From NCBI GenBank assembly GCA_041653595.1, contig JBAZFB010000003.1, forward strand, positions 64,346-128,345: a DNA stretch of 64,000 nt, read 5' to 3'. Source of the DNA: Candidatus Omnitrophota bacterium. Its GTDB lineage: Bacteria; Omnitrophota; Gorgyraeia; Pluralincolimonadales; Pluralincolimonadaceae. Both the position numbers and the translations under genes were made by a program. The notes beneath the pieces are model-generated. The model was not told where the DNA came from and made no database searches. It saw nothing but the letters and a program-made list of their open reading frames with translations. This document shows positions 1 through 64,000 of the stretch, piece by piece; positions within the stretch are counted from its first letter, which is position 1, and every line of letters starts with the position of its first letter.

Positions 1-792
1 GCGGAACGCCCGTCGAGCAACCCCGTATTCCGCCTGACGCTTATCCGCAGGATCCCGGCCATCCCGGCGCCGCCGGCTCCGAAACCCCCGGTTATCCCGG
101 CGCCCCCTGAAGTAAAACCGTCCCCGGTAACTCCGCGTCCGAAGCTGGCTATAGTGCTGGACGACTGGGGATACAACACGAAAAATCTCGACGCTCTCCT
201 GCAGTTGGACATGCCTCTGACGGTTTCGGTCCTGCCCGACCTGCCGTATTCGACGCTCATCGCGCAAAAAGCGGAAGAGCGCGGTTTTGAGGTGATCCTG
301 CACATGCCCATGGAACCTAAGGCCAAGATGAGGCTTGAGCTGACGACGCTTCGCACCGACATGAGCGAAAAAGAGATCCAGGCCGGGTTTTCCAAGGCCC
401 TGCAGACAGTCCCCGGCGCGGCCGGGGTCAATAATCACGAGGGATCCAAGGCTACCGAGGACCGCAGGTTCATGAGGGTAGTGTTCGGCGAACTGAAGAA
501 GAATAACATGTTTTTCCTCGACAGCCTCGTCACGAACTATTCCGCTTGCGAGCGGGTCGCGAGAGAGACCGGCGTTAGGTTCGTCAAGAGGTCGGTATTC
601 CTCGATAATGAGAGCGATCCCGCCTACATAAAAAAGCAGTTCGAAAAGGCGATGGCCCTCGCGATAAAGAGCGGCGGCGCGGTAGCGATCGGGCACGACC
701 GCCCTAACACCATAGCCGTTCTGAAAGAGATGGTCCCGATCATCGCGAGCAAGGGCATAGAGATGGTATACGTATCGAATTTGGCGAGGTAA
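1..792 (+). CDS. Divergent polysaccharide deacetylase family protein (YibQ-like), 5'-truncated by window edge
   Basis: Frame 1 is open from nt 1 with no stop; Pro-rich linker then 'KLAIVLDDWGYN' and 'HMPMEP' motifs typical of the divergent polysaccharide deacetylase (DUF610) family. Confidence 0.7.
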   Translation, partial: AERPSSNPVFRLTLIRRIPAIPAPPAPKPPVIPAPPEVKPSPVTPRPKLAIVLDDWGYNTKNLDALLQLDMPLTVSVLPDLPYSTLIAQKAEERGFEVILHMPMEPKAKMRLELTTLRTDMSEKEIQAGFSKALQTVPGAAGVNNHEGSKATEDRRFMRVVFGELKKNNMFFLDSLVTNYSACERVARETGVRFVKRSVFLDNESDPAYIKKQFEKAMALAIKSGGAVAIGHDRPNTIAVLKEMVPIIASKGIEMVYVSNLAR

Positions 793-797
793 GGATA

Positions 798-1793
798 ATG
801 CTTGTCCTCGGCATCGAGACATCTTGCGATGAGACGGGTGCCGGCGTGGTAAAGGACGGCAACGAAGTGCTCTCCGACGCGGTAGCTTCTTCTCTCGAAT
901 TCCATAAGAGATACGGCGGTGTAGTCCCGGAGATAGCCACGCGCTACCATCTGGAAGTCATTGATTATGTGGTGAAGGATTCGCTCAGATCGGCCGGAAA
1001 AACGTTAAATGATATCGATCTCGTCGCGGTGACGCAGGGACCGGGACTGGTGGGCGCGCTCCTTGTCGGGATATCGTTCGCCAAATCCCTCGGTTATTCC
1101 CTCGGCATACCGGTCGTGGGCGTAAACCATCTCTGGGCGCATATCTACTCAGGGCTCATCGGCCGTACCAAGGTCAAATTTCCGATCATGGGCCTTGTCG
1201 TTTCCGGAGGCCATACCAGCCTCGTCCTTTGCGAAGATATAGGAAAATTCAGGTTGCTCGGCCAGACGAGGGACGACGCGGTAGGCGAGGCGTTCGACAA
1301 GGTCGCAAAGATACTCGGGCTTGGTTATCCGGGCGGGCCGGCGATCGAAAAGGCGGCGCTCCGCGGCGACCCGGACGCGGTCAGGTTTACTTACCCATAT
1401 ATGGGCGATGATTCATACGATTTTAGTTTCAGCGGGATGAAAACTGCGGTATTATATCATGTGAAGGGCCGGAAGCTTACCGCTGCAATGAAAGCGGATA
1501 TCGCGGCGAGTTTCCAGAAGGCCGCTGTCGGAGCGATCGTCGAAAAAGCCGTATCGGCCTGCGCGGCAAAAAAGATAGGCTGCCTGGTCGTAGGCGGAGG
1601 CGTGAGCGCCAACAGGATATTAAGGGACGAGCTTACCGGCGCCGGCGAAAGGAACGGGATAGAAGTCATATTCCCGCCGATGCGGCTTTCGCTCGATAAC
1701 GGCGCGATGATCGCCTCAACGGGTTACCTTTTATTCAAGAACGGGAAGAGGTCGGGACTGTCCCTGACCGCCGAACCGGATCTCGGCATCTAG
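798..1793 (+). CDS. tsaD: tRNA N6-adenosine threonylcarbamoyltransferase TsaD (Kae1/YgjD family)
   Basis: N-terminus 'LGIETSCDETGAGVV', 'GVNHL', 'VSGGHT', 'GGGVSAN' signature blocks of TsaD. Confidence 0.95.
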   Translation: MLVLGIETSCDETGAGVVKDGNEVLSDAVASSLEFHKRYGGVVPEIATRYHLEVIDYVVKDSLRSAGKTLNDIDLVAVTQGPGLVGALLVGISFAKSLGYSLGIPVVGVNHLWAHIYSGLIGRTKVKFPIMGLVVSGGHTSLVLCEDIGKFRLLGQTRDDAVGEAFDKVAKILGLGYPGGPAIEKAALRGDPDAVRFTYPYMGDDSYDFSFSGMKTAVLYHVKGRKLTAAMKADIAASFQKAAVGAIVEKAVSACAAKKIGCLVVGGGVSANRILRDELTGAGERNGIEVIFPPMRLSLDNGAMIASTGYLLFKNGKRSGLSLTAEPDLGI

Positions 1794-1805
1794 AAGGAGA
1801 GAGCG

Positions 1806-2489
1806 ATGGGACTCAGCGAATACGACATGATAATCAGGCTGTGCCTGGCCGCGATATTAAGCGGGTTTATAGGATACGAGCGCGAGGTCCACGGGAGGTT
1901 GGCCGGCCTGAGGACACATATCCTCGTAGGTATCGGCTCGACCCTCATAATGCTTACCTCGATGCATATATTCGATATATACAGGGGAGTGGCGACCCCT
2001 GACCCTGCCCGCATCGCGGCGCAGGTCGTTAGCGGTATAGGTTTTCTCGGAGCCGGCACGATAATAAGGTTCAAGGCCTCGGTCCGCGGCCTTACTACCG
2101 CGGCAAGCCTCTGGACCGTCGCGGGCCTCGGCCTCGCGGTCGGCGCAGGCTTATTTATAGCGGCTACCGTTACGACGATCCTGGCGTTATCGGCCCTTTT
2201 CTTCCTCAACAGGCTGGAGAGGGTAATGATAAGGAGGGATTGGTATAAGTCCCTCGAGATAGACACAAAGGCCGGCGCCTCGCAGCTCCAGGAGATACGG
2301 TCGGTCCTTTCCGAGTATGACGCGGAGATAAAAGATTTCGACGTGAAAAGATCCTCGTCTTCCGAGGACCTCATCATAAAGATCAATGTCAAGCTTTTGA
2401 CCAACGAATTCGATAGCGAGATATTGTCCAAGATCCGCGAACTGGACGGGGTCAAGAGAGCGGGTTGGTCGTCGTCGGTCGATTCATAA
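1806..2489 (+). CDS. MgtC/SapB family membrane protein
   Basis: 'ILSGFIGYEREVHGRLAGLRTHILVGIGSTLIM' MgtC N-terminal membrane domain, followed by a C-terminal soluble domain. Confidence 0.85.
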   Translation: MGLSEYDMIIRLCLAAILSGFIGYEREVHGRLAGLRTHILVGIGSTLIMLTSMHIFDIYRGVATPDPARIAAQVVSGIGFLGAGTIIRFKASVRGLTTAASLWTVAGLGLAVGAGLFIAATVTTILALSALFFLNRLERVMIRRDWYKSLEIDTKAGASQLQEIRSVLSEYDAEIKDFDVKRSSSSEDLIIKINVKLLTNEFDSEILSKIRELDGVKRAGWSSSVDS

Positions 2490-2513
2490 AAGCACGAGAG
2501 GGGGTGTGTCAAG

Positions 2514-3047
2514 ATGCTCGGCAAAGGAAGGAAAGTGGAAGAGAAGGTATTGGATGTCGATGCCAGCATGCAGGGAACGATGTCTTTCAAGGACCCGGTG
2601 AATCTGCAGATAAACGGGAGGTTTGAAGGCACGCTTGACACCAAGGGGACGCTTACTATAGGGGAGAAGGCGTTCGTGAGCGCGAACATCGTCGGAGACG
2701 AAATAACTATTGCGGGAAAAGTGACCGGCGAAGTGGTCGCGAAAAAATCCCTGAAGCTCATCTCCCCGGCGCGCGTCGACGGGAACATAAAGACGCCGCT
2801 GCTGGAGATAAGCAAGGGGGCCGTCCTGAACGGGAATTGCCAGATGGTCTCCGGAGGAAGGGCCTCGTCGCAGGCCGCGGCCGAACTGATGGAAGTGGAA
2901 GAGGTCGCCAGGTATCTCGAGGTCGATTCATCGGTGGTCAGGGATTGGGCGGTCAGCGGGAAGCTGCCCGCGATAAGGGAAGGTGACAGGCTGCATTTTG
3001 ATAAAGCCAAGATAGATGAGTGGATCGCATCGGAACGAATTAAATAA
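2514..3047 (+). CDS. Bactofilin-family protein with C-terminal excisionase-type helix-turn-helix (HTH_17) domain
   Basis: Beta-helical bactofilin repeats ('GTLTIGEKAFVSANIVGDEITIAGKVTGEVVAKKSLKL..VDGNIKTPLLEISKGAVLNG') then 'MEVEEVARYLEVDSSVVRDWAVSGKLPAIREGDRLHFDKAKIDEWI', which matches the Xis/MerR-like HTH_17 pattern. Confidence 0.7.
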   Translation: MLGKGRKVEEKVLDVDASMQGTMSFKDPVNLQINGRFEGTLDTKGTLTIGEKAFVSANIVGDEITIAGKVTGEVVAKKSLKLISPARVDGNIKTPLLEISKGAVLNGNCQMVSGGRASSQAAAELMEVEEVARYLEVDSSVVRDWAVSGKLPAIREGDRLHFDKAKIDEWIASERIK

Positions 3048-3411
3048 GGCATTCGACGCTCCGGCCGAAAAGGAGAAGCTTATAAGCCTCCATGACGCCG
3101 CGGATATCCTCGAGTTGAGCGAGGAGGAGCTGCGGCGTTTCGTCGCCGAAGGGAAGATCCCCGCTTACAGGATCGGCGGCGAATACCTGAGGTTCAGGAA
3201 GAGCCAGGTCGAGGCCTTGCGCAGCAGGATACGCATACTGAAGCACCAGTCGGTCCCGATACTCGACATCAGGCCGGCGCAGAGGGAAGAGAAGAAGGCC
3301 GGGTACTCGATATTCGACAGGATAAGGGATTTCGTATATTTTAACGATTTCTATATCCTCGCGTTCATTTTGATCGTCCTTTTAGTGGCGTTCATTCTCC
3401 TGAGAAGATAG
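3016..3411 (+). CDS. Excisionase-family HTH (HTH_17) DNA-binding protein with C-terminal transmembrane anchor
   Basis: 'ISLHDAADILELSEEELRRFVAEGKIPAYRIGGEYLRFRKSQVEAL' HTH_17 pattern; C-terminal hydrophobic helix 'FYILAFILIVLLVAFILL'; overlaps upstream gene by 32 nt; AAGGAG Shine-Dalgarno inside. Confidence 0.55.
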   Translation: MSGSHRNELNKAFDAPAEKEKLISLHDAADILELSEEELRRFVAEGKIPAYRIGGEYLRFRKSQVEALRSRIRILKHQSVPILDIRPAQREEKKAGYSIFDRIRDFVYFNDFYILAFILIVLLVAFILLRR

Positions 3412-3416
3412 ACATC

Positions 3417-4166
3417 ATGGATTATTCCAGGCGTTCGATAAAAAAAGTACTCTCTCATCTTAAGGACGGCAGGATCTCCCAGGGGGCGGCTTTCAAGAAG
3501 TTCGAGCATTTTCCTTTCCACGACATGGGTTTTGCCAAGATAGATTTCCACCGCGCCATCCGCAAGGGTTTCCCCGAAGTCATATTCGCGCCCGGCAAGA
3601 AAGACCGCGATATCGCCGAGATAGCGAAGCGCATCATCGCCAGCGGGAATACGCTCCTTATCACCAAGGCCTCACCGGAATTATACGGGTATCTTCGTAT
3701 CTCCATACCCGTCCTGAAGTTCAACGAGGACGCGAGGATGATATATTTTGCGAAAAAAAAGCCGCGGCTCAAAAAGAGCGAGGTGCTTATCGTGACCGCC
3801 GGCACATCGGATATTCCTGTCGCCGAGGAGGCGGCGTTGACGCTTGAACTCCTCGGGAACCGCGTTGGAAGGCTTTACGATGTCGGGGTCGCGGGCATAC
3901 ACAGGGTGGTCGGCAACATCCCGCTCCTGAAGAAGGCGAAGGTCATAATAGTCGTAGCCGGGATGGAGGGGGCGCTGGCCTCGATAGTCGGCGGGCTTGT
4001 CGCCTGCCCGGTCATAGCCGTGCCGACGTCGGTGGGATACGGCGCTTCGTTCGGAGGGCTCTCGCCGCTTTTGACAATGCTTAACTCATGCGCGCCGGGG
4101 GTGTGCGTAATGAACATAGATAACGGTTTCGGCGCCGGATATTTCGCGGGGCTTATAAATAAATGA
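3417..4166 (+). CDS. larB: LarB, pyridinium-3,5-biscarboxylic acid mononucleotide synthase (PurE-like) for nickel-pincer nucleotide cofactor
   Basis: N-terminal 'GFAKIDFHRAIRKGFPEVIFAPGK' LarB motif plus PurE-like C-terminal domain 'LIVTAGTSDIPVAEEAA...VIAVPTSVGYG'. Confidence 0.85.
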   Translation: MDYSRRSIKKVLSHLKDGRISQGAAFKKFEHFPFHDMGFAKIDFHRAIRKGFPEVIFAPGKKDRDIAEIAKRIIASGNTLLITKASPELYGYLRISIPVLKFNEDARMIYFAKKKPRLKKSEVLIVTAGTSDIPVAEEAALTLELLGNRVGRLYDVGVAGIHRVVGNIPLLKKAKVIIVVAGMEGALASIVGGLVACPVIAVPTSVGYGASFGGLSPLLTMLNSCAPGVCVMNIDNGFGAGYFAGLINK

Positions 4167-5350
4167 CCCATCCCAAAAAAATATTATACCTTGATTGCCC
4201 GAGCGGGATAAGCGGCGATATGTTCCTGGGATCGCTCATAGATTGCGGCCTCGATATCAGGCGCCTCGCCTCGCAGCTGCGCAAGATGAAGATAGGCGTA
4301 TATAAATTGGCCGCGCGCAAAGTCTCGCGCGCCGGCGTATCAGGCGTCAAATTCGACGTCATATATAAAAAGCACCACGGGCACGAGCATACCGACGACA
4401 AGACATTCAAGGGCATCGTGAAGGCGATAAGGTCATCGGGCCTGTCGACCCGGGTCAAGGAAATGTCAGCCGCCGTTTTCACCAACCTCGCGAAAGCGGA
4501 GAGCAGGGCCCACGGGATCCCGGTTGAGAAAGTGCATTTCCACGAGGTCGGAGATATAGATTCCGTCGTGGATATAGTCGGCGCCTGCGTCGCTCTGGAG
4601 GAGATGGAAATAGATGAGGTCTATTCTTCACGCCTCACTATCGCCGCTCCCGCTCCCGCGACCGCTTACCTGTTGCAGGGGATAGATATCTCCGTCGCCG
4701 GCGCGCCTTTTGAATTGGCCACACCCACAGGCGCCGCGCTCCTTAAGACATTTTCAAGATCGCAGATCGATATACCGGCAATGAAAGTCCTCCGGGCCGG
4801 GTTCGGCGCCGGAAGCCGTGAGATCCCGGACAGGCCGAACCTGCTCAAGGCGATAATAGGCGAGAGAAGGACAAACGGCGACGCGGATGTCGTCACGGTA
4901 TTGGAGACCAACATCGATGATATGAACCCCCAGGTCTACGGGCATCTTATCGACAGGCTCTTTGAGGCGGGGGCGCTGGATGTTTATATCACGCCCGCGA
5001 TAATGAAAAAATCGCGGCCCGCCTGCGTATTGACGGTCCTCTCCGGGCCCTCGACGGCCGGGGATCTCTCAGGGATCATCTTCGAAGAGACGTCCACATT
5101 CGGCATCAGGCGGCATAACGCCGAACGGCTGAAACTTGAACGTAAAATAGTTGAAGTAAAGACAAAATATGGTAATATAAAGGTGAAGGCGGGCTTCTAC
5201 AAGAACTCGCTTAATATCTGTTCTCCGGAATACGAAGATTGCAAAAGGATCGCGCGGCTCAAAAAGGTTCCTTTTTCGGCCGTCAGGCGCGAGGCCGAGG
5301 CCGCAGCGAGCAGGAAGATAAAAGGGGAGAAGCGGGGATTTGCTAAATAA
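4163..5350 (+). CDS. larC: LarC, nickel-pincer nucleotide cofactor nickel insertion protein (DUF111)
   Basis: 'ILYLDCPSGISGDMFLGSLIDCGLD' N-terminus diagnostic of LarC; C-terminal LarC2-like domain present. Confidence 0.85.
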   Translation: MTHPKKILYLDCPSGISGDMFLGSLIDCGLDIRRLASQLRKMKIGVYKLAARKVSRAGVSGVKFDVIYKKHHGHEHTDDKTFKGIVKAIRSSGLSTRVKEMSAAVFTNLAKAESRAHGIPVEKVHFHEVGDIDSVVDIVGACVALEEMEIDEVYSSRLTIAAPAPATAYLLQGIDISVAGAPFELATPTGAALLKTFSRSQIDIPAMKVLRAGFGAGSREIPDRPNLLKAIIGERRTNGDADVVTVLETNIDDMNPQVYGHLIDRLFEAGALDVYITPAIMKKSRPACVLTVLSGPSTAGDLSGIIFEETSTFGIRRHNAERLKLERKIVEVKTKYGNIKVKAGFYKNSLNICSPEYEDCKRIARLKKVPFSAVRREAEAAASRKIKGEKRGFAK

Positions 5351-7049
5351 GAGCAGGCTCATAGCCGAATACGTCAGGTCCATAGGGATCCTGGAAGAAT
5401 CCCAGGTCAAGAACGTCCTTAAGTCACAGGTCGAATCTGGCGGCCGTCTCTCCGACATCCTCACCGGAATAGGTTTTTTAAAGATAGAACAGCTCAGGGA
5501 CCTCATCGTGCAGGAATTCTCCCTCGCCCGTTCCCCGATCTTCGACATGGAGATACCGTTCGACGTGCTCCAGAAGGTAAAACCGAACATCGCCTACCGG
5601 CATAGGATGGTGCCTATTAAATACGCGGACGACGTGCTTACCGTCGCCACCGATGATCCCATAAATCTCCTCGGGCAGGATAATCTCGAAGACTTGACCG
5701 GATGTAAATTAAATTTTGTCCTGACCTCGGAGACCAACCTCTCGATCGCGCTCGAAAAACATTACGGGGGCAGCAAGAATATCCTCGATGCGGTCGCGCA
5801 GAAAAAGGATTCGGAGATAGCGGTATCTTTCAAGGGAGCGGCCGGAGAGGTCGCCAAGGAAGAGGAGAAAGAGGAAGCCCCGATAATAAAACTGGTCACG
5901 CAGATAATCGCCGAGGCCGTAAAGAACCGCGCCTCGGATATCCATGTCGAGCCGCTCGAGGACAAATTCCGGATAAGATACAGGATAGACGGTGTTTTGC
6001 ACGAAGTGCCGGGCCCGCCCAAACAGCTGCAGCCGTCTATTATAAGCCGCCTGAAGATCATGGCGGGCATGAATATCGCGGAGAAGAGGCTGCCCCAGGA
6101 CGGCAGGATAAGGATCCATGGCGCGGGAAAGGACCTCGACCTGCGCGTCTCCACGCTCCCCGCTCTTTATGGTGAAAGCGTGGTCATGAGGATCCTAGAT
6201 AAATCGAGTTTCATGCTGGGCCTTAAGGAATTGGGATTTCTCCACGGGGACGCGGACACGTTTGAAAGGCTGATACATCTCCCTTACGGGATGTTGCTTA
6301 TAACCGGTCCCACCGGCAGCGGCAAGACGACGACGTTATACGCCTCGCTCAGTTATATCAATAAGCCGAACAAAAAATTAATAACGATCGAGGACCCGGT
6401 CGAATACCAGATCTCAGGGATAAACCAGGTCCACGTCAAGCCTTCGATCGGCCTGACTTTCGCTTCCGGCCTCAGGACGATGCTGAGGCAGGCGCCCGAC
6501 GTCATAATGGTCGGCGAGATACGCGATTTCGAGACGGCGTCTATCGCGATACAGGCGGCCCTGACCGGGCATCTCCTCTTCAGCACGCTCCATACCAACG
6601 ACGCTGCCGGCGCTTTTACGCGCCTGATAGATATGGGCGTAAAGTCGTATCTGGTGAGCTCTACGGTGCAGGCCGTCATGGCCCAGCGCCTCGTCCGGAA
6701 GATATGCGACAACTGCAGGGAAAACTATCAACCGAGCCTCGAGGAATTATATGTGCTAGGCTACAAACAGGACGATCCGAAAGCAAGCGAGATAAAATTA
6801 TGGCGCGGGCACGGCTGCAAGAACTGCAATTATACGGGCTACCGGGGAAGGATAGGCATTTTCGAGCTTCTTATCAATACCGACGAAATAAGGGAGATGA
6901 TCATAAAGAGGCTGCCTTCTCCCGAGATCCGGGACGCGGCCCGGAGGCACGGCATGAAACTCCTGCGCGAGGACGGCCTCTCGAAAGCGCTGGAGGGCAT
7001 AACCACTATATCTGAGGTCGTGCGCATAACGCACGGTTACGAGGAATAA
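5340..7049 (+). CDS. gspE: Type II secretion/type IV pilus assembly ATPase, GspE/PilB family (paralog 1)
   Basis: GspE N-terminal domain, Walker A 'GPTGSGKTTT', Asp/His boxes, C-terminal tetracysteine 'CDNC...CKNC' zinc motif. Confidence 0.9.
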   Translation: MLNKSRLIAEYVRSIGILEESQVKNVLKSQVESGGRLSDILTGIGFLKIEQLRDLIVQEFSLARSPIFDMEIPFDVLQKVKPNIAYRHRMVPIKYADDVLTVATDDPINLLGQDNLEDLTGCKLNFVLTSETNLSIALEKHYGGSKNILDAVAQKKDSEIAVSFKGAAGEVAKEEEKEEAPIIKLVTQIIAEAVKNRASDIHVEPLEDKFRIRYRIDGVLHEVPGPPKQLQPSIISRLKIMAGMNIAEKRLPQDGRIRIHGAGKDLDLRVSTLPALYGESVVMRILDKSSFMLGLKELGFLHGDADTFERLIHLPYGMLLITGPTGSGKTTTLYASLSYINKPNKKLITIEDPVEYQISGINQVHVKPSIGLTFASGLRTMLRQAPDVIMVGEIRDFETASIAIQAALTGHLLFSTLHTNDAAGAFTRLIDMGVKSYLVSSTVQAVMAQRLVRKICDNCRENYQPSLEELYVLGYKQDDPKASEIKLWRGHGCKNCNYTGYRGRIGIFELLINTDEIREMIIKRLPSPEIRDAARRHGMKLLREDGLSKALEGITTISEVVRITHGYEE

Positions 7050-7050
7050 A

Positions 7051-8787
7051 ATGGCCCCGGAAAAAGAACAACAGTCTAAACAGGAAAAATTCAAGAAGAT
7101 AGGCCAGATGCTTCTCGAGAAAGGCCTTATAAATGACCATCAATTGGAACAGGCCCTCGAGGAACAGAAACTGACCGGTAAACTCCTGGGCCGGATCTTG
7201 ATCGATATGGGGCTGGTCAAAGAGGAGGATATCCTCCAGGTCCTCGGCGCGCGCTCAGGCTTCTCGGTAGCGAGGCTTAAGGGTACGAAGATCCCGAAGG
7301 AGGTCATCGACAAGGTCCCGGCCTCGGTCGCCAAGATATATACTATCATTCCCGTCGCCATCGACGGTAACCAGCTAACCGTCGCTATTGCCGATCCTCT
7401 GAATGTGGCTGCCTTCGACGACCTGCGGTTTACCCTCGGGATGAACATCAAGGGCGTCGTAGCCAGCGATGAGGAGATAAAAGAAGAGATACAGAAATAT
7501 TACGGATCCGAGGGAGAGACTATACAGGACGTCCTCGGCGTGTTCGGCGAAAAGATGGAACTCCTCCCGGTCGGCGAAGAAGCGACGGATATCTCCACGC
7601 TGCAGGAGCTCGCTTCCCGCGCCCCGGTCATAAAATTATTGAACATGATATTACTGCAGGGGGTCAAAGAGAAGGCCTCGGACATACATTTTGAGCCGTT
7701 CGAATCGGATTACAGGATAAGGTACAGGGTAGACGGCGTCCTCTATGAGGTGGCGCGGCCCCCGAAGAACTTGAGCCTCGGACTTTCGTCGAGGATAAAG
7801 GTCATGGCGAACCTCGATATAGCCGAACGCAGGCTTCCCCAGGACGGGCGCATCATGGTCACGATAGAAGGAAAGAGCGTCGACCTCAGGATTTCGACAT
7901 TGCCGACGATATTCGGAGAGAGCGTCGTCATGAGGGTGCTCGACAGGACGACTGTCAGCCTTTCGATCGACGATGTGGGGATGCTCGAGGATACAAAGAA
8001 GAGGATACGCACCCTGATCATCAAGCCCAACGGGATACTCCTCGCTACCGGCCCGACCGGTTGCGGCAAGACGACCACTTTGTACGGCTGCATGAAGGAG
8101 ATAAACAAGATAGAATATAAGGTCATCACGACCGAGGACCCTGTCGAGTACGACCTTAAAGGCGTAATACAGGTGCCGATAAACGCCAAGATCGGCCTTA
8201 CCTTCGCGACGTCGCTTCGCCACATCTTAAGGCAGGACCCGGATATAATCATGGTCGGCGAGATCCGCGACGCCGAGACCGCCCAGATAGCCATCCAGGC
8301 CTCGCTCACCGGACATCTCGTCTTCTCGACCATACATACCAATGACGCGGCAGGGACGATAACCAGGCTTATAGATATGGGCGTCGAGCCGTTCCTCGTG
8401 ACCTCGACGCTCGAGGCCGTACTTGCCCAACGCCTCGTCAGGAAGATATGCCAGTTCTGCAAAGAGGAATATACGCCCGAGCCGGAGATGCTATCCGACC
8501 TGGGGATAAAGCCTGAAGTCGCGAAGGGGAAGAAGTTCTACAGGGGAGCCGGCTGCGTAAAATGCAATAATTCCGGATATAAAGGAAGGACCGGCATATT
8601 TGAGCTCCTTATCCTTAACGACAAGCTCAGGGCCCTGATAATAGAGAAGGCCCATACCGCGTTGATAAAAGAGGCCGCCATAGAGGCCGGCATGAAGACC
8701 CTTCTTAACGACGGCCTTGAAAAGGTATTCCTCGGCGCCACTACGCTCGAGGAGGTCCTTAAAGAAGCCCAGACCGCGATCCTTTGA
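7051..8787 (+). CDS. gspE: Type II secretion/type IV pilus assembly ATPase, GspE/PilB family (paralog 2)
   Basis: Same architecture as upstream paralog: GspE_N domain, Walker A 'GPTGCGKTTT', 'CQFC...CVKC' zinc motif. Confidence 0.9.
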   Translation: MAPEKEQQSKQEKFKKIGQMLLEKGLINDHQLEQALEEQKLTGKLLGRILIDMGLVKEEDILQVLGARSGFSVARLKGTKIPKEVIDKVPASVAKIYTIIPVAIDGNQLTVAIADPLNVAAFDDLRFTLGMNIKGVVASDEEIKEEIQKYYGSEGETIQDVLGVFGEKMELLPVGEEATDISTLQELASRAPVIKLLNMILLQGVKEKASDIHFEPFESDYRIRYRVDGVLYEVARPPKNLSLGLSSRIKVMANLDIAERRLPQDGRIMVTIEGKSVDLRISTLPTIFGESVVMRVLDRTTVSLSIDDVGMLEDTKKRIRTLIIKPNGILLATGPTGCGKTTTLYGCMKEINKIEYKVITTEDPVEYDLKGVIQVPINAKIGLTFATSLRHILRQDPDIIMVGEIRDAETAQIAIQASLTGHLVFSTIHTNDAAGTITRLIDMGVEPFLVTSTLEAVLAQRLVRKICQFCKEEYTPEPEMLSDLGIKPEVAKGKKFYRGAGCVKCNNSGYKGRTGIFELLILNDKLRALIIEKAHTALIKEAAIEAGMKTLLNDGLEKVFLGATTLEEVLKEAQTAIL

Positions 8788-8842
8788 CTTTCGGTAACTT
8801 ATAGGGTATATTTATACTATAGACGAGAGAGGAACTACAACT

Positions 8843-10111
8843 ATGGCAATATTCAATTACGTGGCTATCGACAAGGACGGGAAAGAGATAAAAGGCAGGC
8901 TCGAGGTCAACTCTAATGATGAGGTAGTGACCCAGCTCCGCCAAAAAGGGCTCTATCCGGTAAGCGTAAGCGAGGAGAAGTCGAAAACGCCCGCTGCCGG
9001 CGCGGCTAAAGACCTGCGTGAGGGCCCTGCCCCGGCTAATAAAGGATCTATACTGAATCTCTCGCTGGGAGGGGTCAGCCAGAAGCAGGTGACCGTTTTT
9101 ACGCGGCAGCTGGCTACACTTATCGGGTCAGGCCTTCCTCTTGTGCGCGCGCTTTACGTCCTTGAGCGCCAGGAGAAAGGGGCCCTGAAAACGACCATCC
9201 GCGGCCTGGCCGAACAGGTAGAAGGCGGCAGTTCTTTTTCCGAAGCGCTCTCGAAATATCCGAAGGCTTTTCCCCCGCTTTATGTAAACACGGTCAAGGC
9301 CGGCGAGACCGGCGGCGTCCTTGAAGTCGTCCTGACGCGCCTGGCTGAATTCGCCGAGAAGTCGCAGAAGCTGAACAGCAGGATAAAGGCCGCCCTTATC
9401 TATCCCGCCCTTGTCCTGACGTTGGCGCTTTCGGTCTTATTTTTCCTGATAACTTTCATTGTCCCGAAATTCATGCAGATATTCAAAGAGATGAACGTCG
9501 AACTGCCGGGTCCGACAAAGGTGCTCCTCTTCGTCAGCAGTTTGATGAAAGACAGATGGTTTGTCGGGCTAGGGATCATCATCTTTGTCATCGTGGTCTA
9601 TACGATATTGTCCAGGGTAGCGGCGACGAGGCTGGTGATCGACAGGATAAAATTGGAGCTTCCGGTAATGGGGCCGTTGATCCGCAGGATAGCCATCGCG
9701 CGTTTCTCGAGGACGCTGGGCACTTTGCTTTCGAGCGGCGTCCCCATCCTGCAGTCGCTTATGGTCGCAAAAGATACGACCGGTAACGAGGTCATGGCGC
9801 GCTCGATAGTCCATGTCCACGACAGCGTACGCGAGGGAGAGACTGTGGCCAAGCCGCTCTTAAAGGCCGGTTTGTTCCCGGCGATGGCCGTCAATATGAT
9901 ATCTGTCGGCGAAGAGACCGGCGCCCTCGACCAGATGCTCCTCAAGATCGCGGACGTCTATGATGAAGAGGTGGATGTCACGGTAACGGGCCTTATGTCG
10001 TTATTGGAACCTTTCTTGATTATCGGCATGGGCCTGATCGTCGGCTTTATAGTAGTTTCGATGTTCATGCCGCTCTTCAACCTCATAACCGCATTGGGAG
10101 GGAATGGTTAA
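8843..10111 (+). CDS. gspF: GspF/PilC-family inner-membrane platform protein
   Basis: Two T2SSF-type repeats with three TM segments; 'LATLIGSGLPLVRAL' and 'LGTLLSSGVPILQSL' paired motifs. Confidence 0.9.
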   Translation: MAIFNYVAIDKDGKEIKGRLEVNSNDEVVTQLRQKGLYPVSVSEEKSKTPAAGAAKDLREGPAPANKGSILNLSLGGVSQKQVTVFTRQLATLIGSGLPLVRALYVLERQEKGALKTTIRGLAEQVEGGSSFSEALSKYPKAFPPLYVNTVKAGETGGVLEVVLTRLAEFAEKSQKLNSRIKAALIYPALVLTLALSVLFFLITFIVPKFMQIFKEMNVELPGPTKVLLFVSSLMKDRWFVGLGIIIFVIVVYTILSRVAATRLVIDRIKLELPVMGPLIRRIAIARFSRTLGTLLSSGVPILQSLMVAKDTTGNEVMARSIVHVHDSVREGETVAKPLLKAGLFPAMAVNMISVGEETGALDQMLLKIADVYDEEVDVTVTGLMSLLEPFLIIGMGLIVGFIVVSMFMPLFNLITALGGNG

Positions 10112-10583
10112 AATGGAAAAACGCAAAAGCGGGTTTACGATAATAGAGTTGATAGTCGTCATGACGATCATCCTTATATTGGCGGGCCTCATAACCGGCG
10201 CCGCGCAGAAGGCGAAGCAGCAGGCTATGATAGCCAAAGCCAGGTCGATGATAGCAGGCATCGAAACCGCGCTGGGGATGTTCCAGGCGGATACCGGGAT
10301 CTATCCCGCTTCCGCTAATTTGTATACGAACCTTGTCAGTTCCGCGACCGGCCTTACGACCGTCCAGGCGCAGAATTGGTCCGGGCCTTACATGAATTTC
10401 CAGACGAATGAAATAAATACCACCGCCGGCACTATACTCGACCCCTGGAACAGCGCCTACCATTATACTAACACCGGTTCGGCCTCGCACGGTTACGATC
10501 ATTACATTGATATCTGGTCCAACGGCCCTAATAAAGTGGACAATAGCGGCGCGGGCGACGATATAACCAACTGGAAAAGATAG
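10104..10583 (+). CDS. gspG: Major pseudopilin/type IV pilin-like protein (GspG-like), prepilin-type N-terminal methylation domain
   Basis: 'KSGFTIIELIVVMTIILILAGL' class III signal with G-1/F+1/E+5. Confidence 0.8.
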   Translation: MVKMEKRKSGFTIIELIVVMTIILILAGLITGAAQKAKQQAMIAKARSMIAGIETALGMFQADTGIYPASANLYTNLVSSATGLTTVQAQNWSGPYMNFQTNEINTTAGTILDPWNSAYHYTNTGSASHGYDHYIDIWSNGPNKVDNSGAGDDITNWKR

Positions 10584-10595
10584 CTCCTTAATATT

Positions 10596-10949
10596 ATGAG
10601 AAAAGGTTTCACGTTAATAGAGATAGTCATATCGCTCGCGATACTCGCCATAGGGCTGGTGGGCATATTGTCTCTTTTCCCGATAGGCTTTGACTCGGCG
10701 AGGCGCTCGGTGAATTCCACGCAGGTAGCGGTCTTTGCCAATAAGCACCTCGAAGAGCTGCGGAACACCGGATTTCCTTCTTTAGGCGTCACGAGCGGGG
10801 ACTTCTCCGACCCGTCTTATACGTGGACGCAGAGCGTCTCAACCGTAGACGCGATCGACGCATTAAGGCAGGTAGACCTGACGGTAAGCTGGCAATATAG
10901 GAACAGGGGTTATCAACAGGTATTCACGACCTATGTGGCGACCAGATAG
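10596..10949 (+). CDS. Minor pseudopilin (GspI-like), prepilin-type N-terminal domain
   Basis: 'KGFTLIEIVISLAILAIGL' prepilin motif with E+5; ~117 aa size typical of GspI. Confidence 0.6.
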   Translation: MRKGFTLIEIVISLAILAIGLVGILSLFPIGFDSARRSVNSTQVAVFANKHLEELRNTGFPSLGVTSGDFSDPSYTWTQSVSTVDAIDALRQVDLTVSWQYRNRGYQQVFTTYVATR

Positions 10950-11697
10950 ATATATAAGAAGGAATAGCTCCGGCCTGACCTTGGTCGAGATCCTCGTCGT
11001 GGCCGTCATCTTCTCCATCCTCGTCACCTCCCTGTTTACGGTCTTCAGGGGCGGGCTCGATTCCTGGCGCAAGGCCGAGACGATCCTCGATATGTACCAG
11101 AACGCGAGGTTCGCGCTCGACATAATGGAGCGCGAAATATCCTCCGCCTATCTTTACCAGGAGAGCGCCAACACCGCCTATTGGACTAAATTTGAAGGTT
11201 ATCTCTCCGCGTCAGGCCTAAAGACCGGCTCCGCAGGCGGCGAGATATTTTTCGTCGCGCCGATAGCGAATAATCCGGGCAATAAGCAGGACCTCTGCGA
11301 AGTCGGATATTGGCTCAGGAACGATAACCGCCTCATGCACCATTTCGAGTATTTCGACGGAAGCGTAGTGCCGGTCGCCTATGATTTTTCGAAGAAAGCC
11401 GACGGCTCCGGCGATACGGGCGCCTCGGATGCCGCCATCGCAAGTAACGTCACGGCGCTTACCTTTACCTATTATTACAGGGGTACCGCCGGCGCCGCGC
11501 CGGCCGCGACCGTTACCAGTTGGAATTCGGGCCTTGACGCGCTTACCGGCGCCACCGAGAATTACGATTCCGGCGGCAACAAACTGATACCCGACGGCCT
11601 GCCCGACGCGGTGGGGATATCCATAACGCTGCAGAGCAGGGACGGCACGCAGACAAAGACCTTCACGGATTTCATAAGGGTCGTAGGTGCGAGATGA
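10933..11697 (+). CDS. Minor pseudopilin (GspJ-like), prepilin-type N-terminal domain
   Basis: 'SGLTLVEILVVAVIFSIL' prepilin motif with E+5; long leader, start codon uncertain. Confidence 0.55.
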   Translation: MWRPDRYIRRNSSGLTLVEILVVAVIFSILVTSLFTVFRGGLDSWRKAETILDMYQNARFALDIMEREISSAYLYQESANTAYWTKFEGYLSASGLKTGSAGGEIFFVAPIANNPGNKQDLCEVGYWLRNDNRLMHHFEYFDGSVVPVAYDFSKKADGSGDTGASDAAIASNVTALTFTYYYRGTAGAAPAATVTSWNSGLDALTGATENYDSGGNKLIPDGLPDAVGISITLQSRDGTQTKTFTDFIRVVGAR

Positions 11698-14672
11698 AAG
11701 AGACTAGCCCTAAATACAAAAAGAAGAGAGGCGTAGCCCTCATAATCTCGGTGGGCATCCTGGCGCTCATCGCGATGATAGCCACGAGCTTCGCCATAAA
11801 CATGCAGCTCGAGTATAGGGCCGCGGCGAATTTTATGTATTACACCGTAGCCAAAGAGCTGTCCGGCGCGGGCCTTGATAAGACGATCGCCGATATCCGA
11901 GCTTTGGCGGCAAACAACAGTTACGACGACGTCATGGCTGTCATAAATGCGTCTCCTTACGCCAACCCTGGGACCGAGGTAAATTTCGCGGGAGGGAGCT
12001 ATCAGGTCTATGTGGAGAGGGAGGACCAGAAGATAAACATAAACACCCTCGATGAGACCGATTATCCGTGGATAGATGAGTTGAAAAGCAAGGGCCTTTC
12101 ATACGATGACATCGCGAAGATGATCAATTATCGCGTTCCGGAGACGGAGTATAGCAGTATCACCTCTGTATTGACCGCCACCGGCCCGCAGTCCTGTAAC
12201 AGCGGCACCGTCCAGAAGCACGGGCCTTACGCAACAGTCGAAGAATTGCGACTTGTCCTTAACGACGACATCAAATATAATGCAATAAAAAACTTCGTTA
12301 CCGTCTATGCCCCGGTGATACCGGGAGGGCTTACCGGTAAGTATTACTCCCAACCCGATAATACGGTGTGGGATAAAAACTCGATCCTGGGCCTTGGTAA
12401 TTTTTGCGGAAAAGTCGTGGAATTTCGCGCCCTTAAAGAGGCGAAGGACTCCGGTTCAGCTCCCTGGCCTCCTTCCAATACATTCCCGGGCGCCGACGGA
12501 GATTGGAACGGATGGAGCGAGGCGCACGACGCGGAATTTGCCGGGGGCTATATAGCCGCTGACTGGACGTGGCGGTCAGGATTGGATTATTTCGGCGCGG
12601 TATTCACCGGATATATATACATACCTCAGGACAAGGTGAACCAGGATATAACCTTCAAGATGCGCAGCGAGAACGGCTGCAGGCTTTTTATAGACGGGAC
12701 GAAATTGATCGAGGATTGGACCGACAGGAACATGGGCGGCTGGCCGTCAGATAATGTCCTCGTCTCTCCGGCTGTTACCTTCAGCCGCGCCGGCTGGCAC
12801 CCAATAAGGATCGAATACTACAACAAAGACAACCAGAACACGGTCCAGCTTAAATGGGACGCCTACGGTTCTGACGATTACGTTCCGGCCGAATACTTCG
12901 GATATTATCCTTCTTCTTATTACGGGGATATCGCGGTCGACTCGAACCCGGTGACGACGCCTAAGACATACAGGGCCGCCTCCAGGCTCGGGACGGATTA
13001 TAACTCGGCCGGTATCCTGAAGATAGTCTCTACAGGGAAGACGAAAAAGAACGGAGTCGTCGTCGCCGAAAAGAAGACGACCTCGGTCATACAGGTATTT
13101 AATACCCTTACCCAATCTACCCGGGCCGAGTTTTGGGCACCCTGGTTCTCTCTCTACAACAATTTCAGCGACGGGGAGGTAAGGAACGTGACTTGGCTCG
13201 ATTCGTGTCCGACCAGCCAGGACGGTTTCGACGGCAGCAAGATGAATTGGGAGGGAAGTTATCAGAAAACCCCCGATTCCGTCAAGCTTGGATACTGGGA
13301 CAACTTCAACGATGATATTGCCTACACCGCGATAATATTGAAGGGGGGATATGTAACGAAGTTATTCGGTATAGCGTGGTGGGATTGGGATGTTCACACA
13401 TTTCCCAGCACCCATGAACACTGGCTTCCTAGAGGAAGAATAGACGGTGAAGATGCAACTGCTATAAATTGGGACGGCGATTATGTGTGGCCCTGCACTT
13501 TCGGCGATTTTTCCGTCCCGGAAGGGTTCAAGGAAGATGGCATTAATGGCACCTATTGCCTCAGAATGGATGTACCGGGATATTATTACGATGGATGCAC
13601 GGCTGAGGAAAGGCAAGCCGAATTAAACAGTTATTACTACAAAGCAGACTCGCCATTGGGCTACGATATCTTCGCCAGGTCTTATGTCTATGACAACGGA
13701 CAGAAGCAGACATGGGACAGCAACTGGCAACGGCCTCCAAGCCAGCGCTTGGCTAATCCGGGATATCCCGACCATATTCCATCATTTTTGACGGGGTATC
13801 TCATCCTCAAGACCGATCCGCCGTATACAGCTGACCATCAGACAAAACCCGGGGACGTTTATTATACTTTTGTCCAAAACGGTACCGACTGGTTCGGTTC
13901 CTCCGACCTGGATGCGAGCGTATTATATTGTCCGGGCAAGACAGACTCGTCAAGCGGCGCCTATTATTCCTGGGATGAGGATGCGCAACAGACGCAGTAC
14001 TACATATTAGCGGCGATAGGGGTGGGAACCACCTATCAGGCTTATTATTCCTATACTACCGAGAGTGGTTCCGGTTGGGTCACCACGGGAGCATCCGGAA
14101 CCGGCAGCGCGTCCAAAGCAGGTGTCGTAGCGTTTAGGGCAAACAATATATATTATGTCGATCTCGACTTATTCTGGCAGGGGACCCCCCCCTACACCAA
14201 TGAAGCATTCGTCGATATGGTATACGACAGGACCGACGGGATAACCGATAATAACCCCAGATATATAGGCAGCACCAGCGAATGCGTGACCGACTTCGAC
14301 AATGTCAGGGTCATATATCCAAAGGGCTATATCGTATCTGCGTCGCTTATAGCTAAACCTCCTTTGGACAACTCCAATATAATATGGGATACGATAACGT
14401 GGAATGACGCGAATCCGAATCCGGCCGGTACCTCGATAACGATGTATGCCAGGGCGGCAGACAGCCTTTCCACAACCGATGACTTCTCGACTGAATATGC
14501 GAAGGGGGACTCGATATCATCCCTTTCAGGAGGCAGGTTCCAGTATAAGGCTTTATTGATCACGTCCGCGTTGAACCCTAATGACTATTCGGCCAGCAGC
14601 TCCACGCCTGTCCTGAAGGGCGTCACCGTGATGTACCACCGGCCGAAAGCCCGGGTATTCTACCAGCAGTAG
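11694..14672 (+). CDS. Giant GspK-like pseudopilin (992 aa) with internal PA14 domain
   Basis: N-terminal 'KRGVALIISVGILALIAMIATSF' hydrophobic segment lacking E+5 (GspK hallmark), 'KININTL' and HhH-like 'GPYATVEELRLVLN' GspK motifs; PA14-like block 'FTGYIYIPQ...FKMRSENGCRLFIDG...WHPIRIEYYN...VQLKW' around nt 12470-12880. Confidence 0.6.
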   Translation: MKETSPKYKKKRGVALIISVGILALIAMIATSFAINMQLEYRAAANFMYYTVAKELSGAGLDKTIADIRALAANNSYDDVMAVINASPYANPGTEVNFAGGSYQVYVEREDQKININTLDETDYPWIDELKSKGLSYDDIAKMINYRVPETEYSSITSVLTATGPQSCNSGTVQKHGPYATVEELRLVLNDDIKYNAIKNFVTVYAPVIPGGLTGKYYSQPDNTVWDKNSILGLGNFCGKVVEFRALKEAKDSGSAPWPPSNTFPGADGDWNGWSEAHDAEFAGGYIAADWTWRSGLDYFGAVFTGYIYIPQDKVNQDITFKMRSENGCRLFIDGTKLIEDWTDRNMGGWPSDNVLVSPAVTFSRAGWHPIRIEYYNKDNQNTVQLKWDAYGSDDYVPAEYFGYYPSSYYGDIAVDSNPVTTPKTYRAASRLGTDYNSAGILKIVSTGKTKKNGVVVAEKKTTSVIQVFNTLTQSTRAEFWAPWFSLYNNFSDGEVRNVTWLDSCPTSQDGFDGSKMNWEGSYQKTPDSVKLGYWDNFNDDIAYTAIILKGGYVTKLFGIAWWDWDVHTFPSTHEHWLPRGRIDGEDATAINWDGDYVWPCTFGDFSVPEGFKEDGINGTYCLRMDVPGYYYDGCTAEERQAELNSYYYKADSPLGYDIFARSYVYDNGQKQTWDSNWQRPPSQRLANPGYPDHIPSFLTGYLILKTDPPYTADHQTKPGDVYYTFVQNGTDWFGSSDLDASVLYCPGKTDSSSGAYYSWDEDAQQTQYYILAAIGVGTTYQAYYSYTTESGSGWVTTGASGTGSASKAGVVAFRANNIYYVDLDLFWQGTPPYTNEAFVDMVYDRTDGITDNNPRYIGSTSECVTDFDNVRVIYPKGYIVSASLIAKPPLDNSNIIWDTITWNDANPNPAGTSITMYARAADSLSTTDDFSTEYAKGDSISSLSGGRFQYKALLITSALNPNDYSASSSTPVLKGVTVMYHRPKARVFYQQ

Positions 14673-14682
14673 GGATAACAAT

Positions 14683-15555
14683 ATGAAAAAAATAATCGCG
14701 TTCTCCGTCATCCTGTTTTTAAGCTTATGCCTGCGGGCCTCTGCCGCTCCCGGGGATAAATACGCGATAAGGGTGCCGGGGGACTGTAAGACCATCAGGG
14801 AAGCGTGCGAAAAGTCCTTTCCGGGAGATACCATATACATAGGCGCAGGCGAATACACGGAGAAAGAGGGATTTACCGTTAAGAGTAATATCAAGCTTGT
14901 CGGGCAGGGCGCAGACAAGACCCTTATTAAACTGGGGAAGAGCGGATTATCCATAATCTCGACGCGCGGTAGCGTGAATAATGTCGCCATAAAAGACCTC
15001 TCCATTGAGGTGAACGGGCAGCCCTTAAGAGTGGGCGGCGTCGACAGTTTTCTTTTAAAGGACTGTGTCTTAATAAGCAGGAACCTGTCTACCTGCATAG
15101 AGGTCAGCGGCGTAAAGAACGCGCAGATATTGAACTGCAATATAGTGAACGCAAGTTACGGCCTGATGCTTTGGGGCGGGCCGATCGAGCTTGCCGTAAG
15201 GAATTCGGTCTTTTACAACAATAAGGTCGGTATCTGCTCCGCCAAACTTCCGCCGCAGGGGAATCCCCGGGACCTGCCTAAAGAATATCTGGAAGAATAT
15301 TATAATAAGCCGCGCGAGGACATCAACCTTACGCTTGCCTATAACCTTTTTTATAACGTAAAGGATTTTATTGATTGCCGGAAAGGGGAGAAGGACGTAT
15401 TGCTTGATCCCAGGTTCGCGAATGCCGCGAAAGACGATTTTCACCTTAGGGGAGATTCCCCTTGTGTTGATGGCGGCGACCCGGACGCCAAGTATAACGA
15501 CCCAGACGGCTCAAGAAACGACATCGGGGCTCTTCCATTTGCCGGAAAGAAATAA
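14683..15555 (+). CDS. Secreted right-handed parallel beta-helix repeat protein (pectin-lyase-fold)
   Basis: Signal peptide 'MKKIIAFSVILFLSLCLRASA'; repetitive 'N..I.D..I' beta-helix rungs; C-terminal 'DFHLRGDSPCVDGGDP' region common in beta-helix secreted proteins. Confidence 0.6.
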   Translation: MKKIIAFSVILFLSLCLRASAAPGDKYAIRVPGDCKTIREACEKSFPGDTIYIGAGEYTEKEGFTVKSNIKLVGQGADKTLIKLGKSGLSIISTRGSVNNVAIKDLSIEVNGQPLRVGGVDSFLLKDCVLISRNLSTCIEVSGVKNAQILNCNIVNASYGLMLWGGPIELAVRNSVFYNNKVGICSAKLPPQGNPRDLPKEYLEEYYNKPREDINLTLAYNLFYNVKDFIDCRKGEKDVLLDPRFANAAKDDFHLRGDSPCVDGGDPDAKYNDPDGSRNDIGALPFAGKK

Positions 15556-15557
15556 AA

Positions 15558-15584
15558 TTGCCGGAAGAATTATTTTTTTATAAT
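15558..15584 (+). promoter_or_regulatory. Candidate promoter upstream of second GspK-like gene (TTGCCG-15-TATAAT)
   Basis: -35-like TTGCCG 15558-15563 and TATAAT 15579-15584 within AT-rich 55-bp gap; spacer 15 nt is suboptimal. Confidence 0.3.
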
Positions 15585-15610
15585 AGCTACCCTCGCGGGC
15601 ATACGAGAAA

Positions 15611-18097
15611 ATGAAAATAAGAATAAGAAAAAATAACAAGGGTATCGCTCTCATAGTGACGGTCGGCGTCCTCGCGATGATGCTGATAATCGGGACGTCT
15701 TTCACCATCAATATGATGGCCGATCGCAGGTCGTCGGTGAATATGGCGATGGCGGCGCAGGCCAGGGCCGCGGCAGAAGCGGGATTGAATATCGCTATCG
15801 TCTCGGCGAGGAACCTGGCCGTCAGCGATTTCAACGGCGTGCCTGCCGCTACCATGAGCGGCTCTCTCGGGAACGTGGGGAGAGGGAATACCGCCGCCTA
15901 TTCCGTCAATATAACCGATACCGCGAGCCAGCTCAACGTAAACGACACAAATCCCGGGCTGGAAGATATGCTCGAAAGCCTTGTTGCCATACTGGGAAGC
16001 CCTCTTCAGGCCGGCGACGGGACCGCGATCATTTCATACCGCGCGACCCTCACTGACGGAGTTTATATCACGAAGGAACAGGTTATCAACGCGTTTTCCG
16101 GCGCAACCTCCGTAAAACAGGGCAAGTTCAACAAGATAGCGGAATATATAACGGTAAATGGTTATATTGACGAGAACAGCGAGGATCCTACGGCCTCGTC
16201 TTTAACCGGCCTGGATAATCCTGATTCGACTTACCAGCGCAAGGCGCCGGTAAATATAAATATCACCGACGCTAAAATTCTGAGGGCTGTTTTAGCATCT
16301 GTAATTACGCCGACGGATCCTGCCACGTTAGCCGGTGATATTATTACAAGAAGGAACGCGAATTTCTTTACCAGTTGGAATGATTTTGACGGTTTTATAG
16401 ACGGGCTTGGTTACCTGACCGCCGCTGAAAAAATAAAGATAAAAAATAACGCGAACCCGAACAAAGTAAAAGTCGATAACGCGGGAGCCTCTCTCTCTTA
16501 TACAACCGATTTCTGCTTCCATCCCGGCGGCGTTTACGAGATAACATCTACCGGGACGGCCGGGGCGGCACAGAAACGGATAACCGCTCCGGTGCGGATA
16601 TACGATGTCATAAATTACACGACGAAAGAACAATTCAGGGGGAATACTTACACAACCGCTTACGTAAACGACGGCACTATGCCGGCTTTTAAGAACGTGA
16701 ACTGGCTTAACAGCTGTCCGGTTATCTCAAGTTACGACCCTGGATTGACGGTCGCTACGCCCGACTATAGCGCTAACGCCGTCGCCAATTCCCTTAAACT
16801 GGGTTTCTGGGATAACTTCGACGAAGATAATGATAATGTCAATAAAGTGGGCTGGAGCTGGTCTAATTGGGCAGATTCCCTGGCCAACGATATAGCCATC
16901 ACCGATGTCAATCCAGTAGATCCCAGCCGTAGTAATCAGCCTGACTTAAGGGACGGTGATAATGAATTAAGCGATACCGCATACGTTGGAGAGACAGCAT
17001 TAGCTCATATAGACCTGCAGGGCAGTCAAAGCGGCCAATGGCATTGCGGGCAGGAATTTTCCTTCAGGGTCTATTGTAACATACTTAAAAATCCTCCAAG
17101 TCAGGTATACTACCCTCCTTTTGAAAATTTTTATAGCGCTACTGACCGGTGGGAAGGTTATGAGGATACAGAGCAGATCGACTTTGTTTCCGCGGGGCCT
17201 ACGGGCAAGTTGTATATCAATAATTTCCGCTGTATGTACTATGGGTCCTACGGGTATCAACAAAGCATTGACGGAATTTCCGGCATGGCTCCGCCCGACG
17301 ATTTTGCGGATTCCTTGCTGAGATTAACTTTCCCCGGCGGAGGCGGAGACCATTATATGCATTTAAACGGTTTGTATAATGGGATAGGAGGGTTGTCTGC
17401 GCCCGGTACGTTAAAACCGGCGGATGCGAACAGGGTCGTTCCTGTTAATGCTGCTTTCAAATTAATTGTGCGCGGGTCGGGGGCCAATAATTATCAGGTT
17501 CATACGGCAATCTCTCCTACCGGGATAGCTTATCACGAATGGGATTCAGGCGACGGAGGGAACTGGGGCTCGTGGTGGTGGCAGATCCATTATCTTACCT
17601 ACTACGCCTATGATGGATTCTATCATCAACTTGTAGATACGGGGGAAACTGATAGATATAATTATGTGCGGCACGACGCGGGGAATCAATTTATCTACAC
17701 CGACTGGTTTTTGAGGTTGATAAATCATCCGTCGACTACGATGGGACGTTACGCTCTGTTTGACGATGTCCGCCTCATCCCCGACCAGGGCTATTACATC
17801 TCTCCCGCGTCCGCCACGGCCGGCCCCGCTCGCTTCGGTACCGCGTCGTGGACGTTGACCATTCCGCCGGGCGCAGCCACGAACGAAAGGGCCACGGTGG
17901 AAATTTCCGGGGACGGGGGGACCAACTATAGTCCCGTCGGTATTAACAGTGGGGTGAGTATCACCCCTTCGACGAGCATACGCTTCAAAGTCACTTTATT
18001 GTCGGACGACCCGCAGCATTTACAGACGCCTGTCCTTGAGGACATTACCCTTACCCGTTTGCCAAAGGCGGCGGTCTTATATTGCAAATATGAGTAA
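15611..18097 (+). CDS. Giant GspK-like pseudopilin paralog (828 aa)
   Basis: N-terminus 'NKGIALIVTVGVLAMMLIIGTSF' without E+5, 'QLNVNDT' motif; shares 'NV.WL.SCP...KLG.WDNF.DD' and C-terminal 'TPVL' blocks with the 11694-14672 protein. Confidence 0.55.
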   Translation: MKIRIRKNNKGIALIVTVGVLAMMLIIGTSFTINMMADRRSSVNMAMAAQARAAAEAGLNIAIVSARNLAVSDFNGVPAATMSGSLGNVGRGNTAAYSVNITDTASQLNVNDTNPGLEDMLESLVAILGSPLQAGDGTAIISYRATLTDGVYITKEQVINAFSGATSVKQGKFNKIAEYITVNGYIDENSEDPTASSLTGLDNPDSTYQRKAPVNINITDAKILRAVLASVITPTDPATLAGDIITRRNANFFTSWNDFDGFIDGLGYLTAAEKIKIKNNANPNKVKVDNAGASLSYTTDFCFHPGGVYEITSTGTAGAAQKRITAPVRIYDVINYTTKEQFRGNTYTTAYVNDGTMPAFKNVNWLNSCPVISSYDPGLTVATPDYSANAVANSLKLGFWDNFDEDNDNVNKVGWSWSNWADSLANDIAITDVNPVDPSRSNQPDLRDGDNELSDTAYVGETALAHIDLQGSQSGQWHCGQEFSFRVYCNILKNPPSQVYYPPFENFYSATDRWEGYEDTEQIDFVSAGPTGKLYINNFRCMYYGSYGYQQSIDGISGMAPPDDFADSLLRLTFPGGGGDHYMHLNGLYNGIGGLSAPGTLKPADANRVVPVNAAFKLIVRGSGANNYQVHTAISPTGIAYHEWDSGDGGNWGSWWWQIHYLTYYAYDGFYHQLVDTGETDRYNYVRHDAGNQFIYTDWFLRLINHPSTTMGRYALFDDVRLIPDQGYYISPASATAGPARFGTASWTLTIPPGAATNERATVEISGDGGTNYSPVGINSGVSITPSTSIRFKVTLLSDDPQHLQTPVLEDITLTRLPKAAVLYCKYE

Positions 18098-18116
18098 AAG
18101 GAGAAAAAAGAATAAA

Positions 18117-19196
18117 ATGAGACAGGTGTTTCCCGTATTTTTTTTGATGTTCTTTTTGGCCGCGGCTTTTCCGGCCACGGCAGCCGATGTTAACCGGACG
18201 GAAGCGGCCAATGAACCCGCAGGCCATGCGGACGCCTTCGCCGAATTCAGTAAAAGATTTTCGGAGATAAAGGCAGGCGATGCCGAGGCTTATTATAATT
18301 TGGCGGTGTTCTGTATCGATAACGATCTCCCTGGACAGGCGGAATACCTGCTCGGGGAAGCGGCAAAAACCCCCGACTTTGAAAAAAAGGCGAAAAGGCT
18401 TCTGGAAGTGCTTACCGGCGAACCGGACAAAGTTTTGTATGAAGCCGCGTTCAAACATTATGAATCGGGATATCTCGCGGAGGCCAAAACAGAAGTCGAA
18501 ATGCTGAAAATCGTTTATCCCCAAAGCAATTATACTCGTAAAGCCAGGTTACTTTTGAGAAATATAAACAGTGAGGTGGTTGATAAACCCTATCTTTTGG
18601 TGAACTCCGCTGATCCCAGTAAAATTATCGCTTCCTTGAGTCAGAGGGCGGAAAAAGAGAAACGTAATGTGGAGGATCTGAAAAAAGAGTATTTTACGGA
18701 TATCCTCAAGAAGGCGGAGTATTTCGCTGACACCCTGGTGGCCAAAGCACCTTCCGATGAGAAAAAGGAAGAATATTTGTTCTATGCGATAAAATGCGCG
18801 GAAGAAGTATACAGATTGTCGGATGATGCGGAACTTAAGAGCAAGGCCGAAGACATGAGAAGCAAGATCACTAAACGGGTATTTACCGAGCGACCGGTAT
18901 CTGCAAATTTGAAAAATATAGACATGCATTATGAGAATTTATATCTGGTCAAAGACAGCGGCCTTATCGAGGATACTTGCGGTAAATATATTAAGGAAGG
19001 CGAGGCATATTTAAAGAAAGCCCGGGAGGCCTCGGGCGACGGGAAAATAAGCGATCTCGTCAGCGCTTATAAATGTTTTTCGTTTGCTAATGCCTATACC
19101 AAGTCCGAGAAGCTGAAAGAGGAGACTTTTAGAAAGATGAAGCTTATTAGCCTCGAAAAAAGGAAGGAGATAAGCAAGAAGAAAACGTCAAATTAG
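18117..19196 (+). CDS. Secreted hypothetical protein, helical/TPR-like
   Basis: Signal peptide 'MRQVFPVFFLMFFLAAAFPATAA' after AAAGGAG RBS; Lys/Glu-rich helical repeats; ORF-track start 18036 would overlap upstream gene so 18117 preferred. Confidence 0.5.
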   Translation: MRQVFPVFFLMFFLAAAFPATAADVNRTEAANEPAGHADAFAEFSKRFSEIKAGDAEAYYNLAVFCIDNDLPGQAEYLLGEAAKTPDFEKKAKRLLEVLTGEPDKVLYEAAFKHYESGYLAEAKTEVEMLKIVYPQSNYTRKARLLLRNINSEVVDKPYLLVNSADPSKIIASLSQRAEKEKRNVEDLKKEYFTDILKKAEYFADTLVAKAPSDEKKEEYLFYAIKCAEEVYRLSDDAELKSKAEDMRSKITKRVFTERPVSANLKNIDMHYENLYLVKDSGLIEDTCGKYIKEGEAYLKKAREASGDGKISDLVSAYKCFSFANAYTKSEKLKEETFRKMKLISLEKRKEISKKKTSN

Positions 19197-19233
19197 GCGC
19201 CTTTCGAATTTTTTGCTTTTTGAAAAGAAATAA

Positions 19234-19262
19234 TTGACAACTTTTGCTTAATCCTATAAAAT
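19234..19262 (+). promoter_or_regulatory. Sigma70-type promoter upstream of the pilM-like gene (TTGACA-17-TAAAAT)
   Basis: Consensus -35 TTGACA at 19234-19239, 17-nt spacer, -10 TAAAAT at 19257-19262, in the largest intergenic gap of the cluster; ATG at 19275 implies very short leader. Confidence 0.6.
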
Positions 19263-19274
19263 ATACGCAACCAT

Positions 19275-20924
19275 ATGGGAAAACGTGCTCTAGGGATCGA
19301 TATAGGCGCGGGCTCGGTAAAACTCGTAGAGCTGGAAAAGACGGCCGAAGGTATTCAGCTCATCCGGGCGAAATTTTTTGACTTGACCCAATATGCCGAC
19401 CAGGAAAAAAGGGACACCCTTATAAGGGAAGGCATAGAGGGGTTGTTGAGAACAGAAAAGATAAAGAGCGGCAGGCTCGCGCTCTCCCTCTCGGGCCAGT
19501 CGGTATTCATCCGCTTCCTCAAGCTCCCCAAGATCCAGCAAGGCAAGATAGACAAGATAATAAAATACGAAGCGCAGCAGCAGATCCCTTTCCCCCTCGA
19601 TAAGATAAGCTGGGACCACCAGATCTTCCGCTCCGGCGCGGGCCCGGAAGAGGACGTCCTTTTCGTCGCCGCGAAAAAAGAGATTGTCGAAACTACGCTT
19701 TCGCACGTAGCGAGGACCAACCTGGACATAGAGTTCGTCGATGTCAGCCCTCTGGCCCTCCTTAATTCCATAACTTATAATGAGCCCCTCGGCAAGGGGC
19801 TGATCCTTGATATCGGCGCCAAGGCGACCAATCTTATCGTCATATCGGACAAGGGGTTCTGGGTCCGTTCAATACTTATCGCCGGCGACGAGATGACCCA
19901 TGCGATCGCCTCAAAGTTAAATATACCTTTCGACAAGGCGGAGGAGCTTAAGCGCAAAGAGGGGATGGTGGTCGCGTCAGACAGCCTTGTTCCCTCGAAC
20001 ATCACCCCGGAGGGCAAAGACCTCGTTAATGCCCTGAACCCGGTCGTCTCCGACCTGATATCTTCGATCGTCCAGTCGATGGAATTTTACAAGACCAAAC
20101 ATGCCCGCGATACCGCCTTCAACGAGATCATATTATCGGGCGGCGGCTCAAAGCTCAAGGGCATAGAGGATTTCCTGGCGAAGGGGCTTGGCATGCAGAT
20201 AAGGCGCGCCAACCTGGGCCAGAAGATAAAATGCCCGTCCAACCTCAGGGTCGATATAGATTTTCAGACGCGCTTCGGCTCTTCGATCGGCCTGGCCCTG
20301 CGCCTGCTCCAGAGGTGCCCGACCAATATAGACCTGTTGCCGGCCGAGAGGAAAGAGGAAAGGGATTTCAAAAAAGAAAAATTCTGGATAATCTCCGCGG
20401 GCCTCCTTATTGCCGTAATACCGCTCACGATAGGGTATAATATCTGGTTCCAGACGTCGACCCTGAGGAAGGAAGTGGCCTTCCTGGATTCGCTTTTGTC
20501 GGATTACGAGAACATCAACAAGGGAATAGCCAAGCTTAAGGAAGATATCAAGAACAGCGAGGCCAGGCTGGAACCCTTTGAAAATCTGGCCATAAAGAAA
20601 AGCCTCTCTCTTGAGGCCATATTGGAGATAAGGAAGCTCCTGCCCGAAGAGACCTGGCTGACGTCGGTGGCCAAGGACAAGGACCTTTTCTCGGTTGAGG
20701 GCAGGACGACCTCGAGCCTCCTGACCATCAACGTTTTCAAGAACAGGCTCGCATCCTCGCCGTTATTCGATTCGGTAGAGATAATATACGCGAGCCTGCC
20801 CCGCCAGACCGAAGAGGGCGCGGGACAATTCAGGGATTTTTCCATAAAGTTCAGGTTCAAGGGGACCGGCGCGGCTGCGGCGGCCCCGAAGGGCGAGAAG
20901 GACGAAACGAAAGGCAAGAAATAG
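19275..20924 (+). CDS. PilM-like actin-fold ATPase fused to a PilN/GspL-like membrane/periplasmic segment
   Basis: 'LGIDIGAGSVKLVELEK' PilM N-terminus with actin-like fold, then TM 'FWIISAGLLIAVIPLTIGYNIWF' and coiled-coil/periplasmic tail; 549 aa (PilM alone is ~350). Confidence 0.7.
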   Translation: MGKRALGIDIGAGSVKLVELEKTAEGIQLIRAKFFDLTQYADQEKRDTLIREGIEGLLRTEKIKSGRLALSLSGQSVFIRFLKLPKIQQGKIDKIIKYEAQQQIPFPLDKISWDHQIFRSGAGPEEDVLFVAAKKEIVETTLSHVARTNLDIEFVDVSPLALLNSITYNEPLGKGLILDIGAKATNLIVISDKGFWVRSILIAGDEMTHAIASKLNIPFDKAEELKRKEGMVVASDSLVPSNITPEGKDLVNALNPVVSDLISSIVQSMEFYKTKHARDTAFNEIILSGGGSKLKGIEDFLAKGLGMQIRRANLGQKIKCPSNLRVDIDFQTRFGSSIGLALRLLQRCPTNIDLLPAERKEERDFKKEKFWIISAGLLIAVIPLTIGYNIWFQTSTLRKEVAFLDSLLSDYENINKGIAKLKEDIKNSEARLEPFENLAIKKSLSLEAILEIRKLLPEETWLTSVAKDKDLFSVEGRTTSSLLTINVFKNRLASSPLFDSVEIIYASLPRQTEEGAGQFRDFSIKFRFKGTGAAAAAPKGEKDETKGKK

Positions 20925-20927
20925 AAG

Positions 20928-21689
20928 ATGCCAAAAGGCATGAACGAGTCATTGACGACTAAGATATCCCTGGGAGCGGTCATACTGGTTTCATTTCTTT
21001 TTTTAGGGATAACCGTGTATGACAGGTTGAGGATCGAAGGGGCTGTCGTGCAGAAGCAGGAGCAGCTCAAGGTCTATAAAAACCAGGGCCTCGGTTTACT
21101 GAGCAGCGAAAAGAACCGCCTTGAGAGGCAGCTCAAGGCCATGCGGGAAGCCGACAAGGAGATAAGCGGCATGCTCTTCTCTAAACCGTCCTCCCGGATG
21201 GTGAAGGAGGTCGGGGATCCCCTTAAATTCAAGGAGGAGTTATACAAGGTCCAGAATAAGATAAAAGAGGACGGCGCTTCCATAAATTTCCAATTCCCGT
21301 TCTGGCTGGGTTTCGAGAGGTACGAGCACGATATACCGAATCCGGCGGACCTTCCGTTCAGGGTAAAGCAGCTCGACATAATAAACGAGATCGGCAGCCT
21401 TGCCCTGGCTTCGAAGGTGCCGGAGATCTCGACGATCGAATTCCTCGAGATCAAGAAAATAATGGCCGACAACAAGGAAATCCTTTTCATGGAATTTCCT
21501 GTCAGGGTGGTCCTTAAGTGCGGTAACGAGAGCCTGGTCAATTTTATGTATAAGCTGAGCGTCGCGGATGTGCCTTTGAGGATCGATTCGTTTAAAATAA
21601 AAGTTTCCGCAGACGAGAGCGCGGCCGAGGGCGACATGACCGGAGAGTTGGTCATAGTCGCTGCCGTATTGCCCGCGGAGAAGATATGA
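20928..21689 (+). CDS. PilO/GspM-like bitopic membrane protein
   Basis: N-terminal TM helix, coiled-coil, then ferredoxin-like periplasmic domain pattern; position after PilM/N-like gene. Confidence 0.45.
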   Translation: MPKGMNESLTTKISLGAVILVSFLFLGITVYDRLRIEGAVVQKQEQLKVYKNQGLGLLSSEKNRLERQLKAMREADKEISGMLFSKPSSRMVKEVGDPLKFKEELYKVQNKIKEDGASINFQFPFWLGFERYEHDIPNPADLPFRVKQLDIINEIGSLALASKVPEISTIEFLEIKKIMADNKEILFMEFPVRVVLKCGNESLVNFMYKLSVADVPLRIDSFKIKVSADESAAEGDMTGELVIVAAVLPAEKI

Positions 21690-22366
21690 AAGGCGCATCC
21701 CGAATAATAGCCGCAGCAGCATTCATTCTATGGATATTGGCGATGTGGAAATCGTCTTCGGTTTTTGAATCAAAGCAAGTCCCGTTCCGGCAGGAGGAGG
21801 AAGGCGGGGGAGACGTCGTGCCCGGTAAGGAGGGGACCGCCGCCCTGCCAAACTCTTTTTCGCATGTGGAAGTATTGCTCAAATCCCCTTATGCCGTCTC
21901 GAGATACAAGCCCCTTCTCGATGAGAACATGTTCATAAAGCCCGAACCCCCGGTCAAGGTCTTATCGCCTGTAGACCTGACGTTAGTGTCCGTCACGGCC
22001 GTACCCCTGCCTTTTATGTATAAAGGTTTTATCGAGGTGTCGGACGGGACCATAATAGGCCAGATCAACTGGTCCGGTAAGACGTATTTCGTAAAGAGGG
22101 GGCAAAAGGTCAAAGACTACAAAGTAACGGAGATCAACAGCAAGATTGTCAAGATGGAAAACAAGGATGGCCAGGTTACCCTCGAGTTCAAGAAGCCCGG
22201 GAAGAGCAAGGAATTGGTCGCAAAACTGCACGATTCAATGAATAATAAGGATATCGAGGCAAAGAAGGGGGACACGATCGGAGAGTATAAAGTTCTTGAC
22301 ATAAAAACTGATTCTGTGATATTATATGGCCAAAATAAAGAGTGGGTTATAACAAAGGGGAGATGA
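21686..22366 (+). CDS. PilP/GspC-like periplasmic protein with duplicated beta-domain
   Basis: N-terminal TM/signal; two similar beta-rich segments ('KTYFVKRGQKVKDYKVTEINSKIVKME' / 'KKGDTIGEYKVLDIKTDSVILYG') resembling the PilP HR domain; gene order. Confidence 0.4.
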   Translation: MKGASRIIAAAAFILWILAMWKSSSVFESKQVPFRQEEEGGGDVVPGKEGTAALPNSFSHVEVLLKSPYAVSRYKPLLDENMFIKPEPPVKVLSPVDLTLVSVTAVPLPFMYKGFIEVSDGTIIGQINWSGKTYFVKRGQKVKDYKVTEINSKIVKMENKDGQVTLEFKKPGKSKELVAKLHDSMNNKDIEAKKGDTIGEYKVLDIKTDSVILYGQNKEWVITKGR

Positions 22367-22371
22367 TATAA

Positions 22372-23499
22372 ATGAGTATGACCAATGAGGTTAAAAGAAC
22401 AGCAGGTAAGTTCTTTGTTTGCATCTTTTTGGCTTTTGATTCGTTCTTTATTATCTCATTAGGAAATGCTTTTTGCGCCAGGGTTTACGCCGCCTCCGAT
22501 GCTGATATAGCCAACGACTCGGTCGAGGCGAGGATAATAGCCCAGGACCTGGCCAAAGAGAAAAAAGTCGAACAAAAATACCTCATTAAAGACCTCTTCG
22601 ATCAAGCCAAGAGGGAATACGACGCTAAGAATTACGAAACGGCGCAGCATATCTTCGAGAGGATAGTCCAGCTGGACCCCAAGAATAAACAGGCCGTCCA
22701 TTATGTCGAGTTGTGCAAAGACGGCATAGTCAAGACCGTCCCCGATACGATAACCGGCTCTATGATAAAGCGCGGCAAAGCGAATTACGCGAGCAAAGAA
22801 TATTCCGCCGCGGTAGGTGATTTTGAGAGCGCGCTCGCCGCGAACCCCAATGATGCCGAAGCCCGGGATTGGCTGATCAAGGCGAGGCAGGCCGAGGGGT
22901 TGGACGCGAGGGAAAAGACTACCAAGGAAGAGCGCAAGTATGTCGTAAAGGACAGGCACGTAACGAACGAGGAGAAGGATACATCCGAGCAGAAGGCCTT
23001 GCTCGACGTGGATAGAGGATGGCTGCCCCCGGAGAAGACCGGCCGGGAAGAGTTGCAGGTCGAAGAGGTGATCCCGGAGTCGGAGAGGATCGAAGCGGCC
23101 GCAAGGGCGGCGCTCGAGGAGAAGATGGCGAAGGTTGTCGTTCCGGCCATATCGGTTACCGACGCCGACGTCCAGGACCTTATCCGCCAGTTGACCGAGA
23201 TGACGGGAGTAACTATCGTCATCGACGAGAAGGCGCTGGCCGCCCTCACCAGAGAGCAGCCGCTGAAGATCACGATCAGCACCGCTGCCCCTATGCCGTT
23301 GCTCGATATCCTGGGTATCGCGTTCAAGACTACGCAACTCGCTTATAAGGTCGAGACGAATTACGTTTATGTATCAAGCAGAGAGAATATAATGAGAGAA
23401 GGCCTTGTCACGAGGACTTACAAACTCAAATACGGCGAACGCAAGACTCGCGCGGTCAAATTAACAGAGTTTGAAAACAAGGCGGCAGACGCGAAATGA
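22372..23499 (+). CDS. TPR-repeat protein with C-terminal secretin-N (N0/STN-like) domain
   Basis: TPR-like 'AKNYETAQHIFERIVQLDPKNKQA', 'SKEYSAAVGDFESALAANPNDAEA'; C-terminal 'VTDADVQDLIRQLTEMTGVTIVIDE...LDILGIAFKTTQLAYKVETNYVYVS' resembles secretin N0/STN domain. Confidence 0.5.
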   Translation: MSMTNEVKRTAGKFFVCIFLAFDSFFIISLGNAFCARVYAASDADIANDSVEARIIAQDLAKEKKVEQKYLIKDLFDQAKREYDAKNYETAQHIFERIVQLDPKNKQAVHYVELCKDGIVKTVPDTITGSMIKRGKANYASKEYSAAVGDFESALAANPNDAEARDWLIKARQAEGLDAREKTTKEERKYVVKDRHVTNEEKDTSEQKALLDVDRGWLPPEKTGREELQVEEVIPESERIEAAARAALEEKMAKVVVPAISVTDADVQDLIRQLTEMTGVTIVIDEKALAALTREQPLKITISTAAPMPLLDILGIAFKTTQLAYKVETNYVYVSSRENIMREGLVTRTYKLKYGERKTRAVKLTEFENKAADAK

Positions 23500-24617
23500 A
23501 GAAAAAGTTTATCGCGGGGGCGGTAATAATTTGTTTGGCGATCCCCCAGATCGCGCTCTTTGCGGCCGATGACGGCAGCCTCAATATCAAAGATTATCTC
23601 GAGCAAAGCCTGCCTGCCCAGGATGGGAGAAAGATAACCTATAATGATGGCACGAGGCTCCTGACCGTTACCGATACGAAAGACAACCAGGAACTCATCA
23701 GGAGTTTAATAAAGGGGTATGAGGTCGGTCCCAAGCAGGTGATGATCGAGACCAGGTTCGTGGAAGTGGCCGTCACCGACCTGGACGAGCTGGGTATAGA
23801 ATGGGATTTCTTCCATCCCGGCAACGCCAACGACAAAAACAGCGGATTTACCATAGGCGCTCCTGTGGGTACACCGTATCAGGGCCTGCGCTGGAATAAT
23901 GATCTGACCTCGACGTTCCCCGTCGTGGGGAATTTCGCCGGCCAGGTCATGATGTTCAAAGTTTTGGCCAACGGTGAGGCCTATATAGCGAATCTCAGAT
24001 TTTTAGAGCAACAGGGGAAGGCCAATCTCCTTTCCGCTCCCAAGGTTACCGCGATCTCCGGCCAGATGGCGAACATCCAGGTGGTAAGGACATATCCTTA
24101 CGTATCTGATTTTACGCTCGAGAACATAGGGACGGCTGAGTTCCCTATCTGGAGTTACAAATTGTCCCTTGCCGAAAAACCGGTAGGCATATTCCTTGAA
24201 GCGACCCCTTATGTCACCGAAGGGTCGAATACCATAACTTTAGACCTGCATCCGGAGGTGAGCGTCCTGCGGTCGCAAGTGGCCATCTCTAACCTAAGTA
24301 CGAGCGGCGAGACGGGGCAGCTGGGTAATGTAACCTCCGCGACCAACGTAAAACTCATACCGGCTGACCTCGGTTGGCCTGTTGTGGACGTGAGGACCAC
24401 CCAGACGAGCGTTTCGGTAGACAGCGGGGCGACGATAGTGCTGGGCGGGCTTATCAAGGACAGCGAGACGATAACGCACAGGAAGATCCCGGTCCTCGGA
24501 GACATACCTTTGTTAGGGCAGGCTTTCCGGTATGATTACAAAAGCCAGACCAAGACGAACCTGCTTATATTTATTACGGCGAGCATTATCGACGCGAAAG
24601 GCGAGGTCATAAGATGA
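23496..24617 (+). CDS. Minimal secretin (GspD/PilQ family; N3-like + secretin domain), paralog 1
   Basis: Signal peptide; N3-like 'QVMIETRFVEVAVTDLDELGIEW'; secretin core 'RTTQTSVSVDSGATIVLGGLI...KIPVLGDIPLLGQAFR...KTNLLIFITASII'. Confidence 0.85.
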   Translation: MKKKFIAGAVIICLAIPQIALFAADDGSLNIKDYLEQSLPAQDGRKITYNDGTRLLTVTDTKDNQELIRSLIKGYEVGPKQVMIETRFVEVAVTDLDELGIEWDFFHPGNANDKNSGFTIGAPVGTPYQGLRWNNDLTSTFPVVGNFAGQVMMFKVLANGEAYIANLRFLEQQGKANLLSAPKVTAISGQMANIQVVRTYPYVSDFTLENIGTAEFPIWSYKLSLAEKPVGIFLEATPYVTEGSNTITLDLHPEVSVLRSQVAISNLSTSGETGQLGNVTSATNVKLIPADLGWPVVDVRTTQTSVSVDSGATIVLGGLIKDSETITHRKIPVLGDIPLLGQAFRYDYKSQTKTNLLIFITASIIDAKGEVIR

Positions 24618-25732
24618 AGAATAAATACGGCGTTTCTTTGCCGCAGGTGATCTTGTTCTCGGCGGCGATCCTCCTTTCGTTGGCGTCCGGGCGGGTTTTT
24701 GCGGCGGATGCGCCTGCCGCGGAGATGTCAGCCGGCGGAGAGGCGGCAGGCATCGAGCAATATCTGCAGGACGCCCTTCCTGAGAACCCGGAAAGGAAGG
24801 TCGTTTATGACTCATTGACCGGCGTTCTTACCGTTACCGATACCCCGACTAACCAGGCGATGGCCAAGGACCTGATAAGGTTATGGGATACCGGGTCCAC
24901 GCAGGTAAGGATACAGGCGAGGTTTGTGGAGATCCAGGTCACTGATATAGAGGAGTTGGGGATCGAATGGCAGGTCTTTAAGGCGCAAAGATATCCCATG
25001 GATAAGAACGGCCACTGGAGCAATTTCGGGACCAGCCTTTCCAGCGGGTCGCTGAGCGAAGACCAGACTGCTGCCGGTTTCTTCGGAACGGCAAACGAGA
25101 CTTCGGGTCTGGGTTTGACTATCGGAAAGTTCACGAACGCGGGGGATATATATAGGGCGTATATAAAGGCGCTTATCGAGCAGGGGAAAGCCAGTCTCTT
25201 GTCTTCTCCTTCGGTGACCACTATCTCCGGCCAGATGGCGAACATCCAGGTGGCTAACATAGTCCCTTACGCCTCGGATTTCACGAGGACTAACATCGGC
25301 ACTGCCGATTTCCCGGTCATGGTCGAGATATACAAAGTGGCGGAAAAGGTGACCGGCATATCGCTTGAGGTGACGCCCTCGGTAGGAGGCGACAGTAAGG
25401 TGGTCACGATGGATATACATCCCGAGGTCAGCATCCTGGTCGACCAGATCCCGATCTCTTCTTCGGACGATTTCCCGGCAAACTTAGGATACCCGGTCAT
25501 CGACACGAGGACCACGCAGACATCGGTGGTCGTCAAGAGCGGAGAGACGGTCGTACTGGGCGGATTAATAAGGGAAGATGAAAGAACGACGAAAAGGAAG
25601 ATTCCTGTCCTGGGAGATATACCTCTCCTTGGCCATCTCTTCACGACCGACCACACCGACAAGTCAAAGAAGAACCTGTTGATTTTCCTGACAGCCACGA
25701 TATTAGACTCAAGAGGAGAACCGGTGCTATGA
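24614..25732 (+). CDS. Minimal secretin (GspD/PilQ family), paralog 2
   Basis: Same architecture: 'QVRIQARFVEIQVTDIEELGIEW', 'RTTQTSVVVKSGETVVLGGLI...KIPVLGDIPLLGHLF...KKNLLIFLTATIL'. Confidence 0.85.
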   Translation: MKNKYGVSLPQVILFSAAILLSLASGRVFAADAPAAEMSAGGEAAGIEQYLQDALPENPERKVVYDSLTGVLTVTDTPTNQAMAKDLIRLWDTGSTQVRIQARFVEIQVTDIEELGIEWQVFKAQRYPMDKNGHWSNFGTSLSSGSLSEDQTAAGFFGTANETSGLGLTIGKFTNAGDIYRAYIKALIEQGKASLLSSPSVTTISGQMANIQVANIVPYASDFTRTNIGTADFPVMVEIYKVAEKVTGISLEVTPSVGGDSKVVTMDIHPEVSILVDQIPISSSDDFPANLGYPVIDTRTTQTSVVVKSGETVVLGGLIREDERTTKRKIPVLGDIPLLGHLFTTDHTDKSKKNLLIFLTATILDSRGEPVL

Positions 25733-26061
25733 AACGCGGAATATTGTTGATATCCGTTCTTTTATGCGCTATTATCTTGTCGTCAGCTGCGATGGCCCAG
25801 TACCTTCCCGCTACTTCTTCTGCGACTGCAAAGAGCGCCAAACAGAAGGACATTGTCCTCACTACCGCGGACATAAAAGATTCCTATAAGGTCATAGGGA
25901 TCGTCTCTATCCGCGGCGGCGAAGTGAACCTCGACGCCTTAAACAGCAAGCTTAAGGACGCGGGAAAGGAATTGGGGGCCGATGCCGTGATAGGCATACA
26001 GTATTTCACCTACAGCGGCTACGTATATGCCTATGGGACGGCCGTAAAGATCAAGGAATAG
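25729..26061 (+). CDS. Small secreted/lipoprotein-like protein, possibly secretin-associated (pilotin-like?)
   Basis: Signal peptide 'MKRGILLISVLLCAIILSSAAMA'; 110 aa; last gene of the secretion cluster; weak resemblance to YbjQ-like beta-domain ('ELGADAVIGIQY...YAYGTAVKI'). Confidence 0.4.
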   Translation: MKRGILLISVLLCAIILSSAAMAQYLPATSSATAKSAKQKDIVLTTADIKDSYKVIGIVSIRGGEVNLDALNSKLKDAGKELGADAVIGIQYFTYSGYVYAYGTAVKIKE

Positions 26062-26119
26062 GAAGAACAATCCGGAAAGACCACGCCTTTTTCATTTTTC
26101 CCCGTAAAAAACTATACTA

Positions 26120-28789
26120 ATGACGGAAAACCCAGATCGTCTTTTCTTAATAGACGGTAATTCATTCTGCTATAGGGCATTCTACGCTATCCGCAGCCTC
26201 ACGAACTCAAAAGGCCAGCCGACGAACGCGATATACGGGTTCATAACCATGATCAAGAAGTTGATCGAGGACGAGAAGCCCGGATACCTGGCTATAGCGT
26301 TCGACCTCAAAGGGCCGACGTTCAGGCATAAGAAGTTCGAGGAATACAAGATCCACAGGAAGCCGATGCCGGATGAGCTGGTCGACCAGATGCCTCTGAT
26401 CAAGGAAGTTGTCAGAGGCTATAATATCCCGATCTTCGAGATGCAGGGTTATGAGGCAGACGACGTCCTGGCGACGCTGGCGGTAAAGGCGGCGGAGAAG
26501 GGATACGAGGTCTACATAGTGACCGGCGATAAGGATATGCTCCAACTCGTCGGGCCGCGCATAAAAGTATATAACGTACACAAGGAAGGGCTCATCTACG
26601 ACAAAGATAAAGTGAAAGAGCGCTACGGCGTCCCGCCGGAAGGGATAGTCGACCTGATCGCGCTCATGGGAGATTCCTCGGACAATATACCCGGCGTCAC
26701 CGGTATAGGCGAGGTTACCGCGAAGAAGCTGATGGAGGATTTCGGCAGCCTCGATAAGGTACTTTCGGCCGGGGATAAGATAAAATCCGAGAACCTGCGG
26801 AAAAAGCTGGCCGAATACAGGGACCAGGCGATATTAAGCAAGGAGCTCGCGACCGTGGACAGGGATGTCCCGGTAAAGATAGATTTCGACGAACTTAAGG
26901 TAAAGGAGCCGGATAGCGCCAGGCTCTACGAGCTGTTCAGCGAGCTTGAGTTCAAGCGCCTGCTTAAGGACCTTTCCGCGCCGGGGAAACAGCTTACCGG
27001 TAAGTACCGCCTCATAGAGGATGAGGGCGCGCTTGACGGCCTTGTGGAAAAATTGGCCGGCAGCAAAGGATTCGCGCTGGATTTTGAGACTACAGGGACA
27101 GACCCTCTTTCATGCGAGCCGGTAGGTATATCTTTCTGCCGGGAAGAAGGCTCGGCTGATTACGTGCCGATAGGGGACGTTAAAGGGGGTTTCGGCAAAG
27201 AAGCCCTCTTTAAGAAGCTCAAGCCTGTCTTGGAAGACAAGAAGAAGCTAAAGATAGGGCAGAACATTAAATATGAACAGCTCCTGCTCGCGGTGAACGG
27301 CGTCAATATGGAAGGGCCGGTCTTCGATACGATGGTCGCTTCGTACCTGCTCAACCCGTCGAAACTGAACCATAACCTGGAAGACATAACCCTGGAATAC
27401 CTGAACCTCAAAAAGACGCCGATAACCGACCTCATAGGCGAGGGCAAGAAGAAGATAACGATGAAGGAAGTGGAGATAGAAAAGATAAAGGATTATTGCT
27501 GCCAGGACTCGGATGCGGCCTTCAGGTTAAAGAACGTCCTCGAAGCCCAGCTCGAAGAGAAGAACCTGTACAAGCTTTTCCACGAGGTCGAGATGCCGCT
27601 GCTCGGTTGCCTCGCAGCGATGGAGCTGACCGGCGTCGCGATAGACGTCGATTACCTGGCTAAGATGTCGAAAGAGATGGAGAAACAGCTAGAGAAGACG
27701 ACGGCCGAGATCTACGAGATCGCCGGGACCGAGTTCAACATAAATTCGCCGAAACAATTATCGGAGATATTGTTCGTTAAGATGAAACTTCCGACCGTCA
27801 AAAAGACCAAGACCGGGCATTCGACCGATGTCGAGGTCCTCGAGGCGCTTTCGGCGGTCCATGCCCTGCCGGCCCTGCTGCTGAAATACAGGGAGATCTC
27901 GAAATTGAAATCGACGTATGTGGACGCCCTGCCCCAGCTCGTAAACCCGAGGACGGGCCGGGTGCATACTTCGTTCAACCAGACTGTCACGGCGACCGGA
28001 AGGCTGAGTTCGTCAGACCCGAATTTCCAGAACATACCGATAAAGACCGAGACGGGCAGGCAGATAAGGCGCGCGTTTGTCCCGGGGACGAAGGGATGGG
28101 TGATCGTGTCGGCCGATTATTCCCAGATAGAGCTGAGGATACTCGCGCATTTTTCGCAGGACAAAGAGCTCCTCGAGGCATTCGATAATGGCCGCGATAT
28201 CCACACCCATACGGCCTCGCTCATATTCGGCATCAAGGAAAGCGAAGTCACCACGGAGATGCGATCGATAGCCAAGACGGTCAACTTCGGGATCATCTAC
28301 GGCATGAGCCCGTTCGGCCTTTCCAAGGAATTAAAGATCGAGGTCTCGAAGGCGAAGGAGTTCATAGACGCCTATTTCGAAAAATACGGACGGGTAAAAA
28401 CGTTCCTCGATGACCTCGTGGACGAGGCTAGGGAGAACGGCTACGTGACGACCATATTGAACCGCAGGAGATACCTGCCGGAGATAAACAGCCAGAACAA
28501 TTCCGTAAGGCAATTCGCCGAGAGGGCGGCCATAAACGCCCCGATACAGGGTTCGGCGGCCGACCTCATTAAAATAGCTATGATAAACATACATAATATT
28601 TTGAAGGAAAAGAAACTCGCCTCGAAGATGATACTCCAGGTGCACGATGAGCTGGTCTTCGAGGTCCCCGGCGATGAGGTGGAGGAGATGAAGAAGATAG
28701 TCAAAGACAGGATGGAGGAGGTCGTAAAGCTCACCGTCCCGGTCAGGGTCCAGGTGAAAGCCGGCAAGAACTGGCTGGAGGCGGCCTGA
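26120..28789 (+). CDS. polA: DNA polymerase I
   Basis: 5'-3' exonuclease domain at the N-terminus, 3'-5' exonuclease domain, polymerase motifs 'DYSQIELR', 'QVHDELVFE'. Confidence 0.95.
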   Translation: MTENPDRLFLIDGNSFCYRAFYAIRSLTNSKGQPTNAIYGFITMIKKLIEDEKPGYLAIAFDLKGPTFRHKKFEEYKIHRKPMPDELVDQMPLIKEVVRGYNIPIFEMQGYEADDVLATLAVKAAEKGYEVYIVTGDKDMLQLVGPRIKVYNVHKEGLIYDKDKVKERYGVPPEGIVDLIALMGDSSDNIPGVTGIGEVTAKKLMEDFGSLDKVLSAGDKIKSENLRKKLAEYRDQAILSKELATVDRDVPVKIDFDELKVKEPDSARLYELFSELEFKRLLKDLSAPGKQLTGKYRLIEDEGALDGLVEKLAGSKGFALDFETTGTDPLSCEPVGISFCREEGSADYVPIGDVKGGFGKEALFKKLKPVLEDKKKLKIGQNIKYEQLLLAVNGVNMEGPVFDTMVASYLLNPSKLNHNLEDITLEYLNLKKTPITDLIGEGKKKITMKEVEIEKIKDYCCQDSDAAFRLKNVLEAQLEEKNLYKLFHEVEMPLLGCLAAMELTGVAIDVDYLAKMSKEMEKQLEKTTAEIYEIAGTEFNINSPKQLSEILFVKMKLPTVKKTKTGHSTDVEVLEALSAVHALPALLLKYREISKLKSTYVDALPQLVNPRTGRVHTSFNQTVTATGRLSSSDPNFQNIPIKTETGRQIRRAFVPGTKGWVIVSADYSQIELRILAHFSQDKELLEAFDNGRDIHTHTASLIFGIKESEVTTEMRSIAKTVNFGIIYGMSPFGLSKELKIEVSKAKEFIDAYFEKYGRVKTFLDDLVDEARENGYVTTILNRRRYLPEINSQNNSVRQFAERAAINAPIQGSAADLIKIAMINIHNILKEKKLASKMILQVHDELVFEVPGDEVEEMKKIVKDRMEEVVKLTVPVRVQVKAGKNWLEAA

Positions 28790-30183
28790 TGCCTAAAGTT
28801 AATAAATTAAAAGTGCTCTTCGCGTCAAGCGAGGTAGACCCTTTCTCCAAGACCGGCGGCCTTGCCGATGTGGCGGGGAGCCTTCCCGTGGCCCTGGACA
28901 AGGCCGGGGTGGAGGTCAGGGTGATAACGCCGCGTTACAAATGCGTAAGGGCCTTCGGCAACGAGGCGATGCTGGCCGATAAGGTGCCGGTCTATTTCGT
29001 GAAGAACGACAAATTTTTTATGAGGGACAACCTCTACGCGGATAAGAAGGGCGACTACGCCGATAACCTCGATAGGTTCTCGTTCTTCTCAAGGAGCGTG
29101 ATCGAGCAGTTGAGGGACTTGGATTTCAAGCCGGATGTGATCCATTGCAACGACTGGCAGACGGCCTTGGTCCCGGTCTATTTAAAGGAGATATACGGCA
29201 AGAAAGATAAGTTTTACCAAAAGATGAAGACCGTGCTCACGGTCCACAACCTGGGGTATCAGGGGGTATTCCCGAAACAGGAATTGCCGAAGACCGGCCT
29301 CGGTTGGGAATATTTCACGATGAACAAGCTCGAATTTTACGACAAAGTGAATATCCTGAAAGGCGGGCTCGTCTTCACCGACGCGATAACGACGGTCTCT
29401 CCGACTTACGCGAAGGAGATACAGACGGCCGAATTCGGATGGGGCCTCAACGGGCTGCTATCGGAGAGGAAGAAGGACCTTTTCGGGATCCTGAACGGTA
29501 TCGATTACGATGAGTGGAACCCTTTGAAAGATAAAGAGCTTAAATACCATTTTTCGCCGTCGAAATCGGAGGGAAAATATAAGAATAAAGCCCTGCTCCA
29601 AAAGGAAGCCGGCCTGGACGAGAGGCAGGACGTGCCCATTATCGGGATGATATCAAGGCTTGCCGACCAGAAAGGCCTTGACCTTATCGCCAGGATAATC
29701 GGCCCGCTCCTGGACCACGACGTCCAATTCCTTTTGTTGGGCACCGGTGAGGAGAAGTATCACAGGCTGTTCGAGGAGATAAAAAAGAAGTTTCCCCGTA
29801 AGGCGTCGATAAACCTTAAATTCGACGAGATCCTGGCGAAGAAGATATACGCCGGCGCGGATATATTCCTGGCGCCGTCGAGATATGAGCCGTGCGGCCT
29901 CAGCCAGATGATATCGCTCAGGTACGGTACCATCCCGGTCGTCCGGAGGACAGGCGGCCTTGCCGATACGATAACCGAATACGACCCCGGGACGACGCGC
30001 GGCAACGGATTTGTTTTCGATACATATGACGCGTGGGAGCTTTTGGATGCCATAAAGAGGGCGATATCCCTTCATAAGCAGAAGGGCTTGTGGTCGAAGC
30101 TCGTCTCGAACGCGATGAAATGCGATTTCTCGTGGGATAAATCCGCGGAAAAATATCTTGAAGTATACAAGAAACTGGTGTGA
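28789..30183 (+). CDS. glgA: Glycogen synthase (ADP-glucose type)
   Basis: 'KTGGLADVAGSLP' N-terminal signature; GT5 fold. Confidence 0.9.
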   Translation: MPKVNKLKVLFASSEVDPFSKTGGLADVAGSLPVALDKAGVEVRVITPRYKCVRAFGNEAMLADKVPVYFVKNDKFFMRDNLYADKKGDYADNLDRFSFFSRSVIEQLRDLDFKPDVIHCNDWQTALVPVYLKEIYGKKDKFYQKMKTVLTVHNLGYQGVFPKQELPKTGLGWEYFTMNKLEFYDKVNILKGGLVFTDAITTVSPTYAKEIQTAEFGWGLNGLLSERKKDLFGILNGIDYDEWNPLKDKELKYHFSPSKSEGKYKNKALLQKEAGLDERQDVPIIGMISRLADQKGLDLIARIIGPLLDHDVQFLLLGTGEEKYHRLFEEIKKKFPRKASINLKFDEILAKKIYAGADIFLAPSRYEPCGLSQMISLRYGTIPVVRRTGGLADTITEYDPGTTRGNGFVFDTYDAWELLDAIKRAISLHKQKGLWSKLVSNAMKCDFSWDKSAEKYLEVYKKLV

Positions 30184-30785
30184 CGATGGTCATAATCGGG
30201 GTAACGGGAAGCATAGGCACGGGTAAGACGACCGTCTCGGGGATGTTCAGGAGGATGGGAGCGGTGGTGATCGACGCGGACGAGATCTCCCACAGGCTTA
30301 TTTATCCCGGAAAGCCCGCATGGAAAAAAGTCGTTTCAATTTTCGGAAAAAAGATCCTGAGGCGCGACCATTTCATAGACAGGAAAGCCCTGGGCCGGAA
30401 GGTCTTTTCCGACGGCCGGCTCCTTAAGAAATTAGGCGGTATTATCCACCCGCTTGTGTATAAGGAGATCCGCGGGAGGATCGCCAAGATAAAAAGGTCC
30501 GATCCCTCGGCGATAGTAGTCGTCGATGTCCCTCTCTTGCTGGAAAGCGGCGGGCAAAAACAGGTGGACAAAGTGGTGGTAGTAGCCGCGCCTCGAAGCG
30601 TGCAATTCGCCAGGGCCGGCGGGAAATTCGGGCTCGGCAGGTCCGAAATATTGCGGCGCATAAAGATGCAGATGCCGCTTAAGGAGAAGATAAAGGCCGC
30701 TGATTTCGTGATCGACAACGGCGGCAGCCTCGTCTCTACGGCAAAACAGTCAAGGGTTATATGGAAGAAGCTAGTGGGAGCGTAA
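30180..30785 (+). CDS. coaE: Dephospho-CoA kinase
   Basis: 'IGVTGSIGTGKTTVS' P-loop, ~200 aa. Confidence 0.9.
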   Translation: MTMVIIGVTGSIGTGKTTVSGMFRRMGAVVIDADEISHRLIYPGKPAWKKVVSIFGKKILRRDHFIDRKALGRKVFSDGRLLKKLGGIIHPLVYKEIRGRIAKIKRSDPSAIVVVDVPLLLESGGQKQVDKVVVVAAPRSVQFARAGGKFGLGRSEILRRIKMQMPLKEKIKAADFVIDNGGSLVSTAKQSRVIWKKLVGA

Positions 30786-31279
30786 ACTGTCCTCACAGGA
30801 TAGAAGATGTCCTCGATGTCCTTAACAGTGAGATATCGGGGTCAAAGAACAAGAGGATACTTCCGCCTATCGCGCTTCTTTTGGTCGATGTAGATAATTT
30901 AGAGAGGGTCAACCGGTGGTACGGCAGGAGCACCGGTAATGAGGTGCTGTCGGCTACGGCTAAGATCCTGCACCGTACGATCGGGGAGGACGACCTTCTC
31001 GCCAGGTTCGGCGGGGACGAATTCCTTCTGCTCTTTCGCGGGATCACCCTGAAGGAAGCGAAGGAGAAGGCGTCAAAGATAATAGAGTCTTTAAAGAACC
31101 ACGATTTCGCCTCGGACAGGCTGAAGATCTCGGCTTCGATCGGGATAGCGCATTATTTCTCTTTCGCTTTCTCGGGTGATGAACTGCTGGGATGCGCCGT
31201 GGAGGCTTTAGCGTTGGCACAAAAAGAGGGAGGAACATTTAAGGTGTTTATGGAAGAGGAGGAATGGAATGAAGACTAA
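30761..31279 (+). CDS. Stand-alone GGDEF-domain protein (putative diguanylate cyclase)
   Basis: '[17 protein letters not shown]...GNEVL' and intact '[10 protein letters not shown]' GGDEF motif; no sensor domain; overlaps coaE 3' end. Confidence 0.7.
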
Positions 31280-32600
31280 TAACGAAGAACCAAACGGGAA
31301 ACAGGCGGGTAAGGAGACGACCGAGGCAAAGGAGCCGTCCGGCACGGGCTTCAACATAACGAAGCTCAAGAAGATGACTATCCAGGAGCTTACGAAGGCC
31401 GCTAAGGACCTCAACGTAAATTCGATAAGCGGCTTGAAGAAGCAGGACCTCATCTTCAAGATACTCCAGGCGCAGGCCGAGAAGGAAGGCTTTATGTTCG
31501 GCGAGGGCGTCCTCGAGATACTTCCTGACGGGTTCGGCTTCCTGCGTTCGTCGAACTACAATTACCTGCCGTCGCCGGACGACATTTACGTCTCGCCGAG
31601 CCAGATAAGAAGGTTCGACCTGCGCACCGGCGACACTGTCAGCGGCCAGATACGCCCGCCGAAAGAGGGCGAACGTTATTTCGCGCTGCTCAAAGTGGAA
31701 GTCGTGAATATGGAGCATCCTGAATCGATGAAAGAACGCACTTTATTTGATAACCTGACGCCGCTCTACGCCAACCAAAGGTATGTCCTCGAGACCGACA
31801 CGGAAGAGATCTCGATGAGGATCATGGACCTTTTGACCCCGATCGGAAAAGGCCAGAGGGGCCTTATCGTCGCGCAGCCGTACAGCGGCAAGACGATACT
31901 GCTTCAAAAGATCGCGAACTCCATCATGAATAACTATCCGGAAGTCGTCCTCATAGTGCTGTTGATCGACGAGCGTCCCGAAGAGGTCACCGATATGCAG
32001 CGTTCGGTCAAGGGCGAGGTCGTGAGCTCGACTTTTGATGAGCCGGCCGAGAGGCACATACAGGTCGCCGAGATAGTCCTCGAGAAGGCGAAGAGGCTTG
32101 TCGAGAACAAGAGGGATGTCGTGGTCCTCCTCGACTCGATAACGCGCCTCGCGCGCGCCTATAACACGGTAGCCCCACATAGCGGAAAGATATTGTCGGG
32201 TGGGGTCGATTCGAGCGCGCTGCACAAGCCGAAGAGGTTCTTCGGCGCCGCCCGCGCCGTAGAGGAGGGCGGGTCGCTTACGATCATCGCGACCGCGCTC
32301 GTAGATACGGGCAGCCGCATGGACGAGGTCATCTTCGAGGAGTTCAAGGGAACGGGCAACATGGAATTACAGCTCGACAGGAACATGTTCCAGAAGAGGA
32401 TCTACCCGGCCATAGACATCAAGCGTTCCAACACGAGGAAAGAGGACCTGCTTTTCAAGGAGGATGAGCTCAAGCGCATCTGGATAATGAGGAAGGTCCT
32501 CAACGAGATGAATTCGGACGAGGCGATGGAGCTGCTCGTAGACAGGTTAGGCAAGACCAAGACCAACGCCGAATTTCTGTTGAATATGCAGGCAAAATAA
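31269..32600 (+). CDS. rho: Transcription termination factor Rho
   Basis: Rho N-terminal domain, OB-fold 'FGFLR', Walker A 'AQPYSGKT', 'MELQLDR' C-terminal block. Confidence 0.95.
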
Positions 32601-32618
32601 CAAAAAGGAGAAACCGGA

Positions 32619-32819
32619 ATGAAAGACAAGATCCATCCGAAGTATGAAGCCGCGACGATCACCTGCGCGTGCGGAGAGGTGATCCATACCCGCTCTACCA
32701 AACCGAGCATAAAGGTCGAGATCTGCTCGAAATGCCATCCGTTCTTTACCGGCCTTACAAAGCTGATGGATGTCGCGGGCAGGGTCGAGAAATTCAAGAA
32801 GAAATACAACAAAAAGTAA
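32619..32819 (+). CDS. rpmE: 50S ribosomal protein L31
   Basis: 'MKDKIHPKY...CACGEV...[10 protein letters not shown]' zinc-ribbon L31 signature. Confidence 0.9.
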
Positions 32820-32834
32820 AAGGGCTTATACAGG

Positions 32835-33905
32835 ATGTTTGAGGCTTTAGAGACAAGGGTCAGGCGCTATGAGGAGCTCGAGAAACTGATCACCGATCCG
32901 AAGGTGATAGGGGATTCGTCCGCCTACCAGCGATATACTAAGGAATTGGCTTCGCTCAGGCGCATAGTCTCCAAGTATAAGGAGTACAAGAAAATAGACT
33001 CCGAGATAACCGAGCTCGAGGACCTCCTGGAGAAGAAGTCATCCGACGCGGAATTCGCCGAGATGGCCAAGGAGGAATTATCCGGCCTCAGGAAGAAAAG
33101 GCCGGGCCTTGAGAAAGAGGTCGAGGAGATGCTCCTCGAGAACGACCCGGATGCGGATAAGAATATAATCGTCGAGATCCGCGCAGGCACCGGAGGGCAG
33201 GAGGCGTCGCTTTTCGCCTCCGACCTCTTCAGGATGTATTCCAGGTACGCCGCGAGCCAGGGCTGGAAGGTCGAGATGCTGAGTTCGAGCTTATCCGAAG
33301 CCGGCGGGTTCAAGGAAGTCGTCTTCGGCGTGGATGGCACCGGCGTATACCGGAAGATGAAATTCGAGTCGGGCGTCCACAGGGTGCAGAGGGTCCCGGC
33401 CACTGAAGCGTCGGGCAGGATACATACCTCGACTGTCTCGGTAGCGGTGCTCCCGGAGGCCGAGGACGTGGACATAAAAATCGACGCGAAAGACCTGAAG
33501 GTGGATGTGTTCAGGTCGTCAGGCGCCGGAGGCCAATCCGTAAATACCGCGGACTCGGCTGTCAGGATCACGCACATCCCGACCGGGATAGTGGTCCAAT
33601 GCCAGGACGAGCGTTCCCAGTTGAAGAATAAGAATAAGGCGATGAAGGTCCTGCGCGCGAGGATAATGGATAAGGCGGTGACCGAGCAGCAGCAGAAGAT
33701 AGCCAATGAGCGCAAGACGCAGATAGGAACGGGCGAGCGCAGCGAGAAGATACGGACTTATAATTACCCGGACAGGCGCATCACCGACCACAGGATAGGT
33801 TTTACTGTCCATAACCTCGAGAACGTCCTTGAAGGCGACCTCGAGGAGGTCGTAATGGCGCTTTTAAAGCAGGAGAAAGACCTCAAGCTCAAGGAGGCAA
33901 AATAA
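32835..33905 (+). CDS. prfA: Peptide chain release factor 1
   Basis: 'GAGGQSVN' GGQ motif, 'PAT' tripeptide (RF1 type), conserved synteny with prmC. Confidence 0.95.
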   Translation: MFEALETRVRRYEELEKLITDPKVIGDSSAYQRYTKELASLRRIVSKYKEYKKIDSEITELEDLLEKKSSDAEFAEMAKEELSGLRKKRPGLEKEVEEMLLENDPDADKNIIVEIRAGTGGQEASLFASDLFRMYSRYAASQGWKVEMLSSSLSEAGGFKEVVFGVDGTGVYRKMKFESGVHRVQRVPATEASGRIHTSTVSVAVLPEAEDVDIKIDAKDLKVDVFRSSGAGGQSVNTADSAVRITHIPTGIVVQCQDERSQLKNKNKAMKVLRARIMDKAVTEQQQKIANERKTQIGTGERSEKIRTYNYPDRRITDHRIGFTVHNLENVLEGDLEEVVMALLKQEKDLKLKEAK

Positions 33906-33907
33906 AT

Positions 33908-34693
33908 ATGGATTCACTGGAACAGCTTGCGTGCTGGGCGTTCAATTGCGACCGCGCGCAATTATATACAGGCGATTACGAGGCGGACGAGGAGAACATA
34001 AAACTCTTCCATGAGGCGCTGGACTCATACGCCCGCGGCATTCCGGTCCAATACATCACCGGCGAGGCGGAGTTCATGGGTTTCGATTTCGACGTCAACC
34101 CGTCCGTCCTCATACCGAGGCCCGAGACGGAGATACTCGTCGAGAGGGTCCTGACGCTTATGGAGAGGGAAGGCATCACGGAACCGTCCATCCTCGACCT
34201 CGGGACCGGTTCAGGGGCGATAGCCGTCAGTTTGACAAAACTGAGCCCGTCCTGTAAAATAGTAGCCTCCGACGTTTCCGAAGAGGCCCTGGAAGTCGGC
34301 AGGGAGAACGCCGCGGCAAACGGCGTAGGCGACAGGATAAAATTCGTCCTCTCCGATCTGTTTGAGCGCATTCCCGGCAGGAGGAAGTTCGACCTGGTCA
34401 TCTCGAACCCGCCCTATATACCGAGCGAGGATTACGATTCCCTGCCTCCGGAGGTGAGGAGCGAGCCGAGGATCGCCCTGGACGGCGGGTTGAAAGGCCT
34501 GGAGTTTTATAAAAGGATAATCCCTGACGCCGCAAAGAGGTTGAACCGCGGCGGGTATCTTGTGCTGGAGATAGGATACGGCCAGGCGCGGGAGATAAAC
34601 GATCTTCTCGCGTCCTCGGGATCGTACGCTGATGTCGAGATATTGAAAGATTATAACGATATAGACAGGATAGTTTTCGCGAAGAGGCGTTGA
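33908..34693 (+). CDS. prmC: Release factor glutamine N5-methyltransferase PrmC (HemK)
   Basis: 'ILDLGTGSGAIAV' SAM-binding motif and 'ISNPPYIP' motif. Confidence 0.9.
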   Translation: MDSLEQLACWAFNCDRAQLYTGDYEADEENIKLFHEALDSYARGIPVQYITGEAEFMGFDFDVNPSVLIPRPETEILVERVLTLMEREGITEPSILDLGTGSGAIAVSLTKLSPSCKIVASDVSEEALEVGRENAAANGVGDRIKFVLSDLFERIPGRRKFDLVISNPPYIPSEDYDSLPPEVRSEPRIALDGGLKGLEFYKRIIPDAAKRLNRGGYLVLEIGYGQAREINDLLASSGSYADVEILKDYNDIDRIVFAKRR

Positions 34694-35958
34694 TGGATAA
34701 GATAGTAATAGAAGGCCCGACGAGATTAAGGGGGACGGTCGAGGTAAGCGGGGCGAAGAATTCGGCGCTGCCGATAATGGCAGCCACGCTCCTTACCGAC
34801 GAGAAGTGCGTATTAAAACGCGTCCCTCCCTTGCGCGACGTAAACACCATGATAAAGATCCTGCGCAACCTGGGCGTGAAAGTGCAGGTGGAACCCGGGC
34901 GGCTGGTGATAGAACCCAGGGGATATAAAAATTATATTGCGCCGTATAAATACGTCAAGGAGATGCGCGCCTCATTCTGCGTCCTCGGGCCGATCCTCGC
35001 GAAGCACAGGAAGGCCCAGGTATCGTATCCGGGAGGCTGCGCCATCGGGAACCGTCCGGTGGACCTCCACCTTAAAGGCATAAGGGCGCTCGGCGCGGAC
35101 CTGAAGATAGAGCATGGTTACGTCGTGGGCGAGACGAGGCAGTTGAAGGGCGCGCACGTATATTTGGGCGGCGCGTTCGGCTCGTCGGTCCTCGCGACCG
35201 ATAACGTAATGATGGCCGCGACCCTGGCAAAGGGCAGGACGGTGATAGAGAACGCCGCCTGCGAGCCGGAAGTCGTAGACCTCGCGGATTTCCTGAATAA
35301 GATGGGCGCGAAGATAAGAGGGGCAGGGACGCATTTTATAGAGATAGAGGGCGTAAAGAAATTGGGAGGGGCCGAGGCCGAGGTGATACCCGACAGGATA
35401 GAGGCCGGCACTTTCATGGTCGCGGCCGCGATAACCGGAGGCGATATCACCGTAAAAGGGGCGAGGTTCGACCATCTCGGCGCGCTGGTGGATAAATTAC
35501 AGGATTCCGGCGTCACTATTACGCGCCACGGGAAAGATATACGCGTCCGGGTCCAGAGGCAGTTGAGGCCGGTCGATATAACGACCCTGCCTTATCCGGG
35601 GTTCCCTACCGACCTGCAGGCGCAGATGATGGCACTGATGACTACAATAAACGGGATAAGCGTCATAACAGAAAAGATATATCCCGACAGGTATATGCAT
35701 GTCAGCGAATTGGCAAGGATGGGAGCGCAGATAAAACTCGAGGGCGACTCGGCTATCGTAAAGGGAATAAAACAGCTGAGCGGCGCCCCGGTGATGGCGT
35801 CGGATCTGCGCGCTTCGGCCGCGCTGGTATTGGCCGGCATGGCCGCGAGAGGCAGGACCGACGTCTCAAGGGTCTACCATTTGGACAGGGGTTATGATAA
35901 GATAGAGAAGAAATTGTCGCAATTGGGAGCGAATATACACAGAGAAAGGGAGGAGTAA
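34690..35958 (+). CDS. murA: UDP-N-acetylglucosamine 1-carboxyvinyltransferase
   Basis: 'VSGAKNSALPIM' N-terminus and EPT fold conserved blocks; Cys 'GGCAIG'. Confidence 0.95.
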   Translation: MMDKIVIEGPTRLRGTVEVSGAKNSALPIMAATLLTDEKCVLKRVPPLRDVNTMIKILRNLGVKVQVEPGRLVIEPRGYKNYIAPYKYVKEMRASFCVLGPILAKHRKAQVSYPGGCAIGNRPVDLHLKGIRALGADLKIEHGYVVGETRQLKGAHVYLGGAFGSSVLATDNVMMAATLAKGRTVIENAACEPEVVDLADFLNKMGAKIRGAGTHFIEIEGVKKLGGAEAEVIPDRIEAGTFMVAAAITGGDITVKGARFDHLGALVDKLQDSGVTITRHGKDIRVRVQRQLRPVDITTLPYPGFPTDLQAQMMALMTTINGISVITEKIYPDRYMHVSELARMGAQIKLEGDSAIVKGIKQLSGAPVMASDLRASAALVLAGMAARGRTDVSRVYHLDRGYDKIEKKLSQLGANIHREREE

Positions 35959-35961
35959 TCA

Positions 35962-36204
35962 ATGGCAGCAGTGATCAGGTTGAAGAGGCTGGGGACAAAG
36001 AAGACGCCCCATCAGAGGATAATCGTCATAGATGGCCACAAGGGGCGCGATATGAAGGCGATCGAAGAGCTTGGCTATTACGATCCGACGAAGAAGCCGG
36101 CGTTCGGCAACCTCAAGAAGGAGAGGATACTGCACTGGATCAAGCTCGGCGCGAAGCCTTCTCCGGCCGTATCCAACATATTCAGGAAATCCGGCATAAT
36201 ATAA
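35962..36204 (+). CDS. rpsP: 30S ribosomal protein S16
   Basis: '[20 protein letters not shown]' S16 N-terminal signature; upstream of trmD. Confidence 0.9.
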
Positions 36205-36205
36205 T

Positions 36206-36940
36206 TTGATGCGGATAGATATTCTTACGCTCTTCCCGAAGATGTTCGAAGGCGTGTTCGGCGAATCAATAATCAAACGGGCGCGCAAGGCCGGGAAGGT
36301 TGATATACGGGTACACAACCTGCGCGACTGGACCGACGACAAACATAAGAAAGTCGACGACAAGCCGTTCGGTGGAGGTCCCGGGATGGTAATAAAGCCG
36401 CAGCCGCTCTTTGATGCCGTAGAGGACCTGAAGACGAGGTCATCGCGGGTCGTTCTTATGACGCCGCAAGGCAAGACCTTCGACCAGCCGGCCGCAAAAA
36501 AGATGTCGGGATATAAGCACATCATAATAGTCTGCGGGCATTACGAAGGGATCGACGAACGGTTCCGGAAGAAGTTCGTTACAGATGAGATATCGCTCGG
36601 AGATTTCGTCCTGACCGGCGGAGAGATACCGGCGATGGCGCTGGTCGACAGCGTGGTAAGGCTTGTGCCGGGAGTCGTCGGGGATAAAGGTTCGCTTGAG
36701 CACGAGTCGTTCGAGTCGGGCCTGCTTGAATATCCCCAGTACACGAGGCCGGCCGAGTTCAGGGGCCTTAAGGTGCCGGATGTTCTTTTATCCGGTGACC
36801 ATAATAAAATAGATGTTTGGAGAAGGAAGATGGCATTAAGCAGGACGGGGTCAAGGCGTCCCGATATGTACAGAAAATTGAGCCTCCGCATCGGCGGGGC
36901 GAAATCCCGCCTCGGCGGGATAAATAAGGAGAAGAAGTGA
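36206..36940 (+). CDS. trmD: tRNA (guanine37-N1)-methyltransferase
   Basis: '[15 protein letters not shown]', 'FGGGPGMV', 'HYEGIDER' TrmD blocks. Confidence 0.95.
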
Positions 36941-37275
36941 TGAATAAATGCGCTGCAGCGGAAAAGGATTACCTGAAGAAAGAGATACCGGTGTTCAAGG
37001 TCGGCGATACGGTCAAGATCTTCGTAAAGATCAGGGAAGAGGATAAGTTCCGCCTCCAGTCGTTTGAGGGCGTCGTGATAAAAAAGAGGGGAAGCGGCAT
37101 CTCGTCGAGTTTCACGGTCCGCCGCGTCTCTTACGGCGAGGGCGTGGAGAGGACTTTCCCGCTCCATTCGCCTTCGGTCGATAAGGTCGAGGTGATAAAA
37201 TCCTCGAAGCCGAAGAGGGCCAAGCTCTATTACATGCGTAAAAATGTCGGCAAAAAGGCTGATGTTGTATCATGA
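36937..37275 (+). CDS. rplS: 50S ribosomal protein L19
   Basis: '[12 protein letters not shown]...[14 protein letters not shown]...[21 protein letters not shown]' L19 signature. Confidence 0.9.
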
Positions 37276-37846
37276 GCGTAAATTAAGCAGGCAAGGCAAA
37301 AGACAGGTCGCGGGGATAGATGAGGCAGGGCGCGGCCCGCTGGCCGGCCCGGTCGTCGCCGCCGCGGTCATATTAAGGGATTTCAGGTTCAAGAACAGGA
37401 TAGCCGATTCCAAGGTCCTCACAAGGCTTGCGCGCGAGAGGGCCTACGAGGAGATACTCAGGAAAGCGGATATCGGGATCGGCATCGTAGGCGAAAAAGA
37501 TATAGACAGGATAAATATCCTGCGGGCGAGCCTCCACGCCATGGAGTTGGCGGTCTACGACCTCGGCATAAGGCCTGACCACCTCCTTATAGACGGCAAC
37601 ATCCAACCGGAATTACCCCATCCAAAGACGACATTAATAGGCGGAGAATCGCGTTCCATCTCTATCGCCTGCGCTTCTATCGTCGCTAAGGTCACGAGGG
37701 ATTTTATAATGACTTATTATGATGCCTTATACCCCGAATACGGGTTCGCCAGGCACAAGGGCTACGGGACGCGTTTGCATTTCATCGCGATAAGGAGGTT
37801 CGGCCCGTCGCCGATCCACAGGCGGAGTTTCACCCTTATAAAATGA
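37244..37846 (+). CDS. rnhB: Ribonuclease HII
   Basis: 'AGIDEAGRGPLAGPVV' catalytic N-terminus; start codon ambiguous (37244 or 37262), overlaps rplS end. Confidence 0.85.
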   Translation: MSAKRLMLYHERKLSRQGKRQVAGIDEAGRGPLAGPVVAAAVILRDFRFKNRIADSKVLTRLARERAYEEILRKADIGIGIVGEKDIDRINILRASLHAMELAVYDLGIRPDHLLIDGNIQPELPHPKTTLIGGESRSISIACASIVAKVTRDFIMTYYDALYPEYGFARHKGYGTRLHFIAIRRFGPSPIHRRSFTLIK

Positions 37847-38448
37847 ACTTATTCATATTAAGGCACGGCGAATCGGTTTGGAACAGGGAAAACAGGGTCC
37901 AGGGAAGCAAGGATCCCGGTTTAAGCGAAAAAGGAAAACGGCAGGCGGAGCGCGCCGGCAGCCGGCTTAAGAATAAAAAGATAGATATAATTTATTCCAG
38001 CCCGCTTAAGCGCTGCGCGCAGACCGCGCGCATCATCTCGCGTAAGACCGGGGCGAAGATTAGGTTCGTCCCCGGCATACAGGAGATAATCCTAGGCGTC
38101 TGGCAGGGGAAGACGATAGACGAGGTAAAGAAACTTTATCCCAAGTCATACGCGATGTGGCTTAAGGACCCTTCGAAGGCCGCTATCCCGGGATGGGAAG
38201 GCGTGCCAAAATTCCGCAAGAGGGTGAACCGCGCATTCAGGTCGATACTGGAAATAGACACGGCGGCGAATGTATGCGTTGTGACGCACTGGGGCGTGAT
38301 AGCGTCGCACCTGGCGAAGACGCTCGACGCGGATTTCGACCGGATCTTCCAGGGGGTAAGGGTGGATAATTGCGGCATAAGCGAAATTTCGTACATGAAC
38401 GGAAAGGCGATAATACAATGCATAAACGATACGCGTCTGCTCTCCTGA
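37843..38448 (+). CDS. Histidine phosphatase family protein (phosphoglycerate mutase-like)
   Basis: 'LFILRHGESVWN' RHG motif N-terminus; 'VTHWGVI' second His. Confidence 0.8.
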   Translation: MNLFILRHGESVWNRENRVQGSKDPGLSEKGKRQAERAGSRLKNKKIDIIYSSPLKRCAQTARIISRKTGAKIRFVPGIQEIILGVWQGKTIDEVKKLYPKSYAMWLKDPSKAAIPGWEGVPKFRKRVNRAFRSILEIDTAANVCVVTHWGVIASHLAKTLDADFDRIFQGVRVDNCGISEISYMNGKAIIQCINDTRLLS

Positions 38449-39734
38449 AACGATGCGCGTCTTCTCTTTCGATCGTTTTTTTCCTGTTTTTCTTTGCCGC
38501 GCCGTGTTTCGGCGATGATGCGGCAAGCGTGGTCAAGGTCACGGGCAAGAAAGGCAGTTGGAGCCTTGAAGTCAACGGCAAGCCGTTCTATATCAAAGGC
38601 GTCGGCGTCGGGAAGATGACCGGCCTCGGCGGCGCCGATTACCTCAAAATGGCGCAGGAACTTGGAGCCAACGCGGTCCGCACATGGGGCACAGACCAGG
38701 GCACGCAGGAATATTTCGATACCGCGCTGAAGTACGGCCTTATGGTAGACGCCGGTATATGGCTCAATTACGCCAAAAAAGGCACGGAATACAGCTATCT
38801 TGGAGATAACGAATACAAAAAGAAGAAGACTCAGGAGATAACGGATTACGTCAACAAATTCAAGGGACATCCGGCGTTGTTGATGTGGAACATAGGCAAC
38901 GAGGCGATCTTTTTCACGAAGGACGAGGAAGAGCGCGTAGCATTGGCGAAATTCCTTGAGGAGACGGTGCAGATGGTCCATAAGCTGGACCCCAACCATC
39001 CGGTCATCTATACCTCGGCCGATACGACCGCGTTACCGTATATACAGCAATACGCCCCGAGCCTCGATATATTCGGCATGAATATATACGGCAGTGTTAG
39101 GATATCGCACACCAAATGGGACAAATCCGGGCTGGAAATGCCGTATTGCGTTACCGAATACGGGCCGCACGGGCCGTGGGACGTCAAGAAGGACCAGAAC
39201 GGCGCCTCGCAGGAGGAACCCGAGCAGGCGAAAGCGGCCATATACAGGAATATGACGCGCGAGATAATGAACTTCAAGGGATATGATATCGGAGGCTTCG
39301 CGTTCCACCTCGGGGAGACTTCACAGGAATCGCTTACGTGGTGGAACATAAACCAAAAGCTGTTAAAGAAGGCTTCATATTGGGAATTATACAAGATCTA
39401 TACCGGAGGCAGGCCGCTCAATCTTCCTCCGCGGATAACAATATTGAAACTGGGCAAGACAAAAGGTATCGGCCCCGGGGAGATCATTGATATCACGGTA
39501 GAGGCAGCCGACTCCGACAGCAACCCGCTCGATTACTCCTTCATCGTATCGACGGCGCAGGAAGGGATACTGCAGTATTATGTCAACGAGGAGGTCCCGG
39601 TGAAGTTCGAGAACGTCGGCGCAAGATTCAGGATGACCGCTCCCGCCGCCAAAGGGCTCTACAGGCTATATCTCATCGTAAACGACGGGAACGGGAACGC
39701 AGCCGCCGCTAACAGATCGTTCAAGGTCGAATAA
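38418..39734 (+). CDS. Secreted TIM-barrel glycoside hydrolase-like protein (clan GH-A/GH5-like) with C-terminal Ig-like domain
   Basis: Signal/TM 'SIVFFLFFFAAPCFG'; 'LMWNIGNEA' (acid/base Glu) and 'CVTEYGP' (nucleophile Glu) spacing typical of GH-A enzymes; start chosen at 38418 (ORF track 38370). Confidence 0.55.
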   Translation: MHKRYASALLKRCASSLSIVFFLFFFAAPCFGDDAASVVKVTGKKGSWSLEVNGKPFYIKGVGVGKMTGLGGADYLKMAQELGANAVRTWGTDQGTQEYFDTALKYGLMVDAGIWLNYAKKGTEYSYLGDNEYKKKKTQEITDYVNKFKGHPALLMWNIGNEAIFFTKDEEERVALAKFLEETVQMVHKLDPNHPVIYTSADTTALPYIQQYAPSLDIFGMNIYGSVRISHTKWDKSGLEMPYCVTEYGPHGPWDVKKDQNGASQEEPEQAKAAIYRNMTREIMNFKGYDIGGFAFHLGETSQESLTWWNINQKLLKKASYWELYKIYTGGRPLNLPPRITILKLGKTKGIGPGEIIDITVEAADSDSNPLDYSFIVSTAQEGILQYYVNEEVPVKFENVGARFRMTAPAAKGLYRLYLIVNDGNGNAAAANRSFKVE

Positions 39735-39741
39735 AAGGCAT

Positions 39742-40833
39742 ATGCCCGAAAAAAAAGAGGATATAAAGGACCTCTCGCTCGTCGAGCTTACGGCACGCAT
39801 TAAAAGCCTTAATGAGCCGCCTTACAGGGCGGAACAGGTCTTCGAGTGGATATATAAAAAAGAGGCCAGGTCATTCGGGTTGATGACCGACCTGCCATCC
39901 AAACTCCGCGACTATCTCACCAATAAATTCTTCGTTACCGGCTCGGAGACAATAAAAAAACAGGTCTCTAAATCAGACGGGACGCGGAAATATCTCTTCA
40001 AATTAAATGACGGCGAGGAGGTTGAGGGCGTCTATATCCCGGCCAAAGACAGACAGACTATATGCCTCTCGTTGCAGGCGGGATGCGGCTTCGGTTGTTA
40101 TTTCTGCGCGAGCGGGCTGCTCGGGCTCAAGAGGGACCTGCGCTGCGGCGAGATACTCGACCAAGCGCTCGCCATACAGGATGATATTGGTGCCGCCAAG
40201 GGCCCTGTGGGGTCCAAGGGCCCTGCGGGGACCAAGCGCATAACCAATGTGGTGATGATGGGCACCGGAGAGCCGCTCGCCAATTATGACAACGTCATCA
40301 AGGCCGTCGGGATAATGAATTCCCCGCTGGGGCTGGGTATCGGCGCGAGGAAGATAACCGTCTCGACCGCCGGATACATCCCCGGGATGAAACGGTTCAT
40401 GCAGGAGAAAGAACAGTTCGAGCTTTCAGTCTCGCTGCACGCCGCCGACGACATAAAACGCTCAAGGCTCATGCCGATTAACAAAAAATATCCCCTCTCC
40501 GAACTGATGGAAGTCTGCCGCGAATACACAAAAGGTAAGGGCAGGATAATCACTTTCGAATATATCCTTATCAGGGATGTCAACTCTTCACCTACCGACG
40601 CGCAAAATCTTGTCAGGCTGCTGAAGGCGCTTAACTGCAAAGTGAACCTTATCCCGTTCAATGCGGTCCCTGATTTTAAATTTGCCCCGCCGTCTAATAA
40701 GGATGTCGGAAATTTCCAGGAGATATTGGAGAAAGGCGGGATAAACTCGACCATAAGGGCGCAGAGGGGCGCCGACATCGACGCCGCCTGCGGGCAATTG
40801 CGCCTGCGCGAGGCGGAAGGGAAGAAATGCTGA
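39742..40833 (+). CDS. rlmN: 23S rRNA/tRNA (adenine-C2)-methyltransferase RlmN (radical SAM)
   Basis: 'GCGFGCYFCASG' CxxxCxxC radical-SAM motif, 'ITNVVMMGTGEPL', 'STAGY' blocks. Confidence 0.9.
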   Translation: MPEKKEDIKDLSLVELTARIKSLNEPPYRAEQVFEWIYKKEARSFGLMTDLPSKLRDYLTNKFFVTGSETIKKQVSKSDGTRKYLFKLNDGEEVEGVYIPAKDRQTICLSLQAGCGFGCYFCASGLLGLKRDLRCGEILDQALAIQDDIGAAKGPVGSKGPAGTKRITNVVMMGTGEPLANYDNVIKAVGIMNSPLGLGIGARKITVSTAGYIPGMKRFMQEKEQFELSVSLHAADDIKRSRLMPINKKYPLSELMEVCREYTKGKGRIITFEYILIRDVNSSPTDAQNLVRLLKALNCKVNLIPFNAVPDFKFAPPSNKDVGNFQEILEKGGINSTIRAQRGADIDAACGQLRLREAEGKKC

Positions 40834-42854
40834 ATAGGAATAAGACCATAGCCTTCTTCGCCTTTATCCTGCTTGTTACGCAAGGCCTTTGTTCCTCCGA
40901 AGAAGAGAAGGGCTGGGTGCCGTATTATTTCGGCCCGGCTACGGCCGGTGGGCTCGTCTCGGAAAATGACGAGGGCATCATCCTCTCTCTCGATAAGGCC
41001 GGCGCGTTCGGAGTATATAATCCCAGCAAGTTCGGCGGGAATTTTGACGCGCGGACCGAGATAAAGACCGGGAAGGGCATCTGCGGGATGATGTTGTTCA
41101 AGGACAACGGCGGCAAACCCGACCCGTCAAATTTCGTCGGCATAGAGAGGCGGGAGGACGAGGCCGGCAACAAGACGGTGAGGGTCTTCGCGATAAAAGA
41201 CGGGCAGGATTTCACTCAGCAGGGCGCCCAGTGGAACCCGCGTTTCGAGGCGGTCCTGAATAACGAGTCGTTCGGCTTCGAGGCGAAGGCGTTCAGGATA
41301 CTCGAGGACGAGAAGGCGAAGTGCCTTCATTTTTATTACAAATACGAGAGGAAGATCGACGGGGAGAAGAAGGAAGGATGGCTGGAGTTCTCGACGCTTC
41401 CCGATTGGGACGGGAAACCGTTCTATTTCTATCCGTATGTGAAAAGCAACGGCGATTTTACCGCGAAAGCGGTCTTTATGAAACCGATGGTAATGCTTAC
41501 GCCGTCCGATGACAGGTCCGACAAGGATACGGGGTTTAAGGCGACGAGGCGCGATTACACTTTTTCGGGATCCTCCGGGGACGCGGTCGTCGTCACCTTC
41601 GACAGGGAATTCCCGTTTTACGATAAGGCCAAATTCGTCTTCTGGAGCGAGGCGGAATATATACCCTGGTGGCATATCGACGACAAATGCGCGGCATATT
41701 ATGAATTCTGCGAGATATGGGGCGGCGGGACCGAGGGCTGCGATGAGCCTATGGGCGACCGGCTGCTGCGCTGGACCAAGGCGGATATAGTAGAGTCGAA
41801 CAAGGCGCGCGTCATAGTCCATTGGCGTTATGTGTTGGCGGACCCCGAATACAAGTGGTGGAGCATGGACCCGGTCGAAAAGCCTTATGCGGACGAGTGG
41901 TACTGTTTTTATCCCGACGGGACCGGGGTTAGGAAAGTCACATATACGCCGGTCACCACTTCTAAATACGAGACCGATTGGAACGAAATATCGGAGTTGA
42001 CCGTCATAAAGCGCGGCGGCGTGAAACCGTCCGAGGTCATAGACAAAAAGGCTGTCTCGATATTCAATCTCGACGGGAAGAAGGTAGATTACCTGTGGGA
42101 CCTCTCCAAGAAAGGGACGCCGGCTAAGAGGGACGACGAGACCAGGAACTGGCCCGAGGCGATATGCCGCTTGAACCTCAAGGACAGGCCTGCCGTATTC
42201 GAGGTGTTCGCGCAGGGCGGGGAGGCGTATAAAAAGACTTTCCCCGAGCCGTTCAAGAACTGGTGGGGGCATTACGGCGAGGATTGGGCGTTTGAGATGC
42301 GGGGCCAGAAGGAATACGAGGGCGATTTCGGTGTATTCTCGCACTGGCCGATAAGCAAAATGCCGTATGAAGAACCCGATAAGACATTCGGCAGGTACCT
42401 GCGCGAGCCGGGACATATATCGCTATTGCCGATCGCCGGCCATCCCAAAGTCAAGGGCCCGACGACGTGGGCGATGCTTGTGGGTATGAGCAAGCCTTGG
42501 GACGACCAGGATGCCCGCGACAGGGCCTCGTCCTGGCTTTATCCCGGCGACATCAGCATGATAGACGAGAACGCGAAATTCATCGGGAACGACTATTACC
42601 AGCGCGCGCTCGTATTTGAGACGGATAAACTTAACCGCGCCTGCCAGTTCACTATGTATCCTAAGATCGTCTCTTCCGTCGTCGTAAACCCCGTATTCAT
42701 CATAAAGAACTGGGGCAATAACCCGGTCTCGGTCACGATGAACGGCAAGCCGCTCAAAGAAGGCCTCGACTACCGCTGCGCCATTGAAGGCGACTCGGCC
42801 GTCATCTGGGTCAAGGCCAAATTCTCCGGTCAAACCGCGTTCTTGATAAAGTAA
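40827..42854 (+). CDS. Large secreted hypothetical protein (675 aa)
   Basis: Signal peptide 'MLNRNKTIAFFAFILLVTQGLCSS'; Trp/Tyr-rich, no recognised catalytic motif. Confidence 0.4.
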   Translation: MLNRNKTIAFFAFILLVTQGLCSSEEEKGWVPYYFGPATAGGLVSENDEGIILSLDKAGAFGVYNPSKFGGNFDARTEIKTGKGICGMMLFKDNGGKPDPSNFVGIERREDEAGNKTVRVFAIKDGQDFTQQGAQWNPRFEAVLNNESFGFEAKAFRILEDEKAKCLHFYYKYERKIDGEKKEGWLEFSTLPDWDGKPFYFYPYVKSNGDFTAKAVFMKPMVMLTPSDDRSDKDTGFKATRRDYTFSGSSGDAVVVTFDREFPFYDKAKFVFWSEAEYIPWWHIDDKCAAYYEFCEIWGGGTEGCDEPMGDRLLRWTKADIVESNKARVIVHWRYVLADPEYKWWSMDPVEKPYADEWYCFYPDGTGVRKVTYTPVTTSKYETDWNEISELTVIKRGGVKPSEVIDKKAVSIFNLDGKKVDYLWDLSKKGTPAKRDDETRNWPEAICRLNLKDRPAVFEVFAQGGEAYKKTFPEPFKNWWGHYGEDWAFEMRGQKEYEGDFGVFSHWPISKMPYEEPDKTFGRYLREPGHISLLPIAGHPKVKGPTTWAMLVGMSKPWDDQDARDRASSWLYPGDISMIDENAKFIGNDYYQRALVFETDKLNRACQFTMYPKIVSSVVVNPVFIIKNWGNNPVSVTMNGKPLKEGLDYRCAIEGDSAVIWVKAKFSGQTAFLIK

Positions 42855-42860
42855 TATGCC

Positions 42861-42889
42861 TTGACGCAAATCGTTTGTTTGCCTATAAT
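42861..42889 (+). promoter_or_regulatory. Sigma70-type promoter of the fhs/one-carbon operon (TTGACG-17-TATAAT)
   Basis: -35 TTGACG 42861-42866, 17-nt spacer, perfect -10 TATAAT 42884-42889; fhs ATG at 42901 with no Shine-Dalgarno implies (near-)leaderless transcript. Confidence 0.6.
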
Positions 42890-42900
42890 AAAGATTCACT

Positions 42901-44580
42901 ATGTTCGCTAAAAAACCGCATTCCACATCAGAGATCGCGAGACTCACGCATCCCAAGCAGATCGTTGGGGTTGCGACAAAAGCCGGCTTAAACGCCGACG
43001 AGCTCGAGCTTTACGGAAATTTCAAGGCCAAGATCACGCTTGCCGTCCTGCAGAGGCTGAAACAGCGCCCTGACGGGAAACTTATCCTGGTCACGGCAAT
43101 GACCCCGACCAAGCACGGCGAAGGCAAGACATGCATTTCGATAGGCCTTACCCAGGCGCTCGGACGCCTGAAAAAACGCGTCATTCTATGCCTTCGCGAA
43201 CCGTCGCTGGGCCCTGCATTAGGGCTTAAGGGCGGCGGCTGCGGCGGAGGATACGCGCAGGTCCTGCCGATGGAGGATATAAATCTCCATTTCACGGGCG
43301 ATATACACGCGATAACTGCGGCGCACAACCTTTTGGCCGCCATCATAGATAACCACCTGGCGAAAGGGAACGAGTTAAAACTCGACCCGAAAAGGATAAT
43401 CTGGCGCAGGACGATTGACCTTTGCGACAGGAGCCTGCGCGAGGTGCAGGTCGGCATTGCCGAAGGCGCGGTAAAGAGGCGCGAAAGTTTCGATATCACG
43501 GCCGCCTCGGAGATAATGGCGTGCCTGGCGCTCACTACAGGCTACAAGGACCTGAAAGAGAGGCTCGGGAAGATAATAATCGGTTTTACGAATAAGGGCA
43601 GGCCCGTCACCGCGTCCGAGATGAAGGTCGTCGGCGCGATGGCCGCCATTTTAAAGGACGCGATAAAGCCCAATATGGCGCAGACGCTCGAAGGCCAGCC
43701 GGCATTAATACACATGGGCCCGTTCGGGAATATCGCCCACGGCACGAACAGCATCCTCGCGACGCAGATGGCGTTAAAGCTTGCCGATTACGCGGTAGTC
43801 GAAACCGGTTTCGGCACCGACCTGGGCTTCGAGAAATTTTGCGATGTAGTGACGCGGCAGGGGAAATTCAGGCCCGACTGCGCCGTAGTGGTCGCGAGCG
43901 CAAGGGCGTTGAAGTCCCACGGCGGCGCGGCTGACGCTGACCTCGAGAAGGAAGACCAGGAAGCGCTTAATAAAGGCCTGCCGAACCTCGAACGGCACAT
44001 CGAGAACGTAAAGAAATTCGGGATCTGGCCGGTCGTGGCGATAAACAGGTTCCCGGGGGATTCGGAGAACGAATTGAACAGGGTAAAGGAATTTTGCAGG
44101 AGCAAAGGGGTCCTCGCCGAGATAGCGGAGGTGGTCGCCAAGGGCGGGGAGGGCGGCGAGAAACTCGCGCAGGCAGTCATCGCGACTATGCAGGAGCATC
44201 CCTCGAAATTCAAGCCGCTTTATGATCCGGAGCTTTCGATAAAAGAGAAGATAGATAAGATCGCCACCGAGGTGTACGGCGCCGAGGGCGTCGTATACGT
44301 CGGGACATCAGAAGATGATATAAATTTCCTTACTGAAAATAACTACGATGAGCTTCCGGTGAATATGGCCAGGACGCACCTGTCGTTTACCGACGATCCG
44401 AAGGTGAAGGGCGCCCCGGCTGGATGGCGGCTCAAGGTCAAAGAGGTGAAGGTCTCGGCAGGCGCGGGTTTCCTGGTCGCGTTGACCGGGGAGATGAACC
44501 TGATGCCCGGGATGCCGAAAGTCCCGCTCGCCGAGCGGGTCGACGTGGATAACGACGGTAATATAACGGGGTTATTCTAA
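42901..44580 (+). CDS. fhs: Formate--tetrahydrofolate ligase
   Basis: 'MTPTKHGEGKTCISIGL' and overall FTHFS length/blocks. Confidence 0.95.
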   Translation: MFAKKPHSTSEIARLTHPKQIVGVATKAGLNADELELYGNFKAKITLAVLQRLKQRPDGKLILVTAMTPTKHGEGKTCISIGLTQALGRLKKRVILCLREPSLGPALGLKGGGCGGGYAQVLPMEDINLHFTGDIHAITAAHNLLAAIIDNHLAKGNELKLDPKRIIWRRTIDLCDRSLREVQVGIAEGAVKRRESFDITAASEIMACLALTTGYKDLKERLGKIIIGFTNKGRPVTASEMKVVGAMAAILKDAIKPNMAQTLEGQPALIHMGPFGNIAHGTNSILATQMALKLADYAVVETGFGTDLGFEKFCDVVTRQGKFRPDCAVVVASARALKSHGGAADADLEKEDQEALNKGLPNLERHIENVKKFGIWPVVAINRFPGDSENELNRVKEFCRSKGVLAEIAEVVAKGGEGGEKLAQAVIATMQEHPSKFKPLYDPELSIKEKIDKIATEVYGAEGVVYVGTSEDDINFLTENNYDELPVNMARTHLSFTDDPKVKGAPAGWRLKVKEVKVSAGAGFLVALTGEMNLMPGMPKVPLAERVDVDNDGNITGLF

Positions 44581-44582
44581 CG

Positions 44583-45068
44583 ATGAAGATAAGCGCGAAG
44601 AACAGGATCGATCTTTTTGTAAAAGAGCTGGGAGAGAGGAAGCCCTCGCCCGGCGGCGGCGCGGCAGCTGCTTTAGCCGGCGCCCTCGGGGCCGCGCTAA
44701 TAATAAAAGTCGCGAATTTTACGATCGGCAAAAAGAAATACAAAAGATACGATAATGAAGCCAGGTCTATGGCAAAGAAGGCCGAGGCGTTGAGGAATAA
44801 ATTGGGCGCCTGCATAGAAAAGGACGCCAGGAGATATAACGAATACGCGAGGACCAGGAGCAAGTCCTCGATGCAAAAGGCCTCGGATTGCGCGGCGGAG
44901 ATATCGAAACTTTCCGGGCAAGGCGTGAAGATATGCATGAGGCTAAAGAAGATAGGGAATAAGAACCTGAAGGGAGACATAACCGCCGCGGAATTATTTT
45001 TGCGGGCGGCGGCCAAGGCGTCGGGGAACCTGATAAAGCAGAAAAAGAAGAGGTGGATCGTCAGATGA
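44583..45068 (+). CDS. fchA: Methenyltetrahydrofolate cyclohydrolase (FTCD cyclodeaminase-domain family)
   Basis: 'SPGGGAAAALAGALGAAL' signature of formiminotransferase-cyclodeaminase C-domain/FchA. Confidence 0.8.
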   Translation: MKISAKNRIDLFVKELGERKPSPGGGAAAALAGALGAALIIKVANFTIGKKKYKRYDNEARSMAKKAEALRNKLGACIEKDARRYNEYARTRSKSSMQKASDCAAEISKLSGQGVKICMRLKKIGNKNLKGDITAAELFLRAAAKASGNLIKQKKKRWIVR

Positions 45069-45880
45069 CGGCCAAGATACTGAACGGAAAAGAGCTCGCC
45101 TCTAAATTAAAAGCGCAGTTGAAGCGCGAGGTGGCTGCCATAAAGAAAAAATACGGCAGGACGCCCATGCTCTCGGTCATACAGGTGGGCGTGCACAAGC
45201 CGGCGACCATCTACATAAATTCGCAGGAGAAACTGGCCAGGGAACTCGGCATAAAATACAGGAAGGTCTGTTTAGGCGCTTCGGTCTCGCAGGACGAGCT
45301 TATCCGCGCGATCAAGAAATTGAACAGGGATAAGGCGACGACCGCCGTAATGCTCGGCCTGCCACTGCCGAAGACGATAAACCTCAAACAGACGATATTC
45401 TATATAGACCCGTCCAAGAACGTCGAAAGGGTCAACCCCACGGCGTCGGCGGTGATGGAGATAATAAGATCGACGGGGATAAGCCTCTTCGGCAGGGAAG
45501 CTGTTGTTGTGGGGCATGGCGAATTGGTCGGCAAACCCATAGCGATGTCTTTGCTTGATAAACTGGCTACCGTGACTGTCTGCCACATCGGCACGGCCGC
45601 GCGCGGGGACCTTAAGGGACATATATCGCGCGCCGAGGTGCTGGTCGTCGCGGTCGGAAAACCGAATCTCGTAAAAGGCGGCTGGATAAAGAAGGGCGCC
45701 ATCGTTGTCGATGTCGGCATAACCAAAGTCGGCGGCAGGATAGTCGGCGATGTGGAATTCGATACGGCGAAGAAGCGCGCGGGGTTCATAACCCCTGTCC
45801 CCGGAGGGGTCGGGCCGCTCACCGTGATAATGTCGATGTGCAATTGCATAGCGCTCTTTAAGGAGCAGGTGAAAAGATGA
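45053..45880 (+). CDS. folD: Bifunctional methylene-THF dehydrogenase/methenyl-THF cyclohydrolase
   Basis: 'KILNGKELA', 'VQVG', 'VVVGHGELVGKP' FolD blocks. Confidence 0.95.
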   Translation: MDRQMTAKILNGKELASKLKAQLKREVAAIKKKYGRTPMLSVIQVGVHKPATIYINSQEKLARELGIKYRKVCLGASVSQDELIRAIKKLNRDKATTAVMLGLPLPKTINLKQTIFYIDPSKNVERVNPTASAVMEIIRSTGISLFGREAVVVGHGELVGKPIAMSLLDKLATVTVCHIGTAARGDLKGHISRAEVLVVAVGKPNLVKGGWIKKGAIVVDVGITKVGGRIVGDVEFDTAKKRAGFITPVPGGVGPLTVIMSMCNCIALFKEQVKR

Positions 45881-46539
45881 TAATCACGAAACAGAAACCC
45901 ATAGACGATATCCTTAAATACCTGGAAAAAGCGAACAAGGTATTTATAGTGGGATGCACCCAGTGCGCCACGGTCTGCAAGACAGGCGGCGAGGAAGAAG
46001 TAAAGAAGATGAAGGAATTCCTGGAATCGAAGGGAAAGAAGGTCATAGCGGCCGAGGTCTGGGATACCCCGTGTAATCTTCTTGAAGTCAAGAAACGCGC
46101 GCGCGACAGGAAAAACGAACTCGAGACTTCAGAGACCCTGCTTTTGATGAGTTGTGGAGACGGCGCGCATACGGTTGTTATCGGGACAGGTATGCCGGTG
46201 GTCCCGGGAAATGACACGCTCTTTTTGGGCCAGTCAGAGAGGACCGGGCGTTTTAACGAAGTATGCGCGTTGTGCGGCGATTGTACGCTTTTTATTACCG
46301 GCGGTTACTGTCCCAACGCGTTATGCCCCAAAGGGCTCCAGAACGGGCCGTGCGGAGGGGTCAAGGACGGTAAATGCGAGGTCAGCCCCGATATAGACTG
46401 CGGCTGGCTTCTGATATATAACAGGCTCAAAGATACGGGCAACCTTGATAACATGAAAAAAGTCCTTCCTCCGAAGGACCACTCTAAATCGATAAGGCCT
46501 CGCAAGGTCGTGGTGGACGCGACGAAGAAAAGGATATAG
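45877..46539 (+). CDS. metV: MetV-like Cys-rich small subunit associated with methylene-THF reductase
   Basis: Cys clusters 'GCTQCATVCK', 'LCGDCTLF...CPNALCPKGLQNGPCGG' matching the MTHFR-associated zinc-ribbon/FeS protein; directly upstream of metF. Confidence 0.7.
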   Translation: MIITKQKPIDDILKYLEKANKVFIVGCTQCATVCKTGGEEEVKKMKEFLESKGKKVIAAEVWDTPCNLLEVKKRARDRKNELETSETLLLMSCGDGAHTVVIGTGMPVVPGNDTLFLGQSERTGRFNEVCALCGDCTLFITGGYCPNALCPKGLQNGPCGGVKDGKCEVSPDIDCGWLLIYNRLKDTGNLDNMKKVLPPKDHSKSIRPRKVVVDATKKRI

Positions 46540-47406
46540 ATGACCTTAAAAGAAAAAATTAAAAATAAGAAGTTCATAATAACGAGCGAGATAGGCCCGC
46601 CCAAAGGGATCGACGTCAAAACTATCCTCGAGGAGGCGCGCCTTCTTAAGGGCAGGGTCGACGCGGTCAACGTGACCGATTCGCAGAGCGCGGTGATGAG
46701 GCTCGGTTCGCTAGCCGTGAGCCGGCTTCTGAAGGAAGAAGGCGTGGAGCCCGTATACCAGCTGACCTGCCGCGACAGGAACAGGATAGCGCTGCAGTCC
46801 GACGCTTTGTCCGCGGCCGTCCTGGGCATAGAGAATATCCTGGTGCTGACCGGCGACCACCCGTCGCGCGGCGACCATCCGGAAGCGAAGCCTGTCTTCG
46901 ACCTCGACTCGGTCCAGTTGATCGAGACCTTAAGGAAGCTCGAGAGCGGGAAGGACCTTTCCGGGAAGGAACTTAAGGGCGTCCCGAAATTCTGCGTCGG
47001 CGCGGTCGTAAACCCGGGCGCGGACCCGGTTGAACCGGAACTGATAAAATTCGAGAAGAAGTTAAAGGCGGGCGCCGAGTTCTTCCAGACGCAGGGCGTC
47101 TATGACGTTAAGACATTCGCGAAATTCATCGATAAGGTCAAGCAATATAATACCTGTATAATCGCGGGCATCATACTTATTAAATCCCCTGACATGGCGA
47201 GGTTCATGAACAAGAACGTCGCCGGGATATTCATACCTGACAGCCTGATAAAAGAAGTCGAAGGCGCCGCCGATAAGCAGGATAAGGCCTTTGAGATCGC
47301 GGCGCGCACCATAACAGGGTTGAAAGGCCTGGCGCAGGGCGTCCATTTAATGTCGTTGGGCTGGAACAAGCTCGTTCCCCGCATCCTGGATGCCGCGGGC
47401 CTTTAG
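46540..47406 (+). CDS. metF: 5,10-methylenetetrahydrofolate reductase
   Basis: 'FIITSEIGPPKG', 'VNVTDSQSAVMRL', 'LTGDHP' MetF TIM-barrel blocks. Confidence 0.85.
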   Translation: MTLKEKIKNKKFIITSEIGPPKGIDVKTILEEARLLKGRVDAVNVTDSQSAVMRLGSLAVSRLLKEEGVEPVYQLTCRDRNRIALQSDALSAAVLGIENILVLTGDHPSRGDHPEAKPVFDLDSVQLIETLRKLESGKDLSGKELKGVPKFCVGAVVNPGADPVEPELIKFEKKLKAGAEFFQTQGVYDVKTFAKFIDKVKQYNTCIIAGIILIKSPDMARFMNKNVAGIFIPDSLIKEVEGAADKQDKAFEIAARTITGLKGLAQGVHLMSLGWNKLVPRILDAAGL

Positions 47407-47412
47407 GAGATA

Positions 47413-48081
47413 ATGATCGTCTTTCTGAAGAATATCCCTATAAAGATACCGGCGGACCTCGTCCTCTCACGCCTCAAATTCGCTAAATATAAGACAAAGG
47501 CGGACAAGAAGATATTCGCGTTCATCTCCTGCGTGATCGAGGAAGGCCATTCGCTCGCGGAGCCGAAAGCTGTCTACGGGATATTTGATGTCGCGATAGA
47601 GGGCGATGCGGTAAAATTCCCGGAAGCGAAGTTCGCCGTAAAAAGCAACGCCCTGGCGAAACGGCTTAAGGGAGCCGGTAAGGCGGCGCTCTTTGTATGC
47701 ACGATCGGTAAAGATCTCACCGATGCGGTGAACGGATACGTGACCAAAGGCGAGATCGCTCGCGCGACGGTCCTGGACGCGGCCGGCTCAGAAGCCGTCG
47801 AGGCGCTCGCCGGGCATATAGACAATGTGATAAAGGCGAAAGCCAAGGCCGAGGGTTACGCGGTAACGGCGCGGTTCAGCCCGGGATACGGGGACTGGAC
47901 GATATTCGACCAGCCTAAAATATTGAAAGTCCTGATGTCGGACAAGATCGGCGTAAAGGCGGTAAAGAGCTGCATCATGGTGCCGGAGAAATCTGTCACG
48001 GCATGCATCGGCCTTATAAAGAAAGGCCAAAGGCCCATAAGAAAGGTCTATGAAAAAAATATCAGCCCGCTTAAAAAATGA
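47413..48081 (+). CDS. Stand-alone methionine synthase reactivation (AdoMet-binding activation) domain protein
   Basis: 'RFSPGYGDW' matches the RxxPGY AdoMet-binding motif of the MetH activation domain; located immediately upstream of, and overlapping, metH core. Confidence 0.65.
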   Translation: MIVFLKNIPIKIPADLVLSRLKFAKYKTKADKKIFAFISCVIEEGHSLAEPKAVYGIFDVAIEGDAVKFPEAKFAVKSNALAKRLKGAGKAALFVCTIGKDLTDAVNGYVTKGEIARATVLDAAGSEAVEALAGHIDNVIKAKAKAEGYAVTARFSPGYGDWTIFDQPKILKVLMSDKIGVKAVKSCIMVPEKSVTACIGLIKKGQRPIRKVYEKNISPLKK

Positions 48082-50467
48082 GATACTGATATACGACGGG
48101 GCGCTGGGCACTGTCCTGCAGGAGACAGGGGCGCTGAAGGCCGGGGCCTGCCCCGAGGAATTAAATCTCCTGGAGCCCGATATTATAAAGTCCATCCATC
48201 TTGATTACATAAAAGCCGGCGCCGATATCATCGAAACGAATTCGTTCGGCGGCAGCAAATTAAAACTCGCGGCATACGGGCTTGAGAAAGAAGCCGACAG
48301 GATAAATTATGAGGCGGCGCGCATCGCCAGGTCCGCGGCCGCGGGTAAGGCGTATGTCGCGGGCTCTGTCGGGCCGCTTGACAGGCAGTTGACGCCTCTG
48401 GGCGACCTCTCTTTTGATGAGGCGGTAAAGCTATTCGAAGACCAGATACGGGCCCTTAAGGAAGGCGGATGCGACCTGATAATACTGGAGACCTTCGCCG
48501 ATATAAAGGAGCTGAAGGCGGCATTCATCGCGGCCCGCCAGGCAGGCGGCCGGATCCCGGTGCAGGCGCAGATGACGTTTGAAGGCGGCGAGCGCAGCAC
48601 ATACGGCACTCCGCCGTCGGCGTTCGCGGTCTTGTTCCAGTCGCTCGGCGCGGATATCATCGGGACGAACTGCTCTACCGGCCCGAAGGAATTAATAAAA
48701 GTAGTCAAAGAGATCATCCCATATACCGATAGATACGTCTCATGCCTTCCGAACGCGGGACTTCCGGAATTACGCGCCGGCAGGACATATTTTCCCGAGA
48801 GCCCGAAGTCCTTCGCGAGATACGCCGCGGAGTTCGCCGGGTTGGGCGCGAGCCTGATCGGCGGATGCTGCGGTACCACTCCGGAACATATAAATGAACT
48901 GAAAAAGATCTTAAAAAACAGGCGTCCGGCAAAGAGGAAGTATTCCCCCGCGTTCAGGCTATCCTCTAGGACAAAGGTCGTGGAGCTTAACGCGAAGACG
49001 CGCCCGCTGATCATAGGCGAGCGTATCAACCCGACCGGTAAGAAAGGCCTCCAGGAAGAGATAAAGGCCGGCAAGTCCGTCACTATCAGGCGCGAGGCGA
49101 TAGAGGAGACCAAAAAAGGCGCGGACATCCTGGATGTTAATGTCGGTGTGCCGGGGACGCGCGAGCAGGAGACGATCGTCCCGGCCATAGAGGCTGTCCA
49201 GGCGGTCAGCGAGGCGCCGGTGTCGATAGACAGCGCGAATCCCGCGGCCGTCGAAGCGGCGCTGAAGGAAGTCTCCGGAAAGCCGCTGATCAATTCGGTC
49301 AACGGCGAGAATGATAAGATAAATTCCATCCTGCCGCTCGCGAAGAAATACGGGGCGGCGATACTCGTCCTGGCCCTGGATAAGTGCGGTATCCCGAAAG
49401 ATTCAAAAGCCCGCGTTAAGATCGCAACAAGCGTCATAAATAAGGCGCTGGCGTTTGGCATACGAAAAGAAGATATAATCGTAGACCCGCTCACGCTGGC
49501 CATATCGGCTGAGCCTGAGCAGGTGAAAGAGACGCTCAAGGCGATCAAGGAACTGAAGAAGAAAGGATTCTCCTCCTCGTTAGGCGTAAGCAATGTGTCG
49601 TTCGGGCTGCCGAACAGGAGGAAGATAAACGCGGATTTCTTCTCGCTGGCGCTCGCTTCCGGCCTAGACCTCGCGATAATAAACCCGAGCGACGACAATA
49701 TGTTCTGGGTCGCGAAACAAAAGAAGAAGCGCGCTGCGGACGAAGCCGGAATAAAGAAATTCCTTAAGGCCGCGCTCAGCCCTATCGAAGAGGTTTCGAG
49801 GAAAAAGCTGGAAGTAAAGCCGGGCGAGCATAAAGACGTGAAGACGCGGCTCAAAGAAGCGGTCCTCTACGGCGACAAGGAAAATATCACCGCGTATGTC
49901 GAAGAGGCGCTTTCCCAAGGCATCGCTCCGCTTGAGATAAACAGCAAGATACTTATTCCCGCCCTGGAGGTAGTCGGCGAGAAATTCGGCAAGAGGGAAT
50001 ATTTCCTCCCGCAGGTGATATTATCGGCGGAGGCAGTCCAGCGGGCGTTTGGGCGGCTCAAGAAAGAGATAAAGCCCGGCGAAGAGGAAGATAAGGGCAC
50101 TATCGTGATCGCGACCGTCGAGGGCGATATACATGATATCGGGAAGAATATCGTCATATCGGTCCTGGAAAACCACGGCTATAAGATAGTCGATCTCGGC
50201 CGCGGCGTGCCGGCCGATACGATAATAAAAGAAGCGGTAAAGAACAAAGCCGATATAATCGGCTTGAGCTCCCTGATGACGACGACGATGATACAGATGG
50301 AGCGCGTCATAAAGGAATTGAAGAAGAAGGGCCTTAATTTCAAGACGATCGTGGGCGGCGCGGTAGTGACCGAGGCGTTCGCCAAAGAAATAGGCGCCTC
50401 AGCCTACGCGCGCGACGCGATCGAGGCGGTCAATATCGTAAAATCGCTCATGAAAGAGAGAAGGTGA
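48050..50467 (+). CDS. metH: Cobalamin-dependent methionine synthase core (Hcy-binding + pterin-binding + B12-binding domains; lacks activation domain)
   Basis: 'ILIYDGALGTVLQE' Hcy-methyltransferase domain, pterin-binding 'GERINPTGKK', B12 cap plus 'DIHDIGKNIV' DxHxxG motif at C-terminus. Confidence 0.85.
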   Translation: MKKISARLKNEILIYDGALGTVLQETGALKAGACPEELNLLEPDIIKSIHLDYIKAGADIIETNSFGGSKLKLAAYGLEKEADRINYEAARIARSAAAGKAYVAGSVGPLDRQLTPLGDLSFDEAVKLFEDQIRALKEGGCDLIILETFADIKELKAAFIAARQAGGRIPVQAQMTFEGGERSTYGTPPSAFAVLFQSLGADIIGTNCSTGPKELIKVVKEIIPYTDRYVSCLPNAGLPELRAGRTYFPESPKSFARYAAEFAGLGASLIGGCCGTTPEHINELKKILKNRRPAKRKYSPAFRLSSRTKVVELNAKTRPLIIGERINPTGKKGLQEEIKAGKSVTIRREAIEETKKGADILDVNVGVPGTREQETIVPAIEAVQAVSEAPVSIDSANPAAVEAALKEVSGKPLINSVNGENDKINSILPLAKKYGAAILVLALDKCGIPKDSKARVKIATSVINKALAFGIRKEDIIVDPLTLAISAEPEQVKETLKAIKELKKKGFSSSLGVSNVSFGLPNRRKINADFFSLALASGLDLAIINPSDDNMFWVAKQKKKRAADEAGIKKFLKAALSPIEEVSRKKLEVKPGEHKDVKTRLKEAVLYGDKENITAYVEEALSQGIAPLEINSKILIPALEVVGEKFGKREYFLPQVILSAEAVQRAFGRLKKEIKPGEEEDKGTIVIATVEGDIHDIGKNIVISVLENHGYKIVDLGRGVPADTIIKEAVKNKADIIGLSSLMTTTMIQMERVIKELKKKGLNFKTIVGGAVVTEAFAKEIGASAYARDAIEAVNIVKSLMKERR

Positions 50468-51330
50468 CGGCAATGGAGCGGAAGAAGATAACTATCCCGG
50501 ATATCCAGAAGAAGAAACAGGAAGGCAGGAAGATAACGCTCCTTACCGCCTACGATTACCCGTCGGGGCGGCTAATCGATGAAGCGGGCGTTGATATCAT
50601 ACTTATAGGCGATTCGCTGGCGATGACCGTGCTGGGGTATGAGTCGACCGTCCCCATAACTATGGATGAGATGATCCATCACGCCAAAGCCGTAAAACGC
50701 GGCGCCAAATACGGGCTTATGATAGGCGACATGCCTTTTATGACATATAACATAGGCGAGAAAGAGACCATAAGAAATGCAGGCAGGTTCATAAAAGAGG
50801 GCGGGTGCGGCGCTGTAAAGATCGAAGGCGGCACCGAGATGACAGGTGTCGTAAAAGCATTGGTAAAAGCGGGAATTCCGGTCCTGGGACACATAGGACT
50901 TACGCCTCAGACCGCTACGCAACTCGGCGGGTTCAAGGTACAGGGCAAGGATGCCGCGAGCGCGCAAAAGCTGCTCGATTCCGCGCTTTCACTGGAGAAA
51001 GCCGGCTGTTTCGCGATCATCCTCGAGTGCGTCCCGGATAAACTCGCGAAATTGATCACCGAAAAACTTGGGATCCCGACGATAGGGATAGGCGCCGGCG
51101 CGTATTGTGACGGCCAGGCGCTCGTCACGAACGATATGATAGGTTTATTCGACCGCTTTACGCCGAAGTTCGTGAAAAAATACGCCGACCTCTGGCCGTT
51201 ACTGCTGAACGCGTTCAAGAGATACAAGGATGAAGTGGAAGGCGGCAAGTTCCCCAGCGAAGAGCACAGCTTTACGATGAACGAATCGGAACTGAAAAAG
51301 ATAAAAACCAACAAGAGGAGAGGTAAATGA
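50464..51330 (+). CDS. panB: 3-methyl-2-oxobutanoate hydroxymethyltransferase
   Basis: 'ITLLTAYDYPSGRL...ILIGDSLAMTVLGY' PanB signature. Confidence 0.9.
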   Translation: MTAMERKKITIPDIQKKKQEGRKITLLTAYDYPSGRLIDEAGVDIILIGDSLAMTVLGYESTVPITMDEMIHHAKAVKRGAKYGLMIGDMPFMTYNIGEKETIRNAGRFIKEGGCGAVKIEGGTEMTGVVKALVKAGIPVLGHIGLTPQTATQLGGFKVQGKDAASAQKLLDSALSLEKAGCFAIILECVPDKLAKLITEKLGIPTIGIGAGAYCDGQALVTNDMIGLFDRFTPKFVKKYADLWPLLLNAFKRYKDEVEGGKFPSEEHSFTMNESELKKIKTNKRRGK

Positions 51331-51361
51331 AAATAAGAGTCCCGACAACCGGAGTGATAGC

Positions 51362-52171
51362 ATGCACAAGATAGTCGAGAAGAAACAACTGGCAGATACG
51401 ATAACTTTATTGAAGGTCGAGGCGCCGATGGTCGTGCGCGAAGCGAAGCCCGGGCAGTTCGTGATAGTCCGGCTCGATGAGTTCGGTGAGAGGATACCGC
51501 TTACGATATGCGACGCTGACAGGGCGCGCGGCGTCCTGACTCTCATAATACAACAGCTCGGCAGGTCGACAAAAGACCTCTGCGCGTTAAAAGCCGGGGA
51601 CCAGATAAGGGACATACTCGGGCCGCTCGGCAACCCCACTGAGATAGAGAAATTCGGCACGGTCGTGATAATCGGCGGCGGCGTCGGCGCTGCGGAATTA
51701 TATACCGCGGCAAAGGCCCTGAAAGAAAAAGGCAATAAGGTCATCACCATAATCGGCGCCCGCAACAAGAGCCTTATAATTCTCGAGGATGAATTCAAGC
51801 CGATCGCCGACGAGGTGCTTATCACCACAGACGACGGAAGCTACGGCATCAAGGGTTTCGTGACCGACGCCCTTAAAAAGGTCATCTCGGAACAGAAAGT
51901 CGACCGCATCATATGTTGCGGCCCGATACCGATGATGAAAGCGGTCACCACGACGGCGAAGCCGCATAATATCCCCGCGATAGTGAGCCTGAACGCGATA
52001 CTTTTGGACGCGACAGGGATGTGCGGGAGCTGCCGCTGCACCATAGAGGGCAAGACGAAGTTCTCGTGCGTCGACGGGCCGGAATTCGATGGTTACAAAG
52101 TGGATTTTGACGAACTCATGGCGAGGAACAAGAGGTTCCTGGACGAAGAAAGGAGAGCGCTCGAGGTATAA
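51362..52171 (+). CDS. nfnA: NfnA/SudB-like ferredoxin-NADP reductase-like small subunit (FAD, [2Fe-2S])
   Basis: PyrK/FNR-like fold; C-terminal 'MCGSCRCTIEGKTKFSCVDGP' [2Fe-2S] motif. Confidence 0.75.
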   Translation: MHKIVEKKQLADTITLLKVEAPMVVREAKPGQFVIVRLDEFGERIPLTICDADRARGVLTLIIQQLGRSTKDLCALKAGDQIRDILGPLGNPTEIEKFGTVVIIGGGVGAAELYTAAKALKEKGNKVITIIGARNKSLIILEDEFKPIADEVLITTDDGSYGIKGFVTDALKKVISEQKVDRIICCGPIPMMKAVTTTAKPHNIPAIVSLNAILLDATGMCGSCRCTIEGKTKFSCVDGPEFDGYKVDFDELMARNKRFLDEERRALEV

Positions 52172-53568
52172 TGGCTACCAATAAGACACCCAGGCAAGAG
52201 ATACCGGCCCGCAATCCGGAGGAGAGGAACAAGGATTTCAAGGAAGTATCATTGGGTTTCACCGAAGAGCAGGCGGTTCTCGAGGCGCAGCGCTGCATAG
52301 CGTGCAAGAAGAAGCCTTGCTGCAACGGATGCCCGGTCGAGATAGACATACCCGAATTCATAAAACTCGTCGCCAAGAAAGACTATAAAGGCGCCATACA
52401 AAAGATAAAAGAGAAGAATAATCTCCCGGCCATATGCGGCCGCGTCTGCCCGCAGGAGACGCAATGCGAATCGCTTTGCACCTTGGTGGCAAAAGGGCAG
52501 CCGGTGGCGGTCGGCGCTCTGGAGAGGTTCGTTGCCGACCGGGAAGCGGAGCACCCGGGATCGAAAGAACCGCCTGTCATAAAAGAGAAAAAGGATATCA
52601 AAGTCGCCGTGGTCGGCGCCGGGCCGGCCGGGTTGACAGCTGCCGCAGACCTCGCCAGGTACGGTTATAAGGTAACGCTCTTCGAATCGTTGAGCGCGAG
52701 CGGCGGCGTCTTAAGATACGGCATTCCCGAGTTCAGGCTTCCCAAGGCGATCCTCGACCGCGAGACCGAATATATAAAGTCTCTCGGCGTGGAGATAAAA
52801 TATAACATCCTTATAGGCAGGACATTCTCGATAGCCGACCTTTTCAAGGACGGATACAAGGCGATATTCCTCGGGACAGGCGCCGGGCTGCCGTATTTCC
52901 TGGGCATCCCTGGTGAGAACTTAAACGGCGTCTATTCCGCCAACGAGTTCCTGACGCGGGTCAACCTCATGCACGCGTATGAATTCCCGAAATATAAGAC
53001 GCCGGTGAAGATCGGCGAACGTGTGGCTGTAGTCGGCGCGGGTAACACAGCCATGGACTGCGTGCGAGTGGCCAAGCGCCTGGGCGCCAAGGACGCGATG
53101 ATCATCTACAGGAGGAGCGAGGCCGAGGCCCCGGCAAGGCGCGCGGAACTCGAGCACGCGAAAGAAGAACGTATAGAATTCCGGTTCCTTACGGCTCCTA
53201 TCAAAATAGAGGGGAATGAAAAGGGCGAGGTAAAGAGCATGACCTGCCTGAAGATGGAGCTTGGCGAACCGGACGCGAGCGGCAGGAGGCGTCCGGTCCC
53301 GATAAAGGGTTCCGAATACGAGATGCCGGTCGATACAGTGATAATCGCGGTCGGGCAGGGGCCGAACCCCCTGATAGCGCATACGACAAAAGAGCTCGCG
53401 GTCGACGAAAAATCCGGCGAGCTTAAGATAGACGAAAACTGCATGACCTCGATAAAAGGCATATTCGCCGGCGGAGATATCACTACCGGGGAAGGCACGG
53501 TCATCGCTGCTATGGGCGCGGGCAAGAAAGCCGCCGCGGCGATAGACAAGTTCTTTAAGGAAAAATAG
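52171..53568 (+). CDS. nfnB: NfnB/SudA/GltD-like NAD(P)H-dependent FAD oxidoreductase with 2x[4Fe-4S]
   Basis: N-terminal 'CIACKKKPCCNGCPV' and 'CGRVCPQETQCESLC' clusters; 'VAVVGAGPAGLTAA' and 'VAVVGAGNTAMD' dinucleotide folds. Confidence 0.8.
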   Translation: MATNKTPRQEIPARNPEERNKDFKEVSLGFTEEQAVLEAQRCIACKKKPCCNGCPVEIDIPEFIKLVAKKDYKGAIQKIKEKNNLPAICGRVCPQETQCESLCTLVAKGQPVAVGALERFVADREAEHPGSKEPPVIKEKKDIKVAVVGAGPAGLTAAADLARYGYKVTLFESLSASGGVLRYGIPEFRLPKAILDRETEYIKSLGVEIKYNILIGRTFSIADLFKDGYKAIFLGTGAGLPYFLGIPGENLNGVYSANEFLTRVNLMHAYEFPKYKTPVKIGERVAVVGAGNTAMDCVRVAKRLGAKDAMIIYRRSEAEAPARRAELEHAKEERIEFRFLTAPIKIEGNEKGEVKSMTCLKMELGEPDASGRRRPVPIKGSEYEMPVDTVIIAVGQGPNPLIAHTTKELAVDEKSGELKIDENCMTSIKGIFAGGDITTGEGTVIAAMGAGKKAAAAIDKFFKEK

Positions 53569-54645
53569 ATGAAGAAGCCCCTCTTTTTAGCGCTCTTGCC
53601 GCTCGTCGCCCTTTGCGCCAGCGGTTGTTTCATAAATATGGCCGCTACGACGAAGATAAACGACGACGGTTCGGGTTTCCGCATAACCACCTATTCCGCT
53701 GACGGCGCGTCCGAGAAAGAGGAAGTGCTCAAGAATTATCTCCTGCCTCCGGGCGGCGAATGGAGGCTCAACCAGTATGTAAAAGATTCCCCGCCCCAGC
53801 ATATCTACGAGGCAAAGCAGGTATTTATCGACCTCAACAAACTGGCGCCCGACTATTACAGGAAAGGCGCGAAGCCCGGAGATGTTTCGGCCAATAAATT
53901 CTCCCTCAAGATCAACAGGGGCATATTATTTACGACTTACGAATACGGGGAGACGTATAAGGACTGCACCGACAGCGCCAGGATCAGGAAATTATGCGAT
54001 AGCTGGTATGAGCACTCCATAGAGACGGCCGCCACGGAAGTGGCGCGGGCTTTCCCGAAGGCGATAAAAAAGGAGAAAGCCAGGGAGCTGCTGGAAGCCG
54101 TATATCGCCCGTATTTTGATTATATGACCGCGGAATTTACCAGCGCCGGCCGGCAGGCGTTCGATGAGAAGAATGTGCAGTTCAAGGCGAAGATGGATGA
54201 GTTCGAGAAGAAATTCACCGCCGAGGGGTTCTCCGCGATCTTCGCCGGTTACATAATATCCGCGGATAAGGCGTCTGGCAAGGAAGCCATCTTGGAAAAA
54301 TTGATGGCGGTGCACGCGAGCATAGACAAACAGCTTTCGGATTACGGGACCGCGATGAATGAGGCGAATTACGACGACGCTTTCGGTGTGTACGGCTGGC
54401 CGATATTCATGGGCTATTCGTTCGATATATCGGTCGTCATGCCCGGGCGTATGATCGAGGCCAATGCCGGTAAGATGACTTTGAATTCGGCGAAATGGGA
54501 ATTCAAGAACGACGATTTTCTCCTCAAGGAATTTACCCTCCGGGCGAAGTCGCGTAAACTCAACCTGGCCGGCATCGGTATCATAGTAGCGATCCTGGCG
54601 GCGGCATTACTGGTAGCGTATAAGAGGGAACGGAAGAATAAGTGA
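53569..54645 (+). CDS. Hypothetical lipoprotein with C-terminal transmembrane anchor
   Basis: Lipobox 'ALCASGC'; C-terminal 'LAGIGIIVAILAAALLVAY' helix; no recognised domain. Confidence 0.4.
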   Translation: MKKPLFLALLPLVALCASGCFINMAATTKINDDGSGFRITTYSADGASEKEEVLKNYLLPPGGEWRLNQYVKDSPPQHIYEAKQVFIDLNKLAPDYYRKGAKPGDVSANKFSLKINRGILFTTYEYGETYKDCTDSARIRKLCDSWYEHSIETAATEVARAFPKAIKKEKARELLEAVYRPYFDYMTAEFTSAGRQAFDEKNVQFKAKMDEFEKKFTAEGFSAIFAGYIISADKASGKEAILEKLMAVHASIDKQLSDYGTAMNEANYDDAFGVYGWPIFMGYSFDISVVMPGRMIEANAGKMTLNSAKWEFKNDDFLLKEFTLRAKSRKLNLAGIGIIVAILAAALLVAYKRERKNK

Positions 54646-55709
54646 AAAAAGCCGTTGTCGCTATGAGCGGCGGCGTCGATTCATCGGTCGCCGCTTTTTT
54701 ATTGAAAAAAGAGGGTTACGAGGTCATCGGTATCACTATGCAGCTTTGGTCTAAGGACCTCTGCGGAAAGCACGGCGGGAAGAGCTGTTGCTCGCTAGAG
54801 GCGATAGAGGACGCCAGGAAGGTCGCCTCGCTCCTCGATATCCCGCATTACGTAATGAACCTCGAGAAGGATTTCAGCGATTTCGTCATTAAGTATTTCT
54901 GCTCCGAGTATGAGAAAGGGCGGACGCCTAATCCCTGCGTCGTCTGCAACAGCAGGATGAAGTTCGGAAAACTATTGGAGAGGGCGAAGGTCCTCGGCGC
55001 GGAACATGTCGCGACCGGCCATTACGCGAGGCTCGGCCGCGGCGAGAGCAACGGCCGGTATTACATAAACGAGGCCGCGGACAAGACTAAGGACCAGTCG
55101 TATTTTCTCTTCGATCTGTCCCAGGAGCAGCTTGAACATGCGCTCTTTCCGCTCGGCGGGTTATCGAAGAAAGAGGTCAGGGAGATTGCCAGGTCGAACG
55201 GCCTGAAGGTCCATGATAAGCCCGAGAGCCAGGATATCTGTTTTGTGATAAAAGGCGATTATCGCGATTTTATAAAGGACAAGATAAAGGGAGTGAAGCC
55301 CGGCAGGATAGTCGATACCGGAGGAAAGGTTTTGGGCGAGCATAAGGGCATTGCGTTCTATACGATAGGGCAAAGGGAAGGCCTGGGCGTCGCGGCCGGT
55401 AAGCCGGTATATGTCGTAAAGATCGACGCAGCAAAGAATGAGATCGTATTGGGCGACGCCGGAGAGGCGAAGGGCAGGGAATTGACGGCGAGCGCAATCT
55501 CATGGATGGCTGTAGAAGGGCTGGATTCCGGCATCCGCGCTGAGGCGAAGATAAGGTATAACCACCCTAAGGCTGCCTGCGAGGTCATACCGGTCTCCGG
55601 CAATAAAGTGAAAGCCGTATTCGATGAGCCGCAGTACGCGATAACCCCGGGCCAGGCATTCGTATTTTATGAAGGCGAAAAGATATTAGGCGGCGGATGG
55701 ATAGATTAA
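54642..55709 (+). CDS. mnmA: tRNA-specific 2-thiouridylase
   Basis: 'VVAMSGGVDSSVAA' PP-loop, 'CNSRMKF', 'GHYAR' MnmA blocks. Confidence 0.9.
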   Translation: MKKAVVAMSGGVDSSVAAFLLKKEGYEVIGITMQLWSKDLCGKHGGKSCCSLEAIEDARKVASLLDIPHYVMNLEKDFSDFVIKYFCSEYEKGRTPNPCVVCNSRMKFGKLLERAKVLGAEHVATGHYARLGRGESNGRYYINEAADKTKDQSYFLFDLSQEQLEHALFPLGGLSKKEVREIARSNGLKVHDKPESQDICFVIKGDYRDFIKDKIKGVKPGRIVDTGGKVLGEHKGIAFYTIGQREGLGVAAGKPVYVVKIDAAKNEIVLGDAGEAKGRELTASAISWMAVEGLDSGIRAEAKIRYNHPKAACEVIPVSGNKVKAVFDEPQYAITPGQAFVFYEGEKILGGGWID

Positions 55710-56497
55710 AAAAGATCTTAATGAGGCTGGGCAAGGTGGTGATCGCTTTTTCCGGCGGGGTGGATTCGACGTTCCTGCTCAAAGTAGCTAAAGATACTCT
55801 AGGCAGAAATAACGTCCTAGCTATCACCGCGACATCCGAGACCTACCCGTCTTCGGAACTCAGGGATGCCAAGAGGCTCGCGAAAATAATAGGCGTCAGG
55901 CAGGTGGTGATCAGGACCGCTGAATTCGACGATCCCAAATTCAGGGATAATCCTCCGCAGAGATGTTATTACTGCAAAAAAGAGCTCTTCAAGGAGATCG
56001 GCAAGATCGCCCGGCGCGAAGGGTTCAGGCATATCGCCGACGCCTCCAATTATGACGACAGGAAAGATTTCAGGCCGGGCAGCCGCGCCGCGAAAGAGAG
56101 CGGCGTATCAAGCCCGTTAAAAGAGGCGCGCCTGACCAAGGACGCGATACGCAGGCTGTCAAAAAAGCTTGGGTTGCAGACCTGGAATAAGCCTTCTTAT
56201 GCCTGCCTCGCGTCGCGCATACCTTATTACGATACGATAACCAGGCGGAAGCTGGAGATGATAGAAAAAGCAGAGGATATCTTGCGGAATAATTACAGTT
56301 TCAGTCAGGTGCGCGTCCGTTGCCATGGTGATATCGCGAGGATCGAAGTGGCTCCGCGCGAGATACGGAAGTTCTTCAAAGGGGAAGCGGCTTCCGGGGC
56401 GGCGAAGCGTCTTCAAAAACTGGGTTTTAAATATGTCACCGTGGACATATTGGGTTACCGGACGGGAAGCATGAACGAAACTTTAAGGAAACGCTGA
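55697..56497 (+). CDS. larE: LarE, ATP-dependent sacrificial sulfur transferase for nickel-pincer cofactor (PP-loop ATPase)
   Basis: 'VVIAFSGGVDSTFLL' PP-loop, 'CYYCKKELF' Cys motif, 'YACLASRIPY' block characteristic of LarE/TIGR00268 family. Confidence 0.8.
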   Translation: MDRLKKILMRLGKVVIAFSGGVDSTFLLKVAKDTLGRNNVLAITATSETYPSSELRDAKRLAKIIGVRQVVIRTAEFDDPKFRDNPPQRCYYCKKELFKEIGKIARREGFRHIADASNYDDRKDFRPGSRAAKESGVSSPLKEARLTKDAIRRLSKKLGLQTWNKPSYACLASRIPYYDTITRRKLEMIEKAEDILRNNYSFSQVRVRCHGDIARIEVAPREIRKFFKGEAASGAAKRLQKLGFKYVTVDILGYRTGSMNETLRKR

Positions 56498-57201
56498 TGA
56501 AAGAGAAAGTGATCTTTTCCTGGAGCGGCGGCAAGGATAGCGCCCTTGCCCTTTACGAATTAAAAGAAAGCGGAAAATACGAGATTACGGCACTGCTTAC
56601 GACCATCACGAAGGATTACGACAGGGTAAGCATGCACGGGGTAAGGACTGCGCTGCTGGAGGCGCAGGCGGTATCTCTCGGCATAAAACTTGAAAAGGCG
56701 TGGATGACAAAAGGCGCCGCTATCGAAGAGAACGAGTCGAAAATAGGCGAGATCATGCGAAGGTATTTTGCCGAGGGGGTGCTTTTGGCCGGCGCGGGAG
56801 ATATCTGGCTGGAGGATGTGAAAAAATACAAAGATGACAATCTCGCGCGCATCGGAATGAAAGGCATCTATCCGCTATGGAAGCGCGACAGCGGCCAATT
56901 GGCCCGCAAGTTCATAGATTTGGGATTTAAGTCGGTCATCGTATGCGTCGATTCGACGCTGCTTGCCAAAGAGTTTATAGGAAGGGAGTTTGACGAGTCG
57001 TTCCTGGCCGACCTGCCTGCCGGCGTCGACCCGTGCGGAGAGAACGGCGAATTCCATTCGTTCGTATACGCGGGCCCGGTATTCCGCCATGAGATACCGT
57101 TTGTAAAAGGCGAGATCGTGCTCAGGGATAACCGCTATTATTTCTGCGACCTCTTGCCCGCGAATGCCGCCGTGGCGGCGCAGGAAACTGTTGATTTTTG
57201 A
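56497..57201 (+). CDS. Dph6-related ATP pyrophosphatase (MJ0570/DUF71 family PP-loop protein)
   Basis: 'VIFSWSGGKDSALALYEL' N-terminus and 'ENGEFHSFVY' C-terminal block of the diphthine-ammonia ligase-like family. Confidence 0.7.
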   Translation: MKEKVIFSWSGGKDSALALYELKESGKYEITALLTTITKDYDRVSMHGVRTALLEAQAVSLGIKLEKAWMTKGAAIEENESKIGEIMRRYFAEGVLLAGAGDIWLEDVKKYKDDNLARIGMKGIYPLWKRDSGQLARKFIDLGFKSVIVCVDSTLLAKEFIGREFDESFLADLPAGVDPCGENGEFHSFVYAGPVFRHEIPFVKGEIVLRDNRYYFCDLLPANAAVAAQETVDF

Positions 57202-57241
57202 CGTTTTTGTGATAACATAGGAAACCTAAACCAAAAAATTT

Positions 57242-57318
57242 GGCGGCGTAGCTCAGATGGTTAGAGCGAGCGGCTCATACCCGCTATGTCATCCGTTCGA
57301 TCCGGATCGCCGCCACCA
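57242..57318 (+). tRNA. tRNA with CAT anticodon (elongator Met or lysidine-modified Ile2), CCA-encoded
   Basis: Cloverleaf: acceptor GGCGGCG/CGCCGCC, D-arm 'TAGCTCAGATGGTTAGAGC', anticodon loop CTCATAC, T-arm 'GTTCGATCC'; G1:C72 paired so not initiator. Confidence 0.8.
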
Positions 57319-57371
57319 TCCTATTTCGCGGAAAACAGAGGAAAAGGCATATGGATATGCCGCCATTCGAG

Positions 57372-57405
57372 AACAACCCGTTATAATTAAGGGTTGTTTC
57401 TTGTT
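57372..57405 (+). terminator. Hairpin plus T-rich tail downstream of tRNA (candidate intrinsic terminator)
   Basis: Inverted repeat AACAACCC (57372-57379) / GGGTTGTT (57391-57398) with 11-nt loop, then TCTTGTT. Confidence 0.35.
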
Positions 57406-57421
57406 ATGAGGAGGGAAATCG

Positions 57422-58021
57422 ATGAAAAAGCTGGTCGTGTTTGTTTTGGCGTTTTCTTTCTTAGGCGTCTTGGGCCATGCCCAGATATTGAAGCGTCCCG
57501 GCTCCGGCTCGGTCAAGACCGTCCAGAAGGTCGCGGTATATGATGAAGGGAAAGGTATTTTTATCCCTAGCGGATGGATGGGCGATGTGGGCGCGATAAA
57601 AGTCGAGCCCAAGTGCGCCGAAAAGCCGAAGAAGGGCAAATATTGCATGAAATGGACATATGATATTTCCAAGGACGCCAAGAACGGTTGGGCCGGCGTT
57701 TATTGGCAATATCCGGCGAACAATTGGGGTACCAAGAGCGGGCTCGATCTCACCGGCCACAAAAAACTTACTCTTTGGGCGAGGGGAGAAACGGGTAAAG
57801 AGGTCATAAATATAATAGCCGGAGGCATAAAAGGACAAGTTCCCGATTCGTTCATCAAAGAACTGAAAGGCACTAAACTCTCCTCTGAATGGAAGCAGTA
57901 TACTATAGACCTTTCAGGCAGGGACCTTTCCAATGTCTCGGGGGGTTTTTGCTGGACGGCGGACAGCAAGCTAAATAAAGGGGCCGTAACTTTTTATTTT
58001 GACGATATACTCTATGAATGA
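57422..58021 (+). CDS. Secreted hypothetical protein (beta-sandwich-like)
   Basis: Signal peptide 'MKKLVVFVLAFSFLGVLGHA'; GAGGAGGG Shine-Dalgarno upstream; Trp/Gly-rich, no catalytic motif recognised. Confidence 0.4.
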   Translation: MKKLVVFVLAFSFLGVLGHAQILKRPGSGSVKTVQKVAVYDEGKGIFIPSGWMGDVGAIKVEPKCAEKPKKGKYCMKWTYDISKDAKNGWAGVYWQYPANNWGTKSGLDLTGHKKLTLWARGETGKEVINIIAGGIKGQVPDSFIKELKGTKLSSEWKQYTIDLSGRDLSNVSGGFCWTADSKLNKGAVTFYFDDILYE

Positions 58022-59414
58022 TCACATGCTCATCGATACGATAAAAAAGACAATTAAAAAGTACGGGTTGATAGAGAAGGGCGACAGGGTGATAGTCGCC
58101 GTCTCCGGTGGCCCGGACTCTACCGCGCTCCTGCTCGCGCTCAACGGTTTGAAACGCGAGTACGGCCTTAGGCTCCGCATAGCGCATCTCGACCACATGT
58201 TCCGCGCGGCCGGGGAGACGAAGAAGGACCGCGAATACGTATCGTCGCTTTCCAGGAGGCTTGGCATCCCCCTTATTTTTGAGCGGATCGATGTCCCCGC
58301 GTACGCCGAAGAGAGCGGGCTTTCGCTTGAGGAGGCGGCGCGCGAGAAGAGGTACGGATTTTTGCTCAAAGCCGCAAAGGACGCCGGCGCGAAAAAGATC
58401 GCTCTCGGCCATACCATGGACGACCAGGCCGAGACCGTCCTGATGAGGCTTATCCGCGGTTCCGGTTTGGGAGGCCTGCGCGGCATACCGCCGAAGCGGC
58501 CCCTCGACGGCGTATTAATAGTGCGGCCGCTTATAGAGGCCTGGAGAAAAGAGGTCGAGGAATATCTGAAGGGGAAGGGCGTAAAACCGCGCCTGGATGC
58601 CACTAATTTTATGCGTAAGTTCCTGCGGAACAGGATCAGGCATGAACTGATCGCCGTCCTCAAGAAATATAACCCGAACATCAAAGAGGTCCTTGCCAGG
58701 AGCGCGCAGAATTTCAGCTATGACTACGAGGCCCTTTCTGGCGCCGTAGACAAATCGTGCAAGGGATGCCTCAAGGCCAAGGGCGGTTCCGCGGCAGTGG
58801 ACCTGCGGAGATTAAAAGGCAAACAAACAGGCATACGCCGCGGCATCCTGCGGAAGGCCATAGAGATATCAAAAGGGGACCTTCGCGGCATAGATTATTC
58901 CCATATCGAGGATATAGAGGACCTCATAAAAACGGGAAAAGGCGCTATGGATCTTCCCGGAAAGATGAGGGTCGTGAGGACAAAAGATGCCCTGATATTC
59001 GGCAAGACGGAAGCCGGGGCTGTTTTTCCCAAGGTGTTGAAACGGATATCCGTGCCCGGATCGACGTTTATCCCCGGGCTGAAATTGACCTTCGTTACGA
59101 AGTTCGCGGGGTCAAATGTGAAGCTGGGCGGATCGAAGTCCGCCGAATATGTCGATTTTGCGAAGATAAAAGGGCCCCTCTATGTAAGGACCTGGGAGAA
59201 GGGCGACAGGTTCAGGCCGCTCGGGATGGCGAAGGAGAAGAAATTGCAGGATTTCTTCATGGATTTGAAAGTCCCCCGCGGCAAAAGGGAGAGGGTGCCT
59301 TTGCTCGTCTCCGGCAGGGATATAATCTGGGTCTGCGGCATGCGGCTTTCCGACGCGGTGAAGATCGGTAACGTCACGGAACGCGTCCTCAAGATCTCAT
59401 ACAAGACAGCCTAA
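57999..59414 (+). CDS. tilS: tRNA(Ile)-lysidine synthetase
   Basis: 'RVIVAVSGGPDSTALL' PP-loop, 'RIAHLDHMFR', 'LGHTMDDQAETVLMRLIRGSG' TilS blocks; ~470 aa. Confidence 0.85.
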   Translation: MTIYSMNDHMLIDTIKKTIKKYGLIEKGDRVIVAVSGGPDSTALLLALNGLKREYGLRLRIAHLDHMFRAAGETKKDREYVSSLSRRLGIPLIFERIDVPAYAEESGLSLEEAAREKRYGFLLKAAKDAGAKKIALGHTMDDQAETVLMRLIRGSGLGGLRGIPPKRPLDGVLIVRPLIEAWRKEVEEYLKGKGVKPRLDATNFMRKFLRNRIRHELIAVLKKYNPNIKEVLARSAQNFSYDYEALSGAVDKSCKGCLKAKGGSAAVDLRRLKGKQTGIRRGILRKAIEISKGDLRGIDYSHIEDIEDLIKTGKGAMDLPGKMRVVRTKDALIFGKTEAGAVFPKVLKRISVPGSTFIPGLKLTFVTKFAGSNVKLGGSKSAEYVDFAKIKGPLYVRTWEKGDRFRPLGMAKEKKLQDFFMDLKVPRGKRERVPLLVSGRDIIWVCGMRLSDAVKIGNVTERVLKISYKTA

Positions 59415-59419
59415 TTCTC

Positions 59420-59449
59420 TTGCCTTTTACGGCGGCTTTCTGTTATAAT
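59420..59449 (+). promoter_or_regulatory. Candidate sigma70 promoter of ftsH (TTGCCT-18-TATAAT)
   Basis: -35-like TTGCCT 59420-59425, 18-nt spacer, TATAAT 59444-59449; followed by AAAGGAAG Shine-Dalgarno and ATG 59475. Confidence 0.45.
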
Positions 59450-59474
59450 CAAAACCTCTAAAGGAAGATCCCCG

Positions 59475-61307
59475 ATGGCAAACGGAAATAAGAAGAAAAA
59501 AAAGAACAATCAAACCTTTTTTATAATACAACGGCTGGTTATGGCTTTGCTGTTCGTTGTGATTTTGATGTATGTCTTCCGCGAGCCGATGAACCTGCAG
59601 CAGCAGTCCGAGGAGATAAGCCTCTCCGACTTCACCAAATTACTCGTCGCCAAAAGAGTCGCGACCGCCGTAAAGAAAGACTATTCCATCACCGGGAAAC
59701 TTGTCGGCGAAAAACCCTATAAAGTCTTCGTCCCGGATTTCTATCCCGAACTCAATACTCTCTTGACGCAGAATACCGATTTTAAGGTAAGCGTAAACAA
59801 CGCGTTCTTGGCGAATTTCTTCTGGACCTTCGTGCCTGTCCTGCTGCTCATAGGGTTCTGGCTATACCTTTCCAGGAACGCTCAGGCGGCCGGCGGCAGG
59901 ATATGGTCCTTTGGAAAGAGCCGCGCGCGCCAGTTCGCCGGCGGGGCGGTGAAGATCACGTTCCAGGATGTCGCGGGCGTAGATGAGGCGAAGGAAGAGC
60001 TCCAGGAGGTAATAGAATTTTTGAAGGACCCGCGCAAATTCACTCGCCTCGGCGGAAAGATACCGAAGGGCGTCTTGCTTATCGGCCCGCCGGGAACAGG
60101 GAAGACGCTCCTCGCCAAGGCGGTCGCAGGCGAGGCTGATGTCCCGTTCTTCTCCATAAGCGGATCGGATTTTGTCGAGATGTTCGTCGGAGTCGGCGCA
60201 TCGAGGGTGCGCGACCTCTTTGAGGAGGCGAAACGCGCCGCGAAGTTAGGCGGCAAGGGCTGCATAATTTTCGTCGATGAGATCGACGCGGTCGGAAGAC
60301 AGCGGTTCGCCGGCGTCGGCGGCGGCAACGACGAGCGCGAACAGACGCTGAACGCCCTTCTCGTCGAGATGGACGGTTTCGGCACCCAGGAAGGCGTCAT
60401 AGTCATCGCCGCGACCAACAGGCCGGATGTCCTTGACAGCGCTCTCCTGCGTCCGGGTAGGTTCGACAGGGTAATTTACGTTACAGAGCCCGACATCATA
60501 GGAAGAGAGGCGATACTGAAAGTCCACGCGAAGAACGTGAAACTGGCGCCCGAAGTAGACCTGAAACTTGTGGCCCAGAGGACCGTCGGATTTTCAGGCG
60601 CAGACCTGGCCAATCTCGTAAATGAGGCGGCATTACTCGCTTCACGCAGGAATAAAGATGCCGTTACGATGGAGGAGTTGGGTGAATCGATAGAGAGGGT
60701 CATTGCCGGGCCGGCGAGAAAGAGCCGCGTAATGTCGGCGCACGAGAAGGAGATAACCGCCTACCACGAATCCGGGCATGCCCTGCTTTCGCTCTTGATC
60801 GCGAAGGCCGAGCCGCTGCATAAGGTAACCATACTTCCGAGGGGCATGGCAGGCGGGTATACGCTAACCGCCCCGACCGAAGACAGATATTATAAATCCA
60901 AGAATGAGCTCTTAGCCGAGATAACCGTGTCATTAGGCGGCCGCGCGTCCGAAGAAATTTTGTTCAACGATGTGACTACGGGCGCCAGAAGCGATATCAA
61001 AGTTGCGACCAAAATAGCGAGGCGCATGGTGACTGAATTCGGGATGAGCGACAAGCTTGGAAATCTTACTCTCGGGTATAGGCCGGACCAGATATTCCTG
61101 GGAAGGGACATCTATGAGGAAAAAAATTACAGCGACCAGACCGCATTGATCATAGACGAGGAAGTGAAGCGTATCGTTGATGAATGCTACATCCGCGCTA
61201 GACAGACGCTCATTGATAACAAGGACAAGTTGACCTCGCTGGCTATGAAGCTGTTGGATAAAGAGGTCCTCGACGTCAAGGAAGTAAAAGAACTCCTGGG
61301 GCTTTAA
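59475..61307 (+). CDS. ftsH: ATP-dependent zinc metalloprotease FtsH
   Basis: Two N-terminal TM segments, Walker A 'GPPGTGKT', SRH, 'HESGHAL' HExxH zinc site. Confidence 0.95.
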
Positions 61308-61308
61308 T

Positions 61309-62526
61309 ATGGACCTCCGCGTCATCGAGATAAAAGCCTTGGAGGAAGCGGCGGAGGAACTTGCCGCGCTCAATGTCCATAAGGGCGGCGTCGCGATAAT
61401 GGCGCCCAAAGCGGTCACGAGGATAATAAAGATCGGCGGGATCGATTCCGTGGCGCTGAATATCCTCAAACAGGAGATGCTCTCGGCCGGAGGCGACTGC
61501 GCCGTCTCGTGGGACGCCTTCATAAGAAGGAACAAGGATTCCGAAGGTATACTGATCGGCACTATAGCGCAGATAAGCGAGGTCTGCGAGAAACTTGAAA
61601 AGCAGCCTTTCGGGCTTTCCGCGCTGGCGCAAAAGATACGGGCGCTTGAGGCGGGTTATTGCAGGAAAGATATTGTGCTGCGCGCCGGCAGATATAAGTT
61701 GAACCTGGGAAAGCGCGCGCATATAATGGGCGTATTGAATGTAACGCCCGATTCGTTCTCTGACGGCGGGATGTTTTTTGACAGGGAATACGCGGTCGGC
61801 CGCGGACTTAAGATGGAATCGGACGGCGCCGACATAATAGATATCGGAGGGGAATCGACGCGGCCCGGCGCCAAGCCGGTCCCGGCAAGGGAAGAATGCA
61901 GGCGGATCATCCCGGTGGTCAAGGCCCTGGTAAAGCGGCTTCGAACACCTGTTTCGGTCGATACCTCAAAATCTGAAGTCGCGGAAGCGGCGCTGGACGC
62001 CGGCGCGGCGATGATAAATGACGTCACCGGATTAAGAAGAGACCGGCGAATAGCAAAACTTGCCGGCAGGTATAAGGCCGCGTTAGTCCTGATGCACATG
62101 AAGGGCTCTCCGCGGACGATGCAGAAGGACCCGCGTTATAAAGACCTGATGTCGGAGATAGCGGACAGCCTGCGCAAAAGCGCCGCAGTAGCAGCGGAGG
62201 CGGGCGTATCAGGCGACAGGATCGTCGTCGACCCGGGCATAGGCTTCGGCAAGACGCTTGAGCATAACCTGAAAATATTGAATAAACTGGGCGAATTGAG
62301 GTCACTCGGTTACCCGGTCATGGTCGGGCCGTCGCGTAAGGCTTTCATCGGGAAGGTATCCGGCGCCGGGACAGGCGGCAAGGTCCCGCCGGAGCGGGGC
62401 AGGGCATTCGGTACCGCGGCGGCGGTGGCTTTGGCCATAAATGCCGGCGCGGATATCGTAAGGGTCCATGACGTGAAAGAGATGCGGCAGGTCGCGCAAA
62501 TAACGGAAGCTATCTTAAATGTTTGA
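61309..62526 (+). CDS. folP: Dihydropteroate synthase with ~135-aa N-terminal extension domain
   Basis: DHPS core from 'HIMGVLNVTPDSFSDGG' through 'VDPGIGFGK'; preceded by an extra domain of unknown function. Confidence 0.85.
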   Translation: MDLRVIEIKALEEAAEELAALNVHKGGVAIMAPKAVTRIIKIGGIDSVALNILKQEMLSAGGDCAVSWDAFIRRNKDSEGILIGTIAQISEVCEKLEKQPFGLSALAQKIRALEAGYCRKDIVLRAGRYKLNLGKRAHIMGVLNVTPDSFSDGGMFFDREYAVGRGLKMESDGADIIDIGGESTRPGAKPVPAREECRRIIPVVKALVKRLRTPVSVDTSKSEVAEAALDAGAAMINDVTGLRRDRRIAKLAGRYKAALVLMHMKGSPRTMQKDPRYKDLMSEIADSLRKSAAVAAEAGVSGDRIVVDPGIGFGKTLEHNLKILNKLGELRSLGYPVMVGPSRKAFIGKVSGAGTGGKVPPERGRAFGTAAAVALAINAGADIVRVHDVKEMRQVAQITEAILNV

Positions 62527-63364
62527 AGAAATTTTCGATCTATCGCAGGCGAAGACGCCCACCGAGCTCATCATAAAAGTCTGGAAACCGCTTATAGAGA
62601 TCGGGACGATCTGGTATATGATCTATAAGCTGCTTGAATTCATAAAGGGCACGCGGGCCGTCCAGGTATTGCGCGGGATAATAGTAATAGCGGTCATATT
62701 CTTTCTTACCCAGCAGCTCCGTTTCGACGTCATAAACTGGATATTCACCAAACTCTTCGCGCTTTCGGTCATCGCCTTCCTGATCGTCTTCCAGCCTGAA
62801 ATGAGGAGCGGCCTCGCCAGGATAGGCAGGGAGAAGGTATTCGGGAATATAATAACCGAAGAGAGGACCATAGAAGAGATCGCGAAATCGGTATCGATAC
62901 TCGCCAGGAAAAAGATAGGCGCGATAATAGCGATACAGAGGGAGGTTAACCTCGAGCCGTATACGGAGAGCGGCGTCCAGTTGGACAGTACCATCACCAG
63001 CGAATTATTGAATACTATATTCATGCCCAATACGCCGCTCCATGACGGCGGGGTCATCGTCCACGGCGACAGGGTGGTCGCGGCCGGCTGCCTCTTCCCG
63101 CTGTCGCAGAACCCGGATATAAGCAAGCTGCTCGGCACAAGGCACAGGGCCGCAATAGGGTTGACCGAGGAGACGGATTCGGTATGCGTGCTCGTCTCCG
63201 AAGAGACAGGGATAATATCTATCGCGAACGCAGGAAAGCTCACGCGCGACCTGGACAGGGACCGTCTCATAAACCATCTGCGTTCCCTGCTCTACAGGCC
63301 AAAGAAAGAAAAGAAGTCGCACGTGAAATTGTCCATGGACCATTTTTTCAGGAAGAAGACATGA
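62519..63364 (+). CDS. cdaA: Diadenylate cyclase CdaA (DisA_N/DAC domain, membrane-anchored)
   Basis: Three N-terminal TM helices; DAC motifs 'DGGVIVHGDRVVAAGCLFPLS', 'TRHRAAIGLTEETDSVCVLVSEETG'. Confidence 0.9.
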   Translation: MFEEIFDLSQAKTPTELIIKVWKPLIEIGTIWYMIYKLLEFIKGTRAVQVLRGIIVIAVIFFLTQQLRFDVINWIFTKLFALSVIAFLIVFQPEMRSGLARIGREKVFGNIITEERTIEEIAKSVSILARKKIGAIIAIQREVNLEPYTESGVQLDSTITSELLNTIFMPNTPLHDGGVIVHGDRVVAAGCLFPLSQNPDISKLLGTRHRAAIGLTEETDSVCVLVSEETGIISIANAGKLTRDLDRDRLINHLRSLLYRPKKEKKSHVKLSMDHFFRKKT

Positions 63365-63522
63365 GCGATTGGTTCTCGAAAAATTTCTGGCTTAAGCTGG
63401 TCGCTTTTATTTTGGCGATCATAGTCTGGTCTTACGCCCGCCAGGAGTTGAAGAGCAACCCGGGCTATAAGGCCGAGAAGGCCCCGTATATCGAAGCCCC
63501 CGCAGTCGTCCCGCAAAAATAA
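63361..63522 (+). CDS. Small single-pass membrane protein resembling only the N-terminal anchor of CdaR/YbbR (53 aa)
   Basis: ATGA start/stop overlap with cdaA; 'FWLKLVAFILAIIVWSY' helix similar to the CdaR N-terminal TM; no YbbR repeats follow. Confidence 0.35.
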   Translation: MSDWFSKNFWLKLVAFILAIIVWSYARQELKSNPGYKAEKAPYIEAPAVVPQK

Positions 63523-63534
63523 TAATCCAAAAAT

Positions 63535-64000
63535 ATGGCTAAATTAGGCGTCAACATAGACCACGTCGCTACTTTAAGGCAGGCAAGGGGAGGCATCGAG
63601 CCCGATCCTGTCCTGGCCGCCCGCGTATGCGAGGCCGCCGGTTGCGATTCCATCGTCGCGCATTTAAGGGAAGACAGGCGGCATATGCAGGACCGCGACC
63701 TTTATATATTGAGGAAGACGGTGAGGACACGGCTCAACATGGAGATGTCTATCGCGAGCGGGATCGTAAAAGCCGCGTTGGACCTGATGCCGGACCAGGC
63801 GACGCTCGTCCCTGAAAGGCGGCTGGAGGTCACCACCGAAGGCGGGCTCGATTGCATAAAATACGGAAAGCGCATCGCTTCGGCGGTCGATAAGCTCAGA
63901 GGCAGAGGGATAGCGGTGAGCCTGTTCATCGATCCCGCGCAGAAGCAGATAAAAGCGGCGCAGGCGACAGGCTGCGGATTTATCGAGCTCCATACCGGCG
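63535..64000 (+). CDS. pdxJ: Pyridoxine 5'-phosphate synthase, 3'-truncated by window edge
   Basis: 'KLGVNIDHVATLRQARGG..PDP' PdxJ N-terminus; frame open to end of window. Confidence 0.85.
   Translation, partial: MAKLGVNIDHVATLRQARGGIEPDPVLAARVCEAAGCDSIVAHLREDRRHMQDRDLYILRKTVRTRLNMEMSIASGIVKAALDLMPDQATLVPERRLEVTTEGGLDCIKYGKRIASAVDKLRGRGIAVSLFIDPAQKQIKAAQATGCGFIELHTG

What the first reader, a model, noticed from the sequence alone, without database searches (positions are those of the whole stretch)
2514..3411. Bactofilin fused to a DNA-binding HTH, followed by a membrane-anchored HTH paralog
The 177-aa protein has a bactofilin beta-helical polymerisation core and ends with an excisionase-type HTH_17 domain. 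The next, overlapping gene encodes a second HTH_17 domain with a C-terminal TM helix. Bactofilins normally use unstructured tails to recruit partners such as ParB-like proteins. A directly fused DNA-binding module would make the filament itself a DNA-binding scaffold, possibly for nucleoid or plasmid positioning, or polymerisation-dependent transcription control. Its partner may tether DNA to the membrane. I do not know of this combination as a described family.
Basis: partly seen in the sequence, partly recalled or inferred. Interest (0 to 1): 0.65.

Follow-up and report, generated by a model that had tools for sequence, protein, structure and literature searches.

The report
Bactofilin–HTH fusion with membrane-anchored HTH partner
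A cytoskeletal bactofilin protein fused to a small helix-turn-helix domain, always followed by a membrane-anchored helix-turn-helix partner, is a real and undescribed two-gene module found across the uncultured phylum Omnitrophota, but its helix-turn-helix domains have lost most of the residues that relatives use to bind DNA.

Summary
ORF1 (2514-3047, 177 aa) has a bactofilin beta-helix, a 12-aa linker and an excisionase/MerR-type winged HTH (HTH_17). ORF2 (3016-3411, 131 aa) overlaps it by 32 nt and has an HTH_17 domain, a flexible linker, a conserved DFxYFNDFY motif and a C-terminal TM helix.

The fusion is not an assembly artefact. It occurs in at least 552 species-level genomes; the best 80 loci are all Omnitrophota MAGs or MAGs filed as uncultured Planctomycetia. 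ORF2 follows ORF1 in 79 of 79 loci where this can be checked, and also in the most divergent pair (36% identity, different neighbours). The region is chromosomal housekeeping DNA, not a mobile element. I found no paper describing the family.

Both HTH domains are closest in fold to BldC, Xis and RacA. However, the essential BldC Arg30 position is Asp/Glu in 66 of 79 ORF1 orthologues. ORF1's HTH has a median net charge of -2, against +4 to +8 for DNA-binding relatives. ORF2's recognition helix starts with a conserved acidic SEEE.

My best model is a membrane-associated bactofilin polymer that displays HTH docking modules and pairs with a tail-anchored HTH partner, as in RodZ, CbpM or BacR. Direct DNA tethering remains a live rival. 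I class it as a new variant of a known kind.

The parts
2496..2504 (+). Shine-Dalgarno-like GAGAGGGGG, 9 nt upstream of the ORF1 ATG. The gap to the upstream MgtC stop is only 24 nt, which suggests an operon.
   Evidence: Sequence read directly. No + strand terminator-like site lies between the genes, and promoter-like matches are at chance level.
2514..3047 (+). ORF1, 177 aa: bactofilin fused to a winged HTH (HTH_17).
   Evidence: AlphaFold2 model with mean pLDDT 82.7.
2514..2534 (+). N-terminal peptide MLGKGRK. It resembles the bactofilin membrane-targeting sequence: one to three hydrophobic residues followed by a basic cluster.
   Evidence: The family N-termini are MLGKxKK, MMGKRDK or MAI(L/M)RR. 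The published global MTS consensus is MFSKKKK, and BacA has MFSKQAKS (PMC12448750). Membrane binding is inferred, not shown.
2547..2846 (+). Bactofilin beta-helix core, residues 12-111.
   Evidence: Pfam PF04519, E 2.4e-24. pLDDT above 90. Foldseek matches BacA 2n3d (TM 0.84 of target) and the T. thermophilus bactofilin 6rib (TM 0.78). L105 aligns with the polymerisation-critical BacA F130 and TtBac F105.
2847..2882 (+). Flexible linker, residues 112-123. It is low-complexity and variable in sequence across the family; one aligned member (P0045) carries an 11-residue insertion.
   Evidence: pLDDT below 50 for residues 115-123. Variable columns in alignment A1.
2883..3044 (+). C-terminal winged HTH, residues 124-177 (helix, helix, two-stranded wing, helix). 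It is acidic.
   Evidence: HTH_17 E 5e-10 and TIGR01764 above its cut-off. Foldseek matches BldC 6ama/6amk (35% identity, rmsd 1.3-1.5 A), Pukovnik Xis, RacA, RdfS and pSK1 Par. Charge and contact-residue analysis.
3016..3047 (+). 32-nt overlap of ORF1 and ORF2, in different frames. This suggests translational coupling.
   Evidence: The same -32 overlap occurs in 15 related loci, and 19 of 79 pairs overlap in some form.
3016..3411 (+). ORF2, 131 aa: a tail-anchored winged-HTH protein.
   Evidence: AlphaFold2 model. An orthologue lies immediately downstream of the fusion gene in 79 of 79 evaluable loci.
3076..3249 (+). ORF2 winged HTH (residues about 21-61) plus the following helix (62-78).
   Evidence: HTH_17 E 1.1e-8. 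DSSP on the model. Foldseek matches RacA 5i44, Pukovnik Xis 4j2n (36% identity), BldC, MerR-family proteins and CbpM 3ucs.
3250..3303 (+). Disordered, length-variable linker, residues about 79-96.
   Evidence: pLDDT below 50 for residues 79-81 and 83-94. Length varies by tens of residues between orthologues.
3304..3354 (+). Conserved juxtamembrane motif YSxxDRIRDFxYFNDFY, residues 97-113. It is the most conserved part of ORF2.
   Evidence: F106 and F112 are invariant. D105, Y108, N110, D111, Y113 and I114 are at least 90% conserved. The motif was found in no other ORF of the window or the loci.
3349..3402 (+). C-terminal transmembrane helix, about residues 112-129, followed by RR and the stop codon.
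   Evidence: Hydrophobic stretch read directly from the sequence. Modelled as a helix at 111-130 with pLDDT about 90. A C-terminal hydrophobic helix is also present in the most divergent partner (L088).
1806..2489 (+). Upstream MgtC-family membrane protein. It is a frequent but not obligatory neighbour and is listed as context only.
   Evidence: Pfam MgtC E 3.7e-39. Upstream in 66 of 82 loci. Absent from the L088 context, where the pair persists.

Best explanation
This is a two-gene membrane-scaffold module found widely in Omnitrophota.

ORF1 is a bactofilin. I infer that it polymerises into non-polar filaments on the inner face of the membrane through its MTS-like N-terminus. A 12-residue linker leaves the C-terminal end of each subunit, so tail-to-tail subunit contacts would present the winged HTH domains in pairs along the filament.

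ORF2 is co-translated with ORF1. It is a tail-anchored membrane protein whose own winged HTH hangs on a flexible 20-60-residue tether.

I propose that these atypically acidic HTH domains act mainly as protein-docking modules. The HTH could bind the other HTH or the bactofilin. This would couple the polymer to its integral-membrane partner, or let the polymer sequester or regulate that partner. Precedents are RodZ-MreB, CbpM-CbpA and BacR-BacEF. In this model, sequence-specific DNA binding is not the main role.

Shown: the domain architecture, the folds, the conservation, the obligate gene pairing, and the loss of canonical DNA-contact residues. Inferred: polymerisation, membrane binding, the physical ORF1-ORF2 complex, and the non-DNA ligand.
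For: Architecture and folds.

Obligate pairing:
- ORF2 orthologues lie directly downstream in 79 of 79 evaluable loci, and 19 of the pairs overlap.
- The pair persists at 36% identity in a different neighbourhood, next to SPOR and TPR/PDZ genes.

Polymer and membrane features:
- L105 aligns with BacA F130 and TtBac F105.
- The N-termini resemble the published MTS.

Evidence against canonical DNA binding:
- In the ORF1 HTH, the BldC-Arg30 position is Glu/Asp in 66 of 79 orthologues.
- Lys26 is replaced by Ser/Asn/Ala/Gly, Thr27 by Val/Leu/Met, and Arg47 by Trp.
- The median net charge is -2, range -5 to +1 (with contacts from PMC5859096).
- The controls are basic: BldC +6, Xis +4, and the Omnitrophota stand-alone HTH_17 +4/+8 with Lys at the Arg30 position.
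- The exposed recognition-helix positions of ORF1's HTH are its most variable: the top residue accounts for only 18-22 of 79 at columns 15, 19 and 23. Helix 1, the wing and helix 3 are strongly conserved.
- ORF2's recognition helix starts with a conserved SEEE.

Precedents:
- CbpM has a MerR-like fold that lost its DNA-binding residues and binds a basic protein through acidic residues (PMC4063869). It is also a Foldseek hit of ORF2.
- B. subtilis bactofilins bind the HTH protein BacR, hold it at the membrane and block its DNA binding (PMC13649987).

A close bactofilin relative carries PilZ in place of the HTH, which suggests the C-terminal position holds exchangeable adaptor or sensor modules.
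Against: - Every solved structure among the closest fold matches binds DNA (BldC, Xis, RacA, RdfS, pSK1 Par). The prior for an HTH_17 domain therefore strongly favours DNA.
- The invariant Trp (BldC W31) and the wing Arg/Lys (BldC R48; Arg in 79 of 79 ORF2 orthologues) are kept.
- A conserved Glu in a recognition helix can contact cytosine in some DNA-binding proteins (general knowledge).
- A polymer would add avidity to a weak site.
- No direct test of an ORF1-ORF2 contact was possible.
- Net charges of the paired domains do not co-vary: Spearman 0.08, p 0.46.
Confidence: 0.4

Rival explanations
1. DNA-binding filament and DNA-membrane tether. The bactofilin polymer binds chromosomal DNA directly through arrays of paired HTH domains, and the tail-anchored HTH partner ties the same DNA to the membrane. 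This would merge a RacA/DivIVA-like or BacNOP-PadC-ParB-like nucleoid-anchoring function into one polymer.
For: - The HTH folds are closest to the DNA-binding proteins BldC, Xis, RacA and pSK1 Par.
- BldC itself works as a head-to-tail multimer on DNA, so arraying HTHs on a polymer is mechanistically attractive.
- The BldC W31 and R48 equivalents are conserved, and ORF2 keeps basic residues at the T29, R48 and R50 equivalents.
- Bactofilins already organise ParABS in M. xanthus (PMC5703909).
- The module is a core, single-locus chromosomal gene pair.
Against: - The essential Arg30 equivalent is acidic in 84% of ORF1 orthologues, and most phosphate and base contacts are lost.
- ORF1's HTH domain has a net negative charge.
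- ORF2 has acidic residues at the Lys26, Thr27 and Lys33 equivalents.
- The DNA-facing positions of ORF1's HTH are its least conserved.
- No repeats or operator-like sequences lie in or near the locus.
Confidence: 0.3
2. BacR-like regulatory switch. One HTH, more likely ORF2's, is a weak transcription factor or nucleoid-associated protein. The polymer's acidic HTH acts as a decoy that occupies ORF2's DNA-binding face. Gene expression would then respond to the polymerisation or membrane state of the bactofilin.
For: - In B. subtilis, bactofilins bind BacR, reduce its DNA binding and hold it at the membrane.
- ORF1's HTH is acidic and ORF2's is neutral to basic: median 0, range -3 to +5 for the HTH alone, up to +6 when the following helix is included.
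- CbpM uses an acidic MerR-like surface to block a basic partner.
- The genes appear translationally coupled.
Against: - ORF2 is permanently membrane-anchored by a TM helix and has no evident release mechanism.
- No protease, sensor domain or anti-sigma-like module lies in the conserved core.
- Charges of the paired domains do not co-vary.
- No operator candidates were found.
- Neither protein matches DUF4004/BacR.
Confidence: 0.15
3. The two genes are merely adjacent, and the HTH_17 domain on the bactofilin is a neutral or degenerate appendage. ORF1 would be an ordinary cell-shape bactofilin and ORF2 an unrelated small membrane protein.
For: - Synteny in Omnitrophota is generally well conserved around this locus, from gatAB to larBC, so adjacency alone could reflect inertia.
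Against: - The pair survives complete replacement of its neighbourhood.
- Surface residues of ORF1's HTH are strongly conserved down to 54-60% identity.
- The start and stop codons overlap.
- Both partners carry the same domain family, which is unlikely by chance.
Confidence: 0.05

Closest known systems
Canonical bactofilins (C. crescentus BacA, PDB 2n3d; T. thermophilus bactofilin, PDB 6ria/6rib)
   Same: - The same DUF583 beta-helix core (Pfam 85.9 bits; Foldseek TM 0.84 and 0.78 of target).
- A hydrophobic residue at the polymerisation-critical position.
- An MTS-like N-terminal peptide.
   Different: Canonical bactofilins have short unstructured C-terminal tails. Here the tail is a folded winged HTH domain on a 12-residue linker. 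The gene is also locked to a tail-anchored HTH partner.
B. subtilis BacR (YhbD, DUF4004) with bactofilins BacE/BacF (PMC13649987)
   Same: - An HTH protein is encoded in the same operon as bactofilins.
- The bactofilins bind it and hold it at the membrane, and its DNA binding is antagonised.
- This is the closest functional precedent for a bactofilin-HTH partnership.
   Different: - BacR is a separate, soluble protein of a different family. DUF4004 was not detected in ORF1 or ORF2.
- Here one HTH is covalently fused to the bactofilin and the other is anchored by a TM helix.
- The two systems are from different phyla.
M. xanthus BacNOP-PadC-ParAB (PMC5703909)
   Same: A bactofilin scaffold linked to chromosome organisation. 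This is the model behind the DNA-tether rival.
   Different: The link to DNA there is indirect: the adaptor PadC binds a bactofilin tail and recruits ParA, and ParB-parS docks to the scaffold. No DNA-binding domain is fused to the bactofilin (established knowledge; only the title and abstract were seen).
RacA-DivIVA (B. subtilis; RacA-DNA structure, PDB 5i44)
   Same: A MerR-like winged HTH that attaches DNA to a membrane-associated scaffold. RacA is the top Foldseek hit of ORF2 and a hit of ORF1's HTH.
   Different: - RacA is a soluble protein with a coiled coil and binds DivIVA non-covalently.
- RacA uses an Arg equivalent to BldC Arg30. That position is acidic in ORF1's HTH and variable in ORF2's.
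BldC family (S. venezuelae BldC, PDB 6ama/6amk; NF033787)
   Same: The closest solved structure to ORF1's HTH: 35% identity and rmsd 1.3-1.5 A over 49 residues. BldC works as a multimer.
   Different: - The match scores 25.8 bits against the NF033787 cut-off of 77.
- Most BldC DNA-contact residues are not conserved.
- BldC is a free 68-residue protein.
RodZ-MreB
   Same: Works in a similar way: a single-pass membrane protein whose cytoplasmic HTH binds a cytoskeletal polymer rather than DNA (established knowledge).
   Different: - RodZ has an XRE-type HTH and a periplasmic domain, and its partner is actin-like MreB.
- ORF2 has an HTH_17 domain, has no periplasmic domain (2 residues after the TM helix), and its presumed partner is a bactofilin.
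- ORF2 is not a member of the RodZ family.
CbpM (PDB 3ucs; PMC4063869)
   Same: A MerR-like HTH fold that has lost the Tyr/Arg DNA-binding residues and uses acidic residues to bind a basic protein surface. It is a Foldseek hit of ORF2.
   Different: CbpM is a soluble dimer with a parallel coiled coil that regulates a DnaJ-like co-chaperone. It has no cytoskeletal or membrane link.

Membership tests
Bactofilin (PF04519/DUF583) | Profile match above the Pfam gathering score | tested here: met
   85.9 bits against 27.9, residues 12-110.
Bactofilin (PF04519/DUF583) | Right-handed beta-helix fold superimposable on solved bactofilins | tested here: met
   AlphaFold2 pLDDT above 90 over residues 20-110. 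Foldseek matches 2n3d (rmsd 1.9 A, TM 0.84 of target) and 6rib (TM 0.78).
Bactofilin (PF04519/DUF583) | Hydrophobic residue at the C-terminal polymerisation interface (BacA F130, TtBac F105) | tested here: met
   L105 aligns with both. The position is Leu, Phe or Ile across alignment A1.
Bactofilin (PF04519/DUF583) | N-terminal membrane-targeting sequence (consensus MFSKKKK) | tested here: inconclusive
   The window has MLGKGRK, and the family has M-[LMI]-G-[KR]-x-x-K or MA[IL][LM]RR. This resembles the consensus in PMC12448750, but position 2 is Leu/Met rather than Phe.
Bactofilin (PF04519/DUF583) | Nucleotide-independent polymerisation into filaments | not testable with these tools
   Needs purified protein, electron microscopy or sedimentation.
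HTH_17 / excisionase-type winged HTH (PF12728, TIGR01764) | Profile match above the curated cut-offs | tested here: met
   ORF1: 39.9 against 27 (Pfam) and 34.1 against 28.8 (TIGR01764). ORF2: 35.7 against 27 and 32.0 against 28.8.
HTH_17 / excisionase-type winged HTH (PF12728, TIGR01764) | Winged HTH fold: helix, helix, two-stranded wing, helix | tested here: met
   DSSP on the models. Foldseek matches BldC, Xis and RacA at rmsd 1.1-1.9 A.
HTH_17 / excisionase-type winged HTH (PF12728, TIGR01764) | Conservation of DNA-contacting residues (BldC K26, T27, T29, R30, W31, K33, H46, R47, R48) | tested here: not met
   ORF1's HTH family keeps only W31 and R48, and the R30 equivalent is E/D in 66 of 79. 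ORF2's HTH has E/D at K26 and T27 and mostly D/A/E at K33, and keeps R48.
HTH_17 / excisionase-type winged HTH (PF12728, TIGR01764) | Role as a recombination directionality factor next to an integrase or mobile element (true excisionases) | tested here: not met
   The context is chromosomal housekeeping: gatAB, ctpB, tsaD, mgtC, larBC, a type IV pilus-like cluster, polA, rho and prfA. It is conserved across species. The database label 'excisionase family' is misleading here.
HTH_17 / excisionase-type winged HTH (PF12728, TIGR01764) | DNA binding | not testable with these tools
   Needs EMSA or fluorescence polarisation. The sequence-level indicators are unfavourable.
BldC family (NF033787) | Score above the NCBIfam cut-off | tested here: not met
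   25.8 bits (ORF1) and 14.8 bits (ORF2) against a cut-off of 77.
MADS MAD1 antiphage HTH (NF047737 / PADLOC mad1) | Score above the cut-off and a defence-system context | tested here: not met
   38.4 and 24.3 bits against a cut-off of 80. PADLOC gives only weak domain-level hits. No methyltransferase or defence genes are nearby.
BacR / DUF4004 (PF13171) | DUF4004 profile match | tested here: not met
   No DUF4004 hit for ORF1 or ORF2 at E<=0.1. As a positive control, the BacR HTH peptide does hit DUF4004.
Classical MerR regulators | Winged HTH followed by a long antiparallel coiled coil and an effector-binding domain | tested here: not met
   MerR_1 scores are below the cut-off: 18.6 and 20.7 against 21.6. 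ORF1's HTH ends the protein. ORF2 has only a 17-residue helix, then a disordered linker and a TM helix.
RodZ | XRE-type HTH, TM helix and periplasmic domain; binds MreB | tested here: not met
   There was no XRE/HTH_25 hit. The HTH is HTH_17 type, and only 2 residues follow the TM helix. The similarity is an analogy of mechanism only.

The most novel reading that the evidence does not exclude
The bactofilin polymer is itself a nucleoid-organising element. Membrane-bound filaments would display pairs of winged HTH domains at every tail-to-tail junction and bind chromosomal DNA by avidity through a non-canonical interface. Together with the tail-anchored HTH partner they would pin the chromosome to the membrane. 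This would be a single-polymer equivalent of RacA-DivIVA or BacNOP-PadC-ParB, and a core feature of cell organisation in the ultra-small, uncultured Omnitrophota.
Probability: 0.28. Interest if true: 0.8.

Novelty: new variant of a known kind. Interest (0 to 1): 0.6.

Why it matters
Bactofilins are widespread but poorly understood cytoskeletal scaffolds. They are usually described as recruiting clients through short disordered tails. Here a folded winged HTH is fused to the polymer and locked to a membrane-anchored HTH partner, across at least 552 species-level genomes whose 80 best-matching loci are all Omnitrophota-type MAGs.

Two outcomes are possible, and both are informative:
- It is the first direct, covalent link between a bacterial cytoskeletal polymer and DNA.
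- It is a new case of an HTH fold re-used as a protein-docking module.

It also acts as a 'Rosetta-stone' fusion. It independently supports the bactofilin-HTH partnership recently reported for BacR and BacEF in B. subtilis.

Both proteins are small and could be expressed in E. coli, so the DNA-versus-protein question can be tested directly without culturing an Omnitrophota organism.

Many JGI database entries name these proteins 'excisionase family DNA binding protein'. That label is misleading in this chromosomal housekeeping context.

Tried and rejected
1. Co-folding the two HTH domains. I built a chimeric HTH1-linker-HTH2 paired alignment (43 pairs, alignment A3).

2. Charge complementarity between paired HTH domains across 79 loci. 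There is no correlation: Spearman 0.08, p 0.46, and 0.36, p 0.11 after de-replication to 20 pairs. This neither supports nor excludes an electrostatic interface.

3. Operator-like direct or inverted repeats in 1700-3600. Only short two-copy matches typical of chance were found. Promoter-like sites are at shuffle level, and no + strand terminators lie between the genes.

4. Mobile-element or defence origin. This is rejected by the conserved housekeeping synteny, the sub-threshold MAD1 scores and the absence of an integrase.

5. Assembly artefact or frameshifted fusion. This is rejected by the number of independent assemblies and genomes carrying the fusion.

6. MgtC as an obligatory third partner. 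It is upstream in 66 of 82 loci but absent from the divergent L088 context where the pair persists. I treat it as a frequent neighbour only.

7. A C-terminal sorting signal (conserved motif, TM helix, basic tail, as in LPXTG or PEP-CTERM). I rejected this because ORF2 has no signal peptide and its N-terminus is a cytoplasmic-type HTH. The motif occurs in no other ORF examined.

8. BacR's HTH belonging to the same HTH class. This is not supported: the published BacR HTH peptide hits only DUF4004 and, weakly, Cro/C1-type profiles.

9. Literature searches for bactofilin with helix-turn-helix, excisionase, DNA-binding domain fusion, Omnitrophota or Omnitrophica. None returned a description of this family.
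Full report
**Observation.**
- ORF1 (2514-3047, +, 177 aa) matches Pfam Bactofilin over residues 12-110 (85.9 bits, cut-off 27.9). It matches HTH_17 over residues 126-174 (39.9 bits, cut-off 27). The NCBIfam 'excise' domain TIGR01764 is also above its cut-off.
- ORF2 (3016-3411, +, 131 aa) matches HTH_17 over residues 25-68 (35.7 bits) and TIGR01764 (32.0 against 28.8). It ends in an 18-residue hydrophobic stretch followed by RR.
- The genes overlap by 32 nt in different frames. ATG 3016 is the only start codon upstream of the ORF2 HTH. ORF1 has a Shine-Dalgarno-like GAGAGGGGG 9 nt upstream and sits 24 nt after the MgtC stop codon.
- No + strand terminator-like sites separate the genes.

**The fusion is real and widespread.**
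- A search of 5.8 billion protein clusters found 1661 relatives. The best 120 all carry both Pfam domains and are 173-196 aa long. Where a source names them, they are 'MAG: polymer-forming cytoskeletal protein [Candidatus Omnitrophota/Omnitrophica]' or 'excisionase family DNA binding protein'.
The best 80 loci are all Omnitrophota MAGs or 'uncultured Planctomycetia' bins with the same genes.
- An exhaustive HMMER search of 1.84 billion 50%-identity representatives gave 9419 hits, mostly plain bactofilins. Only 23 reach E<=1e-30, and about 25 are full-length two-domain clusters. The family is therefore compact.
- A second, very divergent Bactofilin+HTH_17 family (P0284, 25% identity) is also from Omnitrophota.
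- I found no paper describing a bactofilin-HTH fusion or bactofilins in this phylum.

**The two genes form a unit.**
- In 82 related loci, an ORF2 orthologue (HTH_17 plus a C-terminal hydrophobic helix) lies directly downstream on the same strand in 79. The gap ranges from -32 to +154 nt. The three exceptions are contigs that end right after the fusion gene.
- Fifteen loci share the same 32-nt overlap, and 19 pairs overlap in some way.
- The wider synteny is gatA-gatB-ctpB-(YibQ-like deacetylase)-tsaD-mgtC-[ORF1]-[ORF2]-larB-larC or type IV pilus-like genes. TsaD is upstream in 72 of 82 loci, MgtC in 66 of 82, and LarB is downstream in 45 of 82.
- The most divergent full-length relative (P0199, 36% identity) sits in a different neighbourhood, after a SPOR protein and a TPR/PDZ protein. 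It is still followed 10 nt later by a 97-aa HTH_17 protein with a C-terminal TM helix. The pair, not the neighbourhood, is conserved.
- The rest of the window is chromosomal housekeeping DNA: two T2SSE ATPases, T2SSF, pseudopilins, a PilM-PilN fusion, PolA, glycogen synthase, Rho, RF1 and FTHFS. It contains no integrase, so the 'excisionase' label is misleading here.

**Anatomy of ORF1.** The AlphaFold2 model (25-sequence alignment, mean pLDDT 82.7) has three parts:
- a beta-helix at residues 12-111 with pLDDT above 90;
- a disordered linker at about 112-123;
- a helix-helix-wing-helix domain at 124-177 with pLDDT of about 85-90 over most of it, falling at the extreme C-terminus.

Foldseek places the core on BacA (2n3d, rmsd 1.9 A) and the T. 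thermophilus bactofilin (6rib). It places the C-terminal domain on BldC (35% identity, rmsd 1.3-1.5 A), Pukovnik Xis, RacA, RdfS and pSK1 Par. L105 aligns with the polymerisation-critical residues BacA F130 and TtBac F105. The family N-termini (MLGKxKK, MMGKRDK, MAILRR) resemble the published bactofilin membrane-targeting consensus MFSKKKK (PMC12448750).

**Anatomy of ORF2.** The model has a winged HTH at 22-61, a helix at 62-78, a disordered and length-variable linker at about 79-98, a short helix at 99-109 and a TM helix at 111-130. The most conserved part of the protein is the juxtamembrane motif YSxxDRIRDFxYFNDFY. It was found in no other ORF of the window or the loci. Foldseek hits are RacA, Xis, BldC, MerR-family regulators and CbpM.

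**Do the HTH domains look DNA-binding?** I aligned both domains to BldC, whose DNA contacts are published: K26, T27, T29, R30 (R30A abolishes binding), W31, K33, H46 (H46E abolishes binding), R47 and R48 (PMC5859096). I then counted residues at each position in 79 paired orthologues.

| BldC residue | ORF1 HTH family | ORF2 HTH family |
|---|---|---|
| K26 | Ser/Asn/Ala/Gly | Glu/Asp, part of a conserved SEEE at the start of the helix |
| T27 | Val/Leu/Met | Glu/Asp, part of the same SEEE |
| T29 | variable | Lys/Arg |
| R30 | Glu 48, Asp 18, Asn 5, Ser 4 | mixed |
| W31 | Trp, invariant | Leu/Phe |
| K33 | Asn/Ser/Asp/Lys | Asp/Ala/Glu |
| R47 | Trp | Leu |
| R48 | Arg/Lys/His, kept | Arg in 79 of 79 |
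| R50 | Asp/Glu | Arg/Lys |

- The median net charge is -2 for ORF1's HTH (range -5 to +1) and 0 for ORF2's HTH.
- DNA-binding relatives are basic: +6 for BldC and +4 for Pukovnik Xis. A stand-alone 65-aa HTH_17 protein encoded a few kb away in related Omnitrophota loci scores +4 or +8 and has Lys at the Arg30 position.
- The exposed recognition-helix positions of ORF1's HTH are its most variable columns. Helix 1, the wing and helix 3 are strongly conserved. This pattern fits a conserved protein interface better than sequence-specific DNA reading.
- The divergent P0284 family also has Glu at the Arg30 position.
- These are indicators, not proof. The conserved Trp and wing Arg/Lys, and the avidity a polymer would provide, leave room for non-canonical DNA binding.

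**Precedents.**
- CbpM has a MerR-like fold that lost its Tyr/Arg DNA-binding residues. It uses acidic residues to bind the basic J-domain of CbpA (PMC4063869).
- In B. subtilis, the HTH protein BacR is encoded with the bactofilins BacE and BacF. They bind it, which blocks its DNA binding, and they hold it at the membrane (PMC13649987). BacR belongs to a different family, DUF4004.
- RodZ is a membrane-anchored HTH that binds MreB (established knowledge).
- A close relative of the bactofilin core (P0213, 48% identity) carries a PilZ domain in place of the HTH and sits next to a multi-pass membrane protein and two-component genes. The C-terminal position therefore seems to host exchangeable adaptor or sensor modules.

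**Mechanism.** My best-supported model (confidence about 0.4) is as follows.
- ORF1 forms membrane-associated non-polar filaments. This is inferred from the conserved core, the interface residue and the MTS-like peptide.
- Because bactofilin subunits meet tail-to-tail, the short linker would present HTH domains in pairs along the polymer.
- ORF2 is made in step with ORF1 through translational coupling. It is tail-anchored, with its HTH on a flexible tether.
- The two acidic or neutral HTH modules act as docking elements. They connect the polymer to its integral-membrane partner, or sequester that partner.

A BacR-like switch, in which ORF1's acidic HTH masks a weakly DNA-binding ORF2, is third (about 0.15). 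Coincidental adjacency is unlikely (about 0.05).

**What could not be done.**
- Charge co-variation was uninformative.
- No operator-like repeats were found.

**Verdict.** The module is a new variant of a known kind: a bactofilin with a folded HTH tail and an obligate tail-anchored HTH partner. It is found widely in Omnitrophota and is undescribed. Interest is 0.6. Both proteins are small and could be expressed heterologously, so the key question (DNA or protein ligand) can be tested directly.

Noticed in passing
P0213; locus L087:768-1529: A close relative of the bactofilin core (48% identity) carries a C-terminal PilZ (c-di-GMP receptor) domain in place of the HTH. A 225-aa multi-pass membrane protein precedes it. 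A hybrid histidine kinase, a sigma-54 activator and a response regulator follow it. This suggests a c-di-GMP-responsive bactofilin.
   Followed up: partly
P0284/P0325; locus L085:1743-2306: A second, very divergent (25% identity) Bactofilin+HTH_17 family exists in Omnitrophota, also with Glu at the BldC-Arg30 position. It has no HTH-TM partner. Instead a 272-aa multi-pass membrane protein follows it, which by eye resembles the one next to the PilZ fusion (not compared with a tool).
   Followed up: partly
L088:4001-4841 and L089: The most divergent pair (P0199, 36% identity) lies after a SPOR-domain protein and a TPR/PDZ protein rather than TsaD and MgtC. This hints at a cell-envelope or division context. 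Its partner keeps the HTH and C-terminal TM helix but lacks the FNDFY motif.
   Followed up: partly
window 3304-3354 (ORF2 residues 97-113): The juxtamembrane motif YSxxDRIRDFxYFNDFY is more conserved than the ORF2 HTH itself and occurs in no other ORF examined. It may mark an interaction at the membrane interface. The frequent upstream neighbour MgtC, a multi-pass membrane protein, is a speculative candidate partner.
   Followed up: partly
P0245 (417 aa): A single protein has seven tandem HTH_17/MerR-type repeats, like a covalently linked version of the head-to-tail BldC multimer. Its origin and context were not examined.
   Followed up: no
L001:10734-10931, L003:9097-9294, L025:7076-7273: A stand-alone, strongly basic 65-aa HTH_17 protein (BldC-like size, Lys at the Arg30 position) lies about 2.5-4 kb downstream of the pair (from the ORF1 stop) in some Omnitrophota. 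It was used here as an in-phylum control. No equivalent ORF was found in the 64-kb window.
   Followed up: partly
window 5340-25700: A large type IV pilus / T2SS-like cluster follows the locus. It contains two adjacent T2SSE ATPases with MshEN N-domains (5340-7049, 7051-8787), T2SSF (8843-10111), a pseudopilin (10933-11697), a 992-aa PA14-domain protein (11694-14672), several large ORFs with no Pfam match, and a PilM-PilN fusion (19275-20924).
   Followed up: partly
window 3417-5350: LarB-like (AIR carboxylase fold) and LarC (nickel insertion) genes follow ORF2 directly and overlap each other by 4 nt. They are downstream in about half of the related loci. LarE and LarA were not looked for.
   Followed up: no
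loci L012, L020, L022, L023 and others: MAGs deposited as 'uncultured Planctomycetia' (binchicken bins) carry orthologues of the Omnitrophota pair (e.g. 72-84% identical in L012, L020 and L022; others as low as 53%), each directly followed by the ORF2 orthologue. Their taxonomic label is probably a placeholder.
   Followed up: no
window 1-64000: Essentially all long ORFs are on the + strand, and GC skew is positive throughout (cumulative skew rises monotonically). This fits one long leading-strand stretch with no origin or terminus. In the complete 1.43-Mb Omnitrophota chromosome CP070780.1 the locus lies at about 48% of the record.
   Followed up: no

Follow-up and report, generated by a model that had tools for sequence, protein, structure and literature searches.

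The gene cluster is located at positions 5340–26061 of the window (the whole 64,000-nt stretch of Candidatus Omnitrophota DNA that was analyzed), and its 17 genes, g1 to g17, together encode a type IV filament machine. An earlier, sequence-only reading had claimed 17 co-directional genes, and the ORF check found all 17 open reading frames on the + strand at the coordinates given below. The sole correction to the ORF list concerned g10, for which a start at ATG 18090 is likelier than at TTG 18036. The intergenic gaps were short, and ATGA overlaps were found at five junctions of the cluster. Profile-HMM annotation gave matches to T2SSE/MshEN, T2SSF, T2SSG/N_methyl, PilM/PilN, STN, Secretin_N/Secretin and PA14. 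A promoter-like site (TTGACA-17-TAAAAT, 11/12 consensus match) was present in the g10/g11 gap (19234..19262, +), as a consensus match only, given that such sites number 26 in the region, where chance alone predicts 17. Genes of the Wood-Ljungdahl methyl branch are encoded in the same window as the pilus cluster.

The first two genes encode ATPases, g1 (5340..7049; 569 aa; T2SSE E 2e-141 plus MshEN) and g2 (7051..8787; 578 aa; T2SSE plus MshEN), which share 46% identity and have intact catalytic motifs. In g1, a PilB-type extension ATPase (PilB TIGR02538, 629 bits), the Walker A/B motifs, the Asp and His boxes and the tetra-Cys motif were all intact, the c-di-GMP motif of MshEN was divergent (22 bits, below the cutoff of 38), and the top PDB matches were the PilB proteins of Geobacter and Myxococcus. 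In g2, the c-di-GMP-binding motif was intact (NF053729, 66.8 bits, above the cutoff of 38), and the GspE model TIGR02533 scored 649.5 bits, above its cutoff of 630.25, although PilB structures (548 bits) outscored GspE structures (441 bits). Two ATPases are present as had been claimed, but the earlier GspE-type label needs correction towards PilB, which outscores GspE for both. The platform protein g3 (PilC/GspF; 8843..10111; 422 aa; two T2SSF domains, E 2e-59) scored 410 bits against GspF and 392 bits against PilC, each under its equivalog cutoff.

Three pilin genes follow. The GspG-like major pilin g4 (10104..10583; 159 aa; T2SSG and N_methyl) has the leader ...KRKSG|FTIIELIVV, and its top PDB match, PulG 5wda, was obtained through the C-terminal segment D-I-x-S-x-G-P-(D/N)...DDI-x-N, which we take to be the GspG calcium-binding loop. 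The minor pilins g5 (GspI/PilV-like; 10596..10949; 117 aa; N_methyl; leader MRKG|FTLIE) and g6 (GspJ/PilW-like; 10933..11697; 254 aa; N_methyl) were assigned from sub-threshold matches, namely XpsI, PilV, GspI and Verru_Chthon cassette protein B for g5, and HpsC, GspJ and Verru_Chthon cassette protein C for g6; the g6 ortholog in locus L002 gave a weak T2SSJ match. Canonical class III signal peptides (G|F/L-T-L-x-E) were found only in g4, g5 and g6, and the leaders of g7 and g9 were of the GspK type, which lacks Glu5. The gene order g6-g7-g8-g9 recurs in an independent assembly (L001).

Downstream of g10 lies the alignment complex. The PilM-PilN fusion g11 (19275..20924; 549 aa; PilM_2 E 3e-34 plus PilN) exceeded the cutoff of TIGR01175 (142 versus 133 bits) and matched Amuc_1101_fam (E 3e-80); its identity was 59–97% within the closer Omnitrophota clade and 31–36% in deeper Omnitrophota lineages. 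The PilO-like g12 (20928..21689; 253 aa), which belongs to the Amuc_1100 family, was recognized by comparing its ortholog profile with structures (Amuc_1100 structures 6lad/6kny, E 2e-13; M. xanthus PilO, 9e-4), and its Amuc_1100_fam and GspM matches were weak. The putative PilP-like g13 (21686..22366; 226 aa) is the least secure assignment in the cluster, made mainly because its gene lies after that of PilO and before the secretin module; its PilP and GspC matches were sub-threshold, and its profile gave no match in the PDB.

The components of the outer-membrane pore were found to be split across three genes (g14, g15 and g16), the products of which would assemble together. The first, g14 (22372..23499; 375 aa), is a detached N-terminal half of a secretin and consists of a signal peptide, TPR, a linker and N0 (weak STN); Amuc_1098_fam was matched at positions 210–370 (E 7e-9) and GspD at positions 3–106. 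The sequence-only reading had placed N0 on a separate TPR protein, and this was borne out by the fused, full-length tandem secretins of sister lineages (L034, L039, L040, L048 and L051), with whose N-terminal halves g14 aligns. The short secretin paralogs g15 (23496..24617; 373 aa; Secretin E 5e-39) and g16 (24614..25732; 372 aa; Secretin E 3e-43) each have a signal peptide and a Secretin_N match, with one N domain before the secretin core in g15, and are 43% identical. Both paralogs are kept in 23 related loci, and in a neighbor-joining tree, built without bootstrap support, their orthologs formed two separate clades with mirrored topology. Comparison of these sequences thus places the origin of the pair in one ancient duplication. 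The local tandem duplication that had been proposed for ATPase and secretin does not hold, given that both duplications are ancient and conserved across related loci. The last gene, g17 (25729..26061; 110 aa; weak YbjQ_1 match and weak UPF0145 profile match), encodes a small exported YbjQ/UPF0145-like protein and overlaps g16 by ATGA; its orthologs come after the second secretin in 23 loci.

Between the minor pilins and the alignment complex are two giant pilins, each with a partner gene. The modular g7 (11694..14672; 992 aa) carries a PA14 lectin module and further beta-sandwich/CBM-like domains, and g9 (15611..18097; 828 aa) a ConA-like lectin/glucanase-fold module. The domain search confined the GspK match to the N-terminus of both, and their AF2 monomer models both matched the GspK fold; two large GspK-like proteins, as claimed earlier, are therefore present. 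Judged from these folds, the PA14 and ConA-like modules may bind glycans. Since PF12836 (HHH_3) is found in some g9-family homologs, one of which is named 'ComE-like DNA-binding protein' in one source, a competence pilus was also considered, in which GspK-like pilins would bind DNA through their helix-hairpin-helix alpha-domain, as proposed for Thermus ComZ. This is highly improbable: the HhH-like alpha-domain belongs to the GspK fold itself, which the g7 and g9 models match, the added modules have lectin and CBM folds rather than DNA-binding folds, and comEA, comEC and dprA were not found by domain search among the scanned window proteins.

The partners are secreted proteins with signal peptides, and the presence of a beta-helix and a TPR-like protein inside the pilin block was thereby confirmed. 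The right-handed beta-helix protein g8 (14683..15555; 290 aa) scored 25.6 bits against Beta_helix, just below the cutoff of 25.9, which its orthologs exceeded (L017, 44.8; L003, 29.5), and wherever a locus gave both a g7-type pilin and a g8 homolog, the latter comes after the former. The partner of g9, g10 (18090..19196; 368 aa), has TPR-type repeats visible only at the level of the family profile (BamD E 2e-6; YbgF 2e-4), and g10-type genes always follow g9-type genes in related loci. Nearly all giant GspK-like genes there are followed by a signal-peptide partner, with folds that include a GH2-like TIM barrel (L083), a multi-domain beta-helix protein of 1782 aa (L004), pectate-lyase-like beta-helices and, weakly, disaggregatase-related ones. 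Many partners of differing fold have in common an N-terminal 'ADIIxLKDGG' module, which suggests a shared docking element; the module is absent from g8 and g10 of the window.

When the window was aligned by blastn to its closest relatives (L003 and L005), positions 1714–11833 and 19209–30000 aligned at 84–86% identity, and only short fragments (66–72%) aligned in between. The breakpoints at 11833 and 19209 are sharp and delimit an unstranded, hypervariable 'tip cassette' island of 7.4 kb (11833..19209), comprising g7 from about codon 47, g8, g9 and g10. Protein identity to the closest relative was 79–95% for the machinery and 24–47% for g7–g10, and the similarity of g7 was higher to its counterpart in L002 (54%) than to that in L003 (39%), although L003 is the closer relative of the two. 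GC3 was 0.51–0.62 in the island versus mostly 0.66–0.72 outside, and GC dips between 12 and 20 kb of the window. L002, L010 and L011 carry the g9-g10 pair in duplicate; only g7 and g8 are present in L007, L014, L015 and L017, and only a g9-type gene in L020, L026 and L029–L033. The cassettes are thus modular, and the g7–g10 block has been replaced between lineages, for which a change of binding specificity may be the selective reason.

The cluster resembles a type IVa pilus (T4aP) more than a type II secretion system (T2SS): its two ATPases are PilB-like, its alignment complex consists of PilM-N/O/P, and pilT lies within the clusters of sister lineages. The hybrid of T2SS and type IV pilus claimed earlier was correct as to mixed features, the major pilin being GspG-like, but the mixture is not even, with PilM/N/O in the place of the GspL/M/C expected in a T2SS. 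As that reading had also stated, GspH, prepilin peptidase and PilT are missing from the window: a phmmer search with g1 as query found no third T2SSE-family ATPase among all the six-frame ORFs, and domain scans of ∼57 window proteins gave no match to Peptidase_A24 or GspH. In sister lineages, however, the cluster contains gspH as well as pilT, the latter between two pilB genes (L025, L031, L042 and L043). Their absence here is therefore due to losses that the cluster underwent in this lineage, which makes a true pilus likelier than a periplasmic pseudopilus.

A T2SS-like exporter, in which a short periplasmic g4 pseudopilus capped by g5-g6-g7/g9 pushes g8, g10 and possibly others through the secretin, with cap lectins that recognize cargo and not a host, is rather unlikely. 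It would account for the GspG-like g4, the GspE cutoff passed by g2, the GspF-leaning g3, the single operon lacking pilT in the window, and the Sec signal peptides and carbohydrate-active-type folds of the partners, which in some relatives resemble CAZymes. It fits poorly with the lack of GspC, GspL, GspM and GspH, with two full-length PilB-like ATPases that include MshEN, with pilT in the sister clusters and with hypervariability centered on the cap pilins, as predicted by surface exposure; moreover, cap pilins of 830–990 aa are hard to square with a piston confined to the periplasm.

Seymour et al. (2023; PMC10066038) had earlier recorded clusters of this kind under 'T4aP', found them in nearly all Omnitrophota and interpreted them as attachment devices. 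In our comparison of related loci, the cluster and its flanks were likewise conserved across the phylum, so the architecture is the standard one and not peculiar to this genome. New here are the hypervariable g7–g10 island, the ancient two-secretin duplication and the identification of the TPR-N0 protein as a detached secretin half. From the earlier interpretation as a whole, the display of large adhesive tip proteins and the detached N0 were retained; the even hybrid, the local duplication and the pseudopilus were given up.

The lectin-type modules of g7 and g9 and the fast evolution of their island are in keeping with the display of large adhesive tip proteins and less so with a classical exoprotein T2SS. 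The cluster probably encodes a type IVa-pilus-like adhesive machine that presents large, exchangeable glycan-binding tip subunits to a surface or to a host or prey cell. Precedents are known in PilC of S. sanguinis, a modular tip pilin bearing a lectin (PMC9934059), and in the interchangeable minor-pilin 'Tips' that serve predation in Myxococcus (PMC12075869). Against a pilus it counts that subunits of 90–110 kDa would have to pass through the secretin and that, with pilT and prepilin peptidase absent from the window, retraction and processing would depend on genes outside it. The pilus might also be dual-purpose, its lectins docking on a host or prey envelope and its tip-borne beta-helix and TPR partners degrading or penetrating polysaccharide in epibiotic predation or parasitism. 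This extension, which we regard as improbable, draws on the near-constant signal-peptide partners, their polysaccharide-related folds and common N-terminal module, the Myxococcus tips, and the proposal that Omnitrophota are predators or parasites using T4aP (PMC10066038); against it, the partners have no identified catalytic residues, g8 and g10 lack the common module, and the Wood-Ljungdahl genes are compatible with free-living acetogenesis.

In the favored adhesive pilus, a prepilin peptidase encoded elsewhere would process g4–g7 and g9. By fold and by analogy with the GspI-J-K and PilV-W-X complexes, g5, g6 and one giant GspK-fold pilin (g7 or g9) would form a priming complex that finally lies at the filament tip, and g4 would be polymerized under it on the PilC-like platform g3. 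Polymerization would be powered by g1 and g2, the latter probably c-di-GMP-responsive in view of its motif. The inner membrane would be connected to the outer-membrane pore by g11, g12 and g13, with g14 as a TPR-N0 ring touching g13 and a channel formed by g15 and g16, perhaps as a heteromer; g17 is possibly an accessory protein. The grafted PA14 and ConA-like modules would bind glycans, and the co-varying g8 and g10, whose gene position is that of PilY1 in known pili, could be carried at the tip or released there. The proposed place at the tip, the putative glycan binding and a possible heteromeric pore are extrapolated from AF2 models of monomers. Exchange of g7–g10 between lineages would then alter binding specificity without any change to the machine. 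How these tiny, possibly parasitic Omnitrophota cells recognize their hosts may be revealed by the tip subunits.

The cluster comprised 17 co-directional ORFs on the + strand (g1-g17, 5340-26061), with intergenic distances of -17 to +78 nt and ATGA stop/start overlaps at five junctions (g6/g7, g12/g13, g14/g15, g15/g16 and g16/g17). Genes were assigned from Pfam and NCBIfam scans. Two ATPases with T2SSE and MshEN domains (g1 and g2) are followed by the platform protein g3 (T2SSF), the pilin g4 (T2SSG/N_methyl) and two small N_methyl pilins, g5 and g6, whose respective GspI/PilV and GspJ/HpsC matches were sub-threshold. A PA14-containing protein of 992 amino acid residues (g7) and a protein of 828 residues (g9), both with an N-terminus matching the GspK model, alternate with two signal-peptide proteins, the beta-helix protein g8 and g10, the family profile of which matches TPR/BamD. 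The remaining genes encode a PilM-PilN fusion (g11), a PilO/Amuc_1100-like protein (g12), a weakly PilP-like protein (g13, assigned from a sub-threshold PilP match and its position), a TPR protein with an STN (N0) domain (g14), two secretins of 372-373 residues, each with a separate signal peptide (g15 and g16), and a YbjQ-like protein of 110 residues (g17). A sequence-only reading had described this array as a non-canonical T2SS/T4P hybrid, and every part of its observation was borne out by ORF, Pfam/NCBIfam, phmmer and leader checks, PilP being the weakest assignment; the sole coordinate change concerned the start of g10, for which ATG 18090 is more plausible than TTG 18036. Since promoter and terminator consensus matches hardly exceeded the shuffled expectation, no operon boundary is claimed from these scans. 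The Rfam scan of the window returned 0 matches, and the window holds one tRNA gene only.

The Walker A/B, Asp box, His box and tetra-cysteine motifs were intact in both g1 and g2, which are 46% identical; the MshEN c-di-GMP motif was above threshold in g2 and degenerate in g1. The best full-length matches in the PDB were PilB structures from Geobacter and Myxococcus (500 bits for g1, 548 bits for g2), GspE structures scoring lower (427 and 441 bits). Against the PilB equivalog TIGR02538, g1 and g2 reached 629 and 631 bits, both slightly below the cutoff of 675.65, and g2 exceeded the cutoff of the GspE equivalog model (649.5 bits; cutoff 630.25). The GspF model gave 410 bits for g3 (cutoff 424), and g4, which passed Pfam T2SSG, scored 73.7 bits against TIGR01710 (cutoff 88.85). 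Both ATPases are of the PilB-type extension class that marks a type IVa pilus (T4aP), and the PilM/N/O/P alignment subcomplex was also found, with PilP (g13) at sub-threshold level only. The fusion protein g11 carries PilM_2 and PilN (TIGR01175, 142 bits; cutoff 133), and the g12 profile matched Amuc_1100 (E 2e-13) and PilO (E 9e-4) in the PDB. As the ortholog profile of g13 found no match in the PDB, its designation as PilP is a positional guess. No GspC, GspL or GspM family reached its cutoff in the cluster, the weak matches being GspM on g12 and GspC on g13 (E 2e-4 each); the scaffold of the inner membrane and periplasm is PilM-N/O/(P) instead of GspC/L/M. The machine fits best as a T4aP-like system whose pilin set is of the T2SS type.

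Canonical class III leaders with Glu5 were present only in g4, g5 and g6, the leaders of g7 (KRG/VALII) and g9 (NKG/IALIV) being of the GspK type without Glu5. The nearest PDB relatives of g4 were PulG and GspG, and the alignment extended through the C-terminal segment, which we take to correspond to the Ca-binding loop of GspG. Among the minor pseudopilins, the GspK fold is represented by g7 and g9, GspI and GspJ are sub-threshold, and GspH is missing within the window. The earlier impression that the window lacks PilT, a prepilin peptidase and GspH proved correct: phmmer of g1 against all six-frame ORFs recovered g1 and g2 only, with no third T2SSE-family ORF in the 64-kb window, and 0 Peptidase_A24 or GspH matches were obtained among the scanned window proteins. 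In four more distant Omnitrophota loci, PilT-like ATPases of 353-356 residues lie between both pilB genes (L025:843-1913, L031:3513-4574, L042:2262-3326 and L043:5615-6679), and at L026:6312-6797 and L031:8278-8853 a pilin with a GspH domain is located between G and I. Both pilT and gspH have left the cluster in the window's lineage. The main rival to a pilus, a T2SS-like exporter of g8 and g10, would suit the GspG-like major pilin and the missing pilT; it appears unlikely because the machinery is PilB/PilMNOP, sister clusters contain pilT, and variability is concentrated on the cap pilins.

Among named systems, the nearest relatives are T4aP machines, the GspK-I-J tip complex of the T2SS and the Akkermansia Amuc_1098-1101 proteins. 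With the T4aP of Myxococcus, Pseudomonas and Thermus (PilB/T/C, PilM/N/O/P/Q, FimU-PilVWX, PilY1), the cluster shares PilB-like ATPases with an MshEN N-domain, a PilC-like platform, PilM, PilN, PilO, probably PilP, a secretin, and minor pilins equivalent to GspI/J/K, after which a secreted protein that is not a pilin occupies the place of PilY1; the pilB-pilT-(pilB2)-pilC order is found in sister Omnitrophota clusters. It differs in having two PilB paralogs, a fused PilM-PilN and a GspG-like major pilin, in the lack of pilT or pilD in the window, in a secretin split into a TPR-N0 protein and two short paralogous cores, with TPR replacing the AMIN domains, and in a PilX/GspK-type pilin that is 2.5-3 times the normal size and bears lectin modules. 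With the T2SS (GspC-M; GspK-GspI-GspJ tip complex, PDB 3ci0 and 5vtm) it shares a GspG-like major pilin with a GspG-type C-terminal segment, ATPase and platform scores at the GspE/GspF level, and a single operon, whereas GspC, GspL, GspM, GspH and a known cargo are absent, the ATPases are nearer to PilB, and the cap pilins are giant and hypervariable.

Models of g7 and g9 built with AF2 on family alignments were confident (pLDDT 79 and pTM 0.81 for g7; pLDDT 75 and pTM 0.76 for g9). Besides the GspK fold, they contained PA14, CBM-like and ConA-like domains, PA14 being detected by Pfam as well; the PA14 module spans about residues 220-415 of g7, and the ConA-like module lies in the C-terminal half of g9. 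Like GspK/PilX-type cap pilins, the two proteins have a class III leader that lacks Glu5 and an alpha-domain inserted into the pilin fold; like modular pilins, they carry an extra functional module on the pilin moiety. The fold, and not the N-terminal helix alone, therefore supports their initial identification as GspK homologs three times as large as normal. By alignment, g7 and g9 are paralogs, with 29% identity (E 4e-13) over the N-terminal 180 residues, a common middle motif (W-L-x-S-C-P ... K-L-G-x-W-D-N-F-D) and a common C-terminal sandwich. When 1.8 billion cluster representatives were searched with a profile, 348 proteins matched at E <= 1e-30; among the best 150 of these, many had 650-1000 residues and matched in several blocks (N-terminal, middle and/or C-terminal), and others were PA14-only matches within much larger proteins. 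Judged from these matches, the giant pilins form a large, uncharacterised family. Inspection of the g9 sequence by eye revealed no ExDxxE, the catalytic motif of the GH16 type, and no role is assigned to the conserved WDNFDEDND motif.

Adhesive modules grafted on a pilin have been described in S. sanguinis, where PilC carries a lectin module and PilB a vWA module. Both are proposed to sit in a tip complex together with a GspI-like partner, and g7 and g9 resemble this arrangement (PMC9934059, PMC8179133). Here, in contrast, a GspK-type pilin from a diderm machine serves as scaffold and bears several modules in a stack (PA14 with beta-sandwiches, or ConA-like), and two alternative giant pilins each have a secreted partner. 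PilC is a precedent in concept for a lectin-bearing modular tip pilin (PMC9934059), and g7 and g9 may likewise be located at the tip and bind ligands.

The genes g7-g10 form an island that differs sharply from its surroundings. In the closest relative (L003/L005), the machinery proteins were 79-95% identical to those of the window, compared with 39% for g7, 47% for g8, 40% for g9, 24% for g10 and 68% for the major pilin. Nucleotide colinearity with L003/L005 (84-86% identity over 1714-11833 and 19209-30000) collapsed from about codon 47 of g7, where the conserved pilin helix ends, to the g10/g11 gap, and GC3 was 0.51-0.62 in the island and mostly 0.66-0.72 outside it. As read from these alignments, the island has been replaced between lineages. 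Since g7 was nearer to its counterpart in the more distant L002 (54% identity) than to that in the closer L003 (39%), exchange rather than simple divergence is indicated. Across loci, two units occurred together or singly, namely a g7-type pilin with a beta-helix protein and a g9-type pilin with a TPR partner, the latter being duplicated in L002, L010 and L011. Several alternative minor-pilin complexes are likewise known from the Kil (Tad) pilus of Myxococcus xanthus, in which interchangeable 'Tips' place variable domains at the pilus end and have been linked to the recognition of diverse prey, a second precedent in concept (PMC12075869). Kil is, however, a Tad/T4c system with tips encoded at separate loci, whereas in the T4a-like cluster the tip modules form a replaceable island inside the machinery operon. 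As far as we could find, no earlier description exists of giant GspK-type pilins that bear lectin modules and, together with their secreted partners, are encoded on an exchangeable cassette inside the operon.

In related loci, a gene for a signal-peptide partner lay 3' of nearly every giant pilin gene, and the partner folds varied (beta-helix, Ig-like, GH2-like barrel, and a multi-domain protein of 1782 residues). Both g8 and g10 carry signal peptides. Directly after the signal peptide, partner proteins at L002:16298-17488, L017:3864-5015, L033:9085-9957, L083:8431-9777 and about eight more loci shared an N-terminal module of ~35 residues (ADIIxLKDGGxxxGKIIEE..TVKLKTG), followed by differing folds (TPR-like, beta-helix or GH2-like barrel). 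This module, which was not present in g8 or g10 of the window, could be a common docking element. A 454-residue protein encoded at 38370-39734 of the window gave a weak match to the GH2 TIM-barrel, a GH2-like barrel also being the fold of the tip-partner protein of L083.

The outer-membrane module consists of g14-g17, an order that recurred in 23 related Omnitrophota loci, including lineages with a PilM-N only 31-36% identical to that of the window. The secretins g15 and g16 (43% identity) each comprise a signal peptide, one N domain and a secretin core; instead of a single-polypeptide PilQ-type secretin with N0 and N1, there is one Secretin_N per core and the N0 is on g14. In a neighbor-joining tree of secretin cores (no bootstrap), the g15 and g16 orthologs formed two clades with mirrored internal topology, a pattern that suggests a single ancient duplication, after which neither copy was lost. 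Auribacterota and other sister lineages carry two tandem secretins of 640-815 residues, and for the majority of these pairs g14 aligned to the N-terminal halves and g15/g16 to the C-terminal ones; one long secretin is found in most loci of Planctomycetota and Verrucomicrobiota. These alignments agree with the first observation of an N0 module on a separate TPR protein, and they identify g14 as the detached N-terminal (TPR-N0) half of a secretin, a single copy of which would serve two core paralogs. For the N0 of g14, the evidence consists of the fused homologs and of weak matches to STN, Amuc_1098 and GspD; TPR matches swamped the g14 profile search, which gave no independent N0 signal. The last gene, g17, which is conserved and translationally coupled, encodes an exported protein of the YbjQ/UPF0145-like type; no role is assigned to it, and its profile gave weak YbjQ/UPF0145 matches only. 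A limited literature search turned up no account of secretins that are tandem, heteromeric or split. As far as we could find, neither the secretin seen here, which is duplicated, split and conserved and has g17 as a putative accessory, nor the conserved PilB pair has been described before.

Homologs of g7, g9 and g11 were confined almost entirely to Candidatus Omnitrophota/Omnitrophica MAGs. A PilM-N profile scan of GTDB species representatives yielded 80 loci; the whole cluster was syntenic in the closer Omnitrophota loci, and the g6-g7-g8-g9 order was reproduced in an independent assembly (L001). Clusters for a 'type-4a pilus' have been counted in almost all Omnitrophota and interpreted as devices for attachment in a lifestyle of symbiosis or predation (Seymour et al. 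2023, PMC10066038). The system kind is known and its presence in Omnitrophota published, and given this count and the synteny in relatives, the cluster is the standard pilus cluster of the phylum and not a single-genome peculiarity. An F-type ATPase adjoins many Omnitrophota T4aP clusters (PMC10066038); none was found among the scanned proteins of the 64-kb window. The T2SS-like locus beside giant genes of Omnitrophota (West-Roberts 2023) is a different system, that cluster being of the rcpC/Tad type, and the window holds no giant gene.

In the PVC superphylum, the 'pili-like' cluster of Akkermansia muciniphila has been described as Amuc_1098-1102 only (PMC5332112). The homologous secretin Amuc_1098, PilO-like Amuc_1100 and PilM-N fusion Amuc_1101 stand in the same order as here, with a single 805-residue secretin (NCBIfam model length) in place of the split and duplicated one. 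The window's proteins scored far below the NCBIfam equivalog cutoffs (Amuc_1101, 270.6 against 650; Amuc_1100, 27.3 against 180; Amuc_1098, 34-156 against 750) and, on these scores, are distant homologs outside those families. This homology places the much-studied Akkermansia cluster in a PVC-wide family of pilus machines. Weak N-terminal matches also linked g5, g6 and g7 to Verru_Chthon cassette proteins B, C and A, respectively (proteins A-D, TIGR02596-02600), protein A being a very large GspK-like PVC protein too (model about 1300 aa); membership of that cassette family was rejected, the scores being 21-34 bits against cutoffs of 51-332 and the matches confined to the pilin helix.

In the mechanism proposed here, g5, g6 and either g7 or g9 would prime assembly and cap the g4 filament, which g1 and g2 would assemble on g3, with g2 possibly tuned by c-di-GMP. 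The g11-g13 proteins would connect to the N0 ring of g14 below a g15/g16 pore, the PA14 and ConA-like modules would bind glycans of a surface or partner cell, and g8 and g10 may act at the tip or be released there. Omnitrophota are widespread, uncultured and ultra-small, and are suspected predators or parasites; the locus provides concrete, testable candidates for the recognition and holding of partner cells. With two giant lectin-module tip pilins on a lineage-swapped cassette and a conserved pilus machine, glycan specificity could be correlated with co-occurring hosts. The split and duplicated secretin bears on how bulky tip complexes cross the outer membrane in type IV filament and secretion biology, and a heteromeric secretin would overturn the assumption that secretins are homo-oligomers. 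We offer, as a tentative and rather doubtful extension, that the pore is the first obligately hetero-oligomeric three-gene secretin, in which g15 and g16 co-assemble, g14 forms the periplasmic ring and g17 is an accessory; that such a wider or asymmetric pore evolved to pass lectin-bearing GspK-type tip subunits of 90-110 kDa; and that the g7-g10 cassette sets the host or prey range of the ultra-small Omnitrophota.

Synteny in L002 and L003 extended to the upstream flank (TsaD, MgtC, bactofilin-HTH, HTH, LarB and LarC). Just upstream of the cluster, before LarB and LarC, lie a bactofilin-HTH_17 fusion (2514-3047) and a small HTH_17 protein (3016-3411), which keep this position in L002 and L003 and hence are candidates for a role in regulation or polar localisation. 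A LarB-like gene (AIRC domain) and LarC (Ni_insertion), at 3417-5350, directly precede g1 and overlap its start, an adjacency also kept in L002 and L003 that may be merely syntenic. A minus-strand ORF of 420 residues (1790-3052) was rejected as a gene, having no Pfam match and overlapping the + strand MgtC and bactofilin-HTH ORFs, which have Pfam matches and syntenic orthologs. On the 3' side, several loci carry an ORF of ~890 residues, identified by position only, where the window has PolA.

The rest of the window is housekeeping, including genes of the Wood-Ljungdahl methyl branch. The run at 42901-50467 (FTHFS, an FTCD_C-domain protein, FolD, MTHFR with a C-terminal partner, and a MetH-like corrinoid methyltransferase) agrees with reports of acetogenic metabolism in Omnitrophota. 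Four + strand ORFs of 675, 358, 222 and 199 residues (40827-42854, 53569-54645, 47413-48081 and 57422-58021) had no Pfam match at E <= 1e-5. At 30761-31279, 4.7 kb beyond the 3' end of the cluster, lies a gene for a GGDEF-only diguanylate cyclase of 172 residues, which may have a regulatory link to g2 and its intact MshEN c-di-GMP motif. Near the window end, a diadenylate cyclase (DAC domain) gene was found at 62519-63364, indicating c-di-AMP signalling alongside the c-di-GMP components.

What the first reader, a model, noticed from the sequence alone, without database searches (positions are those of the whole stretch)
11694..18097. Two paralogous giant GspK-like tip pseudopilins, one with a PA14 lectin-type domain
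GspK is normally about 330 aa and caps the pseudopilus. Here two proteins of 992 aa and 828 aa begin like GspK. Both have the N-terminal hydrophobic segment lacking Glu+5, and the first carries the 'KININTL' motif and an HhH-like 'VEELRLVLN' motif. Both then continue with very large extensions. The first contains a recognisable PA14 block ('FTGYIYIPQ...RLFIDG...IRIEYYN...LKW', about nt 12470-12880). PA14 domains typically bind carbohydrates. The two proteins share internal blocks ('NV.WL.SCP', 'KLG.WDNF.DD', C-terminal 'TPVL'), so they are paralogs. A pseudopilus tip fused to a lectin or adhesin domain would make the fibre itself an adhesive organelle.
Basis: partly seen in the sequence, partly recalled or inferred. 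Interest (0 to 1): 0.8.

Follow-up and report, generated by a model that had tools for sequence, protein, structure and literature searches.

The report
Giant lectin-bearing GspK-type pilus caps
Two neighbouring genes of an uncultured Omnitrophota nanobacterium encode tip subunits of a pilus or secretion fibre that are three times the normal size and carry sugar-binding-type domains, so the fibre tip is probably a recognition or attachment device, though this has not been tested.

Summary
ORFs 11694-14672 (992 aa, "A") and 15611-18097 (828 aa, "B") are real, conserved genes in a type-4-filament operon of a Candidatus Omnitrophota genome.

- **Pilin signal.** Both have a prepilin-type N-terminus without Glu5. 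The G-, I- and J-like pilins upstream keep Glu5.
- **GspK fold.** The AlphaFold model of B matches three solved GspK structures best (TM 0.55-0.66). A matches XcpX more weakly. A and B are homologous over their whole length (hhalign E 1.7e-66).
- **PA14.** A carries a true PA14 domain (Pfam 39.1 bits against a cutoff of 24; 26 of 26 relatives). It sits where B has its second helical subdomain.
- **Extension.** Both continue into a variable concanavalin-A-like β-sandwich, seen only by fold prediction, and a conserved C-terminal module of about 110 aa.
- **Distribution.** The extension defines at least 853 protein clusters. All 44 genome hits are Omnitrophota-labelled or unclassified MAGs.
- **Companions.** A is usually followed by an exported β-helix protein, and B by an exported helical-repeat protein. 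Some genomes also have satellite H-I-J-K cassettes whose caps carry other carbohydrate-binding modules.

Best reading: alternative modular cap pilins that display glycan-recognition modules.

Caveats: tip location and binding are inferred, and the canonical PA14 Asp-Asp sugar/Ca motif is E-N here.

Pilins with PA14 modules were already noted in a 2021 survey, so this is a new variant of a known kind.

The parts
5340..7049 (+). Assembly ATPase 1 (PilB/GspE type, with MshEN domain)
   Evidence: Pfam T2SSE 471 bits plus MshEN. NCBIfam PilB 629 and GspE 622 bits, both just under their cutoffs.
7051..8787 (+). Assembly ATPase 2 (GspE type, with an MshE-type c-di-GMP-binding motif)
   Evidence: NCBIfam GspE 649.5 bits, above the cutoff of 630.25. 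NF053729 c-di-GMP motif 66.8 bits, above the cutoff of 38.
8843..10111 (+). GspF/PilC platform protein
   Evidence: Pfam T2SSF, two copies. NCBIfam GspF 410 bits.
10104..10583 (+). GspG-type major (pseudo)pilin, with Glu5
   Evidence: Pfam T2SSG 52 bits plus N_methyl. N-terminus G|FTIIE.
10596..10949 (+). GspI-like minor pilin, with Glu5
   Evidence: N_methyl 30.8 bits. Weak hits to GspI, XpsI and Verru_Chthon cassette B. N-terminus G|FTLIE.
10933..11697 (+). GspJ-like minor pilin, with Glu5
   Evidence: N_methyl 28.5 bits. Weak hits to GspJ, HpsC and Verru_Chthon cassette C. N-terminus G|LTLVE.
11694..14672 (+). Protein A: 992-aa GspK-class cap pilin with PA14, a ConA-like domain and a C-terminal module
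   Evidence: The AF2 model has pLDDT 76.9 and pTM 0.78.
11694..12299 (+). A aa 1-202: leader (cleavage after G13), alpha1 helix without Glu5, first pilin strands, 'KININTL', first HhH subdomain
   Evidence: Secondary structure of the model. NCBIfam GspK aa 12-70, 40.5 bits, below the cutoff. Foldseek to XcpX 9a1f_T, E 7.6e-4. The PDB profile touches 3ci0_K over profile positions 142-200, E 0.17.
12300..12953 (+). A aa 203-420: PA14 domain, in the place of B's second helical subdomain
12999..13328 (+). A aa 436-545: second half of the pilin beta-sheet plus the conserved NVTWLDSCP and KLGYWDNF blocks
   Evidence: The most conserved region, 57% mean pairwise identity. Aligned with B aa 303-406.
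13329..14288 (+). A aa 546-865: variable beta-rich region, predicted ConA-like lectin/glucanase sandwich
14289..14669 (+). A aa 866-992: conserved C-terminal beta module (FDNVRVI...TPVL.GVT)
   Evidence: Aligned with B aa 717-824. 44% identity in the family. Recurs as repeats in proteins of 1.2-5.1 kaa. No Pfam or PDB sequence match.
14683..15555 (+). Exported 290-aa right-handed beta-helix protein, the companion of A
   Evidence: Signal peptide visible in the sequence. Pfam Beta_helix 25.6 bits, just under the cutoff of 25.9. Directly follows the A-type gene in 15 related loci.
15611..18097 (+). Protein B: 828-aa GspK-class cap pilin with a ConA-like domain and the C-terminal module
   Evidence: AF2 model pLDDT 72.4. 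Top Foldseek PDB hits are GspK/XcpX. Twenty of 24 family members hit Pfam T2SSK. NCBI names homologues GspK.
15611..16840 (+). B aa 1-410: complete GspK-like module (alpha1 without Glu5, two helical HhH subdomains, pilin sheet, NVNWLNSCP and KLGFWDNF blocks)
   Evidence: Foldseek alignments of 319-352 columns to GspK chains of 259-295 aa, TM 0.55-0.66. Secondary structure. ComEA HhH hit at E 1e-3.
16841..17752 (+). B aa 411-714: variable beta-rich region, predicted L-type-lectin/ConA-like
   Evidence: Foldseek probability 0.96-0.97 to VIP36, Emp47p, legume-lectin-like and calreticulin globular domains, with weak E-values of 4e-3 to 2e-2. 36% identity in the family. Much of the region has low pLDDT.
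17753..18094 (+). B aa 715-828: conserved C-terminal beta module
18111..19196 (+). Exported helical-repeat (TPR-like) protein of about 360 aa, the companion of B
   Evidence: Signal peptide in the sequence. Weak YfiO and TPR hits. Homologues follow each B-type gene and are duplicated together with it.
19275..20924 (+). PilM-PilN fusion
   Evidence: Pfam PilM_2 119 bits plus PilN. TIGR01175 142 bits, above the cutoff of 133. Amuc_1101-like.
20928..22366 (+). PilO-like (Amuc_1100-like) gene and a PilP-position gene
   Evidence: NCBIfam Amuc_1100 family, weak. Pfam Amuc_1100 on the homologues in L003 and L004. The 'PilP' label rests on gene position only.
22372..25732 (+). TPR/STN-like protein followed by two tandem half-size secretins
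   Evidence: Pfam Secretin 134 and 148 bits, each with one Secretin_N domain. TPR and weak STN hits on the first gene.

Best explanation
A and B are alternative cap subunits (GspK class) of one type-4 filament. The filament is built by the surrounding Omnitrophota machine, a hybrid of T2SS and type IVa pilus parts.

**Proposed steps**
1. Each protein is made as a prepilin, anchored in the inner membrane by its N-terminal helix, and cleaved after the conserved Gly.
2. With the GspI- and GspJ-like pilins it nucleates the filament. It ends up at the distal end, because it lacks Glu5 and its bulk leaves no room for a subunit above it.
3. GspG-type subunits polymerise underneath, driven by the two ATPases.
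4. This pushes the cap, with its carbohydrate-recognition-type modules, towards or through the secretin. A carries PA14 plus a variable ConA-like sandwich. B carries a ConA-like sandwich only.
5. The tip then recognises or holds a glycan-rich ligand, most plausibly the surface of a host or prey cell, or a polysaccharide.
6. The variable middle domain sets specificity.
7. The exported companion proteins (beta-helix after A, helical-repeat protein after B) act with their own cap as partner, chaperone or cargo.

**Shown**
- Domain identities and paralogy.
- Absence of Glu5.
- Operon context.
- Conservation, and where the variability lies.
- The existence of several cap genes per genome.

**Inferred**
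- Processing of the prepilins.
- Tip location and surface exposure.
- Ligand binding.
- The role of the companions.
For: **GspK class**
- Prepilin-type N-termini without Glu5, while G, I and J keep it.
- The B model's best solved matches are XcpX and GspK, TM 0.55-0.66.
- A matches XcpX at E 7.6e-4.
- A and B align at hhalign E 1.7e-66.
- Twenty of 24 B relatives hit Pfam T2SSK.
- The gene order is G-I-J-K.

**Carbohydrate-type modules**
- PA14 by Pfam, by PDB profile and by fold.
- Distant relatives carry Laminin_G_3 above its cutoff.
- Satellite caps show weak Laminin_G_3 and CBM_4_9 hits.

**Specificity region.** The middle domain is the least conserved and varies in length. Extension-profile hits typically match only the two ends of the extension.

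**Alternative tips**
- One to three cap genes per operon.
- Separate H-I-J-K cassettes in genomes that also hold a full operon.

**Precedents**
- Modular pilins, including lectin and PA14 architectures, and GspK described as a modular pilin (PMC8179133).
- The glycan-binding PilC at the tip of the S. sanguinis pilus (PMC9934059).
- Interchangeable minor-pilin tips in predatory Myxococcus (PMC12075869).
- Type IVa pilus clusters counted as symbiosis or predation traits in Omnitrophota (PMC10066038).
Against: - No experiment or complex model places these proteins at a tip or outside the cell.
- The window proteins score far below the NCBIfam GspK cutoff (40.5 and 27.4 bits against 130). They do not hit Pfam T2SSK themselves.
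- The PA14 Asp-Asp position is E-N here, and is DD in only 9 of 26 relatives.
- The ConA-like call rests on predicted structure alone. Sequence comparison to a Laminin_G_3 relative aligned only the pilin part. That fold is also shared by GH16 and PL7 enzymes, so the domain could be catalytic.
- Parts of the B extension have low pLDDT.
- A mature cap of about 980 residues must pass secretins that are only half the usual size here.
- No GspH, prepilin peptidase or PilT gene lies in the window.
- Both paralogues lack Glu5, so how they share one I-J pair is unknown.
Confidence: 0.6

Rival explanations
1. Secretion piston with a cargo-binding tip. The machine is a true T2SS whose short pseudopilus never leaves the periplasm. 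The lectin-type modules of A and B grip glycosylated or polysaccharide cargo, or the co-encoded exported beta-helix and helical-repeat proteins, and push it through the secretin.
For: - The major subunit is GspG type.
- ATPase 2 passes the GspE cutoff.
- No PilT gene lies in the window operon.
- Each cap gene is followed by a Sec-exported protein.
- The J-like protein weakly resembles the polysaccharide-secretion pseudopilin HpsC.
Against: - The alignment complex is PilM/N/O type, not GspC/L/M.
- Some related B-only operons include a PilT-size ATPase, which implies an extending and retracting pilus.
- Several variable caps per genome fit recognition of diverse external targets better than recognition of a fixed cargo.
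Confidence: 0.2
2. Membrane-anchored enzymes or receptors that are not filament subunits. The pilin-like helix serves only as an inner-membrane anchor. The PA14 and ConA-like/glucanase-like parts work in the periplasm on polysaccharide, for example in cell-wall or exopolysaccharide processing.
For: - The ConA-like fold is shared with GH16 glucanases and PL7 lyases.
- PA14 also occurs in glycosidases.
- Scores are below the GspK family cutoffs.
Against: - The complete GspK fold, including the helical insert, is retained in B.
- The position right after I and J is strictly conserved in dozens of loci.
- Satellite cassettes keep H-I-J together with the cap.
- The Gly-1 and no-Glu5 signature is conserved.
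Confidence: 0.1
3. DNA-receptor tip of a competence pilus. The helix-hairpin-helix subdomains bind DNA, as in ComEA or the ComZ tip protein of Thermus.
For: - The B-family profile hits the ComEA HhH region at E 1e-3.
- Several relatives hit Pfam HHH_3.
- JGI names one homologue 'ComE-like'.
Against: - HhH/SAM-like subdomains are a normal part of GspK (Pfam T2SSK and T2SSK_1st hits), and no DNA role is known for them.
- This reading does not explain the PA14 or ConA-like modules.
- No ComEC, ComF or DprA gene was seen in the operon.
Confidence: 0.05

Closest known systems
GspK/XcpX, the cap minor pseudopilin of type II secretion systems (PDB 3CI0, 5VTM, 9A1F)
   Same: - Prepilin N-terminus without Glu5.
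- Pilin fold with a helical HhH insert.
- Gene placed after GspI and GspJ.
- Best structural match of B, and a significant match of A.
   Different: - 2.5 to 3 times larger.
- A C-terminal extension of about 500 aa (ConA-like domain plus C-terminal module) that GspK lacks.
- In A, half of the helical insert is replaced by PA14.
- Two or three paralogues per operon.
- Below the NCBIfam GspK cutoff.
- The machine uses PilM/N/O.
Modular type IV pilins: S. sanguinis PilC (pilin + Ig + ConA-like lectin) and PilB (pilin + vWA). Surveyed in PMC8179133 and PMC9934059
   Same: - A pilin module displays a grafted binding module.
- A lectin of the ConA superfamily sits at a tip complex.
- The survey lists PA14 (IPR011658) and PF13385 among the frequent architectures.
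   Different: - Those pilin modules are small and are not GspK type.
- Their modules are appended through a linker, not inserted.
- They come from monoderm hosts.
- Binding has been shown experimentally there, but not here.
Thermus thermophilus ComZ and ETEC CofB (large tip minor pilins), as summarised in PMC8179133 and PMC6048534
   Same: - An oversized minor pilin with an extra beta domain. In ComZ the domain is inserted into the pilin sheet. In CofB it is a C-terminal lectin-like domain.
- CofB works with a co-encoded secreted partner (CofJ), which resembles the cap-plus-companion pairs seen here.
   Different: - Different extra folds (beta-solenoid; beta-repeat with H-type-lectin-like domain).
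- No PA14.
- No detectable sequence relation was found here.
PilY1/PilC tip adhesins of type IVa pili
   Same: A protein of about 100 kDa displayed at the pilus tip together with the H-I-J-K-type minor pilins. This shows that bulky tips are feasible.
   Different: PilY1 is not a pilin. It has no class III signal and docks on the minor pilins. Here the bulk is part of the K-type pilin itself.
Interchangeable minor-pilin 'Tips' of the Myxococcus Kil (Tad) pilus (PMC12075869)
   Same: Several alternative tip sets per genome expose variable domains, in a predator.
   Different: - That is a Tad/Flp system with unrelated proteins.
- Function was shown genetically there.
Verru_Chthon cassette proteins A-D (TIGR02600, TIGR02598, TIGR02599, TIGR02596)
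   Same: A PVC-group cassette of pilin-like proteins with one very large member (model length 1296). There are weak N-terminal hits to A, I and J.
   Different: Scores are far below the cutoffs (20.9 against 332 for A). The hit covers only the N-terminal helix.

Membership tests
GspK (T2SS cap minor pseudopilin) | Class III (prepilin) signal: short basic leader ending in Gly, followed by a hydrophobic helix | tested here: met
   A reads KKKRG|VALIISVGILALIAMIATSF. B reads KNNKG|IALIVTVGVLAMMLIIGTSF. The signal is conserved in both family consensus sequences.
GspK (T2SS cap minor pseudopilin) | No Glu at +5, unlike the other pilins of the system | tested here: met
   A has Ile5 and B has Val5. 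G, I and J have Glu5.
GspK (T2SS cap minor pseudopilin) | Pilin fold with a helical (two HhH/SAM-like) domain inserted in the beta-sheet | tested here: met
   B: Foldseek TM 0.66, 0.62 and 0.55 to 9a1f_T, 5vtm_X and 3ci0_K, probability 1.0. A: 9a1f_T at E 7.6e-4, TM 0.46. In A only the first helical subdomain is kept; PA14 takes the place of the second.
GspK (T2SS cap minor pseudopilin) | Score above the curated family thresholds (NCBIfam NF037980; Pfam PF03934) | tested here: not met
   NF037980 scores 40.5 bits for A and 27.4 bits for B against a cutoff of 130. Neither window protein hits PF03934 at E<=1. Twenty of 24 B-family members do hit PF03934 at E<0.01, and P0030-P0032 pass its cutoff.
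GspK (T2SS cap minor pseudopilin) | Gene follows gspI and gspJ in the operon | tested here: met
   The order is G, I, J, A, (beta-helix), B. The same order holds in related loci.
GspK (T2SS cap minor pseudopilin) | Forms the I-J-K heterotrimer and caps the filament | not testable with these tools
   Only monomer prediction was available.
PA14 domain (PF07691) | Profile score above the gathering threshold | tested here: met
   39.1 bits against 24. All 26 relatives hit it. The family profile hits RsgI3 PA14 at E 1e-22.
PA14 domain (PF07691) | PA14 beta-barrel fold | tested here: met
PA14 lectins (Flo5, Epa1, MpIBP type) | Asp-Asp (DcisD) Ca2+/sugar-binding motif just before the '...G.RL.iDG' strand. 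The equivalence of this position rests on my own knowledge of those structures plus the RsgI3 alignment. | tested here: not met
   The window protein has E326-N327. The position is DD in 9 of 26 family members, all from the more distant branches.
PA14 lectins (Flo5, Epa1, MpIBP type) | Binds carbohydrate | not testable with these tools
   Needs glycan arrays or ITC.
Modular type IV pilins (sense of PMC8179133) | An N-terminal pilin module plus at least one extra domain not specific to filament biology | tested here: met
   Pilin/GspK module plus PA14 (Pfam) plus a ConA-like domain (fold prediction).
Concanavalin A-like lectin/glucanase superfamily | Jelly-roll beta-sandwich fold | tested here: inconclusive
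Verru_Chthon cassette protein A (TIGR02600) | Score above the family cutoff | tested here: not met
   20.9 bits against 332.3, covering aa 13-76 only.
PilY1/PilC tip adhesin | Non-pilin protein with a PilY1-type C-terminal domain | tested here: not met
   A and B have prepilin N-termini. No PilY1/PilC family appeared in the Pfam or NCBIfam scans.

The most novel reading that the evidence does not exclude
Omnitrophota nanobacteria determine which cells they attach to, and so their host or prey range, with a kit of interchangeable giant GspK-type caps. Each cap has its own glycan-recognition module (PA14, ConA-like, CBM-like) and its own exported partner protein. The caps are loaded onto one c-di-GMP-controlled type-4-filament machine from the main operon or from satellite H-I-J-K cassettes. 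The beta-helix partner of the PA14 cap would be a depolymerase delivered at the contact site.
Probability: 0.25. Interest if true: 0.75.

Novelty: new variant of a known kind. Interest (0 to 1): 0.55.

Why it matters
Omnitrophota are uncultured, ultra-small bacteria thought to live as predators or parasites. Their type IV pilus clusters have been counted as symbiosis markers, but the tip proteins were never examined (PMC10066038).

If these caps are the contact device, they give concrete, expressible candidates for host recognition: the PA14 domain and the variable ConA-like domain. Their sequence variation could be mapped onto host range.

For the type-4-filament field, this would show that the GspK cap itself can be rebuilt into a large multi-domain adhesin. 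A binding domain is inserted into the helical cap domain, and a second one is appended. This extends the modular-pilin concept to the K subunit of diderm systems, and it offers an alternative to the non-pilin PilY1 solution.

Tried and rejected
- **Single-sequence searches of A and B against PDB.** They gave nothing useful. The A-family profile reached GspK 3ci0_K only at E 0.17. The GspK assignment therefore rests on fold search and on the B family.
- **Verru_Chthon cassette protein A.** Considered and rejected: 20.9 bits against a cutoff of 332.
- **Sequence-level support for the ConA-like middle domain.** A profile comparison with the Laminin_G_3-bearing relative P0031 aligned only the pilin part.
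- **C-terminal module profile against PDB.** No significant hit. There was also no Pfam hit.
- **Literature search with 'PA14'.** It was swamped by the P. aeruginosa strain of that name. A search for 'Omnitrophota' plus 'pseudopilin' found no paper.
- **T2SS-like loci next to Omnitrophota giant genes.** The loci reported in 10.1101/2023.11.21.568195 and 10.64898/2026.06.07.730766 are described with rcpC/Tad-type components and concern other proteins. I did not treat them as prior description of this feature.
- **PilT, prepilin peptidase or GspH elsewhere in the window.** The ten candidate ORFs scanned downstream of the operon were housekeeping genes or had no Pfam hit. No PilT or prepilin peptidase was among them.

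Full report
**Source and setting**

The best database match of the 992-aa protein is 95% identical and is named [quoted passage not shown]. All named genomes that hold relatives are Omnitrophota, or MAGs with placeholder labels.

The two ORFs lie in a long plus-strand operon:

| Coordinates | Gene |
|---|---|
| 5340-7049, 7051-8787 | Two full-length PilB/GspE ATPases with MshEN domains |
| 8843-10111 | GspF |
| 10104-10583 | GspG-type major subunit |
| 10596-10949 | GspI-like pilin |
| 10933-11697 | GspJ-like pilin |
| 11694-14672 | Protein A |
| 14683-15555 | Exported beta-helix protein |
| 15611-18097 | Protein B |
| 18111-19196 | Exported helical-repeat protein |
| 19275-20924 | PilM-PilN fusion |
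| 20928-22366 | PilO-like gene and a PilP-position gene |
| 22372-23499 | TPR/STN-like protein |
| 23496-25732 | Two half-size secretins |

The ten candidate ORFs scanned downstream of the operon were housekeeping genes or had no Pfam hit. None was a PilT or a prepilin peptidase.

**Checking the observation**

- The ORF coordinates and lengths are exact.
- Both proteins begin with a short basic leader ending in Gly, followed by a hydrophobic helix. Position +5 is Ile in A and Val in B. The G-, I- and J-like pilins read FTIIE, FTLIE and LTLVE.
- 'KININTL' (aa 113-119), 'VEELRLVLN' (aa 182-190) and the PA14 block are present.
- The shared blocks NV.WL.SCP, KLG.WDNF and TPVL are aligned by BLASTP in three colinear segments, E 4e-13, 1e-9 and 1e-3.
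- With family profiles the two proteins align over 694 columns at E 1.7e-66.

**What the domains are**

*PA14*
- Pfam scores 39.1 bits against a gathering score of 24.
- All 26 aligned relatives hit PA14.
- The family profile finds the tandem PA14 structures of the clostridial anti-sigma factor RsgI3 at E 1e-22.
- The AlphaFold model (pLDDT 76.9, pTM 0.78) matches PA14 domains of RsgI3, yeast flocculins and Epa adhesins, and the Marinomonas ice-binding adhesin.

*GspK*
- Direct sequence evidence for the window proteins is weak. NCBIfam GspK scores 40.5 and 27.4 bits against a cutoff of 130, and there is no Pfam T2SSK hit.
- The model of B (pLDDT 72.4) has as its best solved matches the three available GspK/XcpX structures, TM 0.55-0.66 over 319-352 columns.
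- Twenty of 24 B relatives hit Pfam T2SSK.
- NCBI and JGI already name several of those relatives GspK or PulK.
- A matches XcpX at E 7.6e-4, and it is homologous to B.

*Where PA14 sits*
- B has two helical subdomains between the first and second halves of the pilin sheet: helices 117-179 and 221-281.
- A keeps the first (helices 124-198). It then has PA14 at about aa 203-420, before the sheet resumes at aa 441.
- In the profile alignment this stretch of A has no counterpart in B.
- PA14 therefore stands in place of the second half of the GspK cap domain. By analogy with solved GspK complexes, that places it at the distal face. This last step is inference.

*The extension*
- After a strongly conserved block (A aa 436-545, B aa 301-410, 57-59% mean identity) comes a beta-rich region. 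It is the least conserved part (28% identity in A, 36% in B) and varies from about 210 to 410 residues.
- For B, Foldseek gives probability 0.96-0.97 to VIP36, Emp47p and legume-lectin-like domains, but with weak E-values. Parts of this region have low confidence.
- No sequence profile confirms the assignment in the window proteins.
- Distant relatives with T2SSK do carry Laminin_G_3 above its threshold.
- The last 110 aa or so form a conserved module without any Pfam or PDB sequence match. It recurs three to six times in very long proteins, one of them from Pirellulales.

*The PA14 sugar site*
- PA14 lectins use an Asp-Asp pair for Ca2+ and sugar. The position equivalence is from my knowledge of Flo5, Epa1 and MpIBP, and matches the DDG of RsgI3.
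- At that position the window protein has E326-N327.
- Only 9 of 26 relatives, the more distant ones, have DD.
- Carbohydrate binding by this PA14 is therefore not something the sequence supports directly.

**Distribution and neighbourhood**

A profile of the extension alone, scored against 1.84 billion representative proteins, gave these counts:

| E-value threshold | Clusters |
|---|---|
| <= 1e-3 | 853 |
| <= 1e-10 | 239 |
| <= 1e-30 | 88 |

Most hits are 650-1050 aa, with the match starting at residue 270-450. That is always behind an N-terminal part the size of GspK.

A scan of one genome per species with the pattern KLG[YF]WD[ND]F gave 44 confirmed loci. Mapping the window's proteins onto 49 loci showed four arrangements:

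1. The window's order, with A, beta-helix, B and helical-repeat protein. In some loci there is a second B plus helical-repeat pair (L001, L002, L009, L010; confirmed by hhalign E 9e-255).
2. A, usually with the beta-helix gene, as the only cap.
3. B-type caps only. Four of these loci have an extra ATPase gene; in L004 it is PilT-size (355 aa).
4. Satellite cassettes without machine genes, in genomes that also hold a full operon.

One satellite cassette (L037) reads as follows:
- GspH, I, J;
- a PA14 cap, then two genes of about 350-400 aa;
- a 1041-aa K-like protein with a weak Laminin_G_3 hit, then a 355-aa gene;
- a 1027-aa K-like protein with a weak CBM_4_9 hit.

The beta-helix gene follows the A-type gene in 15 loci (47% identity in L003). 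The helical-repeat gene follows B-type genes. Both companions have Sec signal peptides.

**Mechanism**

The best-supported reading is that A and B are alternative GspK-class caps. They nucleate the filament with I and J, and so display PA14 and ConA-like modules at its end.

- The variable middle domain would set ligand specificity.
- The exported companions would act as cap-specific partners, comparable to CofJ with the CofB tip pilin (PMC6048534).
- The lifestyle context fits. Omnitrophota are ultra-small, probably predatory or parasitic, and nearly all encode type IVa pilus clusters (PMC10066038).
- A predator with interchangeable pilus tips is documented in Myxococcus (PMC12075869).
- The size is not prohibitive in principle, since the equally large PilY1 is displayed at pilus tips (abstract of 10.64898/2026.09.18.752573).

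*Shown*
- Folds, homology and absence of Glu5.
- Gene order.
- Conservation pattern.
- Multiplicity of caps per genome.

*Inferred*
- Prepilin processing.
- Tip location and exposure.
- Binding.
- The role of the partners.

*Rivals*
- A non-exposed T2SS piston whose tip binds cargo (0.2).
- Membrane-anchored enzymes that merely use a pilin-like anchor (0.1).
- A DNA-receptor tip (0.05).

**Comparison with what is known**

The concept is established. Raynaud et al. (PMC8179133) defined modular pilins and found more than 1,200 of them in 264 architectures. They listed PF13385 and the PA14 domain IPR011658 among the frequent modules, and noted that GspK itself is modular. Shahin et al. (PMC9934059) showed glycan binding by the ConA-like module of S. 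sanguinis PilC in a tip complex.

What I found no description of:
- A phylum-wide family in which the K-type cap itself carries a conserved extension of about 500 aa.
- PA14 inserted into the cap's helical domain.
- Tandem and satellite paralogues with cognate exported partners.

The Omnitrophota papers do not discuss minor pilins. By family thresholds the window proteins are not GspK equivalogs. By fold, signal and gene context they are GspK-class. I therefore rate this a new variant of a known kind.

**Verdict**

The functional claim, an adhesive fibre tip, is plausible but untested. It is weakened slightly by the degenerate PA14 sugar motif and by the fold-only evidence for the second lectin-like domain. 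Interest is moderate to good (0.55).

Noticed in passing
window 23496-24617 and 24614-25732 (with 22372-23499): Two tandem half-size secretins (373 and 372 aa), each with a single Secretin_N domain. They are preceded by a TPR protein with a weak STN-like hit. This suggests a heteromeric or split secretin. The arrangement is conserved in many related loci.
   Followed up: partly
window 5340-7049 and 7051-8787: Two adjacent full-length PilB/GspE ATPases, both with MshEN domains. The second passes the NCBIfam MshE-type c-di-GMP-binding motif model, so assembly may be controlled by c-di-GMP.
   Followed up: partly
window 19275-20924 and 20928-21689: The PilM-PilN fusion resembles the Amuc_1101 family, and the next gene resembles the Amuc_1100 family. 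The machine therefore belongs to the same broad PVC-type pilus cluster as Akkermansia Amuc_1098-1102.
   Followed up: no
window 14683-15555: An exported 290-aa right-handed beta-helix protein (pectate-lyase/NosD-like, just under the Pfam threshold) lies between the two caps. It follows the PA14 cap in 15 related loci. In L003 it carries an extra C-terminal domain of about 270 aa.
   Followed up: partly
window 18111-19196; L001 16316-17491 and 20271-21434: An exported helical-repeat (TPR-like) protein of about 360-400 aa follows every B-type cap and is duplicated together with it. This suggests a cap-specific partner or chaperone.
   Followed up: partly
L037 770-14880 (Omnitrophica UBA6215); also L025, L028, L046: Satellite cassettes without machine genes: GspH, I, J, a PA14 cap, then two further K-like proteins of about 1030 aa with weak Laminin_G_3 and CBM_4_9 hits. 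Each cap is followed by one or two genes of about 350-400 aa. These cassettes occur in genomes that also hold a complete operon.
   Followed up: partly
window 14289-14669 and 17753-18094; P0113, P0118, P0177: The conserved C-terminal module of about 110 aa (…RVI…WG.ISW…QYK…TPVL.DIT.TY) has no Pfam or PDB sequence match. It recurs 2-6 times in proteins of 1.2-5.1 kaa, one of them annotated from Pirellulales. It is probably an undescribed beta-sandwich domain.
   Followed up: partly
L004 2129-3196; also L023, L030, L033: B-only operons contain a third ATPase gene between the two long ATPases. In L004 it is PilT-size (355 aa). The window-type operons have none. The two operon types may therefore differ in their ability to retract.
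   Followed up: no
window 154-5350; L001 and L003 upstream regions: The upstream genes (TsaD, MgtC, a bactofilin/HTH protein, LarB-like AIRC, LarC-like Ni_insertion) are syntenic with the operon even at 39-55% protein identity.
   Followed up: no
window 40827-42854 and 53569-54645: Two ORFs of 675 and 358 aa gave no Pfam hit at E<=1e-4.
   Followed up: no
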